Shown here: one piece after another, positions 1-64,000 of the stretch
Layout of the letters: every line of letters starts with the position of its first letter
How positions within the stretch are numbered: the first letter of the stretch is position 1
NCBI GenBank assembly: GCA_964639595.1
Contig: CAZXEC010000001.1
Coordinates: forward strand, 326,903 to 390,902
Length of the DNA: 64,000 nt
Direction: 5' to 3'
From: an uncultured Gammaproteobacteria bacterium
GTDB lineage: Bacteria; Patescibacteriota; Microgenomatia; CAZXEC01
Translations under genes and position numbers: made by a program
The notes under the pieces: model-generated
Databases searched by the model: none
What the model was told of the DNA's origin: nothing
What the model saw: only the letters and a program-made list of their open reading frames with translations

Positions 1-1
1 G

Positions 2-670
2 TGGGGAATTTTTTCAGGTATCACCACTAACCCACTAATTTTTCGTGAAGTTGCCTCGACAGAACCGTTGGCATATTATCAAAAAATAGCTCACCTTTTC
101 CCAAATGTTCCGGTGTCTATCCAGTTGCTGGAAGGGGATGTAGAAACACTAGTCAAACAAGGTAAGGCTTTTGCCGGACTTGCCCCCAATGTCGTTGTTA
201 AAGTTCCCATGTTTGGAGATGGCCGAGGCTTGACTGTTTTGACAGCCTTGACTCAAGAAGGTATCAAAGTTAATGTGACCGGGCTGATGAGTGCAGAACA
301 ATTACTACTGGCGCTGATAGCTAGTCCCGGGCCTTCTTATGTTTCTCTTTTTTTTAACAGGATAAAAGATGGTGGAGGTAATCCCCAAAAAGAAATTAGC
401 AACGCCAGAGAGCTAATTGAAAAAATAGGGTCAGCGGCCAAAATTATTGTCGGCTCAATCCGCAAAGGTGATGATGTTAGAGAAGGTATGGTCGCTGGTG
501 GCCATATAGTTACCGTAACACCGAAGGTCCTTGCCGTGATGGTCAATCATCCCAAGTCTGTGGAATTTATCACCCAATCTCAATCAGCTTGGGATGAGAT
601 TATGGGTTTGCGCAGAAGTAGGCCTCAAACAAGAACTCTACACCAAAGAGCTCCACGTTCTAAAAAATGA
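2..670 (+). CDS. Transaldolase / fructose-6-phosphate aldolase family (TalC/Fsa-like), 5'-truncated at the window edge
   Basis: The frame is open from base 2 with no stop upstream of the listed TTG at 68. GIFSGITTNPLIF matches the transaldolase GVTTNP motif, and YVSLFFNRI matches YVSPFVGRI. The size is right for the ~220 aa Fsa subfamily. The C-terminus carries an unusual basic extension. Confidence 0.8.
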   Translation, partial: WGIFSGITTNPLIFREVASTEPLAYYQKIAHLFPNVPVSIQLLEGDVETLVKQGKAFAGLAPNVVVKVPMFGDGRGLTVLTALTQEGIKVNVTGLMSAEQLLLALIASPGPSYVSLFFNRIKDGGGNPQKEISNARELIEKIGSAAKIIVGSIRKGDDVREGMVAGGHIVTVTPKVLAVMVNHPKSVEFITQSQSAWDEIMGLRRSRPQTRTLHQRAPRSKK

Positions 671-711
671 ATCTCTTTTAGTTCGTTGCTGCCCAAGTAA
701 AGGTTGAATTT

Positions 712-1671
712 ATGAAATATATTATAGTGGGATTTGGTAATATTGGCCATAAAAGGCAGGCTATTTTAGGCCCTAGGTGTATTGCCACGGTTGACCCGGA
801 TCCCAGGACTAAAGCTGATTTTGCCGATTCATCACAAGTTCCAAGAAGCTTAATAGACGAATGCCGGGCGGTCATAGTGGCAGTGCCCCGCCAGCCTAAA
901 CTAGAACTGGTGGAATATTGGCTGTTGCGCAGCAAGCATGTGCTGGTGGAAAAACCTGTAGTCATTACCAAAACTCAAGCCAAGAGACTACAAAGTATAG
1001 CCAGAAAAAATAAGGTGATCTGGTATACGGCCTACAATCATCGGTTTGAGCCCAATATTGCCAGAATTAAAAAATTATTAGCCAAAAAAACCATTGGTAA
1101 ACTGTATCATGGCCAAATTGCTTATGGTTTTGGCAACGTGAAAGAACTTAAAAAAACCTGGCGGGAAACCGGCTACGGGGTTTTAGATGAAGTCGGTTGT
1201 CATTTGGTTGATTTTGCGCACTGGTTTTATGGGTATAGAGCGGAAGATTTTCGAGGGGAGAGATTTGGCAGTAATGAATTATCAGTCTGGGATTATTGTA
1301 CTTTTGGCACGACAGACGGTAAATTAATTGCAGAAGCCAGTTGGGTAACTTGGAAAAATTCTTTTTCCATAGAGTTTTTTGGCAGCTTGGGATCAATACA
1401 TCTGAGCGGATTGTGCAAATGGGGTACGAGTCGCTTGACTATTAGAACTAGGATTTTCCCCGCCGGAGTGCCCATAGAGAAAATTTTTGTCGAGAAAGGA
1501 CCGGACCAGACTTGGACAAAAGATCTGAAGTATTTTGAAAATCAGGTTAGGCAAAATAAAACAACGTATGATAACGATTTGGTCACCAGCCAAGCTTTAG
1601 TAAATATAGCCAAAAGCCTTGACCAGAAATTAAAAAACGAACAAGTGTATAAGAAACTTAAGGGATTATGA
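712..1671 (+). CDS. Gfo/Idh/MocA-family NAD(P)-dependent oxidoreductase, probably a sugar dehydrogenase
   Basis: N-terminal Rossmann motif IIVGFGNIGHKR and a 319 aa length; ATG start with an upstream AGGT. Confidence 0.65.
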   Translation: MKYIIVGFGNIGHKRQAILGPRCIATVDPDPRTKADFADSSQVPRSLIDECRAVIVAVPRQPKLELVEYWLLRSKHVLVEKPVVITKTQAKRLQSIARKNKVIWYTAYNHRFEPNIARIKKLLAKKTIGKLYHGQIAYGFGNVKELKKTWRETGYGVLDEVGCHLVDFAHWFYGYRAEDFRGERFGSNELSVWDYCTFGTTDGKLIAEASWVTWKNSFSIEFFGSLGSIHLSGLCKWGTSRLTIRTRIFPAGVPIEKIFVEKGPDQTWTKDLKYFENQVRQNKTTYDNDLVTSQALVNIAKSLDQKLKNEQVYKKLKGL

Positions 1672-2978
1672 ACAAAATTTCCAAAATAGCCTTTGTTGGC
1701 CTGTCTCATTTGGGACTGGTCACCTCCATCTGCACAGCATCCAAACATAGTAATGTAATTGGACTAGATACTGATGCTTTGCTGGTATCTTCCCTAAAAA
1801 AAGGAAAGCTTCCCGTGTATGAGCCTGGATTAGATAAATTGTTGGGAAAGGTAGAAAAAAGAATCAGTTTTTCAAATGATTTCTCTCAACTGGCATCATG
1901 TGATGTAGTTTTTTTTGCTCAAGATACGGCCACCGACGGCTCCGGGTCAGTAGATAAATTAAACAGGTTAGTTAGTTTGTCCCTGCCATATTTTAAGCCG
2001 CGCGCGCAACTTATTTTTATCAGTCAAGTGCCGGTGGGATATTACAGGCAACTGGTACGTGATATAAAAAAGAAAAAGCCGAAGTTGAAGTTTTCCCTTT
2101 ATCACTGGATTGATACATTAATTATGACCCAAGCCATAGCCAGCTTCTTGACACCATCCCGCATCATCATTGGCATGGCAGATCCAAAAAAGCCGGTCGA
2201 TGATAAATTAAAAATTATCCTGAATTGGTTTGACTGTCCGGTTTTTTACATGTCCTATGAGAGCGCTGAAGTTACTAAAGCGGCCATCAATCTATATCTG
2301 GCTACCAGTGTCACTTATGCCAACACAGTGGCTGACTATTGCGAAGCAGTGGGTGCCAATATTTATGAAATAATCCCGGCGCTGGCAACTGACAGGCGGA
2401 TAGGCCAATTTGCCTATATCAGGCCGGGTTTGAAAATTGCCGGAGGCCATCTGGAAAGAGATCTGCTCATGCTGTCAAGATTAGCAAAAAAAGCCCAGAT
2501 TAACTCCGGAGTAGTTGATTTTATTATTAAATATGACCGACGCAGATTTGGCTGGCTGAAGAAGCAGTTAAATAATCATTTGCTGTCAAAAACCAAAATG
2601 CCGAAAATCTGCATCTGGGGCTTATCATATAAACCCAACTCGGCATCACAAACTGGAGCGATATCGCAACTGGTAATAAAATACTTAAAAGGAAAAGCTG
2701 GCTTGGCAGTTTATGATCCCCAGGCCAAATTATTGGAAAATATTAATTGGGCTGTTCAATATCGCAACAAATGGCAGGCCCTGAAGAGGGCTGACTGTTT
2801 GATAATACTGACGCCTTGGGATGAATTTAAGACGGTCAAGATATCTAATATTGTCAAAAAAATGAAAGATAAATTAGTTATAGATCCAACAGGTTTATAT
2901 GCGGATCGGGAAAAAGAGTTAGATAAATTGCGCTATTTCTCATTAGGCTTCTCAAACCAGGATTTATCGATCTCATAG
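1668..2978 (+). CDS. Nucleotide-sugar dehydrogenase (UDP-glucose/GDP-mannose 6-dehydrogenase family)
   Basis: N-terminal KIAFVGLSHLGLV NAD-binding motif, a central dimerisation region, and a C-terminal GLSYKPNSASQTGA resembling GLAFKPNTDD. The start overlaps the upstream stop as ATGA. Confidence 0.8.
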   Translation: MNKISKIAFVGLSHLGLVTSICTASKHSNVIGLDTDALLVSSLKKGKLPVYEPGLDKLLGKVEKRISFSNDFSQLASCDVVFFAQDTATDGSGSVDKLNRLVSLSLPYFKPRAQLIFISQVPVGYYRQLVRDIKKKKPKLKFSLYHWIDTLIMTQAIASFLTPSRIIIGMADPKKPVDDKLKIILNWFDCPVFYMSYESAEVTKAAINLYLATSVTYANTVADYCEAVGANIYEIIPALATDRRIGQFAYIRPGLKIAGGHLERDLLMLSRLAKKAQINSGVVDFIIKYDRRRFGWLKKQLNNHLLSKTKMPKICIWGLSYKPNSASQTGAISQLVIKYLKGKAGLAVYDPQAKLLENINWAVQYRNKWQALKRADCLIILTPWDEFKTVKISNIVKKMKDKLVIDPTGLYADREKELDKLRYFSLGFSNQDLSIS

Positions 2979-4588
2979 ACTACGGCGTTATTATCAAAGG
3001 TCTTGATATGTGTGAGGGGCGGCCCCACTTGAGATGGATCAAACATGAACAACAAGTCTTGTTCCTGAATGTCACGATCAACTAACACGTAATCAACCCC
3101 GAATTCCTTAATTTGCCTTACGACCACCTCGTACCCGTAGCCGGAAGTGGTATGAGGAAAATATATTATTTCGCCGTCGGCATACCAGGCGTAGCCTTCT
3201 CTTCTGGTCATGATCTTGGGTCTGTTGATGGTGGTATAGTTTTTGATCCATTCGCCCTGTTCTTTAATTTGAGGGATTGAAGACAGCGATGGTACGCCGG
3301 GTTTTAGATCACCATATATTAAAGCGATGTTATTCTTGGCAATTACAAAAATGATAACTATTATCACCAAAGGCTGCCAGATTATCTTCATGGGTTTTGG
3401 TAAAAACATGCCAGCTACTTGCCAGATGGCATATACTCCCCATCCCTGCAAGATTAAAAGTACTGGCATGAGCCATAATACGTACCTGTCAACTACGCCT
3501 TGGGAGATCATCATCAGAAGAATAAATTGCGGTAGGATGTTGGCCATCAAATAAATAGTAAATTTGTCTTTGATGACAATTAATGAGGCTACTGCTCCGA
3601 TTAGAATAAGGTATATATAAAAACCCTGGAAAAATTGGGAGAGTAACCTCATATTAGCTAAAAATTTATCCCAGGCGCTGGAGATTAAAGCATCCCTACC
3701 TTTCCATAGCTTGGAAGATAGTGAGACTCCGTAAAATTCAGAGTTGAGATTGGGGTGGTCTATTGACCAGGCATCTTGGGCCAGGTTAGAAGACCCATCA
3801 GATGTCACCGTGGTCACATGAGCCGGACCAAAAGCCAGTGCTGCTTTTACTGGTGACAAAACCGGCCGCTCCGCTCTAATTGATAATGTCCCCAAGTATG
3901 GAAGTAAAACAATATTGAAAATAAGGAACATGATCACTAAATTACGAATAACCCGGACCCCTTTTGTTTTTACGATGAAGAGTTGATATATAAAAAAGAG
4001 AACAAGAAAGGTATAAAAAATAGATTGCGTCTCTTGCCTGGTCCAGTAGGTTAAACCAAAGAAAGTTGGCGCCAGCAGCAGATAAAACCACTTTTTGCTT
4101 GTCAGAGCCAAGTATCCCAGAAAAAAAGAGCAATAAAGAAAAAAAACATATTGGTGCTCTGTGAGGGCAACAATAGATGATGTATGAAAAATAGGAAACG
4201 TGGCAATCATTATTGACATGATGAGGCCTATCTTCCAGGATGCGTACCTGGCGAAAAATATGTAGGTGGCGATAGGAAGCAAGAAGCTAAAAATTGCCGG
4301 GACCAGTCTGGCGGCAAATTCCCAATTATTAAAAAAGCTATAGGTAATAGCCATAACTAATGGGTATCCCCCTGGCCAATAGAGATGAACAATTTTGTAA
4401 TACTCGCCTTGCAAAAACCTTTTGGCCATGGTGGCATAGATGGCATCATCGCTGTAGAAAATAAGTTCTTGGGATTTGATAGCTGCTAATTTAATATCAA
4501 AAATCCAGATCGCCATTGCCGCCACAACGACAAATGACAAAAACGGCAGGATATTTTTTCTGATAAATACTTTTCTTAAAAATAACAT
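2933..4588 (-). CDS. GT-C fold membrane glycosyltransferase, ArnT/PMT-like (GT39/GT83-like)
   Basis: More than 10 predicted TM helices. The first extracytoplasmic loop carries YSDDAIY, analogous to the DExxY of ArnT, followed by a W-PGGYPL motif. A ~150 aa soluble C-terminal domain follows. It is a paralog of 28724..30328. Confidence 0.6.
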   Translation of the reverse strand: MLFLRKVFIRKNILPFLSFVVVAAMAIWIFDIKLAAIKSQELIFYSDDAIYATMAKRFLQGEYYKIVHLYWPGGYPLVMAITYSFFNNWEFAARLVPAIFSFLLPIATYIFFARYASWKIGLIMSIMIATFPIFHTSSIVALTEHQYVFFLYCSFFLGYLALTSKKWFYLLLAPTFFGLTYWTRQETQSIFYTFLVLFFIYQLFIVKTKGVRVIRNLVIMFLIFNIVLLPYLGTLSIRAERPVLSPVKAALAFGPAHVTTVTSDGSSNLAQDAWSIDHPNLNSEFYGVSLSSKLWKGRDALISSAWDKFLANMRLLSQFFQGFYIYLILIGAVASLIVIKDKFTIYLMANILPQFILLMMISQGVVDRYVLWLMPVLLILQGWGVYAIWQVAGMFLPKPMKIIWQPLVIIVIIFVIAKNNIALIYGDLKPGVPSLSSIPQIKEQGEWIKNYTTINRPKIMTRREGYAWYADGEIIYFPHTTSGYGYEVVVRQIKEFGVDYVLVDRDIQEQDLLFMFDPSQVGPPLTHIKTFDNNAVVYEIDKSWFEKPNEK

Positions 4589-4594
4589 GGATGA

Positions 4595-5473
4595 CTATTT
4601 CTTATACAATTTAGGTTTGTAGCCGATCGATACGGTTTGCAGGCTGAAGAATCTCATCAGACTGGAATGGTCAAGCAAGGTTGCAATAAAAACAAGAGGC
4701 CGAACAATCGCATTATCCCAAATAAACCTGTAAATACCGTAGATATTTTTCCATTCCATAAAAAGATCCATATATCTAACCAGACGGGGGAAAATGATCA
4801 TTCCAGTTATTTTAATATTAACAAATCCGGCATTTTCCAACCATTTCTTTTGCTCCCAAGGGAAAAAAGACGGTTCATAACTAGTAACATTTTTCAAAAC
4901 TCTGTTAAAAAGCTCATTAATAAAATATGCCAACCACATATCTAATTTGTTATTAACTCCACTGATAAAAATACCTCCTGGTGTTAAGACCCTGAATGCT
5001 TCTTTCACTGCCTGTTCATTTTCCCTAATATGCTCGATAGTACCATAGCTAAAAACAATATCGAAATAATTGTCCGGAAATGGTAACTGGCGGACATCAC
5101 CTATCAAAAATTTAGCAGTGTCGGTTTTCGATCTAAAGTTCCTTTTGGCTAGTCTGATTACTGCCGGTGAAATGTCTATTCCGTAGTAATCACATCCTTG
5201 TGATAAAAACCAATCTGCCAGTGTAGTTGTACTCATGGCTTCATTGTAAAGATCATATTTTAGGACTTTGAGGCCTGTTTTATGTGGTAGGTAAATTTTA
5301 AGTAACCTTACAATTGATTGGACGAAATATAAATCAGATAGGGTTGGTTTGGTGATGTGTTTATGGGGGCTATTTTTGACAACCTCATCCCATCTTTTGG
5401 CCAGTGTCCTATTAACCTCGTCCCAGTTATTGAAAAAATCTGACTTATTGTAGGTGCCTGTTTTTTTTGTCAT
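4595..5473 (-). CDS. Class I SAM-dependent methyltransferase
   Basis: Motif I is DYYGIDISPAVIRLAK, and the later LTPGGIFIS matches the Methyltransf_11/25 pattern. Confidence 0.7.
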   Translation of the reverse strand: MTKKTGTYNKSDFFNNWDEVNRTLAKRWDEVVKNSPHKHITKPTLSDLYFVQSIVRLLKIYLPHKTGLKVLKYDLYNEAMSTTTLADWFLSQGCDYYGIDISPAVIRLAKRNFRSKTDTAKFLIGDVRQLPFPDNYFDIVFSYGTIEHIRENEQAVKEAFRVLTPGGIFISGVNNKLDMWLAYFINELFNRVLKNVTSYEPSFFPWEQKKWLENAGFVNIKITGMIIFPRLVRYMDLFMEWKNIYGIYRFIWDNAIVRPLVFIATLLDHSSLMRFFSLQTVSIGYKPKLYKK

Positions 5474-5480
5474 GAGGGTA

Positions 5481-6791
5481 TTATAGTAAGAGCTTGTTCA
5501 GCAGATCGTTTGGTGTTTCGGCTTGCCTGATGATTTTTATTTGTTGATTGGAGCTGACGAAAACCACAACTGGTCTAAGAATTGTAAACTGGTTTGAACG
5601 TGTTAGAGAATAAGCCCCGGCATCTAAAACTAAAACTATATCTCCCACTGCCATTTCGGGTAATTTCTGATCTGTTGCCAAAACATCGGCAGTATTGAGT
5701 GTGGGCCCGGCGATGTTGTAGCGACGGGTAGGTTTTCGATGGGCTTTATTGGCAATAATAAATCCCCGCCTAATAAAAAATATACTCTCTGGTACCAAAT
5801 TAATTCCACCATCTATAAAAATCCAATCCTTTTTGACAGCCACTACTCGAGTTACCAAGATGCCAGTATCAGAAACTAAAAATCTTCCCGGTTCCAACAC
5901 TAACTCTATTTCAGGTAGGTGATAATTATTGAGCATTTCCCTGAATTTAGTTCCGATTTTTTTACCAAATTCTTCAATCGACGGGGCTTTACTGTATTGA
6001 GATATTCCAGCCTTGTTCAAGATGATATTTTGCAGTGAATAATAATTAAGGCTCTGTAATCCGTATCCGCCGCCGATATTGATAGTTTTAATACTAAGTC
6101 CTAACTGGTCTCTAAGTCTGGCTGCTAAGGTAACTAATCTTTCGATGGACTTTTGGTAGTAGGATGGATCGGTAATCATTGAGCCAATATGGCTGGAGAT
6201 AGCCATCGGTTGCACATGAGAATAGGAAAGAGCCTTGCTATAAGCATCAACCGCTTGGGAAATGGGAATTCCGAATTTACTGATATAACCCTCGATAAAG
6301 CTTTTTAATATTGACATTTTTAACTCTGGATAAATTCTAAAGCTGATGTTGACCTTAATGTCTAATTTTTGGGCAATTTTGGCAACTCTTGCCAAAAGAT
6401 CTAAAGAGTCCACATTAAAAACTGCAACTCCTTTTTTAATGCAGAAGGCAATTTCCTGATCGTTCCAAGCCGGGCCATCAATAATCAATTCAGAAGCATC
6501 AAAGCCTGCTTTTTGAGCAAGGAGTACCTCTAGTGCCGAAGCTATTTCTCCTCTGCTGCCTTGGGATCTGAGAGTCTTGAGTATTTGAGGTTCAAAATTA
6601 GTTTTTACCGAATAGTAGATGCTAGTTTTTCTGTAATATTTTTGGAAAGCGGCAGATAGTGCGTGGTAATTATCAATTAATCTTTTTTCGCTAAACAAAA
6701 AAAATGGAGTACCGAATTTCTTGATCAGCTTGTCTAGCGGAACGCCATCGAATTTAACCTTATCCTGCACCAAATTAACACCGCTGATCAT
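5481..6791 (-). CDS. Fold-type III PLP-dependent decarboxylase (Orn/DAP/Arg decarboxylase family), substrate unknown
   Basis: N-terminal TPFFLFSEKRL resembles TPLYVYD. The PLP-lysine motif YYSVKTN, the Gly-rich NIGGGYG and the C-terminal LEPGRFLV are all present. Confidence 0.75.
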   Translation of the reverse strand: MISGVNLVQDKVKFDGVPLDKLIKKFGTPFFLFSEKRLIDNYHALSAAFQKYYRKTSIYYSVKTNFEPQILKTLRSQGSRGEIASALEVLLAQKAGFDASELIIDGPAWNDQEIAFCIKKGVAVFNVDSLDLLARVAKIAQKLDIKVNISFRIYPELKMSILKSFIEGYISKFGIPISQAVDAYSKALSYSHVQPMAISSHIGSMITDPSYYQKSIERLVTLAARLRDQLGLSIKTINIGGGYGLQSLNYYSLQNIILNKAGISQYSKAPSIEEFGKKIGTKFREMLNNYHLPEIELVLEPGRFLVSDTGILVTRVVAVKKDWIFIDGGINLVPESIFFIRRGFIIANKAHRKPTRRYNIAGPTLNTADVLATDQKLPEMAVGDIVLVLDAGAYSLTRSNQFTILRPVVVFVSSNQQIKIIRQAETPNDLLNKLLL

Positions 6792-6805
6792 AGAATGGTA
6801 TTATA

Positions 6806-7795
6806 TCAGCTCGTTTTTAAGTAAGCAATCAAACTTTTTATGCCCTGGGCATAATTAACCTTGGGTGAAAAGTTAAGCTCCTTGGTTGCTTTGGTGATAT
6901 CGTAGTTCCAATTGTTGGCAATGGTTTTGACTTTCATGACCGTAATTGGTGGCTCCCGATAAAACAATTTAGGCCATAATCGGTGGCCTTGTAGATAAAT
7001 AAACTCAATAATATATGCAGCCAGGAGTGCAATCCTCTTGGGAATGTTCAGTGGCGAATAGTCGCTTCCTAACTCCCTGGCAATTATCTCTGCCAGTGAT
7101 TTAATCTGAATAGGTTTTGCCCCAGCTATGATATATATTTGGTTTACCCCTGCTTGTTTGATGACATGCAAAAAAGCTTCCACTAGGTCATCAATATAGA
7201 TCAAATGCAGTAGGTTACACCCATTGCCAATGATAAAAAATTGCCTCTTTCTTATCAGGTTGACCATTTTCATCACCATTCCTGTTTTATTATCACCTGG
7301 TCCGTAGACGATGCATGGTCTGATGATAGTAAATGGTATATGGTATTTTTGGTAAAGTTGTCTGCAAGTTTCCTCCAATTTTATTTTGGAAATTCCATAA
7401 ATGTCCGTTGCCGCCAGAGGATGTTTTTCATCAGCCGGCAAATATTGTAGATCTCCCATTGCATATACAGAACTGGTGATAATCAGGTGCTCAAGTTGGG
7501 AATTTTGGGTAATGATTTTTAGTAAAGACTGACTGTTGGTCGATGGTATTTTGCCATCAGGATCCCATGGTGATCTTTCTGCAGCTAGATGAATCAATAT
7601 CTGGCAAGAATTGAGATTTTTGATGAAAGTTTGCGGTCGATTAATATCACCAGTGATTATTTTTACACCCTTGGCTAACATATTACTTGCCAAAGGGTGC
7701 CTGGCTAGGACAGAAATTTCGTAGCCTTCTTGAGTTAGCCTTTTGATTAGATGTTGCCCGATAAAGCCTGTCGCACCTGTAATAAATATTCTCAT
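6806..7795 (-). CDS. NAD-dependent epimerase/dehydratase (extended SDR family)
   Basis: MRIFITGATGFIGQHL Rossmann motif. The start is set at the internal Met; the track ORF extends 12 codons further to 7831. It does not look like gmd. Confidence 0.7.
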   Translation of the reverse strand: MRIFITGATGFIGQHLIKRLTQEGYEISVLARHPLASNMLAKGVKIITGDINRPQTFIKNLNSCQILIHLAAERSPWDPDGKIPSTNSQSLLKIITQNSQLEHLIITSSVYAMGDLQYLPADEKHPLAATDIYGISKIKLEETCRQLYQKYHIPFTIIRPCIVYGPGDNKTGMVMKMVNLIRKRQFFIIGNGCNLLHLIYIDDLVEAFLHVIKQAGVNQIYIIAGAKPIQIKSLAEIIARELGSDYSPLNIPKRIALLAAYIIEFIYLQGHRLWPKLFYREPPITVMKVKTIANNWNYDITKATKELNFSPKVNYAQGIKSLIAYLKTS

Positions 7796-7875
7796 AGAAA
7801 GGATCGGATAAACAGACGGTAGCATAGACAACTGTCACAAGCAAGTCAATCTGTTGTAAAATGTCTTAAAATAAG

Positions 7876-10029
7876 ATGTTTGGTAAACAAGCAAAACTCG
7901 CGTCTGGTAATCTGGCTTTGGTTATAATACTATTTTTGGCCGCCCTGGTGAGGTTTTACGGCCTTTTTCCCAATACTCTTCTTCATCCTGATGAACCGCA
8001 TTTGCTCGCGTCAGGACAGAAAATTGCCAAAAATGTTTTAACTAATTTTGATTTCTCTGCCGATGTCTCGCAGTATCCTTATAAATACGGTTCCTCCATG
8101 TATTATCTGCATGGTGCGCTGCAGACAGGTGCGTTATTAGGTATTTATGCTTTGCATTCCTTGTTGCCTCATTTGTTGGAAAATTTTCCGCAAAAATCAG
8201 ATCTTTTGACTTTCTTGACTGACACAGGACTATATAATTACCAAAATTTGCTTTTGACCGAATCGCGGCTGGTGACCGCTTTATTTGGTATAGGAACAGT
8301 GCTGTTGACTTTTTTGATCGGCAGGAGATTATTTGGCTATCCAGTGGGTATTCTGGCTGCGCTTATATTAACATTTGCACCACTGCATGTACGAGATTCC
8401 CACTATGCCACCGTTGATATTCCGCAATTATTTTTCATTCTCTTATCAGTATTTTGGCTAATTAAAGTTTTTCAGACAGGTAAAACTAGATTCTATTTAT
8501 TGGCAGGCTTGACCATTGGTTTTGCCACTTCTTTGAAGTATTTCCCCATTGCTGTGTTGCTTTACCCCTTGGCGCATTTTTTGGGTGCTGGCCGGCAAAA
8601 ATTATTAGACCAAAAATTTTGGCTGGGATGGGCTATGATGCCCATTGGTTTTTTGGTCAGTTCACCTACTCTACCTTTCCATTTTGGAGATTTTTTGAAT
8701 ACCCTCATTATTAGCAGTCAATGGTATGCCCCAGGGGTGGTTTCTGCCAAAATCCACTGGTGGCAGTTTTTCATTCCCCCTTATGTTCATCCTTTTCATT
8801 GGTCATTTGTATTTTTTATCGGATTTGGGGTGATGCCAACATTGTTGGCTATTTGGGGATTTATTATTGCTTGGAAACAGCATCCCCGACCGATGCTTTT
8901 CTTATCAGTAGTGCCGGTTGTTAATTTTATCTTCATCACTTTTTATCTTAAAGAAATTTATGAAAGATTATCTTTGCCCAGCCTGCCATTTTTAGCATTA
9001 TTTGCCGGTTATGGCTTATGGCAGCTGGTGCGATGCGTCAAGCCGGACAAGTTGAAAGCGGTGGTATTAACGATGACACTGGGAGTTGTTTTGTTTTATC
9101 CGGCTCAAGAATCGATCTCTGCCAGCTGGGCTTGTTCTCAGGAGATTACCGATTATCAAGCCCGGGATTGGATCAAGGATAATATCGCACCGGGATCTAC
9201 TTTTGGTTTTTCTCCGGGTATGCGCATTCCAGAAACTGGTACCAAGCCAGTCAGAATGGATGTGACATCGATGTTCTCTTGGCCAGAAGCAGAGGAAGCA
9301 GGTGTGAATTTGGTGTTTTTTAATTCCGGTTATTATAATTATTATCAGTATTGGGCGCTTGATTATTTTAGTCGTCCAGAAGATCTTCTTGCCAACAGTT
9401 TTGTGGGAGCGGCACTTCGCCAGTATCAAACACAATCCCAGCTGGTTAAAAAATTTGTCAAGCCTTACACCTGCATGGGTAATGATATTTACGCCTATAG
9501 GCTGGCAAAACTTTTACAGCCCGGCAGTCGCCATTTGATTTATCAAGACTCTTGGGAAAAAAGCAGCCAGGAATGGCGGTTGGTGGAATTTCCTGTTTTT
9601 GGTCAACAACAAGCTCTTTTGAGTACCAATTCTAATGATTTAGTGTTTACTTGGCAACGTGGCGCTGACAAGATGTGGGAAAAGAATAGCTATCCCACGC
9701 CGCGAGCAGTGGTTGGCCCCTTCCCGGTTACACCGGGCAAGATGTATTTTTTACAAGCTCGACTGTCATCAGGTAAAGAAATTCCTAAAGAAAAACGTGA
9801 TGGCTTCTTTAGAATAGATTTCTATAAACAGCGAAGTATTGGTAACAAGCCAGGTTTTGATGTTGCTTTATCTGGGCGCTATTGGGGTCAGGGAGAAAAA
9901 ACTGTCCAAACCCAAGCAGTTGCTCCACCTGGCGCTGTTTTTGCCACCCTGTCTTTTCAGACAACAATGGTAGAAGAAAAAGGTGATTTTCGCATAAGCC
10001 AAGTGCAATTTTTCCAAATGGAAGACTAA
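7876..10029 (+). CDS. GT-C membrane glycosyltransferase (PMT_2/ArnT-like) with a C-terminal CBM-like beta-sandwich domain
   Basis: LHPDEPHLL acidic loop motif, HVRDSHYATVDIPQLFF, and more than 10 TM helices. The ~200 aa C-terminus (WVK..FFRIDFYKQ..ATLSF..QVQFF) resembles a CBM4/9-type domain. Paralog of 10807..12996. Confidence 0.6.
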   Translation: MFGKQAKLASGNLALVIILFLAALVRFYGLFPNTLLHPDEPHLLASGQKIAKNVLTNFDFSADVSQYPYKYGSSMYYLHGALQTGALLGIYALHSLLPHLLENFPQKSDLLTFLTDTGLYNYQNLLLTESRLVTALFGIGTVLLTFLIGRRLFGYPVGILAALILTFAPLHVRDSHYATVDIPQLFFILLSVFWLIKVFQTGKTRFYLLAGLTIGFATSLKYFPIAVLLYPLAHFLGAGRQKLLDQKFWLGWAMMPIGFLVSSPTLPFHFGDFLNTLIISSQWYAPGVVSAKIHWWQFFIPPYVHPFHWSFVFFIGFGVMPTLLAIWGFIIAWKQHPRPMLFLSVVPVVNFIFITFYLKEIYERLSLPSLPFLALFAGYGLWQLVRCVKPDKLKAVVLTMTLGVVLFYPAQESISASWACSQEITDYQARDWIKDNIAPGSTFGFSPGMRIPETGTKPVRMDVTSMFSWPEAEEAGVNLVFFNSGYYNYYQYWALDYFSRPEDLLANSFVGAALRQYQTQSQLVKKFVKPYTCMGNDIYAYRLAKLLQPGSRHLIYQDSWEKSSQEWRLVEFPVFGQQQALLSTNSNDLVFTWQRGADKMWEKNSYPTPRAVVGPFPVTPGKMYFLQARLSSGKEIPKEKRDGFFRIDFYKQRSIGNKPGFDVALSGRYWGQGEKTVQTQAVAPPGAVFATLSFQTTMVEEKGDFRISQVQFFQMED

Positions 10030-10778
10030 TGTCTAATAAACTTGCAGTTTACGATCGAAATCAACATGAACAGGAGTTTTTTGATCAGCTGGCAAAAGAT
10101 AATTGTGAATACTGGGGTTGCCAAACAAAGGCCGGTTGCTATCGGATGGAGATGAGAGCGCAACTGGCCCAGCGATTCTTGGGGTTGTGTCCGGGGATGA
10201 AAATATTGGATCTAGGGTGCGGGTTAGGCGCCTTTACTCAATATTTGTTACCGTATGCTGCCACCATCTATGCTATTGATATTTCCTCTGCCACCATCGC
10301 CCAAGTTAAGATGAGAATTTCATCACTGAATGTTATCTTTTCTGTCCAAGATGCCCATCACTTAAGCTTTGCAGATAATTTTTTTGATGCGGTGGTAGGG
10401 AATGCGACCCTGCATCATCTGGATTTATCTTGCGCTTTGCTAGAAATTCAGCGAGTGGTCAAACCGCATGGTCAGATATTTTTTACCGAGCCAAATATGG
10501 CAAATCCACAAAATTGGCTTGAGAGACATGTTAGATTTATTGGTAAACTCATGCGCAACTCGCCGGATGAAACTGCTTTTTATCGCTGGCAATTGAAAAA
10601 AAAATTGAAGGCGGCAGGTTTTATCAATGTATCAGCTGAACCATTTGATTTTATCTATCCGGCGATCCCTGAAGCCTGGATTGGTCCGGTAAAAAAGATG
10701 TCGGATTTCTTAGAGAAAATTCCTTTGTTGAGAGAAATTGCCGGTTCACTGTTGATAACCGGACAAAAAGAGCGGTAA
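10029..10778 (+). CDS. Class I SAM-dependent methyltransferase
   Basis: ILDLGCGLGAF motif I and VKPHGQIFFTEPN. Confidence 0.75.
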   Translation: MSNKLAVYDRNQHEQEFFDQLAKDNCEYWGCQTKAGCYRMEMRAQLAQRFLGLCPGMKILDLGCGLGAFTQYLLPYAATIYAIDISSATIAQVKMRISSLNVIFSVQDAHHLSFADNFFDAVVGNATLHHLDLSCALLEIQRVVKPHGQIFFTEPNMANPQNWLERHVRFIGKLMRNSPDETAFYRWQLKKKLKAAGFINVSAEPFDFIYPAIPEAWIGPVKKMSDFLEKIPLLREIAGSLLITGQKER

Positions 10779-10806
10779 TAATTTACAAGAAGAGCAGGTC
10801 AATACA

Positions 10807-12996
10807 ATGGCAAAATTATCGAATGGAAAAAAGAAATTCTGGACCTTCCTAAAATACCACTGGATGCTGATTAGCATTCTTATTTTGGCTGGCATTCTCC
10901 GCCTTATCGGCCTTTTCCCGAATACTCTCTTACATCAAGACGAACCAGCTCTTTTGGGTCCTTCCCAAAAACTGCTGGAGCAAATCTTATTCCAAGCTAA
11001 TTTTGATCCCAACATTCCCCCCCAACCTTTCAAGTATGGCTCTTTTCTCTATTATCTGCATGCTCTAATTCATGGGGTAGTACTATCAGTTATCTATTTA
11101 TATGAACTGGCATTGCATAAGCTGACGATTTATTCTGCGATGTATAAAGACCAGGTTGATTATTGGCAATTTATTACTAATACGGGACTAGCCAATTATC
11201 GTGATGTCTTGTTATGGTTTGATCGGGCCTCCGGGGCGCTGTTTGGCGTTGCTAGCGTTTGGCTCACCTATTTGATAGGGAAGCAGCTGTTCTGTCAACG
11301 ACTGGGACTTTTGGCAGCATTACTTTTAGCAGTTAACCCCCTCCATGTTCGCGAATCTCATTATGCCACAGTTGACGTTCCCCAGCTATTTTTTATTTTG
11401 CTGTCTTTCCTGTTTTCATTTTTTGTGTTGAAGAAACCTAGTGTCAAGTGGTTTGCCTGGGCTGGTTTTATGGCGGGATTCACCACTTCCATAAAATATT
11501 TCCCCTTGGCACTGTTGCCGCTTTTTTTCTTTCATTTACTCAATATAAAAAAACCTCAAGATATCTATCAGATAGCGAGAAATTTAGTTGTTTCTCTTGT
11601 TTTTGTCTGGTTAGGTTTTTGGGCAGGATCGCCATATTTACCGTTTCATTTTAAAGAAGTTACAGAAATTTTACAGATACATGCTAATTACTACGGTTCA
11701 GATAAATATAATCAACCGAATCTGATCACCAATTTCCTGCCGACCAGTGCCCATTTCTTCCATATCGGGTTTCTGATTGATGAAGCTTATCTGGCCCTGC
11801 CACTTGCAGCTACCATAGTTGGAGTTGTGATGAGTATTTTATCTTTTGGCCGTTTGGCAATTACTCTTTTGGTTATTCCTCTGGTTAACTTTCTGATTAT
11901 TTTTGGCTATGTGGCTCCCATTTATGAGAGATTGCTTTTGCCTGGTATTCCCTTTATGGCCCTATTCAACGCTGTCTTTTTAGATAAAGCTCTTGGCTGG
12001 TTAAGATTGAAGTTTACCGTTACTGGTTTGGTGATGGGCTTGTTATTGATCGTAGCGACTATTGGGCCTTCACTTCAAAAGTCCCTGGCAGCCAGCCTAG
12101 CCTGTGGTCAACCAATTGCCGACTATGCGGCCCGTGATTGGATCAAACAGCATTTTGCTCTCGGAACCAGATTAGCTTATCAACCAGGGATACGCATCCC
12201 GGAAATTGGTCTGGATTTAATCCGATCAGAGATAGCAACCAGTTTTTCTTTAATGGAATTGCAAGAACAACCAGCCGAATATCTGATTATTACTTCGGGT
12301 TACTTAGATCGCTTTAAGGAATGGGCGGCTGATTTTCCAGTGACTCCGGTTGAGGAGATCAACAATCTCTATCCGGTTTTAGTTTTCCAAGAATACCAAA
12401 AAACAACCCAGCTAGTGCAGGAGTTTGTCAAACCATCCCTGTGTGTAGATAACCGGATTTACATTTTTAAATTATTTCCCATTTTAGGAAGAGTCAATAA
12501 TAAAATCAAGCAGTTTTCATTTATGGAAGCAGGCGAACTTTCAGATTGGCGCTTGGTATCTTGGCCAAGTAGCAGACAGCACGCGGTGATCAGTTTTGTT
12601 GCCAGAGGACATGATGGTGCCGGCGCCTTGCGTTATCATTTTCCTCACTCGAATCTGAATCCTACTGATTTAGTTGTTGCCGAACCGATTTTTTCTCCCA
12701 TGATGGAAATAACAGGGGGCGCCAGATACAGTGCTTCTGCCTGGGTAAAGCCTGAAGTGGTACTATCGGATAGTATCTCTGATGGCTTTGTCAGATTAGA
12801 TTTTTATGATCAGCTACAAGGGCAACCTATTGCGACTGCCTTGTCTTCAAGGGCTCGGCCAAATTCTCAATGGCAGGAATTAGTGGTAACAGCCACCGCT
12901 CCCAAAGGAGCCAGATTCGCCACTGTCGGATTTGGCAGTTTTAATCCGTATCAAGCGGGCAGTTTTTTGATTGATGAGGTAAAATTAGCTAATTAG
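10807..12996 (+). CDS. GT-C membrane glycosyltransferase (PMT_2/ArnT-like) with a C-terminal CBM-like domain; paralog of 7876..10029
   Basis: LHQDEPALL and HVRESHYATVDVPQLFF are conserved with the upstream paralog. The C-terminus reads AWVK..FVRLDFYDQ..ATVGF..IDEVKL. Confidence 0.6.
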   Translation: MAKLSNGKKKFWTFLKYHWMLISILILAGILRLIGLFPNTLLHQDEPALLGPSQKLLEQILFQANFDPNIPPQPFKYGSFLYYLHALIHGVVLSVIYLYELALHKLTIYSAMYKDQVDYWQFITNTGLANYRDVLLWFDRASGALFGVASVWLTYLIGKQLFCQRLGLLAALLLAVNPLHVRESHYATVDVPQLFFILLSFLFSFFVLKKPSVKWFAWAGFMAGFTTSIKYFPLALLPLFFFHLLNIKKPQDIYQIARNLVVSLVFVWLGFWAGSPYLPFHFKEVTEILQIHANYYGSDKYNQPNLITNFLPTSAHFFHIGFLIDEAYLALPLAATIVGVVMSILSFGRLAITLLVIPLVNFLIIFGYVAPIYERLLLPGIPFMALFNAVFLDKALGWLRLKFTVTGLVMGLLLIVATIGPSLQKSLAASLACGQPIADYAARDWIKQHFALGTRLAYQPGIRIPEIGLDLIRSEIATSFSLMELQEQPAEYLIITSGYLDRFKEWAADFPVTPVEEINNLYPVLVFQEYQKTTQLVQEFVKPSLCVDNRIYIFKLFPILGRVNNKIKQFSFMEAGELSDWRLVSWPSSRQHAVISFVARGHDGAGALRYHFPHSNLNPTDLVVAEPIFSPMMEITGGARYSASAWVKPEVVLSDSISDGFVRLDFYDQLQGQPIATALSSRARPNSQWQELVVTATAPKGARFATVGFGSFNPYQAGSFLIDEVKLAN

Positions 12997-13002
12997 AGAC
13001 TA

Positions 13003-13857
13003 ATGATTTCTATTATTGTCAGTACTAAAAATGAAGAAAAAAACCTGGAGAGGCTGCTTGCCAGTATTAAAAACCAGACCTACCAGGATTGGGAAGTTAT
13101 AGTGGTGGATAATAATTCTTCTGATCAAACCAAAGCAATTGCCCAGAAGTACACCCCTTTGGTTTTCAATTATGGTCCGGAAAGATCGGCCCAGAGAAAT
13201 TTTGGAGCAAAACAAGCCAGAGGCGAGTACGTCTTAATTTTAGATGCTGATATGGAACTGGAGGAAAATGTTTTGGCAGAGTGTGCAGAGGTAGTTGGCT
13301 CCGATAAATCCCGATTTAATCGGGATAAAATCGGAGTTGACAAAACTTCTACCTTAAAAGCCCTGATTGTTCCGGAAAGGTCGACATCGCAAAATTTTTG
13401 GGGCCGCTGCAAAGCGTACGAAAGGTCATTTTATGTGGGAGACGAGACCATTGAGGCGGCCCGTTTTTTCAACAGGCAAATTTTTGACCAACTGGGTGGT
13501 TATGACACTGCCATGACCGGGCCGGAAGATTATGACCTGTCGTATCGGGTCAGGCAAAAATATCAGATAGGGAGAATCGGCTCTTTTATCATTCATCATG
13601 AAGGAGCGCCTAGTTTATGGCAATTGATGAAGAAAAAGTTTTATTATGCTAAACATGCCAAGGCCTATTACGCAAAATACCCTGGTTTAAGATTATCCCA
13701 GGGCAACCTGCTGCTGCGTCCGGCTTTTATTAGAGGATGGATGAAACTGATTTCTCATCCGGTCTTGACCCTCGGTCTGGTGATCATGCGTAGTTGCGAG
13801 ACAGCAGGAGCCCTGGCGGGGTTTTTGCTAAGTGGTACAGTTAAGATGAAGAATTAA
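13003..13857 (+). CDS. Glycosyltransferase family 2
   Basis: ISIIVSTKNEEKNL..VIVVDNNSSD and a DAD (DXD) motif. Confidence 0.75.
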   Translation: MISIIVSTKNEEKNLERLLASIKNQTYQDWEVIVVDNNSSDQTKAIAQKYTPLVFNYGPERSAQRNFGAKQARGEYVLILDADMELEENVLAECAEVVGSDKSRFNRDKIGVDKTSTLKALIVPERSTSQNFWGRCKAYERSFYVGDETIEAARFFNRQIFDQLGGYDTAMTGPEDYDLSYRVRQKYQIGRIGSFIIHHEGAPSLWQLMKKKFYYAKHAKAYYAKYPGLRLSQGNLLLRPAFIRGWMKLISHPVLTLGLVIMRSCETAGALAGFLLSGTVKMKN

Positions 13858-14785
13858 GGAATTGTCTCAGTAATTGTCTCCTGAAGGTACTCGTATCATG
13901 GGGTACTAGCGGTGCGCTGGCTATTTCACCATCGTACTCGACGACAAATCGGGTCCATTCGTCAGCCGGCACTTCTCCATCTGGCCAAGCTAGCAGATCT
14001 TCAATTGGTACCGCCAGCATGACACTATTTTCTTTATGGTCAACAGCCTTTTTCCATGATTCAATCAGAACACTTGGGTCTGCTACTACTTCTGTGACAT
14101 GGATCCAGCAAGTATAGGCAAAGGGTTTTTCAGCGCCGATGGCCAGCAATCTGGTGGTGCCTGCTTTGGGCTCCAGACCAAACTCTTCCTTCAGACCTCG
14201 ATGAACCGTAGCAAAAGAACTGGCATCTTCAGGCTCCATTTGCTCCTCGAAGGAGAGAGAATATCTGCCTGGATGAAAATCTTGCCCTTGGGCCCGTAAG
14301 GAGATAATAACACTACGCTGGTATCGGTCGAAAATAGCTTCTTGGAATAGCACAATATTATGGGTAGAAATTCCCACCGGCACTTCTGTTTGCCTGAATC
14401 TGGTAATTTCTTCCCGGCTGCGCATATGCAAATCAGGGGCTGCCTGATCAATACCCCTGATGGTAAAGTAGTCGCTTATGCCCAGTGTAACTCTAAGATG
14501 ATCGGGTGTGGCGGCGATGCTTCTGACTGTGACTTTGGGGTCATTCCAGACATTGGGTCCTGTTCTTTCTTGGGTTTTGTTAAAAGCTTGGGCCAAACCC
14601 TGCCTCATCCATTCTGGCGCCTGGGCTACCAGTTCCGGGTGGCCGGAGACGGTCTTTGAATCTGGGCTTTGAAAAAATTCTACTTGTTCGGAAGATAAAC
14701 CCTGAGGCCAGGCAGCAATCTCGATGGTGGTGCCGATTTCCCTGAAAGGGTATTCCGGACGGTGACCTAAATCCTCTCTTGTCAT
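13841..14785 (-). CDS. Hypothetical protein, compositionally atypical (GC ~50%); possible degenerate Nudix box
   Basis: A 314 aa ORF fills an otherwise gene-free gap, with ATG at 14785 and a TATAAT -10 upstream on the minus strand. RGLKEEFGL resembles the Nudix REUxEExGU, but the preceding spacing is inexact. No other recognisable motifs. Confidence 0.45.
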   Translation of the reverse strand: MTREDLGHRPEYPFREIGTTIEIAAWPQGLSSEQVEFFQSPDSKTVSGHPELVAQAPEWMRQGLAQAFNKTQERTGPNVWNDPKVTVRSIAATPDHLRVTLGISDYFTIRGIDQAAPDLHMRSREEITRFRQTEVPVGISTHNIVLFQEAIFDRYQRSVIISLRAQGQDFHPGRYSLSFEEQMEPEDASSFATVHRGLKEEFGLEPKAGTTRLLAIGAEKPFAYTCWIHVTEVVADPSVLIESWKKAVDHKENSVMLAVPIEDLLAWPDGEVPADEWTRFVVEYDGEIASAPLVPHDTSTFRRQLLRQFLNSSS

Positions 14786-14818
14786 ACAAACGGCATTCTA
14801 ACATTATAGGTTTTGCAT

Positions 14819-14845
14819 GTCAACCCCGACCTAATCGGGGTTGAC
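14819..14845. promoter_or_regulatory. Perfect 11-bp inverted repeat (GTCAACCCCGA-cctaa-TCGGGGTTGAC) in a divergent intergenic region; candidate operator
   Basis: Read directly from the sequence. It lies between the divergent starts at 14785 (minus) and 14897 (plus). No T-run follows, so it is not an intrinsic terminator. Its outward ends read TTGAC. Confidence 0.4.
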
Positions 14846-14856
14846 TCATCCGTAGG

Positions 14857-15910
<1,054 letters not shown>

Positions 15911-15912
15911 AC

Positions 15913-17070
15913 ATGAAGAATTTTAAAAAAATGAGGGTGGTGATTGCCACTCATGAGGCCACCACTGGCCCTGCCCATGATGTGAGAGATTTTCTCAAAG
16001 ATAAAGTAGCAGAGCTGTTATTTATTGCCCACCCGCTGTTGTTTATTCCGGCAAATTATAAAAGGAGTTCCTATTATGAAAAATACTTGCCGGGTAAACC
16101 GGTTAAAAGATCTCAAGCCAGACATTGGCAAGGGCCTGAAGTAATGCTGTATGTGAAGGATCTGATCTATACCATCTTTTGGACCATTCGCAACGGCGGT
16201 GCCGATATTTTTATCGGCTCCGGCAACTTGAGCGCTTTTGCCGGAGTGATCTTAAAAAAATTAAGAGTAGTTGACAAAGTGGTTTTTTATTGCATTGATT
16301 ATGTGCCGGAAAGATTTGCCAACCCGCATGTTAACCGGCTGTACCATTGGGTGGACAGGCTGGCTTGCGCCGGTGCTGATATAACTTGGAACTTATCTCC
16401 CCGGATGGCCGATGGTAGAAATAGCAGGTGGGAAAGATCTCTGGGCAGGCAAGTGACCTTACCGATCGGTGTTCATTTTAACCGGATTCATCGGCTGCCT
16501 TTGGATCAAATCCATCATGCGGAAATTGTTTATTTGGGGACTCTTTTGGAAAAACAAGGTGTGCAGTTGGTGATTGGAGCGTTAACTAAAATTGCCAGCC
16601 AGATCCCCAATTTACATTTTCTGGTGATTGGCTCCGGGCCGTATGAAGAGCAGCTCAAAGAATTAACCAAGCAAAAAGGAGTTGAAGCGCTGGTGACATT
16701 TGCCGGATATGTTGAAGATCACCAGCAGGTGGAAGAGATGATGGCCAGAGGAGCAGTGGCAGTGGCTCTTTACAACAAAGAAGTAGATCAATTCAGCTAT
16801 TACGCCGACCCCAGCAAGGTGAAAAATTATTTAGCGGCCGGCCTACCGGTTATCATTACCGATGTACCATATATTGCCCAGGAGATTGTCCAAAAAAAAG
16901 CCGGAATAATAGTAGAATACCAGGAAGAACAAATGGTTGATGCCATACTTGGCTTGTTGAAAGATCCCAGAGAGTTAGCAAAGTATCGGCAGAATGCTGT
17001 TAATTTTGCGCGAGATTTTGATTGGGATGTACTGTTGACGAAAGCATTTGCCGAGCTGGTAAAAAACTAA
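15913..17070 (+). CDS. Glycosyltransferase family 4 (GT-B fold)
   Basis: C-terminal GT4 pattern VIGSGPYEEQLKEL...FAGYV...E...AAGLPVIITD. Confidence 0.7.
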   Translation: MKNFKKMRVVIATHEATTGPAHDVRDFLKDKVAELLFIAHPLLFIPANYKRSSYYEKYLPGKPVKRSQARHWQGPEVMLYVKDLIYTIFWTIRNGGADIFIGSGNLSAFAGVILKKLRVVDKVVFYCIDYVPERFANPHVNRLYHWVDRLACAGADITWNLSPRMADGRNSRWERSLGRQVTLPIGVHFNRIHRLPLDQIHHAEIVYLGTLLEKQGVQLVIGALTKIASQIPNLHFLVIGSGPYEEQLKELTKQKGVEALVTFAGYVEDHQQVEEMMARGAVAVALYNKEVDQFSYYADPSKVKNYLAAGLPVIITDVPYIAQEIVQKKAGIIVEYQEEQMVDAILGLLKDPRELAKYRQNAVNFARDFDWDVLLTKAFAELVKN

Positions 17071-17078
17071 AAATAGAT

Positions 17079-17837
17079 ATGACAAAAAGTAAAAAATTAA
17101 GTTCTACAAAATATCAAACAACATCGCCAACAAAAACAAACCATAACTTCTATCAGCAGATAAGGGATCTCTATGCAATGATAAAGCAAGCCCCGGATAC
17201 TGCCAATCAGGAGCTTAATCAGGAACATATCAGCCTGGCGCAGGACTATCGCCGGAACTTTTATAGCTATTTTGGCGGACTGAAACACTTTAAAAATAAA
17301 AATGTTTTGGAAATTGGTTGCGGTTATGGGGGAGACAGCGCTCTCATTGCCGAAGTGGCTAAAAAAGTAGTCGGTACTGATCTTAACAAGGATCAACGTT
17401 GGGAAATTTGGCAGAAAACCAATATGATATTTGCCAAAGAAAATGCCCAGAGTTTGTCATTTGCCAGCCAGAGTTTTGATGTAGTTTGTGCCCGTGATGT
17501 TTTGCATCATGTCGATTACCCATCACTGGCTATCAAAGAGATGGGTCGGGTTGTCAAAAAAGGCGGCAAGATAATTATTATTGAAGCCAACAGATACAAC
17601 CCCATATTTTATTTACATTTAACATGTCTTTTAGGGCATGATCATTTTACCCAAAACAAATTTATGGAGTTGGTCAGAAATAATTTTGACCAAGTGGAAT
17701 TTTTCTTTGTAGAAAGTCACTTCTTACCGATCAGAAACAAAATCTTCAGGTGGTGGTGGAATAGTGTTTGGAGTCTGGCTAACTTATTTCTGCCATCTTT
17801 TCTAAAATCATATAATGTAGCAGTAGCAACCAGATGA
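17079..17837 (+). CDS. Class I SAM-dependent methyltransferase
   Basis: VLEIGCGYGGDS motif I and VKKGGKIIIIEAN. The start is moved to the ATG at 17079; the track ORF begins inside the upstream gene. Confidence 0.7.
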   Translation: MTKSKKLSSTKYQTTSPTKTNHNFYQQIRDLYAMIKQAPDTANQELNQEHISLAQDYRRNFYSYFGGLKHFKNKNVLEIGCGYGGDSALIAEVAKKVVGTDLNKDQRWEIWQKTNMIFAKENAQSLSFASQSFDVVCARDVLHHVDYPSLAIKEMGRVVKKGGKIIIIEANRYNPIFYLHLTCLLGHDHFTQNKFMELVRNNFDQVEFFFVESHFLPIRNKIFRWWWNSVWSLANLFLPSFLKSYNVAVATR

Positions 17838-19636
17838 AAAAGAAATCTCTTTATTGTTTATCGATCCATTCCGGCCATGTGGCAGGTGCGGCCCTGTCTT
17901 GTGACGGGAAAATAGTCCAGTGTGTGTCAGAGGAGCGTTTCAACTGGCAAAAAAACTACCTGGGTTATCCCCGGCAAAGTATTGACTACGTCCTCACAGC
18001 CGCCGGCATCACAGCCGCCGATCTTGACTTGGTAGTTTTGCCTTCCAGATATGGGGCGCCTATTGTTTCCACCCAAGAAGTGCAAGCACAAATGGCCCTA
18101 ATATTATGGTTGTATAGACCAATTAATATTATCAGGCAACTGTGGGGAATCCTAGTGTATTACCTGCCGCCTTTATCAGGTATTGGCCGCCTGTTGTACA
18201 GGGTGATGGCCTATACCTTGGGCAGATATACTGCCAGCAAGGAAAAAAGTGTGATTGCCAAGCATTTACATATTCCCCGGGAGAAAATTATAGAATTGGA
18301 GCATCATTTCTCTCATGCTGCCACAGCTTACCTGGGCTCCCCTTTAAATAAGCAAACAGCCTTAGTTTTTACTTTGGACGGGGAAGGTGACTTGCTTTGT
18401 TCCAGCGTCTCAGTTGCCGAAGGCGGCAAAATTTGCCGAATTGCTGCAACTCCCCGGGAATACTCTTTGGGCTGGATGTATTATTACGTCACTAAATATT
18501 TTGGGATGAAGCCCAATGAGCATGAATATAAAGTCATGGGTCTGGCTCCTTATGCTAAAGATCGCGATGTTCAAAAAGTGTATGACCAGATCAAGGATAT
18601 TATTTATCTGAATCCTAAAAATAAACTTACTTTCAAGGCGAAATTCCATATGCAGAATATGGAATATTTTTTGAGGAAAAAAGTTTTCTGGGCTCGGTTT
18701 GATAATCTGGCCGGAGCCATCCAAAAACTTTTGGAAGATCGGGTAGTGGAGTGGATCAAAGAAGGCATTGCCGCCACCGGTATATCGACGGTAATTTTAT
18801 CCGGCGGGGTCTTCATGAATGTAAAAGCTAATCAAAAAATTGCCGAACTTGACGAGGTGAAGAAGATTTTTATTTTTCCCTCTTGCGGTGATGAGTCGCT
18901 GGCAATAGGAGCATGTTATGTTGGGTATCAAAGGTTGATCAAGCAGCAGGGCAGACAAGCCGATATTTGCCCCATTTCCGACTTATATCTGGGGCCAAGT
19001 TATTCTAACGAGGAGATTGAAAGGTTTTTAAAAAAAGAAAATTATTTTGCTAAATATACGATTGATAAACTGGAGAAAATCGAGGAGAGGGTTGCCCAGC
19101 TGCTGGCTCAAGGCCAGGTGGTTGGCCGCCTGTCAGGTAGAATGGAATGGGGGGCAAGGGCTTTGGGTAACAGATCGCTGTTGGCAAATCCCCAGGATCC
19201 GGATGTGGTGATGGTCTTAAATGAGCAGATGAAAGATCGTGATTTTTGGATGCCTTTTACTCCATCTGTTTTGGACAGATGTGCCCGCAACTATATTAAA
19301 AATCCCAAAAAGATATCTGCCCCATATATGATTATGACTTTTGATACAACCAAACTTGGTAAAAAAGACTTAAAGGCTGCTATTCATCCATATGATTTTA
19401 CTTGCCGGCCGCAAGTTTTAGAAAAATCATGGAACGTGAAATATTATAGCCTTATTGAAGCTTTTGAGAAGTTAACCGGCATTGGGGCGGTTTTGAATAC
19501 TTCGTTTAACCTACATGGTTTGCCAATAGTTTTAGGTCCCAGAGAAGCCATGTATGTTTTTGAAAATTCCGGCCTGGAATTTTTAGCCATGGAAAACTTC
19601 TTGGTTCGTAAATCTAGCCCAACACATGCCGAATAA
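17834..19636 (+). CDS. Carbamoyltransferase (NodU/CmcH/TobZ family), divergent N-terminus
   Basis: A 600 aa protein with the HH metal motif EHHFSHAATAY, a Kae1/YgjD-like N-domain and a C-terminal ...LNTSFN... motif. The start overlaps the upstream stop as ATGA. Confidence 0.75.
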   Translation: MKKKSLYCLSIHSGHVAGAALSCDGKIVQCVSEERFNWQKNYLGYPRQSIDYVLTAAGITAADLDLVVLPSRYGAPIVSTQEVQAQMALILWLYRPINIIRQLWGILVYYLPPLSGIGRLLYRVMAYTLGRYTASKEKSVIAKHLHIPREKIIELEHHFSHAATAYLGSPLNKQTALVFTLDGEGDLLCSSVSVAEGGKICRIAATPREYSLGWMYYYVTKYFGMKPNEHEYKVMGLAPYAKDRDVQKVYDQIKDIIYLNPKNKLTFKAKFHMQNMEYFLRKKVFWARFDNLAGAIQKLLEDRVVEWIKEGIAATGISTVILSGGVFMNVKANQKIAELDEVKKIFIFPSCGDESLAIGACYVGYQRLIKQQGRQADICPISDLYLGPSYSNEEIERFLKKENYFAKYTIDKLEKIEERVAQLLAQGQVVGRLSGRMEWGARALGNRSLLANPQDPDVVMVLNEQMKDRDFWMPFTPSVLDRCARNYIKNPKKISAPYMIMTFDTTKLGKKDLKAAIHPYDFTCRPQVLEKSWNVKYYSLIEAFEKLTGIGAVLNTSFNLHGLPIVLGPREAMYVFENSGLEFLAMENFLVRKSSPTHAE

Positions 19637-20669
19637 TGTCGTGGTTTCTGTAATAATTATCAACTGGAACGGGCAAAAAGATTTGTCCGGCTGCTTGACC
19701 TCCTTGAAAAAAGTGAAAGATGTAGAATTTGAGGTAATACTGGTTGATAATGGATCGACTGACCAAAGCGCAAAAGTTGCCCAAAAAATATTCCCGGATG
19801 TTCATGTTATTCGCAATCAGCATAATTTAGGCTATGCGCCGGCCAATAATCAGGGGTTGGCTGGCGCCAGGGGTGAATTCATCCTGTTTTTGAATAATGA
19901 CACCAAGGTCACGGATGATTTTTTGAAGATATTAGTCAGTATTCTTAAAGCCGATCCAAAAATTGCCGCTGTTCAGCCTAAAATTTATCTAATGGGTCGG
20001 GGCCAGATGTTGGATGCGGTCGGATCATTTTTAACCTGGACCGGATTTTTGGACCACTTTGGCTATGAGAGGCGCGATGGGCCCCAATATGCAAAACCAA
20101 GGGAAATATTTAGCGCCAAGGGAGCCTGCATGTTATTTCGCAAATCGGTCCTTGACCAAATAGGGAATTTTGATAATTTATTTTTTGCCTATTTTGAAGA
20201 GACTGACTTATGTTGGAGAGCTTGGTTGGCAGGGTATAGGGTATCTTATGTTCCGCAAGCTGTCATCTATCATAAAGGAGGAGCAACCGCCCACCGCTTG
20301 CCAGAGGCCATCAGTTTATATCATTCATACAAAAATAGAATCAGGACATTTATTAAAAATTTTGCAGTTGTCAATCTGGTCAGGGTTTTATTTGTCCATA
20401 GTCTTATTTGTACTTTTTTAGTGTTGGCTCATCTTTTGATGGGCAGGACCAGTCAGGCATTAGCTATTGTCAGGGCATACTGGTGGAATATCACGGTTTT
20501 GTCAGATACTCTCCAGGAGAGAACTCGCGTCCAGGCCTTGAGGCAAGTTGGCGATAAGCAGTTGTTTGGTCCTTTAGTCAGGCACAAAGGACTGGTACAA
20601 TATCTTAAAGAAGTTTATTTTTCTTTCTTTATTGCGCCAAAAATCAGGCAGGAAAAAATGGGATGGTAA
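19626..20669 (+). CDS. Glycosyltransferase family 2 (rhamnosyltransferase-like)
   Basis: VSVIIINWNGQKDL..VILVDNGSTD, NNDT, and a C-terminal hydrophobic region. Confidence 0.75.
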   Translation: MPNNVVVSVIIINWNGQKDLSGCLTSLKKVKDVEFEVILVDNGSTDQSAKVAQKIFPDVHVIRNQHNLGYAPANNQGLAGARGEFILFLNNDTKVTDDFLKILVSILKADPKIAAVQPKIYLMGRGQMLDAVGSFLTWTGFLDHFGYERRDGPQYAKPREIFSAKGACMLFRKSVLDQIGNFDNLFFAYFEETDLCWRAWLAGYRVSYVPQAVIYHKGGATAHRLPEAISLYHSYKNRIRTFIKNFAVVNLVRVLFVHSLICTFLVLAHLLMGRTSQALAIVRAYWWNITVLSDTLQERTRVQALRQVGDKQLFGPLVRHKGLVQYLKEVYFSFFIAPKIRQEKMGW

Positions 20670-20670
20670 A

Positions 20671-21810
20671 ATGAGGATTGGACTTGTTACCCACAATTAT
20701 CCAAGCGGCTTGCATGACCGCCAAAACGCCGGCATTTTTGTCCATGATTTGGCGCAGGCTTTAAAAAAAGGCGGACATGAAGTATTTGTATTGTGCCCTG
20801 ACAATGGGCGCCAAAAGCAGCCAGATAAAGTGCCGGTGACCTGGTTTTCTTGGAAAGGGCAGAGTAAAAAATTAGGAGATTTATCATTAAAAAATCCCAG
20901 TGACTGGGTTTATTTTTTTGATCTTTTTAGACAGGGGATAAAGAACATGACTCCGTTTATTAAAGATAATAAAATTGATTTTTGTGTAGCGATGTGGGCA
21001 TTCCCGGCCGGAGTTTTTTGCTACTTTGCCAAACGGAAATTAAAAGTGCCATATCTGACTTGGTGTTTGGGTTCAGATATCTATGTCTATGCCAAACTAC
21101 CAATTTTGAAACAGTTGATTGTCAAGATCCTTAAAAGTTCATCAGCGGTTTTTGCCGACGGCATAGATTTGGCCCAAACAACACAAAATTTATTTTCAGG
21201 TGTTTGCCAGTTTGTCCCATCTGCCACCAAATTACCAAACATGCCAGATCACCAAGCCGAATTTAGACATCCAAGCGCTTTGCATCTGATGTTTTTAGGC
21301 AGGATGGAACCTGTTAAAGGACCAGACGTGTTGATAGATGCAGCCTGCCTGATAAAAGATTTAGATTTTGAACTTCATTTGATGGGAGAAGGTGCACTGC
21401 TTGGTGCTCTTGAGCAACAAGTCACAACTTTTGGCCTGGCGGATAAGGTGATTTTCCATGGTAATGTAGCCGATCCTGCCAAAATCGAAGCTTATCTTAG
21501 CTCTGCTGATTGGTTGATAATCCCTTCCCGCTCTGATAGTATTCCTTTAGCCTTTTCCGAGGCTGCCAAAAATGGCACTCCTTTGCTGGTGGCTGCAGTT
21601 GGCGATATGGCCCAGTTAGTTAGACAATACCAAGTTGGTTTGACTTTTGGCAAAGGAGATGTCAAACAGTTAGCCAAACTACTTAGGGATATTATTAAAA
21701 ATAGGGGCAAAAGGGCCATATATGCAGCTAACACTCCCAAAGTATCCCTGTTGTTTAATATTGATACATCAGCCAAAAAATTGGCTGAAGAGGCAGAAAA
21801 ATGGTTATGA
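20671..21810 (+). CDS. Glycosyltransferase family 4/1 (GT-B fold)
   Basis: MRIGLVTHNYP..., and the C-terminal region FLGRMEPVKG...E..AAKNGTPLL. The start is set at the internal ATG just after the upstream stop. Confidence 0.65.
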   Translation: MRIGLVTHNYPSGLHDRQNAGIFVHDLAQALKKGGHEVFVLCPDNGRQKQPDKVPVTWFSWKGQSKKLGDLSLKNPSDWVYFFDLFRQGIKNMTPFIKDNKIDFCVAMWAFPAGVFCYFAKRKLKVPYLTWCLGSDIYVYAKLPILKQLIVKILKSSSAVFADGIDLAQTTQNLFSGVCQFVPSATKLPNMPDHQAEFRHPSALHLMFLGRMEPVKGPDVLIDAACLIKDLDFELHLMGEGALLGALEQQVTTFGLADKVIFHGNVADPAKIEAYLSSADWLIIPSRSDSIPLAFSEAAKNGTPLLVAAVGDMAQLVRQYQVGLTFGKGDVKQLAKLLRDIIKNRGKRAIYAANTPKVSLLFNIDTSAKKLAEEAEKWL

Positions 21811-23228
21811 ATAAAAGAAAAATTATTATTGTCGGGGCCGGTGTAGCTGGAGTGGAGTTGTATGATGAATTAAAAAGGCGGCCATCATTAGGATATGAGG
21901 TGGTTGGTTTTGTTGACGATGATCCCAAAAAACAAGGCAAAAAAATCAAAGGCTTACCACTGCTGGGTAACATCAGACAACTAGCGTCGATTGTTCATCA
22001 ATATAAGATTGAAGAGGTCTTGATTGCCATCCCATCTGCACAGGGGAGCCAAATCAGGGAAATTGTCACCCAGTGTCAAAATGCCCAGGTAATTTTTAGG
22101 ATTGTCCCCAGGATTTTGGAAATCATCCAAGGTAAAGTGCATATTGGGCAAGTCAGGCCGGTCAACGTGGAAGATCTCTTGGGTCGGGCCTTAAGACAGC
22201 ATGAACAAGCCCAAATTGCACCACTGATTAGAGGCAAAACAGTTTTAGTCACCGGCGCTGCCGGCTCAATTGGCTCGGAGCTATGCCGACAAATCCTCCA
22301 GTTTAACCCCAAAAAACTGATCATGGTGGATTGGTGGGAAAATGGTTTGTTTGAACTGGATCGGGAATTTTCCCAGAGCGCTTCTCACATCAGTCGTGAA
22401 TCAATTATCGCCAATATCCAAGACCTGCCGAAAGTTAATTGGATTTTTGGCAAGTTCCGGCCGCAAATTGTTTTTCATGCGGCAGCATTTAAACATGTAC
22501 CTTTGATGGAGCTGCATCCGGAGGAAGCTGTCAAAAACAACATTTGGGGAACCCAAGTTTGTGCACGGATAGCCGGGGAGCATAAAGTTGATAAATTTGT
22601 ATTTATTTCTACTGATAAAGCAGTCAACCCAGAGAGTGTAATGGGGGCAAGCAAATTGTTTGCTGAATTGATAGTAAGAGAATTGGGCCGAAAATATAGC
22701 ACCAAGTATATTACGGTCAGATTTGGCAATGTCCTGGGCAGTTATGGGTCAGTAGTTCCCATTTTTACCAAACAAATTGCCCGGGGCGGCCCTGTGACTG
22801 TAACTAATGCGGATATGGTCAGGTATTTTATGACGATAACCGAAGCAGCGCAATTGGTCTTACAATCAGCCCAACTGGGCAAGGGATCAGAAGTGTTTAT
22901 ACTGGACATGGGCGAGCCGGTCAGAATTTTGGAACTGGCTCGTTTGATGATCAGATTGGCTGGCTTTCAGCCAGATGATGAGATCCCAATAAAAATTATC
23001 GGCCGGCGTCCGGGCGAGAAATTAGTGGAAGAGCTTTTAACCGACCAGGAAAACGCCGCCAAAACCACCAATGACTATATTTTCATCTCCACCAATGGTA
23101 TAAATATTGATGATGGGGTGCTCTGGCACAGCTTTGACCGCTTAAAGAAATTATCTGATGCCCTAAACCGGCCAGGCATTTTAAAAGAACTGGGAGCGAT
23201 CTTGCCGGTGTTTAAGAAAAAACCATGA
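21801..23228 (+). CDS. Nucleotide-sugar 4,6-dehydratase of the PglF/CapD/WbpM family, with no TM segment
   Basis: N-terminal Rossmann-like IIIVGAGVAG, then a second SDR domain with GKTVLVTGAAGSIGSEL and ...STDKAVNP... The 475 aa length matches the soluble portion of PglF-type enzymes. Confidence 0.75.
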   Translation: MVMNKRKIIIVGAGVAGVELYDELKRRPSLGYEVVGFVDDDPKKQGKKIKGLPLLGNIRQLASIVHQYKIEEVLIAIPSAQGSQIREIVTQCQNAQVIFRIVPRILEIIQGKVHIGQVRPVNVEDLLGRALRQHEQAQIAPLIRGKTVLVTGAAGSIGSELCRQILQFNPKKLIMVDWWENGLFELDREFSQSASHISRESIIANIQDLPKVNWIFGKFRPQIVFHAAAFKHVPLMELHPEEAVKNNIWGTQVCARIAGEHKVDKFVFISTDKAVNPESVMGASKLFAELIVRELGRKYSTKYITVRFGNVLGSYGSVVPIFTKQIARGGPVTVTNADMVRYFMTITEAAQLVLQSAQLGKGSEVFILDMGEPVRILELARLMIRLAGFQPDDEIPIKIIGRRPGEKLVEELLTDQENAAKTTNDYIFISTNGINIDDGVLWHSFDRLKKLSDALNRPGILKELGAILPVFKKKP

Positions 23229-24310
23229 CTAAAAATATTCCATTTGCCAAACCGGGTATCACTCAAAAAGAAATCAGTGCAGTGACCCGCGTTCTCAAAG
23301 GCGGTTGGCTGACTATGGCTGATGAGACAGCCACTTTTGAAAAAGAATTTGCCAAATATGTTGGCGCCGGCCATGCCATTGCGGTCAACAGCTGCACCAG
23401 CGGTTTATTTCTGTCGCTTCTATCGCAAGGCGTGGGGCCTGGCGATGAAGTGATTGTGCCATCTTTTACTTTTGCCGCCTGTGCAAATGTAATAGTCCAT
23501 TGCGGGGCAACTCCGGTATTTGTAGATGTCCTGCCCAATGGTTTTACCATTGATCCGGATGATGTAAAGCGCAAGCAAACTAACAGAACTAAAGCAGTGA
23601 TGCCGGTCCATTATGGCGGAAATTGTGCTGCGACAAACTTTGATATTACCACCATTGAAGACAGTGCCCACAAAATTACTAAAAACTATCACTCTAAAAA
23701 CATCGTCTGCTATTCATTTTATGCCACCAAAAATTTAACGACCGGCGAAGGCGGGATGATTACTTGTGAAGATGATCGCGTTGCCGAGTGGCTGACTAAA
23801 GCCAGGCTTCATGGTCTGTCACATGACGCCTGGAAGCGTTATCTGCCGGGCAACAAATGGCATTATGAAGTTGAATTTGCCGGATACAAAACCAATACCA
23901 TTGATATGCTATCTGCCATGGGTCGCGTGCAATTGTCGCGGCTGGATCAGATGGAAGAACAGAGGCGAAACATTGTGACTTATTACAATAAATTACTAGG
24001 CCTCACCAACAAAGGCACCCACCTCTATCCCATTTTAGTAGAAAAAAGGGATGAGTTTATGGATTATATGAAAGACAATGACATTGGCTGTTCTTTCCAT
24101 TTCCTGCCACTGCACCAAACACCGGCCTATAAAGGCTACAAAACTCCCAGCTTGCCTGTAACAGAATTTATAGGCTATAGAGTAGTTACACTACCACTGC
24201 ACTCCACCTTATCTCTCAAGAACATAGAGTATGTCTGCCAAAAAGTATTACAATTTGGTAAATTTCAAAATGACCGATTTAGCTTATCCGTTTTGAGAGC
24301 TAAGCTATGA
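23225..24310 (+). CDS. DegT/DnrJ/EryC1/StrS-family PLP-dependent sugar aminotransferase
   Basis: N-terminal FAKPGITQKE..., with the PLP-lysine in SFYATKNLTTGEGG. Confidence 0.8.
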   Translation: MTKNIPFAKPGITQKEISAVTRVLKGGWLTMADETATFEKEFAKYVGAGHAIAVNSCTSGLFLSLLSQGVGPGDEVIVPSFTFAACANVIVHCGATPVFVDVLPNGFTIDPDDVKRKQTNRTKAVMPVHYGGNCAATNFDITTIEDSAHKITKNYHSKNIVCYSFYATKNLTTGEGGMITCEDDRVAEWLTKARLHGLSHDAWKRYLPGNKWHYEVEFAGYKTNTIDMLSAMGRVQLSRLDQMEEQRRNIVTYYNKLLGLTNKGTHLYPILVEKRDEFMDYMKDNDIGCSFHFLPLHQTPAYKGYKTPSLPVTEFIGYRVVTLPLHSTLSLKNIEYVCQKVLQFGKFQNDRFSLSVLRAKL

Positions 24311-25407
24311 AATACATTCCTGTCGCTGAACCATTCTTAGGTAAGGAAGAAGAGAAGTTGGTTTTAGAGGGTTTAAGGTCAGGTTGGATTTCTTCAATTG
24401 GTAAATATATCCCACAATTTGAGGAAGAATTTGCCAGATATTGTGGCGTTCGCTATGGCGTGACTTGTTCTAATGGAACTACTGCCCTGCATTTGGCTTT
24501 GGTTGCCTGTGATGTTGGACCGGGCGACGAAGTGATTGTGCCGTCGATGACCTTTGTGGCAACTGCCAACGCTGTTGTCTATACCGGAGCAAAACCAGTC
24601 TTGATTGATTCCGAACCAGATACTTGGAATATTGACCCGGAAAAAATTAAAGAGAAAATCACCAGGAGGACCAGAGCTATCATTCCCGTACATCTTTATG
24701 GGCATCCTGCTGATATGGGGCCGATTCTCTCAATTGCCCGGAAATACGGCCTTACGGTAATAGAAGATGCCGCAGAGGCCCACGGTGCCATGTACAAACA
24801 GAAAATGGTGGGATCTTTGAGTGATATGGCTTGCTTTTCCTTCTTCGGTAATAAAATTATCACTACCGGTGAAGGCGGAATGCTCATCACCAATAACAAA
24901 GCTCTGGCAGAAAAAGCCAAAATGCTCCGTGATCACGGTGTTTCCAAAAAAAGACGTTATTATCATCCTCATCTGGGATACAATTACAGAATGACCAATC
25001 TGCAGGCAGCATTGGGTTTGGCGCAGCTGGCAAAAATAGACAAAATTATTGCCGCCAAAAGGCAGCTTGCCCAAAAATACCAACAGTTTTTGTCGCCCGT
25101 TGCCCATAAGCTTGTTTTGCATCCGGAAGCCAAATGGGCTAAGAACGTTTTTTGGATGTACTCTGTCTTAGTTAAGCCAAGAAAGAATATCACCCGTGAT
25201 CGACTAGCCAAATATCTTAAAAGAGCTGGTATAGATTCACGACCATTCTTTTTCCCCATTCATAAACTAGCCAGATATAAGGTTGATGAGAGATTACCGG
25301 TGGCTGATTTTTTAGCAAGTGCTGGTTTAAATTTACCATCCAGTGTTAATCTGACAGAAGAACAAATAAAATACATCAGCCATAAGATTATCCAATTTTT
25401 AGGCTAG
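24307..25407 (+). CDS. DegT/DnrJ/EryC1/StrS-family PLP-dependent sugar aminotransferase (second copy)
   Basis: PLP-lysine in FSFFGNKIITTGEGG; ATGA overlap with the upstream gene. Confidence 0.8.
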   Translation: MKYIPVAEPFLGKEEEKLVLEGLRSGWISSIGKYIPQFEEEFARYCGVRYGVTCSNGTTALHLALVACDVGPGDEVIVPSMTFVATANAVVYTGAKPVLIDSEPDTWNIDPEKIKEKITRRTRAIIPVHLYGHPADMGPILSIARKYGLTVIEDAAEAHGAMYKQKMVGSLSDMACFSFFGNKIITTGEGGMLITNNKALAEKAKMLRDHGVSKKRRYYHPHLGYNYRMTNLQAALGLAQLAKIDKIIAAKRQLAQKYQQFLSPVAHKLVLHPEAKWAKNVFWMYSVLVKPRKNITRDRLAKYLKRAGIDSRPFFFPIHKLARYKVDERLPVADFLASAGLNLPSSVNLTEEQIKYISHKIIQFLG

Positions 25408-25424
25408 CAAAATCATCTTGCTTT

Positions 25425-26615
25425 ATGGACAGTCAGGTTAATGATGATTCTTCCCAAACAGTAAATCCTGCCAAAAAAGTGTTGCTAGTTATACTGGGAA
25501 TTTTACTAGCTGTTGTTATTGGTGAATTATCACTTCGTTTTATATATTTTTTGGCCGATAGGCAAATTCTAGGCTTACATCCACTCAAGAACACTATTGG
25601 CTGGCAAGATGATAAGAGGATTGGCAGAAGACTCCTCCCCAACCAGCAAGGATGGTTCGTCACCCCCACACAGGAATATTATACTTGGGTGACTGTCAAC
25701 TCCCAAGGCTGGAGGGATTCAGAACATCAATTTAATAAAGAGGATAAGGTTTTCAGGATAATACTGATAGGTGATTCTTTTGTGGAAAATTTCCAAGTCC
25801 CCCTAGCAGAGACTTTTTTTAAAATCGTCGAAAAAGAGATTAATTTAGCAAATCCTGGCCCAAAAGTAGAAATTATTGCCTTAGGTTTGGGAGATACAGG
25901 CACAGCCCAACAATTGCAGATTATAGAAAAGTACGCCAGCTTGTATCAGCCTGATTTGGTTGTTCAGCTTTTCTATATGGGCAATGATGTCAAGAATAAT
26001 TCGGCCAAACTGCAAGGCGATCCGCACCGTTTATATTTTAAATTACAAGATGGTCAACTTCAGGTAATACCTTTTACTACCAGGAGTAGTTTACTTCCGC
26101 AACGCCTACTGTCATTTGTCAAAAATAATTCAAATTTGGTTGAGTGGTTGCTTGATCAAAAAGGCCGGATTTTTACCAAGATTGATGCCTATCCTATTGA
26201 TTACCAGGTGTATAGCATAAGCTATTCTGACGAATTTCAGCAAGCCTGGGAAGTAACCAAAGCATTAATTAAAGAAGCCAGAAATCAGGTGGCAAATCAA
26301 GGTGCAGATTATTGGCTGGTGGCAATTCCTGCTCAAGAGCAGGTAGATAGGCAGTTTTGGCAAGACGCCATCTCTTTCTATCCCAAGGTGCAAAAAGCTG
26401 ATTTTGATCTTGCCAAGCCAGATAAAATCTTGAAGGAATTTTGCTCACAGGAAAATCTTAGCTGCTTATTCACAGCTGATATTTTTAAAGAAAAATTTGC
26501 TCAAAATAACCAACGGCTTTTTTACAAGCAAGATGGCCATTGGAACAGTAGCGGCAGCAGACTCATGGCAGATATTTTAATTAGCAATTTGAAAGACTAT
26601 TTCTCCAGCAGATAA
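25425..26615 (+). CDS. Membrane-anchored SGNH/GDSL-family hydrolase (AlgX/AlgJ-like candidate O-acyl esterase or transferase)
   Basis: N-terminal TM helix, GDSF block I (ILIGDSFVEN), and a DxxH block V (QDGHWN) near the C-terminus. Confidence 0.6.
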   Translation: MDSQVNDDSSQTVNPAKKVLLVILGILLAVVIGELSLRFIYFLADRQILGLHPLKNTIGWQDDKRIGRRLLPNQQGWFVTPTQEYYTWVTVNSQGWRDSEHQFNKEDKVFRIILIGDSFVENFQVPLAETFFKIVEKEINLANPGPKVEIIALGLGDTGTAQQLQIIEKYASLYQPDLVVQLFYMGNDVKNNSAKLQGDPHRLYFKLQDGQLQVIPFTTRSSLLPQRLLSFVKNNSNLVEWLLDQKGRIFTKIDAYPIDYQVYSISYSDEFQQAWEVTKALIKEARNQVANQGADYWLVAIPAQEQVDRQFWQDAISFYPKVQKADFDLAKPDKILKEFCSQENLSCLFTADIFKEKFAQNNQRLFYKQDGHWNSSGSRLMADILISNLKDYFSSR

Positions 26616-28303
26616 TTTTCCAAAACTAGCGCATCCAGACGGCTTTTGGTAAAAGTATCAAAAGCTTCACCGTAGGTGTTGACTATCGGCTCGCCTTTAA
26701 GATTGAAGGAAGTATTCAGAAGAACAGGGGTGCCGGTGGCCTGCCCGAACTTATTAACCAGTCTCCAGTAGCAGGGGTTGATATTTTTTTTGATAAATTG
26801 CGGCCTGGCTGTGCCGTCAACATGGGTGATCGCACCCAGCTGGGATCTTTTTTCCGGCTTGACCGGCACTACTGCCAGCATATATTCAACCAGTGATGGG
26901 GGATTTTGGCCTGTTTCAAAATAGTCGTGACCTTTCTCATTGATAACCACTGGCGCAAACGGCCGGAAACCTTCACGAAATTTTATTTTAGAGTTGACCA
27001 GCTCCTTCATTTTTTTGTCGCGAGGATCAGCCAAAATGCTGCGTGCTCCCAGCGCTCTGGGGCCCCATTCAAAACGACCCTTAACCCAACCGACGACCTT
27101 TTTATCAGTCAGCAGGTCAACCAGTCGATCTTCCAAGTTATCATCACTTAAAAATGTAGCTTTAATATTGTTTGAATCAATAAATTTTTTGATGTCTGCC
27201 AAATTGTTTTGTTGTCCCCAATAACAATGGTTTTGGACAAAAACCCTCTTGTGGCCTAGGATGTGATGGTAAACATATAAAGCTGCTCCCAAGGCGCCTC
27301 CTGAATCGCCGGCAGCAGGCTGAATAAAAATGTTGGCAAAACCAGCCTCTTGGAAAATTTTCCAGTTGGCCACCCCATTTAGGGCAACTCCACCAGCATA
27401 GCACAAGTTTTGCTCGCCAGTTTGCTGCTTGACGTATTTGGCAATTGCCAGCAGTTTTTCCTCCAGCACCTTCTGAACACTGGCGGCAATATTGGCATAA
27501 GCGGGAATTATTTGGTCGCTTTTTTCGCTTTGTTGAGGCGGGATGCCCAGTAGTCTGACCAATCTATCACTGAAAGCCAGTTTATCTGATTTGTAGTAAT
27601 CAAAATAAGATAAATCAATCTGGAATGATCCGTCGTTTGTCTGTGTTATTAATTTATTAATTTTATCATAGTATTCAGGCCGACCATAAGGAGCTAGTCC
27701 CATCACTTTATATTCACCTTCATTCACTTCAAATCCCAAATATTGGGTAAAAGCACTGTAAAAAAGTCCCAGAGAGTAAGGGAATTTGATTTCCCAATCC
27801 AGAGATAATTTGTTATCATGCGCCCTGCCAAATGAAGTAGTAGTCCATTCTCCCACGCCGTCGCAGGTTAACAGGGCGGCGCTGTCAAAGCCGGAAGCAT
27901 AATAGGCGCTGGCTGCGTGTGAGAGATGGTGACCGCAAAAAAGAATTTGCTGATCGGATATTTTTAGCTTTTTTATAATTTGTGATTTGATCCAAAGTTT
28001 GTTTTTCAGCCAGGTGGTATAAGTATTGATAAAAGTTTGTCGAGCCGATGGAGCTAGTGCTAAAGCTGATAGTGTAATCCTTTCAAATTTGATAAATGGT
28101 TTCTCGTAAAATACCACCCAATCAATATTTGGAGATGTTATGTTGGCAGTTTTCAAACAAAAGTCAATTGCGCATGAGGGAAAGCCGGAGTCATGTTTTT
28201 TTCTGGTAAATCTTTCTTCTTCAGCAGCTGCCAGCAATTGGCCATCCTTGAGAATGACAGCTGCGGCATCATGGTAATAACAGGAGATTCCTAAAATGGT
28301 CAT
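26597..28303 (-). CDS. Carbamoyltransferase (NodU/CmcH family), canonical
   Basis: ILGISCYYHDAAAVIL N-terminus, GHHLSHAASAY, and the C-terminal LLNTSFNLKGEPIV. Confidence 0.85.
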   Translation of the reverse strand: MTILGISCYYHDAAAVILKDGQLLAAAEEERFTRKKHDSGFPSCAIDFCLKTANITSPNIDWVVFYEKPFIKFERITLSALALAPSARQTFINTYTTWLKNKLWIKSQIIKKLKISDQQILFCGHHLSHAASAYYASGFDSAALLTCDGVGEWTTTSFGRAHDNKLSLDWEIKFPYSLGLFYSAFTQYLGFEVNEGEYKVMGLAPYGRPEYYDKINKLITQTNDGSFQIDLSYFDYYKSDKLAFSDRLVRLLGIPPQQSEKSDQIIPAYANIAASVQKVLEEKLLAIAKYVKQQTGEQNLCYAGGVALNGVANWKIFQEAGFANIFIQPAAGDSGGALGAALYVYHHILGHKRVFVQNHCYWGQQNNLADIKKFIDSNNIKATFLSDDNLEDRLVDLLTDKKVVGWVKGRFEWGPRALGARSILADPRDKKMKELVNSKIKFREGFRPFAPVVINEKGHDYFETGQNPPSLVEYMLAVVPVKPEKRSQLGAITHVDGTARPQFIKKNINPCYWRLVNKFGQATGTPVLLNTSFNLKGEPIVNTYGEAFDTFTKSRLDALVLENYLLEK

Positions 28304-28626
28304 CCTTGCCTTAATGCCTCATCAGCGGAGTCTGCCTTGATAGTAGTTTTTTGCCAAAAAGGAGATTTTTTTTGACAGAAGGGATCTGCCAAAGCTCGAT
28401 AAACGGTTCCAGTTATAGTAAAAAGCGTTAAATAAAAAATAGAAAAGATGATCATTATTTGGATATTCCCAATTACCTCGGCAATTCTTTTCCAGCTGGT
28501 GATAATTTTTTTCATAGCTGTAGTTAGAATAATGGATAGATCAATGGTGCCAAGGGGGACGATCCCACGCTGACCATCAGTAGCCCGATTAAAATCAACA
28601 CGCTCAACAAGGGGATCAGCCACCAT
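28300..28626 (-). CDS. Small hypothetical membrane protein; the start may be the internal Met at 28515
   Basis: One or two hydrophobic helices. The stop overlaps the carbamoyltransferase start as ATGA on the minus strand. No motif support. Confidence 0.3.
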   Translation of the reverse strand: MVADPLVERVDFNRATDGQRGIVPLGTIDLSIILTTAMKKIITSWKRIAEVIGNIQIMIIFSIFYLTLFTITGTVYRALADPFCQKKSPFWQKTTIKADSADEALRQG

Positions 28627-28723
28627 AATTTGCGCCTACACAAAAACTGCAATAATTCTTTTAAAATATTAATATGGGACATGTTAATATACTAGACGCT
28701 TATCTGGTCGCTTGCAACAGTTA

Positions 28724-30328
28724 TTAGTGTATAAATTTATATAGGTATGCTCTCTTATCATCGTTTCTGTAGACTATTTTCATATCAGGATAATCTTTAG
28801 GAGCTAGGTAAAGATTATCCAGCGCGCCAGCTATTTCCCCACGGGCGGCAACCAGATATTGCGCCTGCCAAAGCTGGGCATATTCCACTAGTTGTTCTAA
28901 AGTGGTAACTTGTGGCGTATAAATAACAAAACCCCTGCTATAAAAGACTAAGCCTTCATGGCTGGTCATAATTCTGGCGCCCCTGTCATTATCAAGCAGC
29001 CATTGGTCAATTTCTTGGATAGAGGATGTGTTGGCGGCTGTTTGATTGATAAAGAAAAAACGGTCATTATTAGGAATATAAATGAAACTTAAAGTTAAAA
29101 GTATGGCAAATATTGTTATCAAAAATCTATGCTGGAGTATTTTTAACGCTTTACCAATGCCTATTCCCAAAAATATCAAAAGAAGTGGAAATGACCATGC
29201 GATATACCGTTCTTTAATCCCTGGAGCATAAAAAGTGATTGCTGCAAACATGACCAGGTTGGCAAAAGCCAGTAGTGTCAAAACCGGCCTTCCGGTTTGC
29301 TTTATCACAGTCCATCCCATTCCTAATATAATCAGCAGCATTAAAAATGGTGAAAAATAACCGCTAATTAATTTTATATCCCCTAGAGATCTCTGTTTGG
29401 TACCTTCAAAGAAAAGTTCTCTTTGAATATGCTTTTTAAGTCCCGGATATGCCATGAATTCCGAATTAATATCAAAAGTCCTCAAGCTCCAGGCATCTTG
29501 CGCCCAAGTAGATGTTCCGGTTTTATTAAGATCAAAAGCAGTATAGATATTATAAATTGCCCCGAGTTTGGCTGAACTATAGTTTATCCCAAATCTACCA
29601 AACATGAGCAGGTTATAACTCAAAAAGAGCGGCAAGAACCCAGCTAGAATTGAGATGGCAATCAGGATAAGATGCTTCCGACTGATAAACTTACTGCACA
29701 GGTTGGAGATTAATGAAAAAATAATAAATAAGAAAAAACCTGCCAAAATAAACACCCCTTCATTTTTAGTCAAATACGCCAATGATATGGCTAGTCCTGC
29801 AATTATGGCCCAACAATAACTTTTTTGTGCGATAGCTTGCCAACACAAATAGATTCCCAGCCAGATAAAAAATGCCAAAACAATATCGGATAGGGGTCTG
29901 GATGCAAGGATAACCAGTGGCTTGAAGAAAATAACCAGCAAGCTGGCGATGGTTGCTTCAAGCAGATTACCGACCCTCTGTGCTAGGAGGAAAATTGGTA
30001 TAAATAATAAAGTTCCAAATATTAATGGGACTATCCTGACGCTGACAGCCCAATCATTGATGAATAAATTAGATAATGATATCGCAATCGGGAAAAACGG
30101 CGACCACATGGGATGAAGGATTTTTGTCCAATCTCCTTCTGACAAAAATCTGGCCATGTTCATATATACTGCATCGTCAGAAAATAAGGTGTATGGGTAG
30201 AAGTTGTTAGCAAGGATGCCTGTTATTATAGATGTTGCTGCAAGAGACAAAAATGTCGCTTCAAGCAGGTATTTTGAGAGAAAGGTTTTTTTTGATTTTG
30301 TATAAATGGATAGACTGGACAAGCTCAT
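28724..30328 (-). CDS. GT-C membrane glycosyltransferase, ArnT/PMT-like; paralog of 2933..4588
   Basis: LFSDDAVYMNMA acidic loop, HPMWSPFFP, and more than 10 TM helices. Confidence 0.6.
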   Translation of the reverse strand: MSLSSLSIYTKSKKTFLSKYLLEATFLSLAATSIITGILANNFYPYTLFSDDAVYMNMARFLSEGDWTKILHPMWSPFFPIAISLSNLFINDWAVSVRIVPLIFGTLLFIPIFLLAQRVGNLLEATIASLLVIFFKPLVILASRPLSDIVLAFFIWLGIYLCWQAIAQKSYCWAIIAGLAISLAYLTKNEGVFILAGFFLFIIFSLISNLCSKFISRKHLILIAISILAGFLPLFLSYNLLMFGRFGINYSSAKLGAIYNIYTAFDLNKTGTSTWAQDAWSLRTFDINSEFMAYPGLKKHIQRELFFEGTKQRSLGDIKLISGYFSPFLMLLIILGMGWTVIKQTGRPVLTLLAFANLVMFAAITFYAPGIKERYIAWSFPLLLIFLGIGIGKALKILQHRFLITIFAILLTLSFIYIPNNDRFFFINQTAANTSSIQEIDQWLLDNDRGARIMTSHEGLVFYSRGFVIYTPQVTTLEQLVEYAQLWQAQYLVAARGEIAGALDNLYLAPKDYPDMKIVYRNDDKRAYLYKFIH

Positions 30329-30379
30329 GTATGATTAGGTGGTAACATCAAATGAAAATTCCCTGCCCAGTTTACAACA

Positions 30380-31303
30380 ATGAAGTTAATCGTGCAAATA
30401 CCTTGCCATAATGAGGCAGCTACCATTGCCTGGGTTATCAAAGGAATTCCCAGATCCATCAGGGGCATTTCTAAGATAGAGGTTATGGTGATTGATGATG
30501 GTTCAACAGACCAAACCGTAAAAATTGCCAAGAAGGCTGGGGTAGACCACCTGATTTCTAATGAGAGAAAATTAGGTTTGGCTAAAACTTTTTATCTGGG
30601 GCTTGGAAAATGCTTAGAGAAAAATGCTGATATTATCGTTAATACAGATGGCGATAACCAATATGACCAATCACAGATCGTAAATCTGGTAAAACCAATA
30701 CTTGCACGCCAGGCTGATCTGGTGATCGGCAACCGGCAGGTAGAACGATTAAACTGGTTACCAAAAAGCAAAAAAATAGGCAATATTCTTGGCAGCTGGT
30801 TTATAAGAAAGTTAACTGGCACTCAAATAAGAGACGCTTCTAGCGGTTTTAGGGCGTTTTCGCGAGATTGCGCCAAAAATTTTATATCGTTATCCGATTA
30901 TACCTATACTCATGAGACTATTATACAAGCTTATGAGAATGGCCTAAATATAGTTGAAATACCAATCAATTTTCGACCAAGGATCAACGGCCAATCCAGA
31001 CTAATCAATAACACTTTCTGGCATATCCCTAGGTCTGCGCTGGTGATTATCAGGATGGTTTTACTGTACAAAGCTATTAAATTTTTTACTGTCATCGGCG
31101 TATCTACGATAGCAGTTGGGATACTTTTGGTAATCCGTTTTATGTATTATTTTGCAACCAGCGAAGGTAGGGGTCATATTCAGTCTTTAGTGCTTGCCTC
31201 TATTTTTATCAGCGTTGGTTTTAATATCTGGCTGCTGGGTATAATTACAGATGCTATTGCCATAAATCGTAAGTTAATAGAAAGAATAGTCAAAAAAAGA
31301 TAA
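30380..31303 (+). CDS. GT2 polyprenyl-phosphate glycosyltransferase (GtrB/ArnC/DPM1-like, with two C-terminal TM helices)
   Basis: GT2 core (VMVIDDGSTDQT; DGDNQYD) followed by two C-terminal TM helices. This is the classic architecture of lipid-phosphate sugar donor synthases. Confidence 0.7.
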   Translation: MKLIVQIPCHNEAATIAWVIKGIPRSIRGISKIEVMVIDDGSTDQTVKIAKKAGVDHLISNERKLGLAKTFYLGLGKCLEKNADIIVNTDGDNQYDQSQIVNLVKPILARQADLVIGNRQVERLNWLPKSKKIGNILGSWFIRKLTGTQIRDASSGFRAFSRDCAKNFISLSDYTYTHETIIQAYENGLNIVEIPINFRPRINGQSRLINNTFWHIPRSALVIIRMVLLYKAIKFFTVIGVSTIAVGILLVIRFMYYFATSEGRGHIQSLVLASIFISVGFNIWLLGIITDAIAINRKLIERIVKKR

Positions 31304-31304
31304 T

Positions 31305-31919
31305 ATGATTGCCGGAAATTATGAGGATAAGTACCATGCCAAAAATCCTATTTCCAGACTACTGGTCGCAAATTTCTTAAAAGATTTTCATAAGTGTCTG
31401 ACGCAAGTTAATAACCCACAAACGATCGCCGAGTTGGGGGCAGGAGAAGGATATTTAACAGAAATCATTTCAAATCGTTTCCCCCGGGCAAAAATTATCG
31501 CCTCTGATCTGTCGATTAATATTTTAAAGATTGCCGAAAAAAATACTATGGCTGGAAATGTCCATTTTGAACAGCAAGAGATTTCCCGTTTATCTTATAA
31601 AGATAATAGTTGCGACTTGATTATCTGCTGTGAAGTATTGGAGCATGTCAAAAATCCCCAAAAGGCTCTCCAGGAGATTCACAGAGTAGGTAGAGGTTTT
31701 TTTATTTTGAGTGTGCCCCATGAACCATTATGGAGAATACTTAATATGGCAAGAGGTAAATATTGGCATGATTTAGGTAATACTCCAGGGCATATCAATC
31801 ACTGGACAAAAAATGATTTTGCCCAAGCTTTGGCTGGAGGCGGTTTTGATATTATACAGATGTTTAAGCCGCTTCCCTGGATAATGGTTCTGGCAGCCAA
31901 AAAGAAAGTAGCTGTTTGA
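31305..31919 (+). CDS. Class I SAM-dependent methyltransferase
   Basis: IAELGAGEGYLT motif I, and CCEVLEHVKNPQKAL. Confidence 0.7.
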   Translation: MIAGNYEDKYHAKNPISRLLVANFLKDFHKCLTQVNNPQTIAELGAGEGYLTEIISNRFPRAKIIASDLSINILKIAEKNTMAGNVHFEQQEISRLSYKDNSCDLIICCEVLEHVKNPQKALQEIHRVGRGFFILSVPHEPLWRILNMARGKYWHDLGNTPGHINHWTKNDFAQALAGGGFDIIQMFKPLPWIMVLAAKKKVAV

Positions 31920-31970
31920 CATAAGGAGGGTTTTCTAATATCCTCTAGCACAGAAGAGAGCATAGTAGCT

Positions 31971-32678
31971 ATGGCCAAAATTCAAGCATCAGTTGTGCTG
32001 CCTACCTATAACGAATCAGGCAATATTATTGGCTTGATAGAGGAGATCAAAAAAGAGTTAACTGCCAAAAGGATTAGTTATGAGATTGTGGTGGTAGACG
32101 ACGATAGCCCTGATAAAACCGGACTTTTGGCTCAGAAATACTTTGCTAAAATTCCTGACGTTAGGGTTATTATTCGCAAGAATGCTAGGGGTTTAGCTAG
32201 CGCTATTCGTCGCGGGATTGAACAATCTGTCGGAGATATCATTGTGGTGATGGATACTGATTTTAACCACGAGCCAAGACTTATTCCCCGTTTGGTGGAA
32301 AAATGTGGCAGATATGACATGGTAGTTGGCTCCAGATTTGTTAAAGGCGGCGGGATGACTAATAAGACGAGAGAAACACTAAGTCGGTTATTTAATATTC
32401 TGATTAGAATAATTTTGGGTAGCCCGGTTCACGACAATTTGAGCGGATTTTTTGCCATAAAAACTAAAGAGCTGGATAAGATCAATTTTGATCAGGTATT
32501 TTGGGGCTACGGTGATTATTTTATCAGGCTGATTTATTTTATAAAAAAGCAAGGCAATACATTTTTCGAGATACCTTCTTATTATAAAGAACGGGAATAC
32601 GGTAGTAGTAAATCTCAATTTTTGCAGATGTTTAGGGATTACTTGGCTTCTACCTTGGCACTTCGGTTTGGGAATTAG
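31971..32678 (+). CDS. GT2, dolichyl/polyprenyl-phosphate mannose synthase (DPM1/Ppm1)-like, soluble
   Basis: SVVLPTYNESGNI..IVVVDDDSPDKT and a DTD motif; 235 aa with no TM segment. Confidence 0.7.
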   Translation: MAKIQASVVLPTYNESGNIIGLIEEIKKELTAKRISYEIVVVDDDSPDKTGLLAQKYFAKIPDVRVIIRKNARGLASAIRRGIEQSVGDIIVVMDTDFNHEPRLIPRLVEKCGRYDMVVGSRFVKGGGMTNKTRETLSRLFNILIRIILGSPVHDNLSGFFAIKTKELDKINFDQVFWGYGDYFIRLIYFIKKQGNTFFEIPSYYKEREYGSSKSQFLQMFRDYLASTLALRFGN

Positions 32679-32680
32679 AA

Positions 32681-33274
32681 ATGATAACCTCCGCAAAATA
32701 TACAGATTTATTTCAAATTACTAATCTTCACATACAGGGCCTGTCAGGAGATTTCCTGCCGTCTCTGGGTAGCAAATTTTTACAAACGATGTATGAAGGT
32801 ATTATTGGTAAACCGGGCGTCTATATTTTTGTTGATAAGGCAAAAGCAAGAATTTTAGGTTTTATTATTGGTACATCAGATATGGATTATTTTTTTAAAC
32901 AAGCCATTAAGAATAATTTTATTAAGTTGTCGTTGTTACTGATTCTCCAAATCCTTAGAAATCCCTTGCTAATAAAAAAAATTACCGAAACTTTTTTTTA
33001 TCCCAAGAAAGATATTGGACCAAAAGCAGAGCTAGTGGTGCTTGTTGTTGATAAAGCTCATCAAGGACAGGGTATTGGTAAGAAATTAATAAACTCTCTG
33101 GAGCAAGAGTTTACCAAAAGAAGCATCACTAGATATAAGTTAACTGTCCATGCGGACAAATATGCTGTCTTGTTTTACAAACACTTGGGTATGAGGCGAA
33201 TTTCATCGTTTCAGCTGTATGATAAAATGTGGTACGTATATGAAAAAAATATCAAGAAAAAGAGCAGTCATTGA
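32681..33274 (+). CDS. GNAT-family N-acetyltransferase
   Basis: LVVLVVDKAHQGQGIGKKLI matches the GNAT motif A (Q/RxxGxG). Confidence 0.55.
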   Translation: MITSAKYTDLFQITNLHIQGLSGDFLPSLGSKFLQTMYEGIIGKPGVYIFVDKAKARILGFIIGTSDMDYFFKQAIKNNFIKLSLLLILQILRNPLLIKKITETFFYPKKDIGPKAELVVLVVDKAHQGQGIGKKLINSLEQEFTKRSITRYKLTVHADKYAVLFYKHLGMRRISSFQLYDKMWYVYEKNIKKKSSH

Positions 33275-34070
33275 TTACCTGACGCCGCTTTTGACCTATG
33301 CTCCGGCCGGTTGGGCTCTTGTCCGTGCCAATGAAATAAGAGCCCTAGAGCGCATTAAAGTCTTTCAAGCTCCGGTTCTAGATGTGGGATGCGGTGACGG
33401 ATTGGTAGCCAGTGTCATGCTGCAAAAAAAGAACAAGTTCGAGGTGGGGATTGATATTTTTGATAGAGAAGTAAAAAAAGCCCAGAAGCTTGGTATTTAT
33501 AAGCACTGTCTGGTAGCTAGCATATATAGTCTGCCTTTTCCAAATTCGAGTTTTGCGACAGTTTTTTCTAATTCTGTTATAGAACATATCAGAGATCTCG
33601 ACAGGGCGCTTGATGAGATCAATCGAGTGTTAACACCAGACGGCCGAATGGTCATCACTGTACCTTCGGTGTATTTGGCTAGATATTTATTAGGTACAGC
33701 TGTACTCTCTTTTTTGAAATTGGATTTCTTGGCAAAAATTTATGGGAATTTTTTCAATAAGCTGTTCAAACATTACAACGTTTACGATCATGACCAGTGG
33801 GCAAAAATTCTACAGGTGCACGATTTAAGACTGGTTGACCATTTCTATTATCATACGCCATCCATAGTCAAAGTGCACGAGATATTATCTTTGCTGGCTT
33901 TTCCTATTCATATTTTGAAACCGCTTGTAGGATATTGGGTGGTATTCCCCAAGATCAGAAGATGGCTGATCGTGCCTTGGGTCAGACAGCTATTATGGAG
34001 ATTTTATATTGATGATTGCCAAAAAGACCAAGGAGGCTCACTACTGTTGGTAGCTCAAAAAACAAAATGA
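33240..34070 (+). CDS. Class I SAM-dependent methyltransferase
   Basis: VLDVGCGDGLVAS motif I and VLTPDGRMVITVP. The start is set at an internal ATG. Confidence 0.7.
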   Translation: MKKISRKRAVIDYLTPLLTYAPAGWALVRANEIRALERIKVFQAPVLDVGCGDGLVASVMLQKKNKFEVGIDIFDREVKKAQKLGIYKHCLVASIYSLPFPNSSFATVFSNSVIEHIRDLDRALDEINRVLTPDGRMVITVPSVYLARYLLGTAVLSFLKLDFLAKIYGNFFNKLFKHYNVYDHDQWAKILQVHDLRLVDHFYYHTPSIVKVHEILSLLAFPIHILKPLVGYWVVFPKIRRWLIVPWVRQLLWRFYIDDCQKDQGGSLLLVAQKTK

Positions 34071-34861
34071 AAAACGATGCGGTAGCTAAATTATGGCAGG
34101 AGCGTGGTCTTAAATACCATGATACCCTGCAATCAGTCTGTTTTGCTAATCTGCCAGACCAGCTCAATACCCTGATCCATAATTGGCAACTAAACCAAAT
34201 CTATGATTTTTTATCTGATTTTACTAGAGATTCAACTGCCCAGGTGCTGGATGTTGGGTGTGGTTGGGGCAGGATTGCTAAGCCTTTATCTGAAAGGTTT
34301 CACCACTGGCAAATGATAGGTGCGGATCCAGCTCCCGCCATGGTAGAACTATTTAATAAAAACTTGGCAGGTCATGGGCAAGCTATGATTGGATCTTTAC
34401 CGAAACTTAAATTTGCTGATCAATCTTTTGATGTTGTTATTATTGTGACTGCTTTAATGTATTTGAGCAGTGATGCAGAGAGGCACCAAGCAGCCAGAGA
34501 GATCAGCAGGTTGCTGAAAGTCGGTGGCAGATGTATCGTAATTGAAAATAATCGACTGGGCTGGCACATCTCAACTGGCTTTGGAATATCTCAAATATGG
34601 GAAAGAAAAACACCGCCTACTGGTGGCTATATTTTTTCCTCATCAGAGATTTTTGATTTATTCTCATCAGTTAATCTGGTGGTGAAGAAGATCACGGGCA
34701 TGCCGACAACGACTGCTTTCTTGCCAGTCATGATAGTATTTTGCCGAATTGCGCCTTTTTTAGTAGGTCAGATCGGAAAATTAATGCTGCTGATTGACAA
34801 CATGCTGGGGGCCTTCACCAAGATCTCACTGTATCAAGCTCACCACTTTGTTAAGGAATAG
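34067..34861 (+). CDS. Class I SAM-dependent methyltransferase
   Basis: VLDVGCGWGRIA motif I and LKVGGRCIVIEN. The start is set at the ATG overlapping the upstream stop (ATGA). Confidence 0.7.
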   Translation: MKNDAVAKLWQERGLKYHDTLQSVCFANLPDQLNTLIHNWQLNQIYDFLSDFTRDSTAQVLDVGCGWGRIAKPLSERFHHWQMIGADPAPAMVELFNKNLAGHGQAMIGSLPKLKFADQSFDVVIIVTALMYLSSDAERHQAAREISRLLKVGGRCIVIENNRLGWHISTGFGISQIWERKTPPTGGYIFSSSEIFDLFSSVNLVVKKITGMPTTTAFLPVMIVFCRIAPFLVGQIGKLMLLIDNMLGAFTKISLYQAHHFVKE

Positions 34862-34864
34862 TCA

Positions 34865-37600
34865 ATGCCGAAGGTAAAAATGAACAAGTTAGATAAACAG
34901 GTCAATAAATCTATAACTTCCCAAAATAAACCTCTGAGGGCTAAAAGCCCTCGGTTTCTCTTTCGAGAAAGCGGTTTGATCACTGCCAAGAATCCATGGT
35001 TTGCGCAAAGTTTGAATCAATTTCTCAAAATAGCTTTGCTACTTTTTGCGGTAGTTTTTTTAGCCTTTTGGCAAACACTGCAGATGTATTTCTGGAAAGA
35101 TGACAGCGCTTTGATGTTTAAAGCCCAAAATCCGCAAGTTGAAGCAGGTTTTTGGGGCAGGGGAATGTTTGGAGAAGGCCCATATAGGCATATACTTGAA
35201 CCATTTGTTTTTTTATACCCAATTTTAGGTCTGGAGCCTACAGGATATTTTGCAGCAGGAATAATTTTCTATTTTCTGGCTGCTTTGTCAGTTTTCTACT
35301 TAGCTAAAGTTATTTTTCAAGATCTTCGATCTGCCATTTTGGCGGCGCTTGTTTTTTCCGCAGGTTATATCGGCTCAGAAACGATCTTTGGCTTGACCAA
35401 TTCACTACAAACCAGTCGGGGTATTGCTATGGCTGCTCTAATGATGGCAGTGTATATCCGCTTTTTGAGAGAAAAACAGATCGTTCTCTACCTCATTTCT
35501 TTACTGTTGTTTTTCTTTACTTTGGATACTGTTTATATCAGATCACATGGCCTGATTTTTACGGTCGTAGCTGCTGATTTATTATTTTCCGGATTTCCGT
35601 TAGATAAAAAAAAGATATTATGGTTTGCGTTAAGAGTTGTCCCATTCCTGGCGATTTTCTACCGTATATATCTGGCGACCGTCTCTGTTAATTTTGCCGC
35701 TTCTGGGGCCCTATCAAATATCTTACAGGGCGATTTTACTCCCGTCACCTCACCGATTATTTCCTTGGGCAATTTATTTTTGCCGGAGCCATGGCTTGAA
35801 GTGGGTAACCAGTGGCTAAAAGCTATTTTCGGCTTTAATGCCAGTTGGTCATTATCAGGTTTGCTGGCAGGTATTCTGTTGTTGATATTGCTGGTGATCT
35901 TAGTTCTATATAATTTTGCCAAGAAAAATAATTACTGGAAGATTACCACGTTTTCATTTGTTTGGATTATTGCCAACGTTTTGTTGTATTTTAGTTTTGA
36001 TACTAAACAAGTCTTAGGATCGTCCCATAGGTATTATTCATATTCATCTGTCGGCTGGGCTATTTTAGTTGCGACAGCTGCTCAAACTGTAGGATATTTA
36101 TTCAAGAGATATCAATTACTGCCCACATATCTGATCATTACCGTGTGCATAGTTTATCTGGCCATAGGCAATCAAATCCAATATGATATTGTGACAAAAA
36201 GGTCACAGCCAGCCAGAAGATTTTTTAATACTCTTAAAAATACCTTGGCTGATATTCCTAAAGGATCACTGGTTTATTTTGACGTGCATCATGATGTGCG
36301 AGTTCAGAGCGAGTTCGGCGATTTTTTTGGTGCGGGATCTATGCCGGAAACTACAGTGCTGGCTATCTATTATGGTCGCGATCGATATGATTTTGAATTG
36401 ACTTATGATTTCAGCCAGGTTGTTAAAGAGCTGTCCCAAAAATCGATCAGTTCAAAACAACTATTCACTTTTTTTTATGACCGCAGTGGACTGGTCAACA
36501 CCACTGATCAAGCCAGACGAGTTTTGTCAGAGGGTTTTAGTAAAAGTATTCCGATTGAGCAGTTATCTGCCAGTACGCAGTTTAATTATAAAGATCATAT
36601 TTTGTCTACCAAGACCAAATTTGAACCAACCCAGACTGGAACCGATCATGTAGATCCGCGGATTGATATCAATTTTAACAGAGAGATAAATTCTATTGCC
36701 GGTGCAACTTTAGAGTTTGATATGGCACTGACCCCGCTTATGCCGAATGGAGTAGTGTTCCCATATGGAGAAAGCCGGTCATCTTTTAGTATATCCGATA
36801 GTCAATTATTACAAACTTTGATGTATTTGAAAGACAGATTAGAGTTTAGAAGATCAGCCCAAGTTATCAGCATGTCTTTTTGGCAGGATCAAGTTCCTCA
36901 AAATTTGAATGATGGCCGTCTTGATACAACTTGGTTGGCTCACCGGGGAGCTTGGAACAGTTGGGTCCAAAAAACATCCATGCAAGCCGAATATGTCATG
37001 GTTGATTTAGGGATGATCAAGTCGGTAGGCAGGCTGATTTGGACCAATGGTCATACAACAAGAACACCTACTCATTATCTTATTTATACTTCAATCAATG
37101 GCGAAAATTGGCAGACGGCTGGTGATATTAAGTTAGAGAGCGCACTGCCCAGCAATCAAGTTTCGGTTGATGATTTCCCAGAAAGGCTTGCGAGGTTTGT
37201 TAAGATGGAGATTATTGATTCATCAGGAGGAGATGCTCCCCAACTGGCAGAGATTGAAGTGGTGGCTGGCAAATATAAAAATATAGATTTAAATTTAGCT
37301 CATAAACTATCAATTTCCCCGTTTGCTTCCATCGGAGATTTATCGCAATGGTCTTTGGCGCTGGCCTGGGCTGCTGACAATATAAGTGCGCAGATATGGT
37401 GGAAATCCAACAAAGATCTATCTTGGAATCAAACTAGCTACCAAGACTTTCCTGTAATTGCTGATGGCAGATTTTACCACTATCGCCTCGATATACCAGC
37501 CGGCGGAACTGTTTTGGAAGCAGTTAGACTGGATAAGATTTCTATACCGGTTGAGGTAAAAATCAAAAATGTTAAAATGCTGACCGATCCGCTTCCATGA
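34865..37600 (+). CDS. Large GT-C-like membrane glycosyltransferase fused to a C-terminal F5/8 type C (discoidin) domain; paralog A1
   Basis: About 11 TM helices, with YFWKDDSALMF (a DD motif) in the first loop. A long soluble region contains the F5/8-C hallmark DGRLDTTW...W...VDLG...IW.NGHTTRTPTHY..TSINGENW...AEIEVV. Confidence 0.6.
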   Translation: MPKVKMNKLDKQVNKSITSQNKPLRAKSPRFLFRESGLITAKNPWFAQSLNQFLKIALLLFAVVFLAFWQTLQMYFWKDDSALMFKAQNPQVEAGFWGRGMFGEGPYRHILEPFVFLYPILGLEPTGYFAAGIIFYFLAALSVFYLAKVIFQDLRSAILAALVFSAGYIGSETIFGLTNSLQTSRGIAMAALMMAVYIRFLREKQIVLYLISLLLFFFTLDTVYIRSHGLIFTVVAADLLFSGFPLDKKKILWFALRVVPFLAIFYRIYLATVSVNFAASGALSNILQGDFTPVTSPIISLGNLFLPEPWLEVGNQWLKAIFGFNASWSLSGLLAGILLLILLVILVLYNFAKKNNYWKITTFSFVWIIANVLLYFSFDTKQVLGSSHRYYSYSSVGWAILVATAAQTVGYLFKRYQLLPTYLIITVCIVYLAIGNQIQYDIVTKRSQPARRFFNTLKNTLADIPKGSLVYFDVHHDVRVQSEFGDFFGAGSMPETTVLAIYYGRDRYDFELTYDFSQVVKELSQKSISSKQLFTFFYDRSGLVNTTDQARRVLSEGFSKSIPIEQLSASTQFNYKDHILSTKTKFEPTQTGTDHVDPRIDINFNREINSIAGATLEFDMALTPLMPNGVVFPYGESRSSFSISDSQLLQTLMYLKDRLEFRRSAQVISMSFWQDQVPQNLNDGRLDTTWLAHRGAWNSWVQKTSMQAEYVMVDLGMIKSVGRLIWTNGHTTRTPTHYLIYTSINGENWQTAGDIKLESALPSNQVSVDDFPERLARFVKMEIIDSSGGDAPQLAEIEVVAGKYKNIDLNLAHKLSISPFASIGDLSQWSLALAWAADNISAQIWWKSNKDLSWNQTSYQDFPVIADGRFYHYRLDIPAGGTVLEAVRLDKISIPVEVKIKNVKMLTDPLP

Positions 37601-40455
37601 AATATAAAGCCTTGCTTGTTTTGCTTTTGGCATTGGTAGTGTTTCTTACTTATGGTACAACTCTTAAGATGTATTTCTGGGAGGATGATAATGGCTATAT
37701 TTTCAAACTACAGAACCCTTATGTTGAGGCAGGTCCCTATGGTCCTGACCTTATTGGGTCGGGACCATATAAATACCAAGCCACTTTTGCTTTTCCGTTC
37801 TACCAATTTTTTCAATTAAACCCGGTAGGATATTTTGCCTATGGACTAGTGATGTATTTTTTGGCATCACTTTCAGTATATTTCCTGGCAGTAAATTTTT
37901 TACGCAATAGGCGATCAGCTTACATGGCGGCTTTGATTTTTGCATCTGGATTAGTTGGAGCAGAGAGCTTATTCCGCATCACCAATACTTATCAGACTAG
38001 TGCTGCAATTATTCTGGCTAGTCTTTCGTTCGGCTATCTTTTTAGAAATCTTTATTATGGCGGAGTATCCAATTATTTGCTGTCAGTTTTATTTTTCCTG
38101 CTGGCTGTTGAACTTGTTCAAATCAGGTCCCATGGATTAGTATTTTCAGCTGTAATGGCAATTTTGCTATTCTCGCAATTTTGGAAAAATATTAAACAGT
38201 TACCCATTACCGCGATTAAAATCTTTCCATTTCTGTTTATTTTTAATAAATACTATCTTTACTTAGGTAGCAGTAATAGTACGGTTGGGTCTGAAGGATC
38301 AAGGTTTATCGGTGACCTCCTTTATAATGGGCATTTCGAATATGTTTTTACTATTCTTTCAATTTTTTCCAATTTATTGCTGCCAGATCTAGTAGTTGTG
38401 GAAATCAACAGGATTTTATCAGCCAAGTTACCCTTTGTTGACGGTAAACTTTTCCTTGCCAGTTTGCTGATAATCATATTTTGGCTATTTTTATATTTTG
38501 AAAAATTAATCTTTTCGTCATCCCGAAAAGTTTTTGCATTGATTTTATCGATTAGTCTTTTTTGGTATGTTATATGTTTTTTGGCCCAGTTTAATAATTA
38601 CCAGTTTTTTCAGGACCAATTTAATATGGTACAGGTCTTGATTGGTGGACTGTTTTTTATTAACGTAGCGTATCTGGTGTTGCTTAGTGTTTACAAAAAT
38701 GATGATGCTGGGAAAAAAATAGTATTTTGTATCCTCTGGGTAGGTTTTTCATTTTTGGCTTTTTTGGTACATTCTCCACTGAATGTTTTGTCTAGCACCC
38801 ATCGCTACTTATCTGTATCTTTGGTGGGGTGGTCGATTTTCTTGGCTTTTTTGCTGACCTTGATTGTTAAGTTTGCTAGGCAAAAGATAAGCAGGAGGAC
38901 TTTTTTTAACAGATTGCTGCTGGCAGGAAATAAATTTACAATTTTAGGTTTAGGGTTTATTTTGACTACCAATATTTGGCTTAATTCTAGTCTGCAGACT
39001 AGAATAGTTGACGACCGTAGTATTCCAACTGCCGACTTTTTCTCATCACTGCAGAAGGTTTTACCGAAAGTAAGCAAAGGCGATGTGTTCTTTTTTAATG
39101 TCCAAAATGATGATTTAATGAGTAGTCGATTTAAAAATTTTTTTGCTGTTGCTTCTATGCCGCCAACCACCGCTTTGGCCATCTATTATCGCCTAGATAG
39201 GTATGATATTAAATTATTGCCAATTTTTGATGAACTGGCTAGTCTTGTTGCTGCGGGTCAGGCCGGCCTTCATCAGATTCATACTTTTTCTTATGATCGT
39301 CATGGCCTTTTGGACACTACTGGCACAACAACTGCCGCTCTTGGCTTTGGCGGACAAACCCAATTAAAAATTAATACCACCAGCCAAACCCAATACAAAA
39401 AAATAAACGAGGTAATTGTTGGTTACACACCGCCCTTGATAATTAATCTAGAAAAACCAATTATCGCTGCGTCCCCCCTAGAGGTAACTTTGTCAGTAAA
39501 ATTAGATGTTGATTATGGCGTATCTTATGGTCAATATCATCAAACTAATAAGATGGATGATTTATCACAGCTGGTCGAATTAAAAAATATCCAGACAAGA
39601 CCGTTATCTAATTTAGATCGACAGCTGATCTTTAATTATTTAATCGCCAAAAAAGACTATCAAAAGAATTCTAAAGCGCAATCGTCAAGCAGCTGGAAAT
39701 ACCATGAAATAGACAACATTAACGATGGCAGGCAAGAGACTGACTGGCTGTCCCATGTAGGCAAGTGGCATGAATTGCCGTATGAGGAAATAGTAATTGA
39801 TTTGGGAAAGATAAAAAATATTTCCAGAGTAGTTTGGGTTAATGGCTATCCTCAAAGAACTCCAACAGTATATCAAATCGAAGTGTCGGCGGATCGGACC
39901 AACTGGCCCCGACTCAATCGGGGCTGGCAAAAAGTGGTAAGTATCAACCAAACTGCCATGTCTCTTGGGGCAATAAAGCAAGATAACTTTGCCCCTCATT
40001 TTGCCAGATACGTCAAGATGGCAATTTCGGCAACAGCCGGAGACTCTCCTCAAATTGCCGAGATGGAAGTGGTAGAAGAGAAATTTAGGCAGGTTGACTT
40101 AGACCGGGCAAAAGAACTAGCTACGACGCCTTTTATGTTGGGTAATCAGGAAGATTTTATCCTGGCTGATAGTTTTGCCAGAAACGGCCACCACAGCGCT
40201 AAAATTTATTGGAAGTCGCCAGAGGATTCGGATTGGAAGAATACCCAGTCAACCTCTGCAGCAGTTTATGCAGATAGTAAGTGGCATGACTATTCTGTGA
40301 TAATTCCTGTTGATGGAGCAAGGCGTATTAGCCAGATCAAAATTGATAATCTGATGTTTCCTGCACGAGCCCATCTGACTGGCATCTCCTTTAGATATTT
40401 AACTTTGTCAGATTTAATAAGCAGAGGACTGATCCGTCAATTTAATGACAACTAG
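37597..40455 (+). CDS. Large GT-C-like membrane glycosyltransferase with C-terminal discoidin domain; paralog A2 (divergent)
   Basis: MYFWEDDNGYIF loop motif. The F5/8-C block reads DGRQETDW...IDLG...VW.NGYPQRTPTVY...AEMEVV. ATGA overlap with A1. Confidence 0.6.
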   Translation: MKYKALLVLLLALVVFLTYGTTLKMYFWEDDNGYIFKLQNPYVEAGPYGPDLIGSGPYKYQATFAFPFYQFFQLNPVGYFAYGLVMYFLASLSVYFLAVNFLRNRRSAYMAALIFASGLVGAESLFRITNTYQTSAAIILASLSFGYLFRNLYYGGVSNYLLSVLFFLLAVELVQIRSHGLVFSAVMAILLFSQFWKNIKQLPITAIKIFPFLFIFNKYYLYLGSSNSTVGSEGSRFIGDLLYNGHFEYVFTILSIFSNLLLPDLVVVEINRILSAKLPFVDGKLFLASLLIIIFWLFLYFEKLIFSSSRKVFALILSISLFWYVICFLAQFNNYQFFQDQFNMVQVLIGGLFFINVAYLVLLSVYKNDDAGKKIVFCILWVGFSFLAFLVHSPLNVLSSTHRYLSVSLVGWSIFLAFLLTLIVKFARQKISRRTFFNRLLLAGNKFTILGLGFILTTNIWLNSSLQTRIVDDRSIPTADFFSSLQKVLPKVSKGDVFFFNVQNDDLMSSRFKNFFAVASMPPTTALAIYYRLDRYDIKLLPIFDELASLVAAGQAGLHQIHTFSYDRHGLLDTTGTTTAALGFGGQTQLKINTTSQTQYKKINEVIVGYTPPLIINLEKPIIAASPLEVTLSVKLDVDYGVSYGQYHQTNKMDDLSQLVELKNIQTRPLSNLDRQLIFNYLIAKKDYQKNSKAQSSSSWKYHEIDNINDGRQETDWLSHVGKWHELPYEEIVIDLGKIKNISRVVWVNGYPQRTPTVYQIEVSADRTNWPRLNRGWQKVVSINQTAMSLGAIKQDNFAPHFARYVKMAISATAGDSPQIAEMEVVEEKFRQVDLDRAKELATTPFMLGNQEDFILADSFARNGHHSAKIYWKSPEDSDWKNTQSTSAAVYADSKWHDYSVIIPVDGARRISQIKIDNLMFPARAHLTGISFRYLTLSDLISRGLIRQFNDN

Positions 40456-40462
40456 CAGGAGT

Positions 40463-41569
40463 TTAATGATCAGCCGAGTTATTGCTTGCCACTGTTTGTT
40501 GATAAGGGATAATAGCGCTGGATACTGGTTGACCGATAATTTCACTGTAACGTTGTTTGCCTTTGATGTAATACTGCCATAGAATGCTAAAAGGTGATAA
40601 TTCTTTCTCGGCAATACCGATGGGCACATTTCTGTGGAAACGCCGGTAGTTAATAGTGTTCTTTAGCCGCTTTGCAAAAGACAGATGAGCCAGTATAACC
40701 GACCAAACAAAATAGATATCTCCGGAGAGCGTATAGTAGACAGCGCTAACCAAGTCCAGTAAGAATCGTGCTGGTAGCACCCATATCAAACTGGTCAGGG
40801 TCATATTACGGGCAGCCAACAGTAGCGCGTTGCGGTGAACGTAGAAGATTCGTTTTTGTAGTTCTCTTTTTGATCTGCGGGATGAACCAGCCCCTTTGTG
40901 ATAGATAAGAGATCTAGGTACAAAGACAATGCGATAACCGGCATCTTTGAGTCTCCAACATAAATCGGTCTCTTCATGATAGAAAAAAAAATCTGTAGGC
41001 AACAGGCCATATTTAAGACCAATATCGCGCCGGAGCAAAAAAGCAGCACCAGAGGCCCAAAAAATATCAACCTCATCATCATATTGTCCTATGTCTTCCT
41101 CCAGGGAAAAACCAACCCGGCCTCTGGCATAAGGATATCCCAGTCGATCAATAAAACCACCGGCAGCTCCGGCGTAATCAAAGAAATTTTTGTTATAGAG
41201 AGAATGAATTTTACCCTGACAAACAGCAATTTTGGGATCAGACAGAGCAGCAGCAATTAAAGGTTCCAGCCAGTTGGGATCGACCTCGGTGTCATTATTG
41301 AGCAGGACGACAAATGGTGTTTTTATCTCGCGAATAATAATGTTATTTGCCCCGGCAAAACCTAAATTTTGCCCCAAAGCCCTCCAGGTAATTCTCGGAT
41401 CAGCAAATTCTGCCTGCAGGCTTGCCAGCTCATTTTCTTGCGAACCATTATCTATCACAATAACATTGAAGTGTTGGTAATTGGTTTTAAGAACTGAATT
41501 TAAGCAAATTCTGGTATCGGCAAGGCCATTAAAGTTGATAATAATAATGGAAACAGCAGCAGGCTTCAT
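40463..41569 (-). CDS. Glycosyltransferase family 2 (rhamnosyltransferase-like)
   Basis: VSIIIINFNGLADT..VIVIDNGSQ, and NNDT. Resembles 19626..20669. Confidence 0.75.
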   Translation of the reverse strand: MKPAAVSIIIINFNGLADTRICLNSVLKTNYQHFNVIVIDNGSQENELASLQAEFADPRITWRALGQNLGFAGANNIIIREIKTPFVVLLNNDTEVDPNWLEPLIAAALSDPKIAVCQGKIHSLYNKNFFDYAGAAGGFIDRLGYPYARGRVGFSLEEDIGQYDDEVDIFWASGAAFLLRRDIGLKYGLLPTDFFFYHEETDLCWRLKDAGYRIVFVPRSLIYHKGAGSSRRSKRELQKRIFYVHRNALLLAARNMTLTSLIWVLPARFLLDLVSAVYYTLSGDIYFVWSVILAHLSFAKRLKNTINYRRFHRNVPIGIAEKELSPFSILWQYYIKGKQRYSEIIGQPVSSAIIPYQQTVASNNSADH

Positions 41570-42233
41570 ATAGGATTTTTACATATAGCGATCAAATCTA
41601 TGGCTTGAGAGGTTTTGGTATTGATGGAATAATCATTCTCGCCAATATGATAAGTTTTGTTACCCTTATGAAGAATACTGCGTGTTAAATATGTTACAAT
41701 ATCACCAGCAAATTGCCTGATTGGCCGGGGTAGTAATTTCCTCAAGTTGAAGATGTCGCCTTTGAGTATTTTCAACACCATCTTTTTCCTGGCTTCTCCA
41801 TAAGTTGTAACTGTGGCATTCCCCCAAAGGCCATAAATAAACACCTCTTGAAAAAAGGCAGAAAGGAGCTGATACCATTCATCTGGTGTATATTCCTTGT
41901 AATGATAAGGATTTTCATTATAAGATTGGGTAATAGCGTTAGGTGTGGAGAAAATAGCCACACCATTTTTTGTAAGAGAGACCTCACTTTATCAAAAAAT
42001 ACTTGTGCATTGGGGAAATGCTCTATTGTTTGTAGGGCAATTATTACTTCAAATAGCGTATCAAAACTGCTTTGAATAAATTCCCACCATTCAAATTGTA
42101 AATTACCAGGTTGTCCTTTAAGACGCTTTGCTGCCTTGATAGCCAGTTGGGTAAAAGTGGGCATCAGAGCAGTATTATTGATGTCGGTTCTTTCCGCACT
42201 GATAGTGTAAAAAAATTGTTCAGGCCCAAGCAT
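41566..42233 (-). pseudogene. Frameshifted, 5'-truncated remnant of a class I SAM methyltransferase
   Basis: Two overlapping minus-strand ORFs sit in different frames (41772..42233 and 41566..41961). The upstream one carries FDTLFEVIIALQTIEHFPNAQVFFDKV, matching the post-motif-II region of an MTase. The downstream frame continues with TKNGVAIFSTPN (GG-like). No GxGxG motif I is present and there is no room for one upstream. Confidence 0.45.
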
Positions 42234-42315
42234 GTTAGGAGAATTATAGCATAGAGATGTTTTGCAGGTTTGAAAAATGTTAGCTGTGATGGTAGATTAG
42301 GTGATAGCTACTAGG

Positions 42316-44988
42316 ATGCACATCAATAATGCAGAGAAAATAGCCAGAGCTCTTGCTTTCTTATCTGCTCTGGGGAAGATAGGCAAATCTTGGATTGCTG
42401 GCCATCAATTGTTAAGCGTGGCAATACTGCTTGCCTTTTTGGTATTTTTGGCATACGGCCAGACCCTAGAGATGTATTTTTGGAAAGACGACAGCGCTTT
42501 AATGTTTAAGGCCCAGCACCCGCAAGAAGATGCCGGTTTTTGGGGAAAAGGGATTTTTGGCGAAGGCCCATATCGTCATATTGCCGAGCCCTTTGTCGTG
42601 TTATATTCGATATTCGGTCTTGAGCCGACCGGCTATTTCGTCATCGGCTTAATATTTTACCTCTTGGCAGCATTTTCAGTTTATTTTCTAGCATTGACGC
42701 TTTTTAGAAAAAAGTTACCCGCCCTGCTGGCTGCCTCGTTATTTGCTGCCGGCTACATTGCTTCAGATAGCATTTATGGATTAACCAATTCTTTGCAGAC
42801 CAGCCGCGGTATTGTGATGTTATCCTGGCTGGTTATTTTCTTTGCACGTTATCTTAGAGAAAATAAATTCCTGTTCTATATTGCCTCACTTCTTTTGTTT
42901 TTCTTCACTCTGGATACGGTTTTTATCCGTTCACACGGTGTCATATTTGTGATAGTAGCAGCCGATATTTTTTTTACCTACCAAGGATTGTCCAGAAAAT
43001 GGCTAAGCGGCATCTTGTGGCGCCAACTGCCATTTTTGCTTATTTTCTACAAAATATATCTTGAGACAAACCAGCATAGTTTGTCGGCAGGCCAGTCGCT
43101 ATTTAGCTTATTACAGGGTGATTTCACCATAGTTATGTCAGGGCTGGTTTCTTTTGGCAATTTATTGGTGCCAGAAGTATTTCTACAACAGTTAGGTAAA
43201 TTATTTAATGTCAATTCCACTCAACCATTGGCAGAAATGATTTCCGGCGTGGTGTTTGCTGGTATTTTGATAGCCTCTATTATTATCTTTAGATTAAAAA
43301 AACAGGACGAGAATGTTCGCCTGCTACTTTTTTGTATTGCCTGGATTGTCGGTAATGTAGTATTGTATTTTGCTTTTGATGCTAAGCAAGTTTTGGGATC
43401 AACCCACAGGTACTATGCTTATTCGGCTGTAGGATTTGCTCTGCTGGTGGGTTTATTATCTTATAGTTTGTCCAAGATGTTTTTGGGTAATTCTTTACTA
43501 AAAACATTGCTGCCGGTCGTTATTGTCGGCTGTTTTATATTAACCTATCTGGTAATTGAACGCGGGGTCCAGCGTTCAATTATTAACAAGCAGGCCCAAC
43601 CTGCCAAAGTTTTCTTTAAGACCCTGAAAACTGCAGTACCGCATTTACCAAAAGGGGCAATAGTATATTTTGATGTTGCCAACAGTGCCCAAGTGCAAAA
43701 TCAATTTGCCCAGTTTTTTGGTGCCGGTTCCATGCCGGAGAGTACGGTTATTGCCATCTATTATGGGCTTGATCGTTATGATTTGATACTGACTTATTCT
43801 TTTGATGATATCGCAAAAAAATTGCGGGATCAGACGATCACACTGGATAAGATTTATACATTTTACTATGATGGCATACGACTCCATGACACTACCAAAA
43901 GCGCCCGCCAACAACTGACTACTTTCCAAGAGGTTGACCTACCTTTAACATCAATCGGTGCTAATGTGCCGATCAGTTTAGAGCCCGACATGATGATTGC
44001 TACACAGCTTACCAGGGATGGCGATAAGACAATAGGGGAAAATCCGGAAATTATCATCACTTTTGATAAAAAAGCACCATCGGTAACACCACAAATACTG
44101 GAGGTGACCATGGCCCTGACTGTAAAATCACTATCAGATGCGCTTTTGCCATACCAAGATAGCAGTGCTAGTCAAGAGGTTAATGTAGGAGACACAGAAC
44201 AGGTTTTCGCATATTTGATAAATCAATCAGAGTACTTGCGTACGGTTTCTATACATACTACCAGTTCTTGGCAAGACCAAATTACCGCTAATTTGGCAGA
44301 TGGCAGAATTGAAACCAATTGGATGGTCAACAGGGTATCCTGGAATGAATGGGTACATGGCGATAAACAAAAAGAACAGTCAATAGTTCTTGATCTGGGT
44401 AGTCCAAAAAATATCAGTAAAATTATTTGGACTAATGGCCATACTGTCAGAACTCCTACCAGCTATTCCATTTTTACTTCACTAGACCAAGGCGACTGGC
44501 AGGCAGCCAAAACAATATCAGCTGGCCCAGTTCGCGCCACTAACGCTGTTTGGCAGGACGATTTCTTACCGCGTCGGGCACGTTTTGTCAAAATCAACAT
44601 TACCCAAAGCTCGGGGGGCGATTCTCCCCAGGTGGCTGAATTGGCGGTAGTTGAAGATCAATTTAAAAATGTTGACTCAACTGTTGCCAGTCAACTGGCC
44701 AAAACACCTTTTTCAGCAATTAGTAATCAGACTCAATGGGGCCAGGCATGGCGCTATATCAGCCAAAACGGACAACTGCGCTGGCGATGGAAAAAGGATA
44801 AGGATTCTGGCTGGGACACGGTAAATTATCAGTACTTTCCCATCTTTGTTGATAGACAATTTCACACGTATAACCTAGCGATTCCAGCTGGCGGTTTGTA
44901 TTTGGATCAGGTGATGATTGATAATTTCAATTTTCCAGCGACTGTTTTTATTCAATCTGTTAAAATAGCCAACCAACAGCGGTATTGA
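42316..44988 (+). CDS. Large GT-C-like membrane glycosyltransferase with C-terminal discoidin domain; paralog A3
   Basis: The N-terminus is ~65% identical to A1 (YFWKDDSALMFKAQHPQ...GEGPYRHI). The F5/8-C block reads DGRIETNW...LDLG...IW.NGHTVRTPTSY...AELAVV. Alternative GTG start at 42301. Confidence 0.6.
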   Translation: MHINNAEKIARALAFLSALGKIGKSWIAGHQLLSVAILLAFLVFLAYGQTLEMYFWKDDSALMFKAQHPQEDAGFWGKGIFGEGPYRHIAEPFVVLYSIFGLEPTGYFVIGLIFYLLAAFSVYFLALTLFRKKLPALLAASLFAAGYIASDSIYGLTNSLQTSRGIVMLSWLVIFFARYLRENKFLFYIASLLLFFFTLDTVFIRSHGVIFVIVAADIFFTYQGLSRKWLSGILWRQLPFLLIFYKIYLETNQHSLSAGQSLFSLLQGDFTIVMSGLVSFGNLLVPEVFLQQLGKLFNVNSTQPLAEMISGVVFAGILIASIIIFRLKKQDENVRLLLFCIAWIVGNVVLYFAFDAKQVLGSTHRYYAYSAVGFALLVGLLSYSLSKMFLGNSLLKTLLPVVIVGCFILTYLVIERGVQRSIINKQAQPAKVFFKTLKTAVPHLPKGAIVYFDVANSAQVQNQFAQFFGAGSMPESTVIAIYYGLDRYDLILTYSFDDIAKKLRDQTITLDKIYTFYYDGIRLHDTTKSARQQLTTFQEVDLPLTSIGANVPISLEPDMMIATQLTRDGDKTIGENPEIIITFDKKAPSVTPQILEVTMALTVKSLSDALLPYQDSSASQEVNVGDTEQVFAYLINQSEYLRTVSIHTTSSWQDQITANLADGRIETNWMVNRVSWNEWVHGDKQKEQSIVLDLGSPKNISKIIWTNGHTVRTPTSYSIFTSLDQGDWQAAKTISAGPVRATNAVWQDDFLPRRARFVKINITQSSGGDSPQVAELAVVEDQFKNVDSTVASQLAKTPFSAISNQTQWGQAWRYISQNGQLRWRWKKDKDSGWDTVNYQYFPIFVDRQFHTYNLAIPAGGLYLDQVMIDNFNFPATVFIQSVKIANQQRY

Positions 44989-45076
44989 ATTGAGACTTCG
45001 GCAAGGATTAAAAGCAAAAGTCTTGGCTGGCTTAGGCTATAATAGTTAAATCAGGAGTCTAACTGGTTAAACACTG

Positions 45077-48046
45077 ATGAATCTAAAACATACCATTGTC
45101 TTGGCCGTTTTTGCTTTACCAGCTTTAGTTTGGTGGTTTGCACCTGGCTATGTAGTTGATGGAACTGACATCACCTTTCCATTGAATCCCCAGATTGCTC
45201 TTCAGAGATCATTCTATGCTTGGGATAACATTGATAATGCCGGTAGTTACCAAACCGCGATTCAGCTCAACCTAGCCAGACAACCCATTCACTTATTCTT
45301 GAGCTTTCTACAGATAACTGGTTTATCTATTGGTGATATTTCCAAGATATGGTATTTCACATTACTCTTCTTATCCGGAGTTGCTTTCTATTTTTTTATT
45401 GATCAATTGAGGCAATGGATTACCGCCTACAAGATACATCCTCTGTTTTGCGCCCTGTTTTATATGTATAACCCATATTTTATGCAACTAATTTCTGATC
45501 AGGCCATAATGCTCACCTACGTCTCTGTGCCACTTCTTGCCGGATTTTGTCTGCATGCTCTACGAAGGAGAAAAATATTTCCCGATATGCTTTGGATTGG
45601 AATGACTTGGTTCTTTTATTCTCCTGTTAACCCTAACTCCTTTGCTTCAGGCCTGTTGCTTTGGATGATGATTCTAATTGTAGCCAGCTATCATCTTTGG
45701 CGAAGCGCAAACCAAGAAACAATCCGATTCGCAAAAATTTTCTACATCGTCCTGGCTGCCACCACCATTGTTGTTAATGCTCGTGTTATCTTACCTTATT
45801 ACCAGTATTTGTCTAGTGATTTGGCAATTATCCAACAGACTTCCAAAGATTGGCTATCCGGTGTGAGCAAAAATACGACTTTTCCCAAAAGCGCACAGTT
45901 GATCGGAGCGTGGGATTGGTTTGAAAATTTTAATGGTGAAGCTTATGCGCCTTATGCTGCTTGGTATCAGGAGTTTTTTGTCAAGCTACTGGGAGTCTTA
46001 CTCCCTCTCTTGGTGGTGTTGGCGATAGTAATTGCCAGAGATAAATTTACTTGGTTTTTCGCAGGAGTAGCAGTGGCCGGTGTTATTCTTTCTACTGGTA
46101 CCCATCCTCCTTTCGGGTTTGTCTATCAGTTTCTATATGATCATGTTCCTGGGTTTTGGATTTTTCGCTCCCCCTGGTACAAGTTTAGTTTTTGGGTAGT
46201 TTTCTCATATGCTTTTTTCTTTGGCAAATTTACCACCAGCATAATTCAAAAACTGGGATCAAAACAAGTTAGGTTGGTTGATGTTTTAGTTTGGAATAAA
46301 AGAGCTTTGACCTACGCATTAGTTTATGGCGGAATTATCTGGTATGTAATTCTTTACTCCTGGCCTTTGTTTAATGGTTGGAGATTTACCAGGCCAGAAG
46401 AAAGGAAGGGTAATCTGCCGGCTACACAAGTAAAAATACCTGCTTATGTTTTTCAGACAGCAGATTTCATTAATAAACAACAAGAGGAGGGATCCATTAT
46501 ATTTTTGCCGCAAGTTGAACTTAATTATTCCATATATTTTTGGGGATATGGTAATTTGCAACCGCCGCTATTTTACTTACTGAATAAAAACCAGATTATA
46601 TATCTACCATTTGATAACCAAGTGGCCATCACGCAAAACTTATTGCAATTTAAGAAATATTTCTATCATGACTTACAATATCAAGCCCAAAAATTTGCTA
46701 ATTTAACATCAGCAAAATTTATAATTTTGCAAAAGGATTTTAATTATCAGCCATTTAAAGTTAATGAGGACAAACAATTCTTTCAAACTCGGCTAGACTC
46801 CAGTCGAATTTTTGAAAAAATTGCCAGTTTTGATGAATGGATTATCTACAAGAATCCTCAAGCTCTACCACCACTTTATGGAAATAGGTTTATTGTAGTG
46901 CCAGACAAACTGCCCAGCTTAGCAAATATTACCGCCGATGGGTTAGTCTACGCTCACCAAAATCAGCTACCATCGGATACTGTTAACGCCATAAAAACCA
47001 ATAGTCAGAATGTAGATCTATCTCAATTTCAACTGGCGGGAGATCAACTTATTAAATCTTTCCAGTTTGATAATCCCCAAGTAGCTGTTGTTGAGTCTAT
47101 TAAAACAAGTGAAACAAAACTATTGGTGAACGATAGCCCGTATACAATATCTGCTGATAATAAAGTTGATGTTGCCAGGCTACCTGTAGGTAATAACACA
47201 GTCTCAATCCCTGTCCGGCTATCAGAGAATATGGTAAAAAATCCTAATTTTAATTCAGGCCTCGATAACTGGGAATTGGCCAACTTATCTGAAGATATTA
47301 GCGCTAATATGAAAAAACACTTCCAGGCGGCACCAGGGCAGTTTACCCTATATTCAAGCGGAAAGAACTTGGGGATTTTCCAATATGTCAAAAAGGACGA
47401 TAAGACGCAAGTATATTCGATTTCGTTTGAATTTAACAAACAAGATCGCTCTGCCTCTAGGGTAGTATTATATGATGATATTCAGGGTGAGTTGGTAGCT
47501 GATGTTTTGCCATCTGGCAATATCTGGCAATCTTACCAAAAGCTGATCAAACTAGACCCGACAACAAAGAAATTTTCCATCAACTTCTTTGCCGCTACTG
47601 GACAAGAGTCAACGATTTTAGTTAGGAATGTCCGAATAAGAAAGGTCATAACGCCAATTATCTCATTGCAATTCTATCCACAATCTCAATGGGATAGTAT
47701 ACAAAAACTAGCCAGCCAGCCAGCCCCCGAGATAACAATCAACAGCCAAGATAAGACTGCAGTTGATTTTAATGTTCAATCTGATGGACCTATCTATTTA
47801 GTTTTCAACCAAACGTACCATCCGCTATGGAGACTATCTGGTAATTACCCTGATTATGCTGACCATTTTGTAGCCAATGGCTTTAGTAATGGATATTATC
47901 TAGCTAAAGCTGGGAATTATCACCTCAAACTGGAATTTGTTGGGCAGGCTAATTTGATTTTGGGCTGGCAGATTACGATTGTAGGCAGTTTTGCTTTACT
48001 TGCTATTTATCTAGTGCAAGCCGTAAAATCAAAACACATTATATAG
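45077..48046 (+). CDS. Giant YfhO/AftD(DUF3367)-like GT-C membrane protein; paralog B1
   Basis: N-terminal TM helix then DGTDITFPLNP. About 12 TM helices and a large extracytoplasmic region. The C-terminal hallmark YHPLWRLSGNYPDYADHFVANGFSNGYYLAKAGNYHLKLEF..(TM) resembles the YfhO C-terminus. Confidence 0.6.
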   Translation: MNLKHTIVLAVFALPALVWWFAPGYVVDGTDITFPLNPQIALQRSFYAWDNIDNAGSYQTAIQLNLARQPIHLFLSFLQITGLSIGDISKIWYFTLLFLSGVAFYFFIDQLRQWITAYKIHPLFCALFYMYNPYFMQLISDQAIMLTYVSVPLLAGFCLHALRRRKIFPDMLWIGMTWFFYSPVNPNSFASGLLLWMMILIVASYHLWRSANQETIRFAKIFYIVLAATTIVVNARVILPYYQYLSSDLAIIQQTSKDWLSGVSKNTTFPKSAQLIGAWDWFENFNGEAYAPYAAWYQEFFVKLLGVLLPLLVVLAIVIARDKFTWFFAGVAVAGVILSTGTHPPFGFVYQFLYDHVPGFWIFRSPWYKFSFWVVFSYAFFFGKFTTSIIQKLGSKQVRLVDVLVWNKRALTYALVYGGIIWYVILYSWPLFNGWRFTRPEERKGNLPATQVKIPAYVFQTADFINKQQEEGSIIFLPQVELNYSIYFWGYGNLQPPLFYLLNKNQIIYLPFDNQVAITQNLLQFKKYFYHDLQYQAQKFANLTSAKFIILQKDFNYQPFKVNEDKQFFQTRLDSSRIFEKIASFDEWIIYKNPQALPPLYGNRFIVVPDKLPSLANITADGLVYAHQNQLPSDTVNAIKTNSQNVDLSQFQLAGDQLIKSFQFDNPQVAVVESIKTSETKLLVNDSPYTISADNKVDVARLPVGNNTVSIPVRLSENMVKNPNFNSGLDNWELANLSEDISANMKKHFQAAPGQFTLYSSGKNLGIFQYVKKDDKTQVYSISFEFNKQDRSASRVVLYDDIQGELVADVLPSGNIWQSYQKLIKLDPTTKKFSINFFAATGQESTILVRNVRIRKVITPIISLQFYPQSQWDSIQKLASQPAPEITINSQDKTAVDFNVQSDGPIYLVFNQTYHPLWRLSGNYPDYADHFVANGFSNGYYLAKAGNYHLKLEFVGQANLILGWQITIVGSFALLAIYLVQAVKSKHII

Positions 48047-48062
48047 TAAGTTCGTTTTCCAG

Positions 48063-48105
48063 CCAGGTGTCAGCCCTGGTTTTGTGTATTTTGGCAGTAG
48101 CTGCC
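48063..48105 (+). terminator. Weak hairpin plus T-run after B1, followed by a second short hairpin
   Basis: CCAGG-tgtcagc-CCTGG-TTTTGTGTATTTTGG, then GGCAG-tag-CTGCC. This is the only sizeable intergenic gap in the B array. Confidence 0.25.
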
Positions 48106-48138
48106 CCATGTTGGATGTATTAATTGACCATAGAAAAT

Positions 48139-51100
48139 ATGAGAAAAGTTTTTAATCAAATCAGAAGATTTTGGGAGCTGGTTATCGTTTTTCTTTTCGG
48201 ACTGACGCCCGTTTTATGGTACAAGGGTGAAAGCTTGATCAATGGCGTTGATACTAATTTCCCCCTTGATCCTCTATCGTGGTGGCAAAGACGGTTTTTT
48301 GTCTGGGATGATACATTATATGGCGGGTCTGACTGGTCTTCTAATTTGGCTGGCATCTTCTTTCATGGTCTGCAAGTATTCTTTTATGAGGTGATCAGAT
48401 TTTCCCTGCAAAATACTGAAAAAGCCACCACTGTTTTCTGGTTTACCCTAATTTGTTTATCTATTTATATTCTTTTCAGAACTTTTCAAAAATCCCATTC
48501 TGGTCTTGTCAGAATTGTTCCGGTCGCCTTGTATGCCTATAATGTTTATTTATTTAACACTTGGGAAAATATTAAAGTTACTAATTTATCATTGATGGCA
48601 GCCCTGCCTCTGGCTCTTGCCGTAGTCAACCTATTTTTCAAAAACAGACTGTCGTTAATTGTTTGCCTGGTGCTACTTGGCGGAATATCGCTCATAGGTT
48701 CTGGAATGGGGATTAATCCTGCCTATCTGGCAGTATATTTGTCAACGTTAGTTGCCTTTGGCGTTTATATGGCTTTGGCAAACCACTATCAGAAGAGATG
48801 GGTGGTTGCATATGCAGCCATGTTTGTAGCAGCCGTATTAATAATTAATGCCTATTGGATTTTACCGCTCACCTTTAATCTGTTTGGTTGGGGGGGGACA
48901 CCGTTGCTTTCAGAGATAGGCCAGATTAATGCTGTGGATTGGATAGATGGACTGTCAGCTCACACTTCAATTTTTAATTTATTCAGGTTGTTGGGGGCAT
49001 GGGATTGGTATGGAGAAAGCTCGCCTGGCGTGCCGTATATACCTTATGCTTATAATTATTTCTCCAACCCAGTTTTTATATTTTTTGGCATCCTTATACC
49101 AATTTTGGGATTTTCATCTCTGCTGTTTTCAAGGCTAAGACGGGAAATAGTGTTTTTCAATCTGCTAGTATTAATCGGACTGTTTTTGTCAGCTGGAACC
49201 CATCCCCCAACTGGCAGATTTTTTAAAGTCTTATTAGATGCAGTGCCCTTCTTCTCATTTTTTAGGAGTCCTTGGTATATCTTTACTCCCATAGTTCTTT
49301 TGGGCTTGGCCATGTCGATTGGTTTACTTTTTGATCAACTTCTATATACGGCTAAGGGCAAATTTTGGCAGTGGAGACTGATTAAGCTTCCCCAAAGAAT
49401 AGCTTTATCTTTATTGATGTTGGTTTTTGTAATCTTTAATGTTTTATATTGCTATCCTTTGGTTAGCGGTGAGGTTTTTCGAGCCGGGACTCCGGGAAGT
49501 GTGCTAGTTAACATTCCCAATTATGTACTGGACACTCGAGATTTTTTGAATAGTCTTCCCAAAGACAAACGGATCATTTCTCTGCCATATACAACAAGTG
49601 AACATTTCAATTGGGAATATAAGGGGATCGCTTCCATATTAAATTTGCTCGCTCCTGTTAACGTGCTGACTTATAATTTTGCCAGTGCCAAAAATGACGC
49701 CATAGGCATACTGACTGATGAACTTTATAGAGCTATCCACTTTGGTGAAGTAGAAAATATTAAAAAACTGGCAGGACCGTTAAATGTGGAGTATTTGTAC
49801 AACAAAAATGATACCACTGACTTTGACAGTTCACCTCTATCACATCAAGTAGCCCAACAGATAGCAGATGCACCATTGCCTGCCAGTTTTGGTTTGTGGG
49901 ATTTTTGGAAGATTAAAGATCAATTTGTCTGGCCAAGGATTTTTGTTCCATCAAAAACAATATTTTCAGCAGAAGACGATGTTGGGCTGGTGAAAGATCT
50001 CTTGAGCATGACTGATGGATATCAGCCAAAACTTATCGCAAAAAGTAAATTAGACAAGCTAGCCAATGGCTGGATTAAGGCTTACCGTCAAGATGAGAGA
50101 ATAAGCTATTTATCACCAGATTTTAAAAATCGGGGGGTTTTTGAATATAGTAATTTGGAATTTAATCAAAATTTGGCAGTTTTTGATGTTAAGGTACCCA
50201 GAGATGGTCAATATCAACTCTATGTGGAGAAAGACCAGTTGGGAAGCTATGGCCTAGGATCGGGAAAACCCTGGGATATAATAATAGATAAGTATACCCT
50301 CTTAGAGAAGATGTATAAACTTAAAGTAGAAAAGTCAGATGTTAGATTTTTAGCACTGGAAAAATTTTTTCTATCAGAAGGTGGGCATACGATATCGATT
50401 AATCTGCCCAATAATTTCAATTATTTTGAAAATTATAAATTCGAAAGAATTGTCTTATCAACTGGTGAACTGGTTGGCCAATCAAAGGAAGAGTTTGAAA
50501 AGATGCCTTTTGCTAAGGTCAATTTAACGGTACGCTTAGGTGTTAGCCTTCCTGATATTAATTCAAAATCAATGTATCAAATTAGTTTGTTTGACCCAAC
50601 CCAGACAGCCTTGTCACGGGTGGTGATTGTTTCACAACAAATTCCCGAAAGAAATGTCATGTACTATCAGGTATCTACCAAGGACTATATCAGTTGGCCT
50701 TATACCAGACTCGTGATCAGACCGCTTTATTATCCGTCTATCTTAAATGTTGCTATTGATGATAATGGTAACAATATGCAATTTTTATCAAATCCAGCCA
50801 AAGAAATACAAGTGCATAGGATATTCACGAATAGCGTGATTTTAAAACCTGTCGGTGATGAATTGACAACGTCGCATGACTTGCCCCAAAATCCGCAAGT
50901 TAAATATGAGAAGCTGTCTCCAACTAAATATTTGGTGTCTATTGATAACGTTGACAGAAATACACCATTGGTTCTACAAGATAAGTTTTCACCGTCCTGG
51001 AAAGTCTACAGGAATGACGACAATGGCTATAATCTTTGGGCAACATGGGGCAAAAAGCCGATTTTGGAGAATAACCACCAGATTGCTAATGGTTACGGCA

Positions 51101-51267
51101 ATGTGTGGTGGCTACAAACCCCGGGATCATATGATTTAATCATAGAATATTGGCCACAAAGGCTTTTCTATCTGGGTTTCTTCATCAGTACATTAGTTTT
51201 TATTTTAGGATGTCTGATTGTTATCAGAGCAATTTTAATTACTAAATATGGCAGACAACTGGACTAA
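48139..51267 (+). CDS. Giant YfhO/AftD-like GT-C membrane protein; paralog B2
   Basis: INGVDTNFPLDP N-motif. The C-terminal block reads FSPSWKVYRNDDNG...HQIANGYGNVWWLQTPGSYDLIIEYWP..(TM). The start is set at the ATG 15 nt inside the listed TTG. Confidence 0.6.
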   Translation: MRKVFNQIRRFWELVIVFLFGLTPVLWYKGESLINGVDTNFPLDPLSWWQRRFFVWDDTLYGGSDWSSNLAGIFFHGLQVFFYEVIRFSLQNTEKATTVFWFTLICLSIYILFRTFQKSHSGLVRIVPVALYAYNVYLFNTWENIKVTNLSLMAALPLALAVVNLFFKNRLSLIVCLVLLGGISLIGSGMGINPAYLAVYLSTLVAFGVYMALANHYQKRWVVAYAAMFVAAVLIINAYWILPLTFNLFGWGGTPLLSEIGQINAVDWIDGLSAHTSIFNLFRLLGAWDWYGESSPGVPYIPYAYNYFSNPVFIFFGILIPILGFSSLLFSRLRREIVFFNLLVLIGLFLSAGTHPPTGRFFKVLLDAVPFFSFFRSPWYIFTPIVLLGLAMSIGLLFDQLLYTAKGKFWQWRLIKLPQRIALSLLMLVFVIFNVLYCYPLVSGEVFRAGTPGSVLVNIPNYVLDTRDFLNSLPKDKRIISLPYTTSEHFNWEYKGIASILNLLAPVNVLTYNFASAKNDAIGILTDELYRAIHFGEVENIKKLAGPLNVEYLYNKNDTTDFDSSPLSHQVAQQIADAPLPASFGLWDFWKIKDQFVWPRIFVPSKTIFSAEDDVGLVKDLLSMTDGYQPKLIAKSKLDKLANGWIKAYRQDERISYLSPDFKNRGVFEYSNLEFNQNLAVFDVKVPRDGQYQLYVEKDQLGSYGLGSGKPWDIIIDKYTLLEKMYKLKVEKSDVRFLALEKFFLSEGGHTISINLPNNFNYFENYKFERIVLSTGELVGQSKEEFEKMPFAKVNLTVRLGVSLPDINSKSMYQISLFDPTQTALSRVVIVSQQIPERNVMYYQVSTKDYISWPYTRLVIRPLYYPSILNVAIDDNGNNMQFLSNPAKEIQVHRIFTNSVILKPVGDELTTSHDLPQNPQVKYEKLSPTKYLVSIDNVDRNTPLVLQDKFSPSWKVYRNDDNGYNLWATWGKKPILENNHQIANGYGNVWWLQTPGSYDLIIEYWPQRLFYLGFFISTLVFILGCLIVIRAILITKYGRQLD

Positions 51268-51607
51268 ACAGATCGTAAAAAATTTTAAGAGAAAACAGCC
51301 AGAATTGTTGTTTCTGACAATGGTGGCTGTCCTATTATTATCGTTGCAGCAGACTGATTATTTTTTACCATTTATCAGATTAAACTTGCTTTTAAGCACT
51401 TTTATTATCTACAGTTTAGCTATTTTTGTTCTTAAAATTAATCAACAATTTACAGTTATCTTAGGTCTGGTAGCCTTAGCTCTGTCATTCCCGAATTTTC
51501 TATTCCACTATGTATCATGGGCTGAACGGATTTCACTTTATGCTTATGGATTCTTTCTACTGGGTATCCTTCAAACTATGATTACTCATAAAAATAATGC
51601 TAAATAG
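51248..51607 (+). CDS. Small 3-4 TM membrane protein (hypothetical; a GtrA-like flippase role is speculative)
   Basis: 119 aa and hydrophobic, sitting between YfhO-like genes. Overlaps the end of B2 by 20 nt; an alternative internal Met start exists. No GtrA signature motif could be confirmed. Confidence 0.3.
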   Translation: MADNWTKQIVKNFKRKQPELLFLTMVAVLLLSLQQTDYFLPFIRLNLLLSTFIIYSLAIFVLKINQQFTVILGLVALALSFPNFLFHYVSWAERISLYAYGFFLLGILQTMITHKNNAK

Positions 51608-51770
51608 ACTAGCCAATTTTTGCCTACTGGTCAGTTTCACATTATTGCTGGTGGCTTTTGCATCTATTCTTGGCAACCATCCAGGATTTGCTAATCAGGT
51701 AGTTGAGAAAAGCTATCTAGTTTTATTAAGTGCTATTGTGTTGAAGTTTGCATTAAATTTTTTGTTATGA
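51597..51770 (+). CDS. Unlisted small two-helix hydrophobic ORF (~57 aa), translationally coupled on both sides
   Basis: The ATG overlaps the TAG of the upstream gene (ATGCTAAATAG). The product MLNRLANFCLLVSFTLLLVAFASILG...YLVLLSAIVLKFALNFLL ends in a TGA that overlaps the B3 start (TTATGA). It falls below the ORF-track length cutoff. Coordinates are approximate (±3). Confidence 0.3.
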   Translation: MLNRLANFCLLVSFTLLLVAFASILGNHPGFANQVVEKSYLVLLSAIVLKFALNFLL

Positions 51771-54439
51771 AGCTATCAGGCCAAAGTGCTGCTATTTCAT
51801 TACTGGCGATATTGTCCATTTTGGTGTTTCATAGTTTTTTGACTACTAACCCTTTATCTTTTGGTGATGCACCCTTTTTTACCCAACTCAATTTGAAAGA
51901 GTTTTTCAATCCACCCATTAGTTGGGGTGCCAGAAATGAGAATTTCGGTGGGTTTGAAGCGGCCCGTTTATGGATTTATCCGCTACTGGTGCTGTCAAGC
52001 CTTTTTGGGATGCTGAATTTGGATAGCACTATTGCCATCAGGATAATTTTTTATATTCCGGCTGTGGGTTTCGCGCTGTATGGATCTTGGTTGTTATCAG
52101 GTGTGTTTGTCAGTCAAATGTGGGCTAAATTCGCAGTTGCCACGTTTTATACTATTAATACCTACTTTTTATTATTAATTGACGGCGGGCAAGTCGGAGT
52201 GGCTTTGGCTTATGGCGTATTCCCCTTGGCGGTGTTCACTTTATTTTATACAGCAAAAAGCTGGACCGTAACAGGTAATCTATTGGCGATTATCGCCTGG
52301 TCTTTGGTGACAGCAGCTGATTTGAGAGCATCTGTTTTATTGCCGATTGTGGCGATTTTGATTTGTTTGGTAAAAAACACTTCTTACCTAACAAGAACTA
52401 TTTTGGTTATCTTAGCATCAGGGATGGTAGTTATGCTGCTCAATTCATATTGGCTGCTGGCTCTATTTTTTACTAATTCAGGTATTCCTGCCCAAGATGT
52501 TGTTTCGCCTGCTCAGATTGCTGCTGTCAGCTTTACTAAACTAGCAAATTCATATCTGGTGCTTCAACCACACTGGTTTATTAATGAATTTGGTCAAATC
52601 ACACCTGTTCTGCCCAGTTTTTTGATTATACCGGCAGTAGCATTTTGGGGACTTTTTTACAAAAATCGGCAGACCATGCTTTTATCTTTTATCGCAATAG
52701 CATTTATTTTTTTGGCCAAAGGAGCCAACGATCCAGCGGGTAATTGGTATTTATGGATGTTTGATCGTATTCCCGGTTTTGGCATATTCCGTGATTCAAC
52801 TAAATTTTTTGTAGCGGAAATGATCTTTTACTCATTGCTTTTGGGGGTCAGTTTAGAACGACTCATAGTCAGTAAAAGTAAAATGCTGCTGGTTGTTATT
52901 GTGTTGTTGGCTGTCTATTTTGCCGGCATCATCTTCCCAGTTATAACCAACCAACTAAGTGGTAATTTGGGCCCAGGTGTCTATCCTGAATCATATCACC
53001 AACTTCAGCAATACCAAGCAGATGATGATTTTTACCGTCTGCTCTATTTTCCTTCCAAACCGTCTTATGCGCCAGAAAGTTTAGATCATCCTGCTTTATG
53101 GGCCAATTCCCTGTATCTTAAACGCCCATTCGGTATTCTTATTGATGGAGTTTATGATAAATTTTATTTTTTGCACCAGCCATTCTTTAAACAACTCTTG
53201 GATTTATCGGGCGTCAAGTATGTTTTCTTTGCGCCTGATCCGTATCGCAAGATTTGGACTGGTCAGAAGGTTGCCGAAAGACAGCAATTCCTGGATTTTG
53301 TTGACACTCTCACTTTGGGTAGGAAGATTGAATTCGACGACTACCCGATTTATCAGACTCAACGTCATTCTCCTCATTTTTTTGCTGCTGACCAGGCTTT
53401 AGCTATTTTAGGCGGCGATGATTTTTATTTCTGGATATCTAAACTGGCAGATTTCCGCCTGTCTAATGTTCCCATTTTGTTTTTGGAAGATGGCCAAACA
53501 ACGACAGCTGATCTGGAGAGAATAAACCCCGATTCTTTGAAATTGATATTTTGGTCCAAATCAGCACCAGACCTCACGTTTTCATTAATACCCAAAGATC
53601 ACCTGACCAGTTTATCAGATAATTATTTTTCTCAATGGGCTCACCTTACTGCAAACCAAATTTTAGAATGGCGGGATACAGCCAATAAGCATGGTATTGT
53701 CAATTATGATTTCAATTTTGGTAAGGGGATTGCCTGGTCTGATATTCGCGATCAGGTGATAAAACTCAAAATTAATGCAACAGATCCTGGACGATATAAA
53801 TTGTACGCCAGAGCTCTATCGGCAACAGATAGCGCCAGTTTGTCATTCCAGTTGGATAACTATTACCCGACAACTATAGAGACCACACCTGCTCGTTTTT
53901 CCTGGTATGATTTAGGCGAGTACAACTTGAATCAAGGACACCATGATATCCAAATCAAAAATAGTGGTGGTTTCTGGGCTGTCAACAGTTTGATTTTAAT
54001 TGATAAGCAAACTTTTGATCAACTGGAGCAACAAGCTAAAGTATTGACAGAAAAATTCCCACCCATTTACCTGGATAGTACTTCTCCTATCCAGACCTTG
54101 TCCAATTTGATCCGCTATCAACCTTTTGTCAGTCCCCCCTATAAGACTCAAAACCCGGCTACTTATCAGGTTCAAGTTGATAATCTTGACGCTCCCTACT
54201 GGCTAATCTTTACAGATTCATATAACGATGGTTGGCAGGCAAGATATTCCAACAATACTAGCCCAAGTTTGCCGTTTTATAGCTTTATCAACGGATTTTA
54301 TATCGATCAAAATTCAGATAGCGCAACCATAGATTTTGCGCCTCAAAAATGGACTAATATTGGGACTGGTGTTGCTACTGCTACATTGATTATGGCACTT
54401 GGGTTATTATTGTATTTGATCAGGCAGAGGGAAAAATAA
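51767..54439 (+). CDS. Giant YfhO/AftD-like GT-C membrane protein; paralog B3
   Basis: About 12 TM helices. The C-terminal block reads YWLIFTDSYNDGWQARYSNN...FINGFYIDQNSDSATIDFAPQ..(TM). Confidence 0.6.
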   Translation: MKLSGQSAAISLLAILSILVFHSFLTTNPLSFGDAPFFTQLNLKEFFNPPISWGARNENFGGFEAARLWIYPLLVLSSLFGMLNLDSTIAIRIIFYIPAVGFALYGSWLLSGVFVSQMWAKFAVATFYTINTYFLLLIDGGQVGVALAYGVFPLAVFTLFYTAKSWTVTGNLLAIIAWSLVTAADLRASVLLPIVAILICLVKNTSYLTRTILVILASGMVVMLLNSYWLLALFFTNSGIPAQDVVSPAQIAAVSFTKLANSYLVLQPHWFINEFGQITPVLPSFLIIPAVAFWGLFYKNRQTMLLSFIAIAFIFLAKGANDPAGNWYLWMFDRIPGFGIFRDSTKFFVAEMIFYSLLLGVSLERLIVSKSKMLLVVIVLLAVYFAGIIFPVITNQLSGNLGPGVYPESYHQLQQYQADDDFYRLLYFPSKPSYAPESLDHPALWANSLYLKRPFGILIDGVYDKFYFLHQPFFKQLLDLSGVKYVFFAPDPYRKIWTGQKVAERQQFLDFVDTLTLGRKIEFDDYPIYQTQRHSPHFFAADQALAILGGDDFYFWISKLADFRLSNVPILFLEDGQTTTADLERINPDSLKLIFWSKSAPDLTFSLIPKDHLTSLSDNYFSQWAHLTANQILEWRDTANKHGIVNYDFNFGKGIAWSDIRDQVIKLKINATDPGRYKLYARALSATDSASLSFQLDNYYPTTIETTPARFSWYDLGEYNLNQGHHDIQIKNSGGFWAVNSLILIDKQTFDQLEQQAKVLTEKFPPIYLDSTSPIQTLSNLIRYQPFVSPPYKTQNPATYQVQVDNLDAPYWLIFTDSYNDGWQARYSNNTSPSLPFYSFINGFYIDQNSDSATIDFAPQKWTNIGTGVATATLIMALGLLLYLIRQREK

Positions 54440-54442
54440 ACC

Positions 54443-55696
54443 ATGGATAGCATATGGAACTTAGTCAAACTATTATCTTCAACAACTGCCAGGCATACTT
54501 TTTATACTTTGACCGGTAACAGCGCCAACGTATTGGCGGTTTTAATTTTCACTAAAATTGCCACATCGCAACTATCGATCTCTGATTATGGTACGCTTGC
54601 TGTTTGTTTGGCGCTGTTTACCCTTTTTTTAGATGTCTTTGATTTAGGATTGTCAACTGCTGTCGTGAGACTGACTGCTGCCAATAGAGGTAATCAGCTG
54701 GGGCTGGTCAACCTTGTTGCCTCCGGCGGCCTGCTGCGGATATTATCTGGCACCTTACTTTTTATATTTGCACTAGTCAGCGCCAGATATTTTGCTGCTA
54801 TCCTGCTGCATGATGAAGCCAAGTCATATTTAATAGTTTTAGCTGCATTAGGGGCAGTAGCACTACTGTGGCAGAATTTTATTGCCAGTATTCTGCAGGG
54901 GCTGGAGCAGTTTTTAAAAAACAGCTTATTGGCAGTTGCCCTTGGTTCAACTAGGCTATTGGGCCTGTTGCTGTTGATTTTCTATTTACCTAGCGTATCG
55001 TTATTCGCAGCCATTTTTGTACTATCGCCTGTGGTACCTGCTGTTATTGGTATGTTCTTGTTGCCGCTTTTCCCGCTAATTGGTAAAGTAGATATTTCAG
55101 CAATTGGGTCAATCGTGAAATTCTCCCGTTGGATGATGTTGTTTGGTATTTTTGCGGCCATTGGATCCAGACTGGATATTCTAATGCTATCGTCAACGAT
55201 GTCAACTTACCAAGCAGGAGTGTACGGGGCGGCGGCCCGTTTGATTACTGTTTTTATCTTGATCACCACCAGTTTTGGCACGGTGTTAGTACCGCGTTTT
55301 TCTCGGATTACTGTTCTGGAACTGCCGGCCCTTATTAAAAAGACTATGCCGGGCGTTGGTGTATTAATTATATTGATGCTCATATCTATGATCTTGGCTC
55401 CTTTAGTTGTGCCCCTGTTTGTGACATACGGGCAGTCCATCCCAATTTTTCAACTGCTGGTTTTAGCCTACTTGCCGTTTGTTTTATCATTGCCAGCCAT
55501 GGCAGCCCTCTATACCTTAAATGCACCGCAGGTTATGGCATTGGTGGCGTTTTGCCAGTTGGTAATAGTAGTTTTTTTCAATTGGCTACTAATTCCGCCA
55601 TTGGCAGAAATTGGAGTTATCATCAGTTTAGGGATATCTCATCTGATGGCTCTAGTAATTGCCTGGACGTATATTATTATCAAGATAAAAGGCTGA
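54443..55696 (+). CDS. Wzx-like polysaccharide flippase (MOP/PST superfamily)
   Basis: 417 aa with about 12 TM helices. N-terminal ...TGNSANVLAVLIFTKIATSQLSISDYG... pattern and an internal repeat organisation. Confidence 0.65.
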   Translation: MDSIWNLVKLLSSTTARHTFYTLTGNSANVLAVLIFTKIATSQLSISDYGTLAVCLALFTLFLDVFDLGLSTAVVRLTAANRGNQLGLVNLVASGGLLRILSGTLLFIFALVSARYFAAILLHDEAKSYLIVLAALGAVALLWQNFIASILQGLEQFLKNSLLAVALGSTRLLGLLLLIFYLPSVSLFAAIFVLSPVVPAVIGMFLLPLFPLIGKVDISAIGSIVKFSRWMMLFGIFAAIGSRLDILMLSSTMSTYQAGVYGAAARLITVFILITTSFGTVLVPRFSRITVLELPALIKKTMPGVGVLIILMLISMILAPLVVPLFVTYGQSIPIFQLLVLAYLPFVLSLPAMAALYTLNAPQVMALVAFCQLVIVVFFNWLLIPPLAEIGVIISLGISHLMALVIAWTYIIIKIKG

Positions 55697-55697
55697 T

Positions 55698-56501
55698 ATG
55701 AAATTAGTTGCCCATTGTCTAGTTTGTAATGAAGAAAATTTTATTTGGTATGCGATACAATCTGTGATTGGGTTGGTAGATCAAGTTATAGTTTGGGATA
55801 CCGGGTCATCAGATCAAACCTGCCAGATAATTGAAAATATTCAAAATAGCAAAATTAAGTTTGCCCAAAAAGGCCAAGCCGACGCCAGAAGACTATCTAA
55901 TCTTAGGCAAGAGATGCTCGAGAGGACCAGTGCCGACTGGATTTGGATATTAGACGGTGATGAAATTTGGACACAACAAGGCTTATCAGAGGTCAAAAAT
56001 ATCATTGAAAATTATTCAGATAAATATTTTTTGATGGTACATCGGGCGAAAACATTAGTGGGGGATGTTTACCATTATTTGGGAGAAGACAGTGGACGTT
56101 ATCGCATTGCCCATGCTCAAGGCCATTTAAATATTAGACTGATCAATACCAAGATCGCTGGTCTCCATGTTGCTGGAGATTATCCCAATGAAGCCTATCA
56201 AGACAAAAACGGTCTCGCTATTCAAAATTTTCCGCCTGATCAGATTTATTTTGCAACTGTACCTTATTTCCATGCCAGTTTCCTGAAAAGGTCATCTGTC
56301 GATTGGCAGGCGGGTAAAAGAAAAATCAGGTATGAACTGGGAAATGAGCTGGCAAAAGACGATTTACCGGAAGTTTTTTGGCAACCTATTCCCGGTTTTA
56401 TTCCTGGGCCACCAAAAAGCAGGTCTTGGGAATTTATAGCCAAGTCGATCTTGGCAGCTCCGGCCAGGTTTATTAAAGGGCAGATAGGTAAAATAAGATG
56501 A
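55698..56501 (+). CDS. Glycosyltransferase family 2-like
   Basis: LVCNEENFI..VIVWDTGSSDQT and DGDE (DXD). Confidence 0.55.
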   Translation: MKLVAHCLVCNEENFIWYAIQSVIGLVDQVIVWDTGSSDQTCQIIENIQNSKIKFAQKGQADARRLSNLRQEMLERTSADWIWILDGDEIWTQQGLSEVKNIIENYSDKYFLMVHRAKTLVGDVYHYLGEDSGRYRIAHAQGHLNIRLINTKIAGLHVAGDYPNEAYQDKNGLAIQNFPPDQIYFATVPYFHASFLKRSSVDWQAGKRKIRYELGNELAKDDLPEVFWQPIPGFIPGPPKSRSWEFIAKSILAAPARFIKGQIGKIR

Positions 56502-57322
56502 AGACTTGTTTTATTTGCCAGGGTGAAAATTGGAAAAGTTTAGGTGTCAACCAAGGGAGACAAATTCTTCAATGTATAAAATGTGGCCTTGGGTCAACCA
56601 AGGGAGAATTTGTTGGGCTATATAAGCAGTACCACCGGGATAGTGCCTATCAGCAGTTTGAGGACCGCTTTATAAATATTTTTAATAAAAGGTATAATTT
56701 TGTCGCTAAATATAAAAAGGGCGGATCTGTTTTAGATGTTGGTTCATCTACAGGGACATTTTTGAAAATATTTCAAGAACATGGATGGCGCACCAAAGGA
56801 GTAGAGTCTTCGGAAAAAGCTTGTCAACTAGCTAGGTCAGCTGGGCTGGATGTTATCAACCAGGAATTTGAGCAAATTGATTTTGATCAAGATTTTGATG
56901 TAGTTTGCGCAAGTCACATCTTAGAGCATGTCGCAGATCCTGGGATATTTCTAGCTAAGGTGAAACAGATTCTTAAAATAGATGGCCTGCTGCTTTTGGA
57001 TCTACCCAATTTTAGCAGTTTGTCAGCTAGACTATTGGGTAGCAGGTGGTATTATATTTTACCGAATGAACATAGATGGCATTTTACAAAAAAAAGCCTT
57101 TCGATCCTGCTCGATCAAACAGGTTTTGAGATCTTAGAAGCCCGGACTGCTTCTGGGATCTTTGACTATGATAGCCCGTGGATGGAAATATGGCAGGCTG
57201 CAAGAACTTTCAAGAAAAGATTGCTTGGGGATGTTATAACTATCATGCCATCTTGGATAGTTACTATGCTTAATCTGGGCACGTCCTTGACAATAATAGC
57301 CAGAAAGAAGGCTAAAAGATGA
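56498..57322 (+). CDS. Class I SAM-dependent methyltransferase with an N-terminal Cys4 zinc ribbon
   Basis: CFICQG...CIKCG, then VLDVGSSTGTF motif I, and later LDLPNF. Confidence 0.7.
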   Translation: MKTCFICQGENWKSLGVNQGRQILQCIKCGLGSTKGEFVGLYKQYHRDSAYQQFEDRFINIFNKRYNFVAKYKKGGSVLDVGSSTGTFLKIFQEHGWRTKGVESSEKACQLARSAGLDVINQEFEQIDFDQDFDVVCASHILEHVADPGIFLAKVKQILKIDGLLLLDLPNFSSLSARLLGSRWYYILPNEHRWHFTKKSLSILLDQTGFEILEARTASGIFDYDSPWMEIWQAARTFKKRLLGDVITIMPSWIVTMLNLGTSLTIIARKKAKR

Positions 57323-58710
57323 TCGTTATCCCCCTGTTGGCTTTAATTGTTGCACATCTGTTCATCTTGGTCAACGTAAAATTTACGGCTTGGCCGGAGA
57401 TGTTGGCCTATCCTTATTTGATGTCTCACGGATTTCTGCCGTACCGTGATATAGTGTTCCCGTATTTCCCGCTACTGCCAAATCTGTTGACCATCGTCTA
57501 TAACTCTTTTGGCCAAAGCGTTAGTGTTTTGCAGTTTACTACCTGGATAACAATTTTAACTGTCGACCTGCTGGTTTTTTATCTGACTTTTTTGGTGTTT
57601 GGGAAAAAATATCTAGCCCTTTTGGGTATGGCAATGTTTATTTTGTGGCAGCCATATTTTGACGGCAATGCGATGTGGTTTGATTTGGCTTTGGCCCCTT
57701 TGGTTTTAGGTGGTGCTATTTTACAACTGCAATTTAACAATAAAAAACAGTTAGTATTTTTGTTGCTGTCAGGAATTTGTTGGGGATTGGCAGTAGCTGT
57801 TAAACAACAAGCCATAGTGTTTTTGCTGGCGGCCGTGTTGTTTTTGCTAACAGACACTGATAAAAAAATGCGTAGTTTACTATTATTGATGGCAGGTTTT
57901 GCTCTGCCGCTTTTATTAACTTTAGCGCCTTTGTTTAGTGCAAGCATCCTAGATGAATTCTGGAACTGGGCAGTGGTTGTGCCAATTTTTGTCATGTCGC
58001 GCATAGCGGGATATGCCAATCTTCCTGACGTGGAGCAGGTGGCCACTTTAGCAATGGTGCTGATGCCGGTCTGGTTATTGCTAGCCAGAATTGTTGATTT
58101 TGCCAAAACTAATCGTGCTATTTTTTTATTATTGTTGCTATTTTTGGCCAGCCTGACTAATTCGTTGCCAAGATTCTCTTTGCTCCGTTTTCAAACAATA
58201 CTAGTGTTGGCCATCCCTTTGTTTATTTGGTGGATTGATAGCCATTATGCCCGTCATAAAAAAATAGTAGTTGGGCTACTGATTGCGGCATTGGGAATAA
58301 GTCTTTGGTCGCAGCAGTGGTTTTATCGCTTCAACTGGGGCCAGTCGATTAGATTCTTTGAAGAAGAAACCTTAGTCGGGTCACAATACTTATCAAGTCA
58401 TACTAATCAGCAAGACAAAATTTATCTTTTTAATGTTTCATCCGTCTGGTATGTATTATCGAATCGTCTTCCCATCAAGCCATGGGTAGATAATTTTCCG
58501 TGGTATTTCGAAGTACCAGGTATGCAGGACCAGGTCATCGCCAGCTTTACCAGCCAACTGCCCAAAGTTGTTTTATATAAATATCCTGCTGCCGGTAATC
58601 CATATCAGCCAGGTACGTACCAACCGGACAAGCTGATCAAATATCTCGTTGAACATTATATCCAGCAGCAAGAAATAGCCCCAGGAGTTTGGTGGTGGGA
58701 GAGAAAATGA
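57319..58710 (+). CDS. Polytopic membrane protein, GT-C-like (DUF2029/GT87-like)
   Basis: About 12 TM helices. The early loop reads GFLPYRDIVFPYFPL, which resembles the conserved PYRDF..YPP loop of the GT87/DUF2029 family. Confidence 0.45.
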   Translation: MIVIPLLALIVAHLFILVNVKFTAWPEMLAYPYLMSHGFLPYRDIVFPYFPLLPNLLTIVYNSFGQSVSVLQFTTWITILTVDLLVFYLTFLVFGKKYLALLGMAMFILWQPYFDGNAMWFDLALAPLVLGGAILQLQFNNKKQLVFLLLSGICWGLAVAVKQQAIVFLLAAVLFLLTDTDKKMRSLLLLMAGFALPLLLTLAPLFSASILDEFWNWAVVVPIFVMSRIAGYANLPDVEQVATLAMVLMPVWLLLARIVDFAKTNRAIFLLLLLFLASLTNSLPRFSLLRFQTILVLAIPLFIWWIDSHYARHKKIVVGLLIAALGISLWSQQWFYRFNWGQSIRFFEEETLVGSQYLSSHTNQQDKIYLFNVSSVWYVLSNRLPIKPWVDNFPWYFEVPGMQDQVIASFTSQLPKVVLYKYPAAGNPYQPGTYQPDKLIKYLVEHYIQQQEIAPGVWWWERK

Positions 58711-58729
58711 TCAAGAAGCGTATCGAATT

Positions 58730-59740
58730 ATGAAAATCGCATTTTTAAATATTAGCCAGAGTCTTGTTCAAAGAGGCGCTGAAACATTCGTCCGTGAATT
58801 ATCAACGAGGCTGGCTCAAGACCACCAAGTAACTGTTGTCAGTGGTCACAAAATTCCACCGGGCAGATGGCCTATTATATGGAGATTTTTCATTGATGGG
58901 CATGGATTGTATATTTTATGGTTCACTTTATCTAAAATTCCACTGTTATGGAAGGAAAAATTTGATGTTGTTGTTCCTCTCAATGGCGGCTGGCAATCGC
59001 TGTTGGTGCGCGTCCTTACCCTGCTTTATGGCGGCAAGATGATTATATCAGGACAGTCTGGGAAAGGTTGGGATGATAGAGTTAATTTGTGGTTTTTTCC
59101 AAGTCGCTTCGTGGCCTTGTCTTCTTCTTTGTCTAAATGGGCCAAAAGGATAAATCCATTTACTGAAGTTTCTTATATACCCAACGGCGTTGATCTTGTT
59201 CGTTTTACTCCTGAAGGGGCAAAGGCCAAAGTTAGCCTCAATGGCCCAATTTTCTTGTGCGTTGGCGCACTTACCCATGAAAAAAGAATTGATTTGGCAA
59301 TTCGCGCAGTTTATAAACTTGCCAAGGGCAGTTTATTGGTAATAGGCCAGGGGAAAGATGAGAAGCAGCTGTCTTTATTAGGACAGCAACTTTTAGGGAA
59401 TAGGTTTAAGATTGTTAGCGCTGATTTTGAACAAATGCCTAACTGGTACAGGGCCGCTCACATTTTCACCTTGCCGTCGCCCTCATATAGAGCATTTGAA
59501 ATAGTTCTAGTTGAGGCGATGGCCTGTAATTTACCGGTGGTGGTCAATGATGACCCAATCCGTCGAGAAATTGTCCAGGAAGCTGGTTTATTTGTTAATC
59601 CTGATAAAATAGAGGCATATGCCAAGGCTTTGGACCAGGCTCTGGCAAGAAGTTGGTATAATAAACCCAGGATACAGGCAGAAAAATTCTCTTGGGATAA
59701 AATTACCCAGCAATATCTACAACTTTTTCAAGACCAATGA
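58730..59740 (+). CDS. Glycosyltransferase family 4 (GT-B fold)
   Basis: ...FEIVLVEAMACNLPVVVND... EX7E-type region. Confidence 0.7.
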   Translation: MKIAFLNISQSLVQRGAETFVRELSTRLAQDHQVTVVSGHKIPPGRWPIIWRFFIDGHGLYILWFTLSKIPLLWKEKFDVVVPLNGGWQSLLVRVLTLLYGGKMIISGQSGKGWDDRVNLWFFPSRFVALSSSLSKWAKRINPFTEVSYIPNGVDLVRFTPEGAKAKVSLNGPIFLCVGALTHEKRIDLAIRAVYKLAKGSLLVIGQGKDEKQLSLLGQQLLGNRFKIVSADFEQMPNWYRAAHIFTLPSPSYRAFEIVLVEAMACNLPVVVNDDPIRREIVQEAGLFVNPDKIEAYAKALDQALARSWYNKPRIQAEKFSWDKITQQYLQLFQDQ

Positions 59741-61179
59741 GACGGCAGATCTTTTTTCTGGGGGGCCTTATTACCAGCTTCTTGTTAGTTTGGCCAACTT
59801 TAAGCTCATATTTTGCTCAGGATGATTTTTTCCATTTTAGACTTGCCCAAGAACATTCACTGCTATCATTATTCCAGTTACCCGAAGGCTATTGGTTTTA
59901 TAGACCAATCGCTAGGGAACTTTATAATTGGCTGACCTTTAATTTATTTGGGTTAACACCGCTACCATATCATTTATTAATCTATGCTTTATATTTATTG
60001 AACGCGGGATTAGCCGCTCTTATTATTAAGTATATAACAAAAAAAACCCAAACAGCAGGCCTGATGTTTTTGCTGATTACATCATCCGGAGTTATCAATG
60101 TAGATTCTTATTACTTGGCATCTAATGAAATTTTAATGTCGTCAATCTTCATGTTGACCGCATTATATTTTTATTTAAGGTTCACTGACAAAAAAACTTG
60201 GAAATTGTATGCCGCTGGTTTAGTTTTTTATTTAGCAGCCCTGTTTTGTCAAGAAGTGGCGCTGGTCTTCCCCTTGATTTTATTAGCCATAGAGCTTTAT
60301 GCTACCAAACCGCTTGATTTCAGGGCTTTAGCATGCAGGCTTTCCCCGTTTGCTATCCTGGCTGCTTTTTTGGTGATAATTGATGTTTGGGTGATAGGTC
60401 TGCCGCCGGATCAGCAGTACCGGACTGTTTTTACTCCCAAAACTTTTCTCAATTCAATTTTTTGGTACAGTTTGTGGGGGATGGGCATATCGGAAATATT
60501 GGTCGATTTTGTCAAAGATTTCAAATTTTCCCCAGATTTTTTGATCTGGTATGCTAATTATTTAAAAATTGCCATGGGGATGCTTGTTATATTTATGGCA
60601 ATTCTAGTTAGCCTTTTTTTGCATGATATTAAAAAATTACCGTATAGACTGATGATATTGTTGATGGCTCTCTATGTGATATCGCTTTTACCATTTTTAC
60701 TTTTACCAGATCATAAGCAAAGTTACTATTTATCATTTGGGCAGATTTGGCTTTACGGACTTTTTGCGATTATTTTTAGTCAAGCTTTAGCCAGTCCGCG
60801 CATGCGAGTAACAATCGTGATTGGACTTGCTGCTTTTTTCTTGACTAACTTTGCCACTAGTCGCCTAAACGATAAAACTTATTGGGCTGCCAAAAGAGCT
60901 AAAGCTGCTCAAGCTTTATTGGAAAATATCCAAAAGCAGTATCCACAAGTTGCGGCCAGTTCAACTTTTTATTTCATCAGCAATAAGTCTTACCCGGATT
61001 TTGCACAATCTTGGGGGAGTTCTTCACAGCAAGCTGCATTGATTCTATCAGGAGCAGATGCCTTAAAAGTTGTCTATAATGACAGGTCCATCTCGGCCTT
61101 GTTCGATAATGCTGGTAGCTTACCAAGAAGCATCGACCATGATAAAGTATTAACAGTAGAGGCCGTTTTCCCTTACTAA
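59737..61179 (+). CDS. GT-C-like membrane glycosyltransferase related to the A1-A3 N-terminal domain, without the discoidin domain
   Basis: YFAQDDFFHF...YRPIAREL...GLTPLPYHLL parallels YFWKDDSALMF...YRHILEPF...GLEPTGYF in A1. About 11 TM helices. Confidence 0.5.
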   Translation: MRRQIFFLGGLITSFLLVWPTLSSYFAQDDFFHFRLAQEHSLLSLFQLPEGYWFYRPIARELYNWLTFNLFGLTPLPYHLLIYALYLLNAGLAALIIKYITKKTQTAGLMFLLITSSGVINVDSYYLASNEILMSSIFMLTALYFYLRFTDKKTWKLYAAGLVFYLAALFCQEVALVFPLILLAIELYATKPLDFRALACRLSPFAILAAFLVIIDVWVIGLPPDQQYRTVFTPKTFLNSIFWYSLWGMGISEILVDFVKDFKFSPDFLIWYANYLKIAMGMLVIFMAILVSLFLHDIKKLPYRLMILLMALYVISLLPFLLLPDHKQSYYLSFGQIWLYGLFAIIFSQALASPRMRVTIVIGLAAFFLTNFATSRLNDKTYWAAKRAKAAQALLENIQKQYPQVAASSTFYFISNKSYPDFAQSWGSSSQQAALILSGADALKVVYNDRSISALFDNAGSLPRSIDHDKVLTVEAVFPY

Positions 61180-61180
61180 T

Positions 61181-62023
61181 ATGACTGTATCGGTGATAAT
61201 CCCCGCGTTTAATGAGCAGGATACGATTGTCAGATGCCTGTTCAGCTTAAAAGATCAGACTTTTCCACCCTTGGAAATTATTGTGGTGGATGATGGATCA
61301 AATGATGATACTTTCTCTCAAATGCAGAAACTTAAAGACAGCCTGGTCTACTTAAAAATACTGCAGCAGGCACATCAAGGTCCTGCCAAAGCCCGCAATT
61401 TGGCAGCCAGTTATGCCCAGGGGGATATTCTGGTATTTGTTGATGCCGACATGGAGTTTGACCGGCATTTTTTAGAAATGCTGACCAGCCCAATTATAAA
61501 TGGCACGAGCCAGGGGACTTGGACGAAGGAAGAAAAAGTGGCCAACTGGGATAATCTTTGGGCCAGAATGTGGAATTTAAATGAGGGCTGGCCAGAAAAA
61601 AGCAGGATTGCCGTTAATGCGTCAGACAAGGGGACTGACTTTCGGGCAATTGTCAAAAGTGAATTTGACAGAGTCGGCGGCTTTGATGATATCGGCTACA
61701 CAGATGTTTACACCTTAGCTAGAAAGCTGGGCTATCAGCCGCAAGCAGCTCCAGGTGCTATCTGCTATCACTATAATCCAGACAGCCTGACAGAGGTTTG
61801 GGTACAAGCCAGATGGATTGGAAAAAACGAATTTATTTCCGGTAATTTTATCAGGCGGATTTGGTCTCTTTGGCGTTATGGGATAGTCAACTCTTTGCTG
61901 GTGGCATTTACAAAATCAATTATTACTATTCAGCCGGCTTTTGTGCCTTTTAAATTAACCTATGATTTAGGCATCTGGTGTTCTGTAGTTTTGTCATTTT
62001 GGGGGGAGCCGAAAATAAAATGA
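61181..62023 (+). CDS. Glycosyltransferase family 2
   Basis: VSVIIPAFNEQDTI..IIVVDDGSNDDT, and DADMEF (DXD). Confidence 0.75.
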   Translation: MTVSVIIPAFNEQDTIVRCLFSLKDQTFPPLEIIVVDDGSNDDTFSQMQKLKDSLVYLKILQQAHQGPAKARNLAASYAQGDILVFVDADMEFDRHFLEMLTSPIINGTSQGTWTKEEKVANWDNLWARMWNLNEGWPEKSRIAVNASDKGTDFRAIVKSEFDRVGGFDDIGYTDVYTLARKLGYQPQAAPGAICYHYNPDSLTEVWVQARWIGKNEFISGNFIRRIWSLWRYGIVNSLLVAFTKSIITIQPAFVPFKLTYDLGIWCSVVLSFWGEPKIK

Positions 62024-63444
62024 TTGCTCAAATAAAAACACATTGGCTGATTCTGTCAGTGTTGGCACTGGCTGTGGTATTGAGGCTCATCAACATTAAC
62101 CAGTCTGTCTGGTTGGACGAAGCAATTAATATCATGGCTGTTAAAAATTATGATGTGGGATTTTTGATCACGGATTATAGCATAGGAGATCTGCATCCGC
62201 CTCTATATCATCTCTTACTCAAAAACTGGACACAAATTTTTGGATATTCAGAAATTGCCGTCAGGTTGTTATCAGTAGTTTTCGGTACCATATCAGTTTT
62301 TTTGATATATAGTTTAGGGCAGCTGATCTTTGATAAAAAAACAGCGCTGATTTCGGCGTTTCTCTTGGCTATCTCTGGTCTGCATATTTATTATTCCCAA
62401 GAAGCCAGGATGTATGCTTTGGCTGCCATGCTGGTGCTTTTTTCCATGACCGGATTTGTGCAAATTTTGGGCCGGTTTTCTGACAAACTATTTGCCTGGG
62501 TATTTTATATTGTTTCCACTGTTTTGGTGCTGTATGCTGATTATCTGCCGTATTTCCTGTTTGCAACGTATAATCTTTATGTCGTTTTTAACAAAGCCAG
62601 TTTAGGCAAGAAATGGTTGCTGGCTTGGTGTTTGAGTCAAGCAGTCATCGTCCTATCCCTATTGCCCTGGCTGTCTGTTTTTGTTAAACAACTCTCCACT
62701 GGTTTACAAGCAGCACAAAATGTACCGGAATGGGGTCAGGTAGTAGGTGCAGCATCACTAAAAGCGCTGGCTTTGGTACCGCTTAAATTTATTATTGGTC
62801 GAGTCACAATCGACGATAAAATTATCTATACTATTTTGGCAGCCTCCGTAATTCTAGTGTGCAGTTTTATATCTATCAGAACTCTTCGAGATTGGCCCAA
62901 AACTAAATTATTATGGTATTGGTTGGTAATTCCAGCACTTTTGGCGTATTTGGTAGCTTTTTGGATTCCTATTTTTACCTATTTCAGATTCTTATTTGTA
63001 TTGCCGGCGTTTATCTTGCTTATTTCCAAGGGGATATCAATGTTTCCCCAAAAAGCCCAAACAATATTAACAGTAACAACAACTGCCATTTTTTTTGTAT
63101 CATCATTGTTTTATTTAGCGACCCCCAGATTTTGGAGGGAAAATTGGCGGGACGCTGTATCTTATGTTAAAGGCGCTCAAGTTGACAGGAGCGCGGTGGT
63201 TTTCGTCACCGATTACCAAACTGCCCCCTATCAATATTATGGGGCGCCGGTTACTTATTATGGACCAGTCGGCTGGCAAAATCGTGACTTCGACCAGATT
63301 TTCCTGATGCGCTATGTCCAGCCCATATTTGATCCCCAGGATAAATTAAGGCAAAATATAGAAAAGGCTGACTATTCTAAAGTCGAAGAAGTTGATTTTA
63401 ACGGAGTGACGATCTGGCGCTATGTTAAAGTCAGAAAATTATGA
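62020..63444 (+). CDS. GT-C membrane glycosyltransferase, ArnT/GT39-like
   Basis: WLDEAINIMA (DE loop) and DLHPPLYHLL; more than 10 TM helices. The start is set at the ATG overlapping the upstream stop. Confidence 0.65.
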   Translation: MIAQIKTHWLILSVLALAVVLRLININQSVWLDEAINIMAVKNYDVGFLITDYSIGDLHPPLYHLLLKNWTQIFGYSEIAVRLLSVVFGTISVFLIYSLGQLIFDKKTALISAFLLAISGLHIYYSQEARMYALAAMLVLFSMTGFVQILGRFSDKLFAWVFYIVSTVLVLYADYLPYFLFATYNLYVVFNKASLGKKWLLAWCLSQAVIVLSLLPWLSVFVKQLSTGLQAAQNVPEWGQVVGAASLKALALVPLKFIIGRVTIDDKIIYTILAASVILVCSFISIRTLRDWPKTKLLWYWLVIPALLAYLVAFWIPIFTYFRFLFVLPAFILLISKGISMFPQKAQTILTVTTTAIFFVSSLFYLATPRFWRENWRDAVSYVKGAQVDRSAVVFVTDYQTAPYQYYGAPVTYYGPVGWQNRDFDQIFLMRYVQPIFDPQDKLRQNIEKADYSKVEEVDFNGVTIWRYVKVRKL

Positions 63445-64000
63445 AGATAGGTATTGATGTATCACAAATAATTTATGGTACCGGTGTATCGAACTACACT
63501 AAAAATCTGGTCACATCACTGATTGCTCAAGATGATGCTAACCAATACGTGCTGTTTGGCTCTTCATTGAGACAATTCGGGCAGTTTTCCAAATTAATTC
63601 CCTCTAAAACTAACATTACTGCCAAATTCTACCCTTTTCCACCCAGAGTCTTGGATTTGATTTGGAATCAATTGCATATTATCCCTGTTGAAAACCTGAT
63701 TGGGCCAGTTGATATTTTTCATTCATCTGACTGGACTCAACCTCCCACCAAGAGAGCTGGCAAAATTACCACCATCCACGACTTGTCACCACTGGTGGTA
63801 CCGGAGCTGACACCACCATCGACACTTAAGACGCACAGAAGAAGGCTGCAGTGGGTCAAAAAAGAAGCAGATTTGGTGATTGCTGTATCGGAGGCTACCA
63901 AGAGTGATATTGTCAAATATTTATCAATTCCTCCAGAGAGAATTAGAGTCATCCATGAAGCTCCTGACCCGGTATTTAGTCCTGTTGGCAACACCCAGGT
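63441..64000 (+). CDS. Glycosyltransferase family 4 N-terminal domain, 3'-truncated at the window edge
   Basis: Open frame from the ATG at 63441 (ATGA overlap with the upstream stop) to the end of the window: MKIGIDVSQIIYGTGVSNYTKNL... It is absent from the ORF track because it has no stop. Confidence 0.6.
   Translation, partial: MKIGIDVSQIIYGTGVSNYTKNLVTSLIAQDDANQYVLFGSSLRQFGQFSKLIPSKTNITAKFYPFPPRVLDLIWNQLHIIPVENLIGPVDIFHSSDWTQPPTKRAGKITTIHDLSPLVVPELTPPSTLKTHRRRLQWVKKEADLVIAVSEATKSDIVKYLSIPPERIRVIHEAPDPVFSPVGNTQ

What the first reader, a model, noticed from the sequence alone, without database searches (positions are those of the whole stretch)
700..64000. 63-kb glycan-assembly island built around about 13 extracytoplasmic GT-C glycosyltransferases plus lipid-phosphate-sugar synthases
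Nearly every gene after the transaldolase concerns sugar activation, transfer or decoration. Four GT-C types occur together: ArnT/PMT-like (x5), discoidin-fused (x3, plus one short relative), YfhO/AftD-like (x3) and DUF2029-like. Alongside them sit a GtrB/ArnC-type and a DPM1-type GT2, which make polyprenyl-P-sugar donors, and a Wzx flippase. That combination is the logic of mycobacterial LAM/arabinogalactan assembly, teichoic-acid glycosylation by YfhO, and protein O-mannosylation by PMT with Ppm1. Here it is concentrated in one locus of a low-GC, compact genome. This suggests an undescribed lipid-carrier-dependent surface lipoglycan or protein-glycosylation machine.
Basis: partly seen in the sequence, partly recalled or inferred. 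Interest (0 to 1): 0.85.

Follow-up and report, generated by a model that had tools for sequence, protein, structure and literature searches.

The report
GT-C-rich glycan-assembly island in a CPR bacterium
A tiny-genome, uncultured bacterium of the Microgenomates group packs 13 membrane enzymes that add sugars outside the cell, plus the enzymes that make their lipid-linked sugar donors, into one 63-kb locus, which predicts an undescribed, heavily decorated surface glycan.

Summary
Of 47 genes in the window, 13 are multi-pass GT-C-type glycosyltransferases, which make up 45% of the DNA.

- **PMT_2/ArnT-like:** six proteins.
- **GT-C fused to a discoidin (CBM32) domain:** three proteins, plus one short relative without the CBM.
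- **AftD-like:** three proteins.

Relatives are all Microgenomates (CPR/Patescibacteria). The right third (48–64 kb) is a colinear core shared at about 30–45% identity with Blackburnbacteria and a second MAG, and partly with a Woesebacteria-like contig. GT2 plus discoidin-GT-C pairs look like add-on cassettes.

The most likely function is inferred, not shown. Cytoplasmic GT2/GT4 enzymes build a lipid-linked glycan and Wzx flips it. GT-Cs then extend and decorate it outside the membrane from polyprenyl-P-sugars. [quoted passage not shown] The product and the acceptor are unknown.

The parts
712..2978 (+). Nucleotide-sugar oxidoreductase pair: a Gfo/Idh/MocA oxidoreductase (712-1671) and an NDP-sugar 6-dehydrogenase (1668-2978).
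   Evidence: Pfam GFO_IDH_MocA and UDPG_MGDP_dh N, central and C domains. NCBIfam TIGR03026 at 229 bits, above its cut-off of 189.8.
2933..4588 (-). GT-C, PMT_2-like, 551 aa, about 9 TM helices. 'FYSDDAIY' motif after TM1.
   Evidence: PMT_2 at 21.6 bits, below the 26.1 cut-off. Paralogue of 28724-30328 at 3e-33. TM helices; motif.
4595..7831 (-). SAM methyltransferase (4595-5473), LysA-like PLP decarboxylase (5481-6791) and an SDR epimerase/dehydratase (6806-7831).
   Evidence: Pfam. NCBIfam lysA at 277.5 bits against a cut-off of 297.9.
7876..12996 (+). Two paralogous PMT/PMT_2-type GT-Cs (7876-10029, 717 aa; 10807-12996, 729 aa; 35% identical) flanking a methyltransferase (10029-10778). 'HPDEP' and 'HQDEP' motifs after TM1. 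Each has a C-terminal part of about 270 aa with no Pfam match.
   Evidence: PMT_2 at 55.9 and 53.3 bits; PMT at 51.5 and 37.7 bits; weak STT3 at 22.4 bits. Paralogy. Motifs.
13003..28303 (.). Cytoplasmic sugar-nucleotide and glycan-building block.
- GT2 (13003)
- Unknown 314-aa ORF (13841-14785, - strand)
- Fcl-like SDR (14894)
- GT4 (15913)
- Methyltransferase (17022)
- NodU-type carbamoyltransferase (17834)
- GT2 (19626)
- GT4 (20632)
- PglF/PseB-like 4,6-dehydratase (21801)
- Two DegT aminotransferases (23225, 24307)
- TM-anchored AlgX/SGNH-like protein (25425)
- Second carbamoyltransferase (26597-28303, - strand)
   Evidence: Pfam. NCBIfam.
28724..30328 (-). GT-C, PMT/PMT_2-like, 534 aa, about 10 TM helices. 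'LFSDDAVY' motif after TM1.
   Evidence: PMT at 39.9 bits and PMT_2 at 30.9 bits. TM helices and motif.
30380..31303 (+). GT2 of the polyprenyl-phosphate-sugar synthase type (GtrB/ArnC/AglJ-like), 307 aa, with two C-terminal TM helices.
   Evidence: NCBIfam AglJ at 119 bits, then Dol-P-hexose transferase, PpgS and ArnC. Best PDB matches are DPMS 5MLZ (7e-12) and ArnC. TM helices at about 221 and 271.
31305..34861 (+). Donor-sugar module: methyltransferase (31305), soluble DPM1/ArnC-like GT2 (31971-32678, 235 aa), GNAT acetyltransferase (32681) and two methyltransferases (33219, 34016).
   Evidence: Pfam. For 31971-32678, best PDB matches are DPMS 5MLZ (8e-33), ArnC (7e-17) and GtrB (3e-13). 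The order GT2-GNAT-methyltransferase-discoidin GT-C is conserved in L006 at 58-74% identity.
34865..40455 (+). Two tandem GT-Cs, each with a C-terminal discoidin/CBM32 domain (34865-37600, 911 aa; 37597-40455, 952 aa). Invariant 'MYFWxDD' motif after TM1.
40463..42233 (-). GT2 (40463-41569) and a decayed methyltransferase (41569-42233).
   Evidence: Pfam. tblastn against the intact 267-aa orthologue in L011 shows a 45-aa deletion that removes the SAM-binding motif, plus a frameshift.
42301..44988 (+). Third discoidin/CBM32-fused GT-C, 895 aa, 44% identical to 34865-37600.
   Evidence: Pfam. Paralogy.
45077..51267 (+). Two AftD-like GT-Cs (45077-48046, 989 aa; 48124-51267, 1047 aa). Each has an N-terminal TM bundle, a large extracytoplasmic domain and a single C-terminal TM helix.
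   Evidence: PF11847 GT-C_AftD at 34.9 bits for 48124-51267. Paralogy at 1e-31. TM layout. hhalign to the A2 family at 98%.
51248..51770 (+). Two small membrane ORFs (119 aa and 57 aa). The first is conserved in position, directly downstream of the large AftD-like gene, in all related loci.
   Evidence: ORFs. Equivalents of 105-121 aa in L005 and L007-L010. No Pfam family.
51767..54439 (+). AftD-like GT-C of a Microgenomates-specific family with no Pfam model, 890 aa. Invariant 'GD' (D34) after TM1. CBM6/35-like beta-sandwich domains and a C-terminal TM helix.
54443..57322 (+). Wzx-type MOP flippase (54443-55696, about 10 TM helices), GT2 (55698-56501) and methyltransferase (56498-57322).
   Evidence: Polysacc_synt at 60.6 bits and Polysacc_synt_3 at 40.4 bits. 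Pfam.
57319..58710 (+). GT-C, PMT_2/ArnT-like, 463 aa, about 9 TM helices.
   Evidence: Own PMT_2 hit is only 19.8 bits. 17 of 23 homologues carry PF13231.
58730..59740 (+). GT4 glycosyltransferase.
   Evidence: Glycos_transf_1 at 85 bits.
59737..61179 (+). GT-C made of the membrane domain of the discoidin-fused family, without the CBM, 480 aa. 'YFAQDD' motif.
   Evidence: hhalign against A1: 96.8%, E 2.2e-10, with the motif aligned.
61181..64000 (+). GT2 (61181-62023), PMT_2 GT-C (61978-63444, 488 aa, 'VWLDEA' motif) and the start of a GT4 (63441 to the end of the window).
   Evidence: Pfam.

Best explanation
The window is the main envelope-glycan locus of a Microgenomates (CPR/Patescibacteria) bacterium. 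It most likely works as an expanded multi-component transmembrane glycosylation system.

**Proposed mechanism (all steps inferred)**
1. Cytoplasmic enzymes tailor nucleotide sugars. These are a 6-dehydrogenase, a PglF/PseB-like 4,6-dehydratase, two DegT aminotransferases, a GNAT and SDR epimerases.
2. GT2 and GT4 enzymes build a polyprenyl-linked oligosaccharide. It is methylated and carbamoylated, and the Wzx protein flips it across the membrane.
3. In parallel, two DPM1/ArnC/GtrB-type GT2s load single, partly modified amino sugars onto polyprenyl phosphate.
4. Outside the membrane, 13 GT-C enzymes use these lipid-phosphate sugars to extend, branch and decorate the glycan. The CBM32 and CBM6/35-like domains fused to seven of them hold the growing chain, as the CBMs of AftD and EmbC are thought to do.

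**Organisation of the locus**
- A conserved core lies at 48.1-64 kb, in the order: AftD-like, small TM protein, AftD-like, Wzx, GT2, methyltransferase, PMT_2, GT4, GT2, PMT_2, GT4.
- Variable add-on modules surround it, notably pairs of a GT2 donor synthase with a discoidin-GT-C.

**Shown:** the folds and families of the proteins, their gene order and their conservation across relatives.

**Inferred:** the donors, the acceptor, which side of the membrane the enzymes act on, and the order of the steps.
For: **GT-C identity of all 13 proteins**
- Pfam PMT_2, PMT and GT-C_AftD hits.
- Family-level PMT_2 for 57319-58710.
- Profile links between families.
- Acidic motif after TM1.

**Donor synthases**
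- 30380-31303 and 31971-32678 match DPMS and ArnC best among solved structures; 31971 also matches GtrB. NCBIfam gives AglJ, ArnC and PpgS.

**Flippase**
- Polysacc_synt.

**A glycan acceptor is suggested by fused CBMs**
- CBM6/35-like domains.
- 53 of 56 sampled family representatives keep the discoidin domain.

**Recurrent pairing of a donor-synthase GT2 with a discoidin-GT-C**
- L004, L006 and L010.
- In L006 the order DegT, ArnC-like GT2, GNAT, methyltransferase, discoidin GT-C matches the window at 58-74% identity. This mirrors the Arn logic: make an amino sugar, N-acylate it, load it on the lipid, transfer it with a GT-C.

**Conserved core**
- Colinear in a Blackburnbacteria genome (L008) and in GCA_034680565.1 (L010), and partly in a Woesebacteria-like contig (L009), at 24-49% identity.

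**Precedent**
- The published scheme of GT-A plus a GtrA- or Wzx-type flippase plus GT-C. It includes a variant with a soluble GT-A, a small membrane protein and Wzx (GacI/J/K/L). Source: PMC8035078.
Against: - No initiating phosphoglycosyltransferase (Bac_transf or MraY/WecA type), no LCP ligase and no GtrA-type flippase lies in the window. The start and the end point of the pathway are therefore missing.
- Only two donor synthases are recognisable for 13 GT-Cs.
- Several assignments rest on weak scores: 2933-4588 at 21.6 bits and 57319-58710 at 19.8 bits.
- The membrane orientation of the catalytic loops and CBMs is inferred from the GT-C fold. It was not computed.
- Nothing identifies the sugars or the acceptor.
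- Some PMT-like enzymes could act on proteins rather than on a polymer.
Confidence: 0.6

Rival explanations
1. The locus mainly glycosylates proteins such as S-layer proteins, pilins or other surface proteins. The PMT-like and STT3-like GT-Cs would transfer sugars or oligosaccharides from lipid carriers onto Ser/Thr or Asn residues, as in actinobacterial Pmt/Ppm1 or in archaeal AglB systems.
For: - Six GT-Cs fall in PMT/PMT_2.
- 10807-12996 has a weak STT3 hit (22.4 bits).
- The discoidin-family membrane domain is closest in fold to Pmt4, Pmt2 and STT3B.
- 30380-31303 is closest to the AglJ model of archaeal S-layer N-glycosylation (119 bits).
Against: - Scores against curated protein-glycosylation models are far below their cut-offs: PrMnsylTfPmt 28 against 800, archaeo_STT3 19 against 450, AglJ 119 against 325.
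- No MIR domain was found in any of them.
- Carbohydrate-binding modules are fused to seven GT-Cs, which points to glycan acceptors.
- No candidate substrate protein is encoded in the window.
- PMT_2 is a broad family that also holds ArnT-type lipid and glycan transferases.
Confidence: 0.2
2. It is an ordinary Wzx/Wzy-type capsule or O-antigen-like locus. One of the multi-pass proteins would be the polymerase, and most of the 'GT-C' calls would be over-interpreted membrane proteins.
For: - Wzx is present, with GT2 and GT4 genes around it.
- Sugar-nucleotide genes typical of O-antigen clusters are present.
- Two GT-C calls are below Pfam's cut-off.
Against: - The Pfam scans of all ORFs of 150 aa or more gave no Wzy, O-antigen ligase, Wzz or initiating transferase hit.
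- The two families without a Pfam membrane-domain model have confident models that match solved GT-Cs, not Wzy or transporters.
- The homologues of 57319-58710 carry PMT_2.
Confidence: 0.08
3. It is a patchwork of unrelated, horizontally acquired glycosylation cassettes that lie together by chance or through genome reduction, with no common product.
For: - The left two-thirds of the window are not conserved in the more distant relatives.
- GT2 plus discoidin-GT-C pairs occur in different positions and orientations, for example inside the core in L010.
- One methyltransferase is decaying.
Against: - GC content is uniform, with no compositional break.
- The window from about 24 kb to 63.4 kb is colinear in the relative at about 75% identity.
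- The core order is kept across candidate phyla.
- Genes are tightly packed and mostly co-directional, with overlapping stop and start codons.
Confidence: 0.12

Closest known systems
Multi-component (three-component) transmembrane glycosylation systems: GtrA/GtrB/Gtr(type), CsbB-GtcA-YfhO, GacI/J/K/L (review PMC8035078)
   Same: - A GT-A/GT2 enzyme makes a polyprenyl-P-sugar, a flippase moves it, and a multi-pass GT-C transfers the sugar to a glycopolymer outside the membrane.
- GT2 and GT-C genes are adjacent.
- As in the Gac variant, there is a Wzx-type flippase, a soluble GT2 and small membrane proteins.
   Different: - Known systems are two to four genes that add one side-chain sugar to a polymer made elsewhere. 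Here 13 GT-Cs of three sequence families sit in one locus.
- No GtrA-type protein is present.
- Seven of the GT-Cs carry carbohydrate-binding modules.
- Two of the GT-C families have no Pfam model for their membrane domain.
Mycobacterial and corynebacterial arabinogalactan/LAM assembly (AftA-D, EmbA-C, Mpt enzymes with decaprenyl-P-arabinose or polyprenyl-P-mannose donors; AftD structure 6W98)
   Same: - Many GT-Cs build a polymer outside the membrane from lipid-phosphate monosaccharides, on a lipid-linked primer made in the cytoplasm.
   Different: - Sequence identity to AftD is only 11-15%.
- The proteins are 890-1047 aa against about 1400 aa, with one C-terminal TM helix in place of AftD's C-terminal helix bundle (from my own knowledge of AftD).
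- No genes for decaprenyl-P-arabinose synthesis were seen.
- The host is a CPR bacterium, not an actinobacterium.
- The genes are concentrated in 63 kb rather than spread over a 4-Mb genome.
Arn pathway (ArnB aminotransferase, ArnA, ArnC, ArnE/F, ArnT)
   Same: The module of DegT aminotransferases, an N-acyltransferase (GNAT), an ArnC-like GT2 and downstream GT-Cs follows the same order of chemistry: amino sugar, N-acylation, loading on polyprenyl-P, then transfer by a GT-C.
   Different: - All scores are well below the equivalog cut-offs: ArnB 260 against 631 and ArnC 75 against 529.
- There is a 4,6-dehydratase (PglF/PseB-like) rather than ArnA chemistry, so the sugar is probably a 4-amino-4,6-dideoxyhexose derivative.
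- There is no ArnE/F, no deformylase and no lipid A in this type of organism (the last point from my own knowledge).
- The GT-C is a CBM32 fusion.
Protein O-mannosyltransferases (PMT, GT39) with Ppm1/DPM1
   Same: - Several proteins hit Pfam PMT and PMT_2.
- A DPM1-like GT2 is present.
   Different: - No MIR domain.
- NCBIfam Pmt model at 28 bits against a cut-off of 800.
- CBM32 fusion.
- No evidence for a protein acceptor.
Wzx/Wzy-dependent O-antigen or capsule loci
   Same: Wzx flippase, GT2 and GT4 genes, nucleotide-sugar modification genes, methyl and acyl decoration.
   Different: No Wzy, Wzz, WaaL or initiating transferase was detected. The locus is dominated by GT-C enzymes.

Membership tests
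GT-C glycosyltransferase superfamily (fold class) | N-terminal bundle of about 8-13 TM helices | tested here: met
   Hydropathy gives 6-10 TM helices in all 13 candidates. The AlphaFold models show helical bundles at residues 44-460 and 3-393.
GT-C glycosyltransferase superfamily (fold class) | Conserved acidic residue or residues in the first extracytoplasmic loop, directly after TM1 | tested here: met
   DD, DE, DxD or GD within about 5-15 residues after TM1 in 12 of 13 proteins; ambiguous (PE) in 57319-58710. D79 and D80 are invariant in A1 and D34 is invariant in A2.
GT-C glycosyltransferase superfamily (fold class) | Structural similarity to solved GT-C enzymes | tested here: met
   [not shown]
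GT-C glycosyltransferase superfamily (fold class) | Uses a polyprenyl-phosphate or polyprenyl-diphosphate-linked sugar donor at the outer face of the membrane | not testable with these tools
   Inferred from the fold and from the neighbouring DPMS/ArnC-like GT2 genes.
Protein O-mannosyltransferase (PMT, GT39) | Match to curated Pmt models, and a MIR domain in the large luminal loop | tested here: not met
   NCBIfam PrMnsylTfPmt at 28 bits against a cut-off of 800. No MIR domain in any Pfam scan. Pfam PMT hits cover only the N-terminal third.
AftD family (Pfam PF11847 GT-C_AftD / DUF3367) | Pfam GT-C_AftD hit above the gathering score | tested here: met
   48124-51267 scores 34.9 bits against a cut-off of 26. 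45077-48046 and 51767-54439 do not reach it themselves. They are linked by BLASTP (1e-31), by hhalign (98%) and by fold.
AftD family (Pfam PF11847 GT-C_AftD / DUF3367) | Full AftD architecture: about 1400 aa, several CBMs, a C-terminal multi-helix TM domain and a bound acyl carrier protein | tested here: not met
   Lengths are 890-1047 aa with a single C-terminal TM helix. ACP binding is not testable here.
YfhO family (Pfam PF09586) | Pfam YfhO hit | tested here: not met
   No YfhO hit for 45077-48046 or 51767-54439 even at E up to 5. None for 48124-51267 at E up to 1e-3.
DUF2029 / GT87-type GT-C | Pfam DUF2029 hit for 57319-58710 | tested here: not met
   The only weak hit is PMT_2 (19.8 bits). 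17 of 23 homologues are PF13231 PMT_2.
Multi-component transmembrane glycosylation system (GT-A + flippase + GT-C) | A polyprenyl-P-sugar-forming GT2 next to a GT-C | tested here: met
   30380-31303 and 31971-32678 match DPMS and ArnC, and 31971 also GtrB. They lie between GT-C 28724-30328 and GT-Cs 34865-40455. The same pairing occurs in L004, L006 and L010.
Multi-component transmembrane glycosylation system (GT-A + flippase + GT-C) | A GtrA-type or Wzx-type flippase | tested here: met
   Wzx-type 54443-55696. No GtrA-type protein was found among the small ORFs.
Wzx/Wzy-dependent polysaccharide locus | Wzy polymerase, Wzz/PCP chain-length regulator and an initiating phosphoglycosyltransferase | tested here: not met
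   None of these families was hit in the Pfam scans of all ORFs of 150 aa or more. 21801-23228 shares only the CoA-binding-like domain with WbaP-type transferases. They could lie elsewhere in the genome.
Arn (L-Ara4N) pathway | Orthologues of ArnB, ArnA, ArnC and ArnT at equivalog level | tested here: not met
   ArnB model at 260 and 247 bits against a cut-off of 631; ArnC model at 75 and 40 bits against 529. No ArnA formyltransferase domain.

The most novel reading that the evidence does not exclude
The conserved core at 48-64 kb (AftD-like GT-C, small TM protein, AftD-like GT-C, Wzx, GT2, methyltransferase, PMT_2, GT4, GT2, PMT_2, GT4) could make a lineage-defining envelope glycopolymer of Microgenomates. 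That polymer would be assembled largely outside the membrane by GT-C families that have no Pfam model and no characterised member. It would be a functional counterpart of teichoic acids or arabinogalactan in these ultra-small, probably episymbiotic bacteria. The discoidin-GT-C cassettes would diversify its surface, possibly for host attachment or phage evasion.
Probability: 0.35. Interest if true: 0.8.

Novelty: new variant of a known kind. Interest (0 to 1): 0.62.

Why it matters
- **Scale of investment.** CPR bacteria have genomes of about 1 Mb and lack many biosynthetic pathways (established knowledge, not tested here). This organism nevertheless gives at least 63 kb, 45% of it GT-C enzymes, to extracytoplasmic glycan assembly. 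Part of that machinery is conserved across candidate phyla of Microgenomates.
- **Unknown envelope chemistry.** As far as I know, almost nothing is known about the envelope chemistry of these uncultured cells. The surface is where they would meet hosts and phages.
- **Testable targets.** The locus offers two GT-C families without Pfam membrane-domain models: a CBM32 fusion with at least 237 clusters at 50% identity, and an AftD-like family with at least 197 clusters at 90% identity. It also offers a conserved operon-like core and a predicted methylated, carbamoylated, amino-sugar-containing glycan that could be looked for in enrichments.
- **Wider distribution of the mechanism.** It extends the AftD/Emb-type way of building polymers outside the membrane well beyond Actinobacteria.

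Tried and rejected
1. **PDB sequence searches.** The large proteins and two PMT-like proteins gave nothing for the membrane domains. Only fold comparison worked.
2. **Relaxed Pfam scan (E up to 5).** The unassigned proteins gave no YfhO, DUF2029, Wzy, O-antigen ligase or transporter hits. This rejects the 'DUF2029-like' and 'YfhO' labels and the Wzy idea.
3. **Link between the discoidin family and the PMT-like proteins.** hhalign of the discoidin family against PMT-like 7876-10029 found no sequence link (probability 0.5%). The relation shows only in the fold, and in 8 of 56 family members that reach PMT_2.
4. **Search for a GtrA-type flippase among small ORFs.** None was found. One small ORF is DUF5989, which lies next to the carbamoyltransferase.
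5. **Exact-sequence look-ups for the source genome.**
   - The cluster table gave no names or accessions.
   - The NCBI contig of 458 kb could not be fetched.
   - Taxonomy therefore rests on relatives.
6. **AFDB fold library.** It was not available.
7. **Literature searches.** Five searches for CPR/Patescibacteria GT-C or PMT/ArnT-type glycosylation, or for discoidin-fused GT-Cs, found nothing relevant.
8. **Family size.** The first homology search suggested that the discoidin-GT-C family had only 21 members. The exhaustive profile search corrected this to at least 237 clusters at E up to 1e-30, so the rarity claim was dropped.

Full report
**1. What is in the window**

The 64-kb window has about 40% GC with no compositional break, and no tRNA genes. 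It is 98.6% coding, with 37 genes on the + strand and 9 on the - strand, many with overlapping stop and start codons. After a truncated transaldolase (68-670), Pfam and NCBIfam assign nearly every gene to sugar activation, transfer or decoration.

Genes other than the GT-Cs:

| Class | Count | Notes |
|---|---|---|
| Polyprenyl-P-sugar-synthase-type GT2 | 2 | 30380-31303, 31971-32678 |
| Other GT2 | 5 | |
| GT4 | 4 | one cut by the window end |
| SAM methyltransferases | 7 intact, 1 decayed | |
| NodU-type carbamoyltransferases | 2 | |
| DegT aminotransferases | 2 | |
| PglF/PseB-like 4,6-dehydratase | 1 | |
| Other SDR enzymes | 2 | |
| NDP-sugar 6-dehydrogenase | 1 | |
| Gfo/Idh/MocA oxidoreductase | 1 | |
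| GNAT acetyltransferase | 1 | |
| AlgX/SGNH-like protein | 1 | membrane-anchored |
| LysA-like decarboxylase | 1 | |
| Wzx-type flippase | 1 | 54443-55696 |

**2. The GT-C count**

Thirteen proteins (9,646 aa, 45% of the DNA) are GT-C candidates. They fall into three sequence groups.

*(a) PMT_2/PMT-like, six proteins*
- 7876-10029, 10807-12996, 28724-30328(-) and 61978-63444 pass Pfam's cut-offs.
- 2933-4588(-) is below the cut-off (21.6 bits) but is a paralogue of 28724-30328 (3e-33).
- 57319-58710 scores only 19.8 bits, yet 17 of its 23 database homologues carry PF13231.

*(b) Discoidin-fused, three proteins plus a short relative*
- 34865-37600, 37597-40455 and 42301-44988 carry F5_F8_type_C (42-46 bits). 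Pfam has no model for their membrane domain.
- The 480-aa protein 59737-61179 is this membrane domain without the CBM (hhalign 96.8%, E 2e-10). Its 'YFAQDD' aligns to the family's invariant 'MYFWxDD'.

*(c) AftD-like, three proteins*
- 48124-51267 passes Pfam GT-C_AftD (34.9 bits against 26). 45077-48046 is its paralogue (1e-31).
- 51767-54439 has no Pfam hit, but its family profile matches both of the others (98%).
- No YfhO hit was found at any threshold.

Twelve of the 13 carry an acidic motif directly after the first TM helix, the hallmark of GT-C catalytic loops. The PE in 57319-58710 is ambiguous.

**3. Donor synthases and flippase**

- 30380-31303 (two C-terminal TM helices) and 31971-32678 (soluble) both match Pyrococcus Dol-P-Man synthase and ArnC best among solved structures; 31971 also matches GtrB. 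Among NCBIfam models they match AglJ, ArnC and PpgS, all below the equivalog cut-offs.
- 54443-55696 is a Wzx-type MOP protein.
- I found no GtrA-type protein, Wzy, Wzz, O-antigen ligase, LCP ligase or initiating phosphoglycosyltransferase.

**4. Where it comes from**

Exact copies of the window's proteins occur in environmental assemblies and on a 458-kb NCBI contig that I could not retrieve.

- Relatives of the discoidin-GT-C family in species-representative genomes are Candidatus Daviesbacteria and Candidatus Woesebacteria. A third is a MAG titled 'Gammaproteobacteria' that shares 58-74% identical neighbours with the window and is probably mislabelled.
- Named homologues of 51767-54439 are Blackburnbacteria, Woesebacteria, 'Microgenomates group' and 'Patescibacteria group'.
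- NCBI taxonomy places Daviesbacteria in the Microgenomates group of Patescibacteria.

The window is therefore from a Microgenomates (CPR) bacterium.

**5. Comparative anatomy**

- **Close relative.** One with about 75% protein identity (one 100-kb contig, loci L007 and L011) is colinear with the window from about 24 kb to 63.4 kb.
- **Distant relatives.** Here only the right third is conserved. The order is: AftD-like (about 1050-1160 aa), small membrane protein of 105-121 aa, the 51767-type GT-C, Wzx, GT2, methyltransferase, PMT_2-like (about 460 aa), GT4, GT2, PMT_2 (about 470 aa), GT4.
  - This order recurs in a Blackburnbacteria genome (L008) and in GCA_034680565.1 (L010).
  - It recurs with rearrangements in a Woesebacteria-like contig (L009).
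  - Identities are 24-49%.
- **Discoidin-GT-Cs look like add-ons.**
  - In L004 and L010 a 250-256-aa GT2 related to 30380-31303 sits directly upstream of a discoidin-GT-C. In L010 this pair is inserted into the core on the other strand.
  - In L006 the order DegT, ArnC-like GT2, GNAT, methyltransferase and two discoidin-GT-Cs matches the window's 24.3-40.5 kb genes.

**6. Size of the new families**

The word-indexed search found only 21 discoidin-GT-C relatives. That figure was misleading.

- An exhaustive profile search with the membrane domain found 237 cluster representatives at E up to 1e-30 and 688 at E up to 1e-10.
- Of 56 sampled representatives, 53 keep the discoidin domain and 8 reach PMT_2.
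- The 51767-type family has at least 197 clusters at 90% identity. Only one of the 120 listed carries any Pfam domain, PF10131.

**7. Mechanism (inference)**

The anatomy fits the published scheme of multi-component transmembrane glycosylation: GT-A plus a GtrA- or Wzx-type flippase plus GT-C. The scheme includes a variant with a soluble GT-A, a small membrane protein and Wzx (PMC8035078). Here it is expanded to the scale of mycobacterial arabinan assembly.

1. Cytoplasmic GT2 and GT4 enzymes build a lipid-linked oligosaccharide, which Wzx flips.
2. The two donor synthases load monosaccharides onto polyprenyl phosphate. One donor is probably an N-acetylated, possibly methylated 4-amino-4,6-dideoxyhexose, made by the dehydratase, the DegT enzymes and the GNAT.
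3. The GT-Cs extend and decorate the chain outside the membrane, using their CBMs to hold the glycan.
4. Methylation, carbamoylation and probably O-acetylation (the AlgX-like protein) add further decoration.

The missing initiating transferase and ligase, and the shortfall of two recognisable donor synthases for 13 GT-Cs, are the main gaps. A share of the PMT-like enzymes could glycosylate proteins instead. That rival is weakened by scores far below the curated Pmt, AglB and AglJ cut-offs, by the absence of MIR domains, and by the CBM fusions.

**8. Verdict**

The thing itself is a new variant of a known kind. The logic is known, but several features are not described in the literature I could search:
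- the density of 13 GT-Cs in 63 kb;
- the two GT-C families without Pfam membrane-domain models;
- the CBM32 fusion;
- the CPR host;
- the core conserved across candidate phyla.

The product, the acceptor and the biological role remain unknown.

Noticed in passing
window 41569-42233 (-): The methyltransferase next to GT2 40463-41569 is a pseudogene. Compared with the intact 267-aa orthologue in the ~75%-identity relative (L011 16589-17392), it has lost 45 residues, including the SAM-binding 'VLEIGCGAGYG' motif. It also has a frameshift near residue 132.
   Followed up: yes
window 51248-51607 and 51597-51770 (+); L005 16837-17196, L007 9483-9842, L008 6912-7277, L009 9666-10004, L010 12666-13022: A small hydrophobic, probably multi-TM protein (105-121 aa) always follows the large AftD-like gene. 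Its position is conserved although its sequence is barely conserved (E 7e-4 at best outside the close relative). It has no Pfam family. It could be a partner subunit (GacJ-like) or a small flippase. A second ORF of 55-57 aa follows it in the window, in L007 and in L008.
   Followed up: partly
window 5481-6791 (-): A LysA-like PLP decarboxylase (277.5 bits, just under the lysA cut-off of 297.9) sits inside the glycan island, between a methyltransferase and an SDR epimerase. It could be housekeeping lysine synthesis, or it could make an amine decoration.
   Followed up: no
window 28300-28682 (-): Two small membrane ORFs lie directly downstream of the second carbamoyltransferase. One is 52 aa and is DUF5989 (63 bits). 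The other is 108 aa and has no family. They probably form a conserved carbamoyltransferase accessory pair.
   Followed up: partly
window 13841-14785 (-): A 314-aa soluble ORF on the minority strand has no Pfam or NCBIfam match, even at relaxed thresholds.
   Followed up: partly
L006 (CAYTZB010000001.1, 186,660 bp): The record is titled 'uncultured Gammaproteobacteria bacterium'. It nevertheless carries DegT, GT2, GNAT and methyltransferase genes that are 58-74% identical to this Microgenomates-type window, plus two discoidin-GT-Cs. The taxonomic label is probably wrong.
   Followed up: partly
L010 9249-12688 (GCA_034680565.1, JAXOUH010013490.1): A GT2 (30380-like) plus discoidin-GT-C pair is inserted, on the opposite strand, between the 51767-type GT-C and the small-TM/AftD-like genes of the conserved core. 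This suggests that the pair moves as a cassette.
   Followed up: partly
window 21801-23228 (+): The PglF/PseB-like 4,6-dehydratase has the N-terminal CoA_binding_3 domain that it shares with WbaP-type transferases, but no TM helices. It is a soluble version of what is usually a membrane-anchored enzyme.
   Followed up: no
window 7876-10029 and 10807-12996 (+): Both PMT-like paralogues carry C-terminal parts of about 270 aa with no Pfam match and no PDB sequence match. These may be acceptor-binding domains.
   Followed up: no

Follow-up and report, generated by a model that had tools for sequence, protein, structure and literature searches.

Terminal methylation as a stop signal for chain length is an established mechanism, exemplified by WbdD of Escherichia coli O8/O9a and by the Geobacillus S-layer glycan, and the Arn (ArnB/A/C/T) and Gtr (GtrA/B/type-specific GT-C) systems carry out polyprenyl-phosphate-sugar modification. 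AglP, a SAM-dependent methyltransferase (MTase), belongs to the dolichol-phosphate-based N-glycosylation pathway of Haloferax (PMC3871713). In mycobacteria, several sugar MTases are clustered with glycosyltransferases (GTs) in the case of the methylmannose and methylglucose polysaccharides (MMP and MGLP).

The window, that is, the whole stretch of 64,000 nucleotides analysed here, shows identity or near-identity with assemblies that bear the name Candidatus Daviesbacteria (Microgenomates, Candidate Phyla Radiation, CPR), and proteins identical to two of its MTases, MT7 and MT2, carry the same name at NCBI. The Candidatus Daviesbacteria source is uncultivated and comes from groundwater. The window covers part of a locus for surface-glycan biosynthesis, at least ~75 kb long, which extends beyond it both upstream (contig L016) and downstream (contig L001). 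Pfam searches, a TM scan and profile comparison identify in this locus a Wzx flippase and ~10 GT-C-like membrane proteins; the amino-sugar genes, which encode a PglF-like 4,6-dehydratase and two DegT aminotransferases, adjoin several MTase genes, and a GNAT gene is present as well. The 6-deoxyhexose gene fcl, which the original prediction had placed in the locus, is not well supported: at 285 bits it falls short of the NCBIfam cutoff of 500, there is no gmd in the window, and a nucleotide-heptose pathway is encoded just upstream. The seven intact MTase ORFs are found exactly where they had been predicted, all above the Pfam gathering scores:

4595..5473, minus strand: MT1, class I MTase-fold protein, 292 aa (Pfam Methyltransf_11, 1.4e-22, match from profile position 10)
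10029..10778, plus strand: MT2, canonical class I MTase, 249 aa (Methyltransf_11, 1.4e-22; motif ILDLGCGLG)
17079..17837, plus strand: MT3, canonical class I MTase, 252 aa (Methyltransf_11, 2.4e-20; motif VLEIGCGYG)
31305..31919, plus strand: MT4, canonical class I MTase, 204 aa (Pfam; motif IAELGAGEG)
33240..34070, plus strand: MT5, canonical class I MTase, 276 aa, with one C-terminal hydrophobic segment (Pfam, TM scan)
34067..34861, plus strand: MT6, canonical class I MTase, 264 aa (Methyltransf_25, 3.2e-20)
56498..57322, plus strand: MT7, Zn-ribbon (CxxC-x18-CxxC) fused to Methyltransf_23, 274 aa (Methyltransf_23, 2.6e-26)

These proteins match the families Methyltransf_11/23/25/12/31 (E 1e-18 to 3e-26) and, as anticipated, are small (204-292 aa), with Pfam showing no domain beyond the MTase. 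Pairwise alignment, originally proposed as a check, gives identities of only 21-34%, so that there was no recent duplication, and the seven appear, judging from their sequences, to be anciently diverged genes of the class I SAM-methyltransferase fold. None of them reaches a curated NCBIfam cutoff, including those for UbiE, UbiG, BioC and rRNA/tRNA MTases (best scores 41-69 bits; cutoffs 103-575); thus, the housekeeping classification that had been named as evidence against a glycan role is not found. Each MTase gene lies on the same strand as an adjoining GT or sugar-tailoring gene, with gaps of -35 to +51 nt, which makes glycan tailoring the natural reading; the genes are spread across at least five sub-operons with different partners, and MTase-GT2 fusion proteins are present in the comparator contigs L018 and L102. 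The generic Methyltransf_11/23/25 families include lipid, small-molecule and protein enzymes, and it is solely through gene context that the seven MTases are linked to sugars. In a sister species, MT4, MT5, MT6 and MT7 are encoded at the same positions, with 70-83% identity.

The MTase density, originally called exceptional, is 0.11 per kb in the window. If MTases are assumed to make up 0.5-3% of genes, the probability that at least 7 of 47 genes encode MTases is 6e-9 to 6e-4, so that the clustering exceeds chance at this assumed rate. Set against comparable loci, the density is not exceptional: contigs L018 and L021 each contain six MTase-domain genes per 20.8 kb, and L102 and L104 contain four and three, respectively, per 12.8 kb, these apparent densities being inflated because all four contigs were found via an MTase homologue and each has at least one MTase by construction. 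A high MTase count is typical of such loci in this lineage and is no peculiarity of this genome. Overall, the original observation is confirmed and its interpretation is partly supported; the MTase set is ordinary, with one interesting side lead, MT1.

An eighth, decayed MTase gene had also been predicted, and comparison with the intact 267-aa orthologue of the sister species (L014:18214-19017) bears this out:

40463..41569, minus strand: GT2_e, family-2 glycosyltransferase, overlapping and co-transcribed with the MT8 pseudogene (Pfam)
41566..42233, minus strand: MT8 pseudogene, decayed class I MTase (tblastn with the intact sister orthologue)

MT8 has an in-frame deletion of 45 codons, with loss of motif I (VLEIGCGAGYGT...), and one frameshift near codon 133. 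Two independent assemblies cover the whole pseudogene with 100% identical sequence, so that an assembly error is not the cause. In the sister species, the counterpart of GT2_e is paired with the intact MTase.

On balance, it appears probable that most of the MTases tailor NDP-sugars or polyprenyl-phosphate-linked sugars before export, giving rise to several differently methylated products. SAM would be confined to the cytoplasm whereas much of the assembly machinery, namely the ~10 GT-C-like enzymes and the Wzx flippase, would be extracytoplasmic; most likely, the MTases therefore work on the cytoplasmic side, and their targets would be nucleotide-sugars, or sugars or oligosaccharides linked to polyprenyl phosphate. 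These intermediates would be made by the adjoining DPMS/ArnC-like GT2 enzymes or by GT2/GT4 enzymes, and would then be flipped and transferred by GT-C enzymes. Instead of a single polymethylated polymer, the expected product would have a number of residues or side branches that differ in their methylation; we infer both the MTase substrates and the cytoplasmic timing of methylation. The partners of MT2, MT3 and MT4 illustrate the arrangement:

17834-19636: carbamoyltransferase, NodU/CmcH-type (domains matched)
30380..31303, plus strand: GT2_c, polyprenyl-phosphate sugar synthase-like GT2 (DPMS/ArnC type) with C-terminal TM segments (PDB phmmer, TM scan)

MT2 shares 1 nt with the PMT_2 GT-C gene upstream of it, and a second PMT_2 gene begins 28 nt after its end; homologues of MT2 are found in the multi-MTase glycan loci L102 and L104. 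MT3 is flanked by a GT4 gene (gap of 8 nt) and the carbamoyltransferase gene (4-nt overlap). MT4, which has an orthologue with 77% identity in the sister species, lies directly 3' of GT2_c, with a gap of 1 nt, and the best PDB phmmer matches of GT2_c are the Dol-P-Man synthase 5mlz (7e-12) and ArnC (1.6e-8).

MT5 forms the core of a conserved cassette, with MT6 next to it:

31971..32678, plus strand: GT2_d, DPMS-like GT2, 235 aa (PDB phmmer)
32681..33274, plus strand: GNAT acetyltransferase (Pfam Acetyltransf_10, _1, _7)
34865..40455, plus strand: two tandem proteins of ~900-950 aa, each with a GT-C-like polytopic N-terminus and a discoidin (F5/8 type C) domain (Pfam F5_F8_type_C)

The arrangement of DegT, small GT2, GNAT, MT5 and F5/8-type-C GT-C recurs in L014, L018, L020 and L021. 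GT2_d matches 5mlz over its full length (8e-33), followed by ArnC and GtrB, and is 92% identical to its counterpart in the sister species. The predicted ATGA overlap of MT5 and MT6 is real (34067-34070), but the two proteins show only 29.7% identity over 101 aa. MT5 has 79 homologues; MT6 is present in the sister species (70% identity) and is missing between MT5 and the GT-C gene in the more distant relatives L018, L020 and L021, so that it appears to be an accessory insertion and not a recent duplicate of MT5. The two F5/8-type-C proteins contain 7-11 TM-like segments and an invariant DD at residues 79-80, and are probably extracytoplasmic transferases, the GT-C assignment deriving from this motif and from one profile-profile match to PMT_2 (probability 89.8%, E 1.8e-6); a PDB sequence search with these proteins gave no match.

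The original prediction specified sugar O-methylation, of which the glycan tailoring part is supported by context, by the lack of housekeeping matches and by the NDP-sugar enzymes among the structural neighbours of MT7, whereas O-methylation is not separable from N- or C-methylation. That at least one of MT2-MT7 methylates N or C atoms of amino- or keto-sugar nucleotides is a serious possibility, although short of probable. The amino-sugar and GNAT genes of the locus are compatible with such chemistry, as is the DegT gene that heads the MT5 cassette in relatives, and full-length Methyltransf_13/23/14 C-methyltransferase genes are present in the related loci L018, L019 and L021; the GNAT, however, would cap the amine. 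N- or C-methylation overlaps the tailoring of sugars before export and differs from it in chemistry only. MT7 lies in an operon with the order Wzx, GT2, MT7, polytopic membrane protein, GT4:

54443..56501, plus strand: Wzx-type flippase and GT2_f, directly upstream of MT7 (Pfam Polysacc_synt, Glycos_transf_2)

GT2_f and MT7 overlap by 4 nt, and this syntenic block is retained in Candidatus Blackburnbacteria (L006) at 30-49% identity. The Zn-ribbon fusion that had been singled out in MT7 is conserved: in the displayed alignment, C26 and C29 are kept in 9/9 homologues, one row being a fragment that starts after C4, and among the rows covering them, C4 is kept in 8/8 and C7 in 7/8. In the AF2 model (pLDDT 90.7), residues 12-35 form a small three-stranded unit. 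The best full-length folds are the NDP-sugar C3-methyltransferases MtmC, KijD1 and TcaB9 (TMq 0.60-0.67), which, like MT7, combine an N-terminal Cys4 Zn-ribbon with a SAM domain. In contrast to these enzymes (~410 aa), MT7 lacks the C-terminal Methyltransf_14 domain and a Pfam Methyltransf_13 match, and has a hydrophobic C-terminal helix instead, which argues against the same chemistry.

MT1 lies in a cassette that is separate from the other MTases and consists of a LysA-type PLP decarboxylase, an SDR, the glycine-less MTase fold and then a GT-C:

2933..4588, minus strand: GT-C-like polytopic membrane protein, 551 aa, ~11 TM segments, downstream of MT1 (hhalign, TM scan)
5481..6791, minus strand: LysA/ODC-fold PLP-dependent decarboxylase, conserved MT1 partner (Pfam Orn_Arg_deC_N, Orn_DAP_Arg_deC)
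6806..7831, minus strand: SDR epimerase/reductase (HpnA-like), third member of the cassette (Pfam Epimerase, 5.6e-36)

Although the ORF is intact, motif I of MT1 reads VLKYDLYNEA where hhDxGxGxG is expected, and the canonical GxGxG is absent. In the subfamily alignment (A2), L71, K72, D74 and E78 are invariant and N77 is nearly so; by this pattern, MT1 appears to be a member of an uncharacterised ‘LKxDhxNE' subfamily. The decarboxylase scores 277.5 against the NCBIfam lysA cutoff of 297.9, and its homologue is found beside an MT1-like gene in 40/50 metagenome loci with enough upstream sequence; the SDR accompanies the decarboxylase in 28/34 loci, and one protein (P0189) is an SDR-MT1 fusion. 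Elsewhere, the MT1-type domain is fused to exosortase and, in P0174, P0175 and P0177, to a SpeH-type AdoMet decarboxylase. The 551-aa protein matches the PMT_2 profile (hhalign probability 98.5%, E 2.6e-15) and contains a YSDD motif. The role of MT1 is probably to modify or add an amine-bearing substituent, and not to O-methylate a sugar.

How it might do so can be envisaged in two ways. The first, somewhat unlikely, is that MT1 is an N-methyltransferase acting on the amine released by the adjacent PLP decarboxylase, the methylated amine then being attached by the downstream GT-C-linked machinery. Phosphoethanolamine N-MTases (PMTs) are numerous among the top structural and PDB sequence neighbours of MT1 (AF2 model pLDDT 92.3) and share with it the logic of decarboxylation followed by methylation; the conserved decarboxylase linkage fits, and the fused ‘AdoMet_dc' may function as a pyruvoyl decarboxylase in place of the PLP enzyme. 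However, the TM-scores are only ~0.5, PMTs are over-represented in the PDB, and they keep the canonical glycine loop that MT1 lacks. MT1 also differs from the PMTs in its partner, which has the LysA/ODC fold and is not of the serine decarboxylase type, and in its setting, a glycan locus that includes a GT-C. The second, still less likely, is that MT1 is no methyltransferase but transfers an aminoalkyl (3-amino-3-carboxypropyl or aminopropyl) moiety, by which a glycan or a lipid-linked sugar would receive an aminopropyl-type group, and that it works with the LysA/CANSDC-like decarboxylase or, elsewhere, with the fused AdoMet decarboxylase. The glycine-rich loop of class I MTases contacts the methionine end of SAM, and in MT1 the invariant LKxDhxNE, with its conserved charged residues, replaces this loop; the SpeH-type fusions and the frequent linkage to a LysA-fold decarboxylase point the same way, such enzymes acting on H2N-CH(COOH)-CH2CH2-X substrates. 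Against this, MT1 has no Spermine_synth Pfam match, its top 50 structural neighbours, dominated by PMTs, include no spermidine synthase, the window contains no AdoMet decarboxylase, and a literature search found no precedent.

The proposal that all seven MTases are sugar O-methyltransferases building one heavily O-methylated polysaccharide is consistent with the presence of seven MTases and many GTs in one locus and with the absence of housekeeping equivalogs (0/7), but is very doubtful. The suggested mycobacterial analogy is poor because MMP and MGLP reside in the cytoplasm (PMC2674218) and require neither a flippase nor a GT-C, whereas this locus, with Wzx and ~10 GT-C-like proteins, is built for export and extracytoplasmic assembly. 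The distribution of the MTases over at least five sub-operons with differing partners makes several differently decorated residues or glycans as likely as one polymer, in MT1, which follows a decarboxylase cassette, the canonical SAM loop is missing, amino-sugar genes adjoin several MTases, and the nearest folds of MT7 are C-methyltransferases.

It is comparably improbable that one or more of the MTases are WbdD-like cappers that set polymer length instead of decorating internal residues. MT7 is indeed located within a polymer-assembly operon, but searches of the window revealed neither a kinase domain nor a coiled-coil or ABC transporter (Wzm/Wzt), and the Wzx and probable polymerase-like membrane protein of this operon imply the Wzx/Wzy route, which uses no terminal capping. 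A chance location of housekeeping or otherwise unrelated MTases (quinone, biotin, rRNA/tRNA, lipid) in the locus is largely refuted: there are weak, sub-threshold UbiE, UbiG and BioC matches, and homologues are named ‘UbiE' in some database sources, but every score is far under the curated cutoff, 7/7 MTases closely adjoin GT or tailoring genes, their positions are conserved in the sister species and Blackburnbacteria, and MTase-GT2 fusions exist.

Among the described systems, Arn and Gtr resemble the MT5 cassette in combining a DegT aminotransferase, an N-acyl transferase (GNAT), a DPMS/ArnC/GtrB-like GT2 and a large GT-C-like membrane transferase. The MT5 cassette differs in that it includes an MTase (MT5, with or without MT6), which is absent from Arn and Gtr, in the C-terminal discoidin domain of the GT-C, and in that no ArnE/F- or GtrA-type flippase is identified. 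The tailoring MTases of O-antigen, capsule and S-layer clusters, together with Haloferax AglP, are also small class I SAM MTases encoded within, and co-transcribed with, GT genes and acting on the cytoplasmic side before flipping (PMC3871713); the Wzx, GT2, GT4 and nucleotide-sugar genes of the locus are a further point of resemblance. Compared with these systems, the present locus stands out by its seven MTase copies, from different sub-families, by its unusually many GT-C enzymes and DPMS-like GT2s, and by its host, a CPR bacterium.

The window carries seven intact genes with the class I SAM methyltransferase (MTase) fold, all of them recovered by ORF listing and Pfam scans at the positions given in the original prediction:

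4595-5473, minus strand, MT1 (292 aa)
10029-10778, plus strand, MT2 (249 aa)
17079-17837, plus strand, MT3 (252 aa)
31305-31919, plus strand, MT4 (204 aa)
33240-34070, plus strand, MT5 (276 aa)
34067-34861, plus strand, MT6 (264 aa)
56498-57322, plus strand, MT7 (274 aa)

All seven proteins exceed the gathering scores of the Pfam families Methyltransf_11, 12, 23, 25 or 31 (53-93 bits against cutoffs of 21-30), each of them passing for Methyltransf_11, 23 or 25 (E-values from 1e-18 to 3e-26), and no further domain was found in MT1-MT7 with Pfam. The glycine-rich motif I (hh[D/E]xGxGxG) is present in MT2 through MT6 and takes the form VLDVGSSTG in MT7. MT5 and MT6 do overlap by ATGA (34067-34070), and the TM scan identifies one C-terminal hydrophobic segment in each of these two proteins, a sequence feature consistent with membrane association.

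None of the MTases reaches an NCBIfam cutoff for the housekeeping equivalogs (UbiE/MenG, UbiG, BioC, CmoA/B, RlmA, PrmC and others), the best scores being 41-69 bits against cutoffs of 103-575, so the housekeeping assignment that would have told against the prediction did not materialize. MT2 passes the broad Pfam NodS domain (35.6 bits, cutoff 24), the only NodS-type match that does, but with 37.7 bits against the NCBIfam NodS equivalog cutoff of 300, its identity as a NodS N-methyltransferase is rejected. Recent duplication of MT5/MT6, or of any other pair, is rejected as well: in alignments of all MTase pairs, identity is 21-34% and confined to the Rossmann core (29.7% over 101 residues for MT5 and MT6). 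The sister species has counterparts in the same positions with 77% (MT4), 83% (MT5), 70% (MT6) and 72% (MT7) identity which, together with the low pairwise identity, identifies the MTases as old, individually maintained genes.

Each MTase gene directly neighbors a glycosyltransferase (GT) or tailoring gene of the same orientation, the spacing ranging from -35 to +51 nt.

Gene order around the methyltransferases (GT2_c to GT2_f, family-2 glycosyltransferases; GT-C, the polytopic extracytoplasmic glycosyltransferase class, for which PMT_2 serves as a profile)
MT2: PMT_2, MT2, PMT_2
MT3: GT4, MT3, carbamoyltransferase
MT4-MT6: GT2_c, MT4, GT2_d, GNAT, MT5, MT6, two F5/8-type-C GT-C-like proteins
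MT8 (pseudogene): MT8, GT2_e
MT7: Wzx, GT2_f, MT7, polytopic membrane protein, GT4

The best PDB match of GT2_c, which has C-terminal TM segments, is the Pyrococcus dolichol-phosphate mannose synthase (5mlz, E = 7e-12), followed by ArnC, and GT2_d matches the same synthase best (8e-33), along with ArnC (7e-17) and GtrB (3e-13), so that both are probable polyprenyl-phosphate sugar synthases feeding the GT-C enzymes. The cassette that consists of DegT, a small GT2, GNAT, an MT5-family MTase and an F5/8-type-C protein recurs in the sister species and in three more distant contigs, where MT5 identity is 50-60% and one contig lacks the GNAT. Functional coupling of the neighboring MTases and GT2s is supported by MTase-GT2 fusions of 473-491 aa in two related loci (L018:14182-15603, minus strand; L102:4494-5969, plus strand). 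Because SAM is cytoplasmic and GT-C enzymes act outside the membrane, methylation would have to precede flipping, and the methyl groups on GT-C-added residues would be put on the nucleotide-sugar or on the polyprenyl-phosphate-linked sugar. Haloferax AglP is an earlier example of an MTase that belongs to a lipid-linked glycosylation pathway (PMC3871713); on glycan methylation in CPR, the literature searched contained nothing relevant. The view that these MTases are glycan-tailoring rather than housekeeping enzymes is right in outline, given the gene context and the NCBIfam scores, but their specific assignment to sugar O-methylation was overstated because O-, N- and C-methyltransferases are indistinguishable by sequence.

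For MT7, a carbohydrate substrate is supported by the closest full-length folds, the NDP-sugar C3-methyltransferases MtmC, KijD1 and TcaB9 (TMq 0.60-0.67, ~310 columns). Sugar C-methyltransferases are also matched in sequence (E = 7.5e-7, PDB), although PDB sequence searches with MT1 and MT7 are not substrate-discriminating, the other matches being generic class I enzymes. The predicted Zn-ribbon of MT7 (N-terminal CFICQ...CIKCG) holds up: C26 and C29 are conserved in 9 of 9 aligned homologs, and C4 is present in 8 of 8 and C7 in 7 of 8 of the rows that extend to the N-terminus, a ninth being a fragment; in the AlphaFold model (pLDDT 90.7), residues 12-35 form a small beta unit before the Rossmann domain. 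TcaB9, KijD1 and MtmC share with MT7 the N-terminal Cys4 zinc domain (CxxC...CxxC) and the SAM domain but, unlike the 274-aa MT7, possess a C-terminal Methyltransf_14 domain (PF08484), which binds the NDP-sugar in the structures of the TcaB9 family. Neither PF08421 (Methyltransf_13) nor PF08484 was detected in MT7 with Pfam at E<=0.01, and the lack of the Methyltransf_14 domain places MT7 outside this family.

MT1 stands apart in having VLKYDLYNEA in place of hhDxGxGxG and thus lacking the glycine-rich motif I. An exhaustive HMMER search (E<=1e-10) finds 562 representatives of its subfamily at 50% identity; in the alignment of 16 members with 29-55% identity, L71, K72, D74 and E78 are invariant, N77 and T82 are nearly so, and the downstream motifs GIDIS, GDxRxLPF and FDxVFSxGTIEH are retained. 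The LKxDhxNE motif occurs in 80 metagenome loci. Upstream sequence is sufficient in 50 of them, and 40 of the 50 encode a PLP decarboxylase of the LysA/ODC fold no more than ~1.4 kb from the MT1-like gene (on the same strand in 38 of the 40); decarboxylase and SDR are both present in 28 of 34 loci. What follows the MT1-like gene is often a polytopic membrane protein (540-680 aa) or a PMT_2 GT-C, in the window too. In six homologs (P0174, P0175, P0177, P0182, P0187 and P0189), the MT1-type domain is fused to an exosortase (on its N-terminal side), a SpeH-type AdoMet decarboxylase (on its C-terminal side) or an HpnA-like SDR; nothing relevant on such fusions of exosortase, AdoMet decarboxylase and methyltransferase, or on acp transfer onto polysaccharides, was found in the literature searched. 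The linkage and the fusions place MT1 in a conserved, uncharacterized module comprising a decarboxylase, an SDR, a glycine-less MTase fold and then a GT-C.

MT1 may be an N-methyltransferase acting on a decarboxylase-derived amine, and the nearest PDB folds of its AlphaFold model (pLDDT 92.3) in Foldseek are phosphoethanolamine N-methyltransferases (TM ~0.5), followed by generic small-molecule MTases. Alternatively, MT1 may be an aminoalkyl transferase with SAM or decarboxylated SAM as the donor; spermidine synthase is absent from the top 50 Foldseek PDB matches, and neither a Spermine_synth Pfam match nor a GGGDG motif was found in MT1. Under both readings, MT1 should be left out of any count of generic sugar O-methyltransferases. 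It is a speculative and, taken as a whole, rather improbable scenario that members of this uncharacterized, widespread subfamily, together with a decarboxylase (LysA-type or fused pyruvoyl AdoMet) and an SDR, install an amine-bearing substituent, aminopropyl-like or N-methylated, on a lipid-linked sugar or glycan that the GT-C then exports, and that, in other bacteria, the exosortase-fused domain may supply the amine acceptor for the anchoring of PEP-CTERM proteins.

Polytopic membrane proteins are unusually numerous in the window, and ~10 are GT-C-like.

Membrane proteins of the window
2933-4588, minus strand, polytopic, 551 aa
34865-37600, plus strand, F5/8-type-C protein
37597-40455, plus strand, F5/8-type-C protein
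42301-44988, plus strand, F5/8-type-C protein
45077-48046, plus strand, polytopic
48124-51267, plus strand, polytopic
51767-54439, plus strand, polytopic
57319-58710, plus strand, polytopic
59737-61179, plus strand, polytopic

The GT-C-like set includes four PMT_2 proteins, one AftD-like protein, the 551-aa protein (98.5% in hhalign, E = 2.6e-15), the three F5/8-type-C proteins, and a 989-aa and an 890-aa protein with faint AftD similarity. The F5/8-type-C proteins are ~900-aa paralogs (31-45% identity via the sister ortholog) with a polytopic N-terminus and a C-terminal discoidin (F5/8 type C) domain, and the family is conserved beside MT5-type MTases in several contigs. Their N-terminal domain gave no Pfam or PDB sequence match (PDB profile search); aligned with the PMT_2 profile, the N-terminal halves score 89.8% (E = 1.8e-6), and the DD in their first loop is invariant. 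Judging from these profile similarities, the 551-aa protein resembles GT-C enzymes, and the F5/8-type-C proteins may be of this class as well.

Of the ~47 window genes with a family match, nearly all are glycan-related. They encode a UDP-sugar dehydrogenase and a GFO/IDH oxidoreductase; a PglF-like dehydratase with two DegT aminotransferases; two carbamoyltransferases, GNAT and an AlgX-like protein; and seven GT2, three GT4, one Wzx, four PMT_2 GT-C and one AftD-like GT-C. Several large polytopic proteins have no Pfam match. Two ORFs, of 314 aa (13841-14785, minus strand; Pfam and NCBIfam) and 108 aa (28300-28626, minus strand; Pfam), have no match, and no tRNA, tmRNA or Rfam family was found at threshold across 1-64000. 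The carbamoyltransferases are of the NodU/CmcH type (17834-19636, plus strand, overlapping MT3 by 4 nt; 26597-28303, minus strand); O-carbamoylation of the glycan, in addition to methylation, is predicted. An MTase likewise adjoins a carbamoyltransferase in another related locus (L076).

The locus runs past the window on both sides, for a total of at least ~75 kb. Two GT4 genes, a hexapeptide acetyltransferase gene and a GT2 gene follow downstream (L001). On the upstream side is a nucleotide-heptose pathway (L016:1-9959, abutting window position 1; window 68-670) with HldE-like PfkB+CTP_transf, SIS (GmhA-like), HAD (GmhB-like) and NTP-transferase genes, so that the glycan locus begins at least 8 kb before the window; adjoining transaldolase and split transketolase genes could be the source of sedoheptulose-7-phosphate for this pathway. 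The gene taken for fcl (14894-15910, plus strand) reaches 285 bits with the NCBIfam GDP-L-fucose synthase model, whose cutoff is 500, and there is no gmd in the window; given the adjacent heptose pathway, its product may serve as the 3,5-epimerase/4-reductase of another nucleotide-sugar, possibly heptose.

Proteins identical to MT7 and MT2 carry the NCBI name 'Candidatus Daviesbacteria bacterium', and identical DNA is found in GCA_016198195.1 and several groundwater read sets. GCA_016198195.1 splits the locus over JACQJB010000007.1 and JACQJB010000011.1, the latter stopping near window position 48465, so the window stems from a less fragmented assembly of this population; contigs carrying these proteins reach 458 kb. 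Among species-representative genomes with an MT7 homolog, the closest is a Candidatus Blackburnbacteria MAG, which keeps a block of the 890-aa membrane protein, Wzx, GT2, MT7, membrane protein, GT4, GT2 and PMT_2 at 30-49% identity.

The decayed MTase copy reported at 41566-42233 (minus strand; MT8) is borne out by comparison with a sister-species contig (Logan SRR22387912, 100.7 kb, ~78% nucleotide identity), in which an intact 267-aa MTase occupies the same position and overlaps the orthologous GT2 gene (L014:18214-19017). In MT8, where the Methyltransf_12 match is below the Pfam threshold (19.8 bits, cutoff 30), 45 codons (135 nt) are gone in frame, including motif I (VLEIGCGAGYGT) and the motif II region, and there is a frameshift near codon 133; identity to the sister protein is nevertheless 81% in the C-terminal half. 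An assembly artefact is rejected on the nature of the damage (135 nt deleted, together with a frameshift) and because two assemblies made independently (SRR12113383 and SRR12113384) contain this DNA with 100% identity. These identical assemblies and the intact sister ortholog show that the decay is real and recent.

Under an assumed background in which 0.5-3% of the genes encode MTases, the Poisson probability of seven MTases in 47 genes is 6e-9 to 6e-4, and given these rates, the clustering is non-random. The MTase density of the window is 0.11 per kb; the related contigs used for comparison were found through MT5 or MT2 homologs and hence contain at least one MTase each by construction.

MTase-domain genes in related loci
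L018: 6 in 20.8 kb, including an MTase-GT2 fusion and a C-MT-epimerase fusion
L021: 6 in 20.8 kb
L102 (Melainabacteria): 4 in 12.8 kb, plus two B12-radical-SAM genes
L104: 3 in 12.8 kb
L020: 2 in 20.8 kb
L006 (Candidatus Blackburnbacteria): 1 in 20.8 kb

Thus, clustering above chance stands under the assumed rates, but the density is not exceptional because it is equaled or surpassed in such MTase-ascertained loci. Several MTases in one glycan locus are evidently a common feature of these uncultivated groundwater lineages, so the MTase count alone should not be over-read; the number in the window mainly reflects the size of the locus. The complement turns over: more distant relatives (L018, L020 and L021) have the GT-C gene after MT5 with no MT6 in between, no MT2 ortholog from the 100.7-kb sister contig is among the MT2 homologs (the next best, at 63%, is from another contig), and MT8 has been lost. 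This suggests a set of MTases that varies, serotype-like, between close relatives.

A life attached to host cells is assumed for CPR bacteria, whose genomes are generally small and whose cell surfaces are almost unknown. A locus of at least ~75 kb that combines many GT-C with amino-sugar genes, two carbamoyltransferases and seven MTases (one more having been lost recently relative to the sister species), and that adjoins a heptose pathway, predicts a chemically elaborate, variable surface in such a lineage, which could bear on host attachment and phage evasion. As a whole, the locus is of a known kind, and what deserves follow-up is the MT1 subfamily, along with the MT5 cassette and its GT-C-like protein with a discoidin domain; the glycine-less MTase fold, decarboxylase-linked and exosortase-fused, may be the more useful result, as a testable lead to an uncharacterized SAM-dependent modification.

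The original prediction was therefore correct as an observation and in its glycan-tailoring outline, and overstated in exceptionality, O-specificity and the analogy to the mycobacterial methylmannose and methylglucose polysaccharides (MMP and MGLP). The latter are cytoplasmic (PMC2674218), and their pathway needs no flippase or extracytoplasmic GT-C, whereas the locus in the window has both (Wzx, 54443-55696, and ~10 GT-C-like genes) and is export-built; no MeT1/MeT3 or Rv3030/Rv3037c chains appear in the PDB match lists of MT1 and MT7, the MTases searched there. The GT-C-like array is, nevertheless, reminiscent of mycobacterial arabinan and mannan assembly. Kinase and ABC-transporter domains, traits of WbdD-type chain terminators, are absent from all window proteins in Pfam, and no window ORF of at least 100 aa has a Pfam match to GtrA or the ArnE/F small flippase. 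Better analogies are the tailoring MTases of O-antigen, capsule and S-layer glycan clusters, and the Arn/Gtr-type modules for lipid-linked single-sugar modification, which share with the window the DPMS/ArnC/GtrB-like GT2 (GT2_d and GT2_c) and to which the window version adds an MTase.

Follow-up and report, generated by a model that had tools for sequence, protein, structure and literature searches.

In the maturation of microcin C, MccD, an enzyme of class-I methyltransferase (MTase) fold, transfers an aminocarboxypropyl group from SAM, and the N-terminal fold-type III decarboxylase domain of MccE trims this group to aminopropyl (PMC10491745, PMC11350588). DokD is another characterised decarboxylase; its C387A variant keeps about 1% activity (PMC13294871), and the crystal of its C387S variant holds PMP and 4-guanidinobutanal, as far as PDB entry 9cpz describes it. 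We analysed one gene, 5481..6791, in a 64-kb stretch of DNA, hereafter the window. Its product is a true PLP enzyme of fold-type III, a member of the Orn/DAP/Arg-decarboxylase superfamily from Candidatus Daviesbacteria (CPR). It is not a diaminopimelate decarboxylase; it belongs to a separate, uncharacterised family that is paired almost constantly with an unusual SAM enzyme in cell-surface sugar clusters, and the family therefore probably adds a new amine-type decoration to a glycan.

Gene, fold and active site of the decarboxylase

According to the ORF list and its translation, the open reading frame spans exactly 5481..6791, starts with ATG and encodes 436 aa. The gene and its motifs are as follows.

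5481..6791, minus strand: fold-type III PLP enzyme, 'LNT' family of LysA-like decarboxylases (Pfam, NCBIfam, homologues, AF2/Foldseek, trees)
5685..5711, minus strand: AGPTLNTAD motif; Leu365-Asn366-Thr367 replace Cys-Glu-Ser of LysA
5775..5792, minus strand: PESIFF motif; Glu335 and Phe339 replace Arg and Tyr of LysA (I/V)RPxxY
6597..6617, minus strand: YYSVKTN motif with PLP-binding Lys63; family form YS[VA]KTN, LysA form YA.KAN

The protein matches Pfam Orn_Arg_deC_N (PF02784; E=5e-37, 128 bits against a gathering threshold of 23.4) and Orn_DAP_Arg_deC (PF00278; E=4e-15, 56.3 bits against 23), and it shows the two-domain arrangement of the superfamily, an N-terminal PLP-binding barrel and a C-terminal sheet domain. 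Its AlphaFold (AF2) model has a pLDDT of 88.8 and superposes on DapDC and DokD structures with Foldseek TM values of 0.80–0.86. An identical protein has been deposited from Ca. Daviesbacteria, and about 50 homologues share 51–67% identity with it. The ORF and its motifs are confirmed to be far beyond chance, and the fold-type III assignment made by the first-pass annotation is borne out by Pfam, fold and PLP-site residues.

The PLP site is complete: Lys63, the ring-stacking His201, the Gly-rich phosphate loop (Gly240–242), Glu300 and Arg303 of EPGR and the Tyr of GAY (Tyr394) are all kept, and Arg152 is also invariant across the family. NIGGGYG corresponds to residues 238–244 and EPGR to residues 300–303; like YYSVKTN and AGPTLNTAD, both had been read correctly before, as the translation confirms. 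Different from the PLP site, the substrate side is remodelled. The Arg and Tyr of LysA (I/V)RPxxY bind the distal carboxylate of DAP and, together with the Glu-Ser of CES, the L-end of DAP; no family member retains these DAP-specific residues (Arg, Tyr and Cys-Glu-Ser). The active-site Cys of GPxC(E/D), present in every characterised decarboxylase aligned (LysA, DokD, MccE, SbnH, FlvO/BtrK-like), is Leu365 in this protein, and the Leu is invariant in the family. The first-pass annotation was right that the Cys of DapDC/ODC is absent; it had taken that Cys for a substrate-specificity residue, whereas in the characterised relatives it is catalytic. Compared to DokD, Leu365 aligns with Cys387, Phe402 with Tyr430 and Glu335 with Asp356.

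Relationship to LysA and other decarboxylases

The decarboxylase resembles LysA in its two-domain fold (TM 0.80–0.87) and PLP-binding residues; it is 25–33% identical to LysA, its best PDB matches are DapDC structures (2p3e, 1twi), and TIGR01048 (LysA) is its best-scoring NCBIfam model. A divergent housekeeping LysA would share these features. However, this reading is extremely improbable and already contradicted by score, residues, phylogeny and gene context: the TIGR01048 score of 277.5 bits is under the cutoff of 297.9, all DAP-specific residues are replaced across the family, the protein branches in a separate clade outside LysA, and the conserved partners of the family are SAM-enzyme, SDR and glycosyltransferase (GT) genes, never dap genes. 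A true LysA recovered in the same homologue search is fused to DapF. The 64-kb window and 21 kb of the contig contain no dap genes.

The family comprises about 70 clusters at 50% identity, with the signatures YS.KTN, PE[SN]xFF, GxxLN[TS]xD and GAYSxxR. In neighbour-joining trees it is monophyletic (74% bootstrap) and groups with DokD, the N-terminal domain of MccE and other non-LysA groups (88–98% bootstrap), apart from bacterial and archaeal LysA. MccE appeared as its sister group in the first tree; that relationship dissolved once DokD and more sequences were added, the sister group then being recovered with 19–28% bootstrap only, so we claim only a position outside LysA. Phylogeny against LysA and an active-site comparison on a predicted structure had been suggested as checks by the first-pass annotation, with LysA orthology and a full DAP site named as evidence against its proposal; the trees gave the non-LysA grouping, the model confirmed the decarboxylase fold with DAP-binding residues and Cys replaced, and no such orthology was found.

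A core-alignment search for related loci returned five family loci in genomes and nine in metagenomes; the generic VLDAGAY pattern accounted for the remaining matches, decarboxylase relatives whose identity did not exceed 30%. Below, L numbers label the loci compared and P numbers the proteins compared. The decarboxylase/SAM-enzyme pair spans CPR bacteria, Dependentiae, Dehalococcoidia and Gram-negative lineages, and the family is conserved with glycan genes in unrelated lineages. Literature searches on this family in glycan, O-antigen or CPR contexts, and on PDB entry 3WJ7 and Mur23/Mur24, gave nothing useful.

The other NCBIfam decarboxylase models score far below their cutoffs. NspC (TIGR01047; 28.8 bits, cutoff 409) and arginine decarboxylase SpeA (TIGR01273; 60.5 bits, cutoff 624) were rejected, and the FslC model reaches 130 bits against a cutoff of 500. 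The exosortase A-associated class (TIGR03099), to which the gene had been likened before, does not hold: the score is 159 bits against a cutoff of 478, and neither acyl-CoA ligase, ACP nor exosortase/PEP-CTERM genes were found in the 64-kb window. A BtrK/FlvO-type enzyme was likewise rejected, the adjacent ACP and ATP-dependent ligase being absent from the window and the family loci; P0069, the one protein seen with an ATP-grasp neighbour, lies outside the family.

Operon and glycan locus

The SDR, the decarboxylase, the SAM enzyme and a multi-pass membrane protein are encoded by one tight minus-strand operon (7795->2933), which sits inside a very large, 64-kb glycan locus. The features around the decarboxylase are listed below.

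712..1671, plus strand: GFO/IDH/MocA oxidoreductase, overlapping the next gene
1668..2978, plus strand: nucleotide-sugar 6-dehydrogenase (UGDH-like; Pfam, NCBIfam), 2.5 kb from the decarboxylase
2933..4588, minus strand: multi-pass membrane protein, 551 aa, last operon gene (PMT_2 E=2.7e-4, below cutoff)
4595..5473, minus strand: atypical class-I SAM-dependent MTase-fold protein, 292 aa (Pfam, orthologues, AF2)
5240..5254, minus strand: DLYNE motif, residues 74–78 of the SAM enzyme, replacing the GxGxG SAM-binding glycine loop
6806..7795, minus strand: extended SDR, NAD-dependent epimerase/dehydratase family (Pfam, NCBIfam, sequence)
7796..7875, no strand: divergent intergenic region between SDR operon and GT-C gene; sigma-70-like match TTGACT-17-TATGCT at 7849..7821 (minus strand)
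7876..10029, plus strand: GT-C gene, divergent from the SDR operon
13003..13857, plus strand: small GT2 (Pfam)

The decarboxylase lies between the MTase-fold gene and the SDR gene, as described before: the 3' end of the SDR gene is 14 nt upstream of it, the SAM-enzyme gene 7 nt downstream, and the membrane-protein gene follows the latter after 6 nt. The mechanical SDR ORF runs to a TTG at 7831; the start is likely the ATG at 7795 (329 aa), as in the NCBI gene call. The SDR has the YxxxK motif and lacks the dehydratase Glu. The first-pass annotation had placed the decarboxylase downstream of a same-strand GT-C gene. Because all four genes are on the minus strand, it is in fact upstream of the membrane-protein gene, and the GT-C gene 7876..10029 is divergent. 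The GT-C label of the membrane-protein gene itself is weakly based because its PMT_2 match is sub-threshold. Scans for promoters and terminators gave no enrichment over shuffles, the sigma-70-like element being a consensus match only, and no tRNA or Rfam features were found in the 64-kb window.

The partners of the decarboxylase recur to different degrees. The SDR is adjacent (L004, L016, L050, L053) or fused to it in about half of the loci, the fusions forming four clusters (P0169, P0170, P0175 and P0182); it is missing from the otherwise complete cassettes L044 and L055–L058. A small GT2 and a GT-C-type membrane protein often accompany the cassette: orthologues of the window GT2 (43–46%) stand directly beside it in the CPR loci L004, L016 and L053, GT2 genes also occur in L007, L019, L047 and L055, and large membrane or GT-C proteins take the same position in L004, L016, L007, L044 and L055. 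From its size and GT2 family only, the GT2 of the window is possibly a polyprenyl-phosphate glycosyltransferase. The gene pair 712..2978 is convergent on the minus-strand operon and may be context but does not belong to the conserved cassette; of about 20 loci, only 3 (the window, L047 and L048) have a UGDH-like gene near the cassette. The smallest operons read GT4-DC-MT-GT2-GT-C (L055) and DC-SDR-MT alone (L045). Canonical DegT aminotransferases are present in the same loci as the cassette.

That the decarboxylase is embedded in a glycan locus stands, and the gene is kept with glycan genes in unrelated lineages. Given a non-LysA fold-type III family, a glycan locus and a conserved glycan context, the general idea of an accessory, amine-forming decarboxylase put forward by the first-pass annotation is reasonable.

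The SAM-enzyme partner

The most informative partner, overlooked in the first-pass annotation, is the neighbouring 'MTase'. This atypical SAM enzyme stands beside the decarboxylase, or is fused to it, almost without exception. Its Pfam Methyltransf_11 match begins only after motif I, where DL[WY]NE is conserved in orthologues down to 33% identity; the adenosine-binding motifs (the GIDIS acid, the GDIR acid and motif III) are intact. The AF2 model has a pLDDT of 81. The DL[WY]NE enzyme is encoded directly downstream of, or fused to, the decarboxylase in 17 of 20 loci (the window, L004, L016, L007, L019, L044, L045, L047, L048, L008, L050 and L053–L058), at least 20 of 40 close SAM-enzyme homologues share a contig with decarboxylase homologues, and P0070 is a decarboxylase-MTase fusion. 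The two proteins are thus a near-obligate pair, sometimes fused, and they appear to work together.

The comparisons do not single out the SAM enzyme as specifically MccD-like. In phmmer, MccD is matched with E=1.3e-3 at about rank 35, no closer than ordinary methyltransferases. The Foldseek top 50 is dominated by phosphoethanolamine N-methyltransferases and does not include MccD; its E-values are nearly flat over many MTases, with TM only about 0.5. The hhalign comparison with MccD gives a probability of 91.8 over 94 columns, MccD not being the best match; it pairs the degenerate motif I of MccD (DLACSTG) with NEAxxT of the SAM-enzyme family, beyond which the similarity is generic. The link to MccD therefore stays an analogy.

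Possible reactions of the cassette

The decarboxylase/SAM-enzyme pair appears to be a self-contained tailoring unit that equips a sugar with an amino-alkyl (amine) substituent. The pair has no conserved ATP-dependent ligase beside it, none was found in the 64-kb window, and minimal operons exist; therefore, the amino-acid moiety needs an internal donor, and SAM is the only donor that the cassette provides. As in microcin C, a fold-type III decarboxylase is encoded beside a class-I MTase-fold SAM enzyme. By analogy, we tentatively favour aminocarboxypropyl transfer from SAM followed by decarboxylation in the MccD/MccE style, a scheme that we consider well possible, somewhat short of probable. 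SAM would donate a 3-amino-3-carboxypropyl group, and the PLP enzyme would then remove the alpha-carboxylate, leaving a 3-aminopropyl group on an aminoalkylated sugar. Glu335, which stands where LysA has Arg, would bind a distal group that is cationic or polar, and the new invariant Arg342 and Arg398 would bind the phosphate of the sugar carrier. Where present, the SDR would prepare or epimerise the sugar; the GT2 would put the modified sugar on polyprenyl phosphate, and the GT-C enzyme would deliver it outside. We infer the substrate, the acceptor and even the net decarboxylation by the PLP enzyme.

Several observations speak against aminopropylation. Ordinary methyltransferases are at least as close to the SAM enzyme as MccD is. 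The decarboxylase is only 23% identical to MccE (E=2e-21), which retains the catalytic Cys; both lie in the same broad radiation, with the sister branches at 19–28% bootstrap. If MTA is the by-product, an MTA nucleosidase or phosphorylase would be expected, and the loci examined showed neither. Fusion of SDR and decarboxylase points to consecutive steps, which the scheme explains poorly. To our knowledge, no aminopropylated bacterial glycan has been described.

Were the neighbour a true N-methyltransferase, the PLP enzyme would decarboxylate a tethered or free amino acid to an amine (for example, turning a serine-phosphate-type group into an ethanolamine-phosphate-type one, or a basic amino acid into a diamine), and methylation would give an N-methyl-amine or choline-like decoration. 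Phosphoethanolamine N-methyltransferases are indeed the best structural matches of the SAM enzyme and account for several of its better sequence matches, its adenosine-binding motifs are intact, and Glu335, at the DokD Asp356 position, is consistent with a substrate bearing a distal amine. However, those structural matches are the nearly flat ones described above, the pair has no conserved companion enzyme to join the amino acid or amine to a sugar, and the family-wide replacement of the methionine-end glycine loop by DL[WY]NE is unusual for a plain methyltransferase; we regard this course as unlikely. In the free-amine model of the first-pass annotation, a free amino acid would give an amine that is then coupled through an amide bond to the uronic acid made by the dehydrogenase 1668..2978. 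Amide-linked amines on glucuronate are known in Campylobacter capsules, the dehydrogenase is close by, and UGDH-like genes are near the cassette in L047 and L048. Yet a scan of 45 ORFs over the 64 kb, covering every ORF of 190 aa or more in the first 13 kb and of 150 aa or more thereafter, found no amide ligase of a known type (ATP-grasp, AsnB-like or other); most cassette loci lack UGDH, and the near-obligate SAM enzyme is left without a role, which makes the amide link very improbable.

The PLP enzyme might also act as a decarboxylation-driven aminotransferase: the quinonoid would be protonated at C4' to give PMP and an aldehyde, PMP would aminate a keto-sugar formed by the SDR, and N-methylation of the amino sugar would fall to the SAM enzyme, in an Arn-like series (Ugd/SDR, PLP enzyme, GT2, GT-C) with a non-homologous PLP enzyme. 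Protonation at C4' is suggested because Leu and Phe here take the places of DokD Cys387 and Tyr430, which may be the C-alpha proton donors; the DokD C387A activity and the PMP and aldehyde in the C387S crystal point the same way. The order SDR->PLP->MT and the SDR-PLP, PLP-MT and MT-PLP fusions would be consecutive steps, the stand-alone triad of L045 would be a complete pathway, and UGDH, GT2 and GT-C genes are nearby in the window. Against this, the SDR is missing from the five otherwise complete cassettes named above, canonical DegT aminotransferases occur in the same loci, and the scheme gives no reason for the atypical motif I of the SAM enzyme; we know of no member of the two-domain fold-type III decarboxylase group that is a transaminase. 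We consider this route quite unlikely. Its strictest version, that the family releases no amine, that decarboxylation of an amino-acid donor charges the cofactor to PMP, that the keto-sugar from the fused or adjacent SDR is aminated irreversibly and that the SAM enzyme N-methylates the product, is a long shot; if true, it would amount to an Arn-like route to amino sugars that uses a PLP fold not known to transaminate.

Significance and comparison with known systems

In public annotation, the decarboxylase is named 'alanine racemase' or 'diaminopimelate decarboxylase'. Either name would lead metabolic reconstructions of CPR bacteria astray, for instance by suggesting lysine biosynthesis that is not there. 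The unexplored family of about 70 clusters is without the Cys of every characterised relative aligned and is tied to a SAM enzyme with a remodelled cofactor loop. New chemistry in the cassette is likely. Whether by aminopropylation, amine methylation or decarboxylative amination, each product would be a cationic decoration of the surface glycan on ultra-small episymbiotic bacteria, for whose host attachment surface charge probably matters.

DokD (NF052544; PDB 6n2h, 8d88 and 9cpz) ranks among the best structural matches, belongs to the same non-LysA radiation (88%) and also carries an acidic residue at the Glu335 position. Different from DokD, the decarboxylase reaches 186 bits against the NF052544 cutoff of 700, has Leu and Phe for Cys387 and Tyr430, and lies in a glycan cassette, whereas DokD is encoded in an amino-acid catabolic operon (PMC13397332).

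BtrK/FlvO-type enzymes (aminoacyl-ACP), SbnH, FslC (citryl-amino acids) and the TIGR03099 enzymes belong to the same superfamily, and the scheme favoured here would share their general logic, in which the alpha-carboxylate is trimmed from an already attached amino acid. However, the SbnH and FlvO/BtrK-like representatives aligned keep the Cys that is Leu365 here, and the partners of these enzymes (ACP and adenylating enzyme, NIS synthetases, exosortase system) are absent from this locus.

The locus recalls Arn (aminoarabinose) and Gtr-type systems in combining a sugar dehydrogenase, an SDR, a PLP enzyme, a small GT2 and a GT-C transferase. The likeness is an analogy of architecture only: the PLP enzyme of Arn is a fold-type I aminotransferase (ArnB/DegT), that of the present locus is of fold-type III, and a SAM enzyme stands in place of the Arn formyltransferase.

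Like MccE and MccD (PMC10491745), the present pair combines a fold-type III decarboxylase with a neighbouring SAM enzyme of class-I MTase fold; motif I is degenerate in both SAM enzymes, and MccE belongs to the same non-LysA radiation. Unlike them, the decarboxylase has lost the Cys that MccE keeps, the gene order is reversed, and MccD is not the closest relative of the SAM enzyme. The context also differs: microcin C is made by a peptide-nucleotide antibiotic operon with MccA, MccB, MccC and MccF, whereas the pair described here is surrounded by glycan genes.

The PLP enzyme and its glycan locus

Four minus-strand genes, separated by gaps of 6–14 nt, include that of the PLP enzyme, the LysA-like decarboxylase under study.

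7795 to 6806, minus: SDR, first gene
6791 to 5481, minus: PLP enzyme, second gene; ATG start, 436 aa
6597..6617, minus: YYSVKTN motif of the PLP enzyme
5685..5711, minus: AGPTLNTAD motif of the PLP enzyme
5473 to 4595, minus: methyltransferase-fold protein (SAM enzyme), third gene
4588 to 2933, minus: multi-pass membrane protein, 551 aa, weak GT-C match (sub-threshold PMT_2)

The ORF of the PLP enzyme is real, and all the motifs quoted in the first-pass annotation were found in it: YYSVKTN, NIGGGYG (residues 238–244), EPGR (residues 300–303) and AGPTLNTAD. Its placement among the fold-type III PLP decarboxylases was borne out; both halves were matched in Pfam (PF02784, E=5e-37; PF00278, E=4e-15), and the AlphaFold model (pLDDT 88.8) matches the structures of diaminopimelate decarboxylases and of DokD, the D-Orn/D-Lys decarboxylase, with TM of 0.80–0.86. 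An identical copy was deposited from the Candidatus Daviesbacteria genome GCA_016198195.1 and goes by 'alanine racemase' at NCBI. The gene, said to lie downstream of a same-strand GT-C gene, is actually upstream of that membrane-protein gene, whose GT-C label is based on the sub-threshold PMT_2 match.

The remainder of the 64 kb is a single enormous glycan locus, so the PLP gene is indeed embedded in glycan genes. Besides many GT2, GT4 and methyltransferase genes and several further GT-C genes, the locus encodes a PglF-like dehydratase, a Wzx flippase, and two each of DegT aminotransferases and carbamoyltransferases. Both carbamoyltransferases (17834..19636 and 26597..28303) are of NodU/CmcH type, which suggests carbamoylated sugars; a third, orthologous one adjoins the cassette (the PLP gene and its partners) in locus L004. 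The genes of a GFO-type oxidoreductase (712..1671) and a nucleotide-sugar dehydrogenase (1668..2978) overlap by 4 nt in a WbpB/WbpA-like pairing, and the 3′ end of the latter overlaps the convergent membrane-protein gene (2933..4588) by 46 nt. A methyltransferase gene (10029..10778) is flanked by the genes of two paralogous GT-C (PMT/PMT_2) proteins (7876..10029 and 10807..12996), each of ∼720 aa and with a long soluble domain at the C-terminus. Three proteins of ∼900–950 aa (34865..37600, 37597..40455 and 42301..44988), paralogous to one another, each have an F5/8 type C (discoidin) domain at the C-terminus and otherwise no Pfam match; beyond them lie more large proteins (890–1047 aa), one with an AftD-like GT-C domain (48124..51267). 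In L001 (16122..20752, on the contig of the window and immediately before its position 1) and independently in L047 (1382..6060), the cassette is accompanied by a transaldolase and an NDP-heptose gene set (SIS_2/GmhA-like, kinase, HAD phosphatase and nucleotidyltransferase); from these genes, the sugar concerned may be a heptose.

Comparison with LysA and other decarboxylases

The top curated model for the PLP enzyme was TIGR01048 (lysA), with a score of 277.5 bits, below the cutoff of 297.9; the enzyme fell far under the cutoffs for DokD, the exosortase-associated class, FslC, SpeA and NspC. The alignment comprised 120 homologues and reference LysA, DokD (reconstructed from a Salmonella record), MccE, SbnH and a BtrK/FlvO-like enzyme. 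True LysA has YA.KAN, (I/V)RPxxY, GPxCE(S/T)GD and GAYG, whereas the PLP enzyme and its relatives have YS.KTN, PE[SN]xFF, G..LN[TS].D and GAYS..R. The Arg and Tyr of (I/V)RPxxY, which presumably hold the far carboxylate of DAP in LysA, are replaced by Glu335 and Phe339, and the LysA Cys-Glu-Ser by Leu365-Asn366-Thr367; Arg342 and Arg398 are new arginines, invariant in the family. With these replacements, DAP would not be bound in the LysA manner.

Cys387, Tyr430 and Asp356 of DokD align with Leu365, Phe402 and Glu335. The Cys had rightly been reported missing at first reading, Leu365 standing in its place, but it had been called a specificity residue and is really a catalytic one. DokD C387A retains ∼1% activity (PMC13294871), and the PDB entry of C387S holds PMP and an aldehyde; we therefore regard the family-wide loss of this Cys as mechanistically significant.

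In neighbour-joining trees (200–300 bootstraps), the family is monophyletic (63–74%) and lies inside a non-LysA radiation (88–98%) with DokD, the N-terminal domain of MccE and other uncharacterised groups. No well-supported immediate sister was recovered. Bacterial and archaeal LysA form a group apart, which places the family outside LysA.

Family members and conserved partners

When a profile was run against 1.84 billion cluster representatives, ∼70 of the 150 best matches were family clusters; true LysA, LysA-DapF fusions included, starts near 280 bits. Named members come from Daviesbacteria, Woesebacteria, other Patescibacteria, Dependentiae and Dehalococcoidia, and one further member lies on a contig bearing Gram-negative housekeeping genes. 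One subtype keeps the PLP-stacking His (HIGS); the other has Tyr (N[FV]Y.GT; e.g. P0092 and P0165). Seven representatives (P0057, P0070, P0080, P0084, P0162, P0164 and P0210) have QPGR for EPGR, whose Glu we take to correspond to E274 of ODC, touching the PLP pyridine nitrogen. Both replacements, Glu to Gln and His to Tyr, would be expected to make PLP a weaker or a different electron sink. One member (P0191, 576 aa) carries a fused N-terminal FHA (phosphothreonine-binding) domain. P0001 and P0019 are named 'alanine racemase' by NCBI, and relatives 'diaminopimelate decarboxylase' by JGI; these names appear to be mis-annotations from weak PF01168 or LysA similarity.

We surveyed 20 independent loci bearing a family member. 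In 17 of them, an orthologue of the window SAM enzyme (27–60% identity) directly follows the PLP gene, is one gene away or is fused to it; the exceptions are L015 (a 39-aa partner remnant only), L006 (a different methyltransferase) and L018 (none). In methyltransferases, the methionine end of SAM is normally cradled by a GxGxG loop. In the partner, a conserved (L/F)LK.DL[WY]NEA stands where this loop would be; motifs II and III and the acids that bind adenosine are intact. DL[WY]NE (window, 5240..5254) is present in every orthologue, down to ∼27–33% identity, and no match was found among described methyltransferase families. Roughly half of the loci have an SDR gene next to the PLP gene, and four clusters (P0169, P0170, P0175 and P0182) have the SDR as an N-terminal fusion partner of the PLP enzyme; P0070 is a PLP-methyltransferase fusion within the family, and methyltransferase-PLP fusions occur in neighbouring subfamilies. 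We infer a functional coupling of the PLP enzyme with the SAM-binding enzyme and, in many cases, with an SDR of the NAD-dependent sugar type.

Minimal arrangements are GT4, PLP enzyme, SAM enzyme, GT2 and GT-C in L055, and just PLP enzyme, SDR and SAM enzyme amid housekeeping genes in L045. Two genes upstream of the L055 operon lies a 762-aa protein (2113..4401) with LAGLIDADG and intein-splicing matches. A small GT2, by family and size a suspected polyprenyl-phosphate glycosyltransferase, recurs beside the cassette (L004, L016, L007, L019, L047, L053 and L055). The setting of the PLP/SAM pair is lipid-carrier-type glycan modification loci. In L046, the genes of an ATP-grasp ligase and FemAB-like transferases come after that of P0069, a related decarboxylase that lies outside the family and differs in its active-site motifs; it is a separate amino-acid-ligating variant on the same theme.

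Possible function of the cassette

Since the pair is not accompanied by any ligase, the donor of the amino-acid moiety would have to come from the cassette itself, and we infer that SAM is the only candidate there. The PLP enzyme would decarboxylate a SAM-derived amino-acid moiety on the sugar, and the aminoalkylated sugar would then be delivered by GT2 and GT-C. The logic is that of microcin C maturation, in which MccD adds the aminocarboxypropyl group of SAM and the fold-III decarboxylase domain at the MccE N-terminus trims it to aminopropyl (PMC10491745, PMC11350588). We favour this model by analogy because SAM is the sole candidate donor, MccE falls in the same radiation in the tree, and motif I of MccD is also degenerate, aligning with NEAxxT of the SAM-partner family (MccE and MccD from an mcc operon record). 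In a variant of this model, the PLP enzyme might decarboxylate SAM itself and its partner act as an aminopropyltransferase, as in 'route b', which is still a candidate for MccD/MccE. Against the favoured model, MccE keeps the Cys that the family lacks, no MTA-salvage gene was found near the cassette, and the SDR fusions are left unexplained.

The SAM enzyme is also at least as similar to phosphoethanolamine N-methyltransferases, which would suit decarboxylation followed by ordinary N-methylation of the resulting amine; with no attaching enzyme and an odd cofactor loop, we consider this rather unlikely. A decarboxylation-driven transaminase that aminates the keto-sugar of the SDR before N-methylation would account for all the fusions and the order of the genes as well as for the missing Cys and Tyr, but it lacks precedent for this fold and several loci do without an SDR, making it more doubtful still. 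The first-pass annotation had proposed an amine amide-linked to a uronic acid. A UGDH-like gene is close by, but the ORFs scanned across the 64 kb yielded no amide ligase, of ATP-grasp or any other type, and the SAM enzyme is given no role; this proposal is improbable. LysA provides the best curated model and the best PDB matches, but a LysA identity, contradicted by the TIGR01048 score, the replaced residues, phylogeny and genomic context, was rejected as scarcely credible.

No published description of the family was found in the literature. The PLP enzyme belongs to a known superfamily but to none of its characterised families, from which its own is set apart by the defining residue changes, the near-obligate atypical SAM partner and the glycan context.
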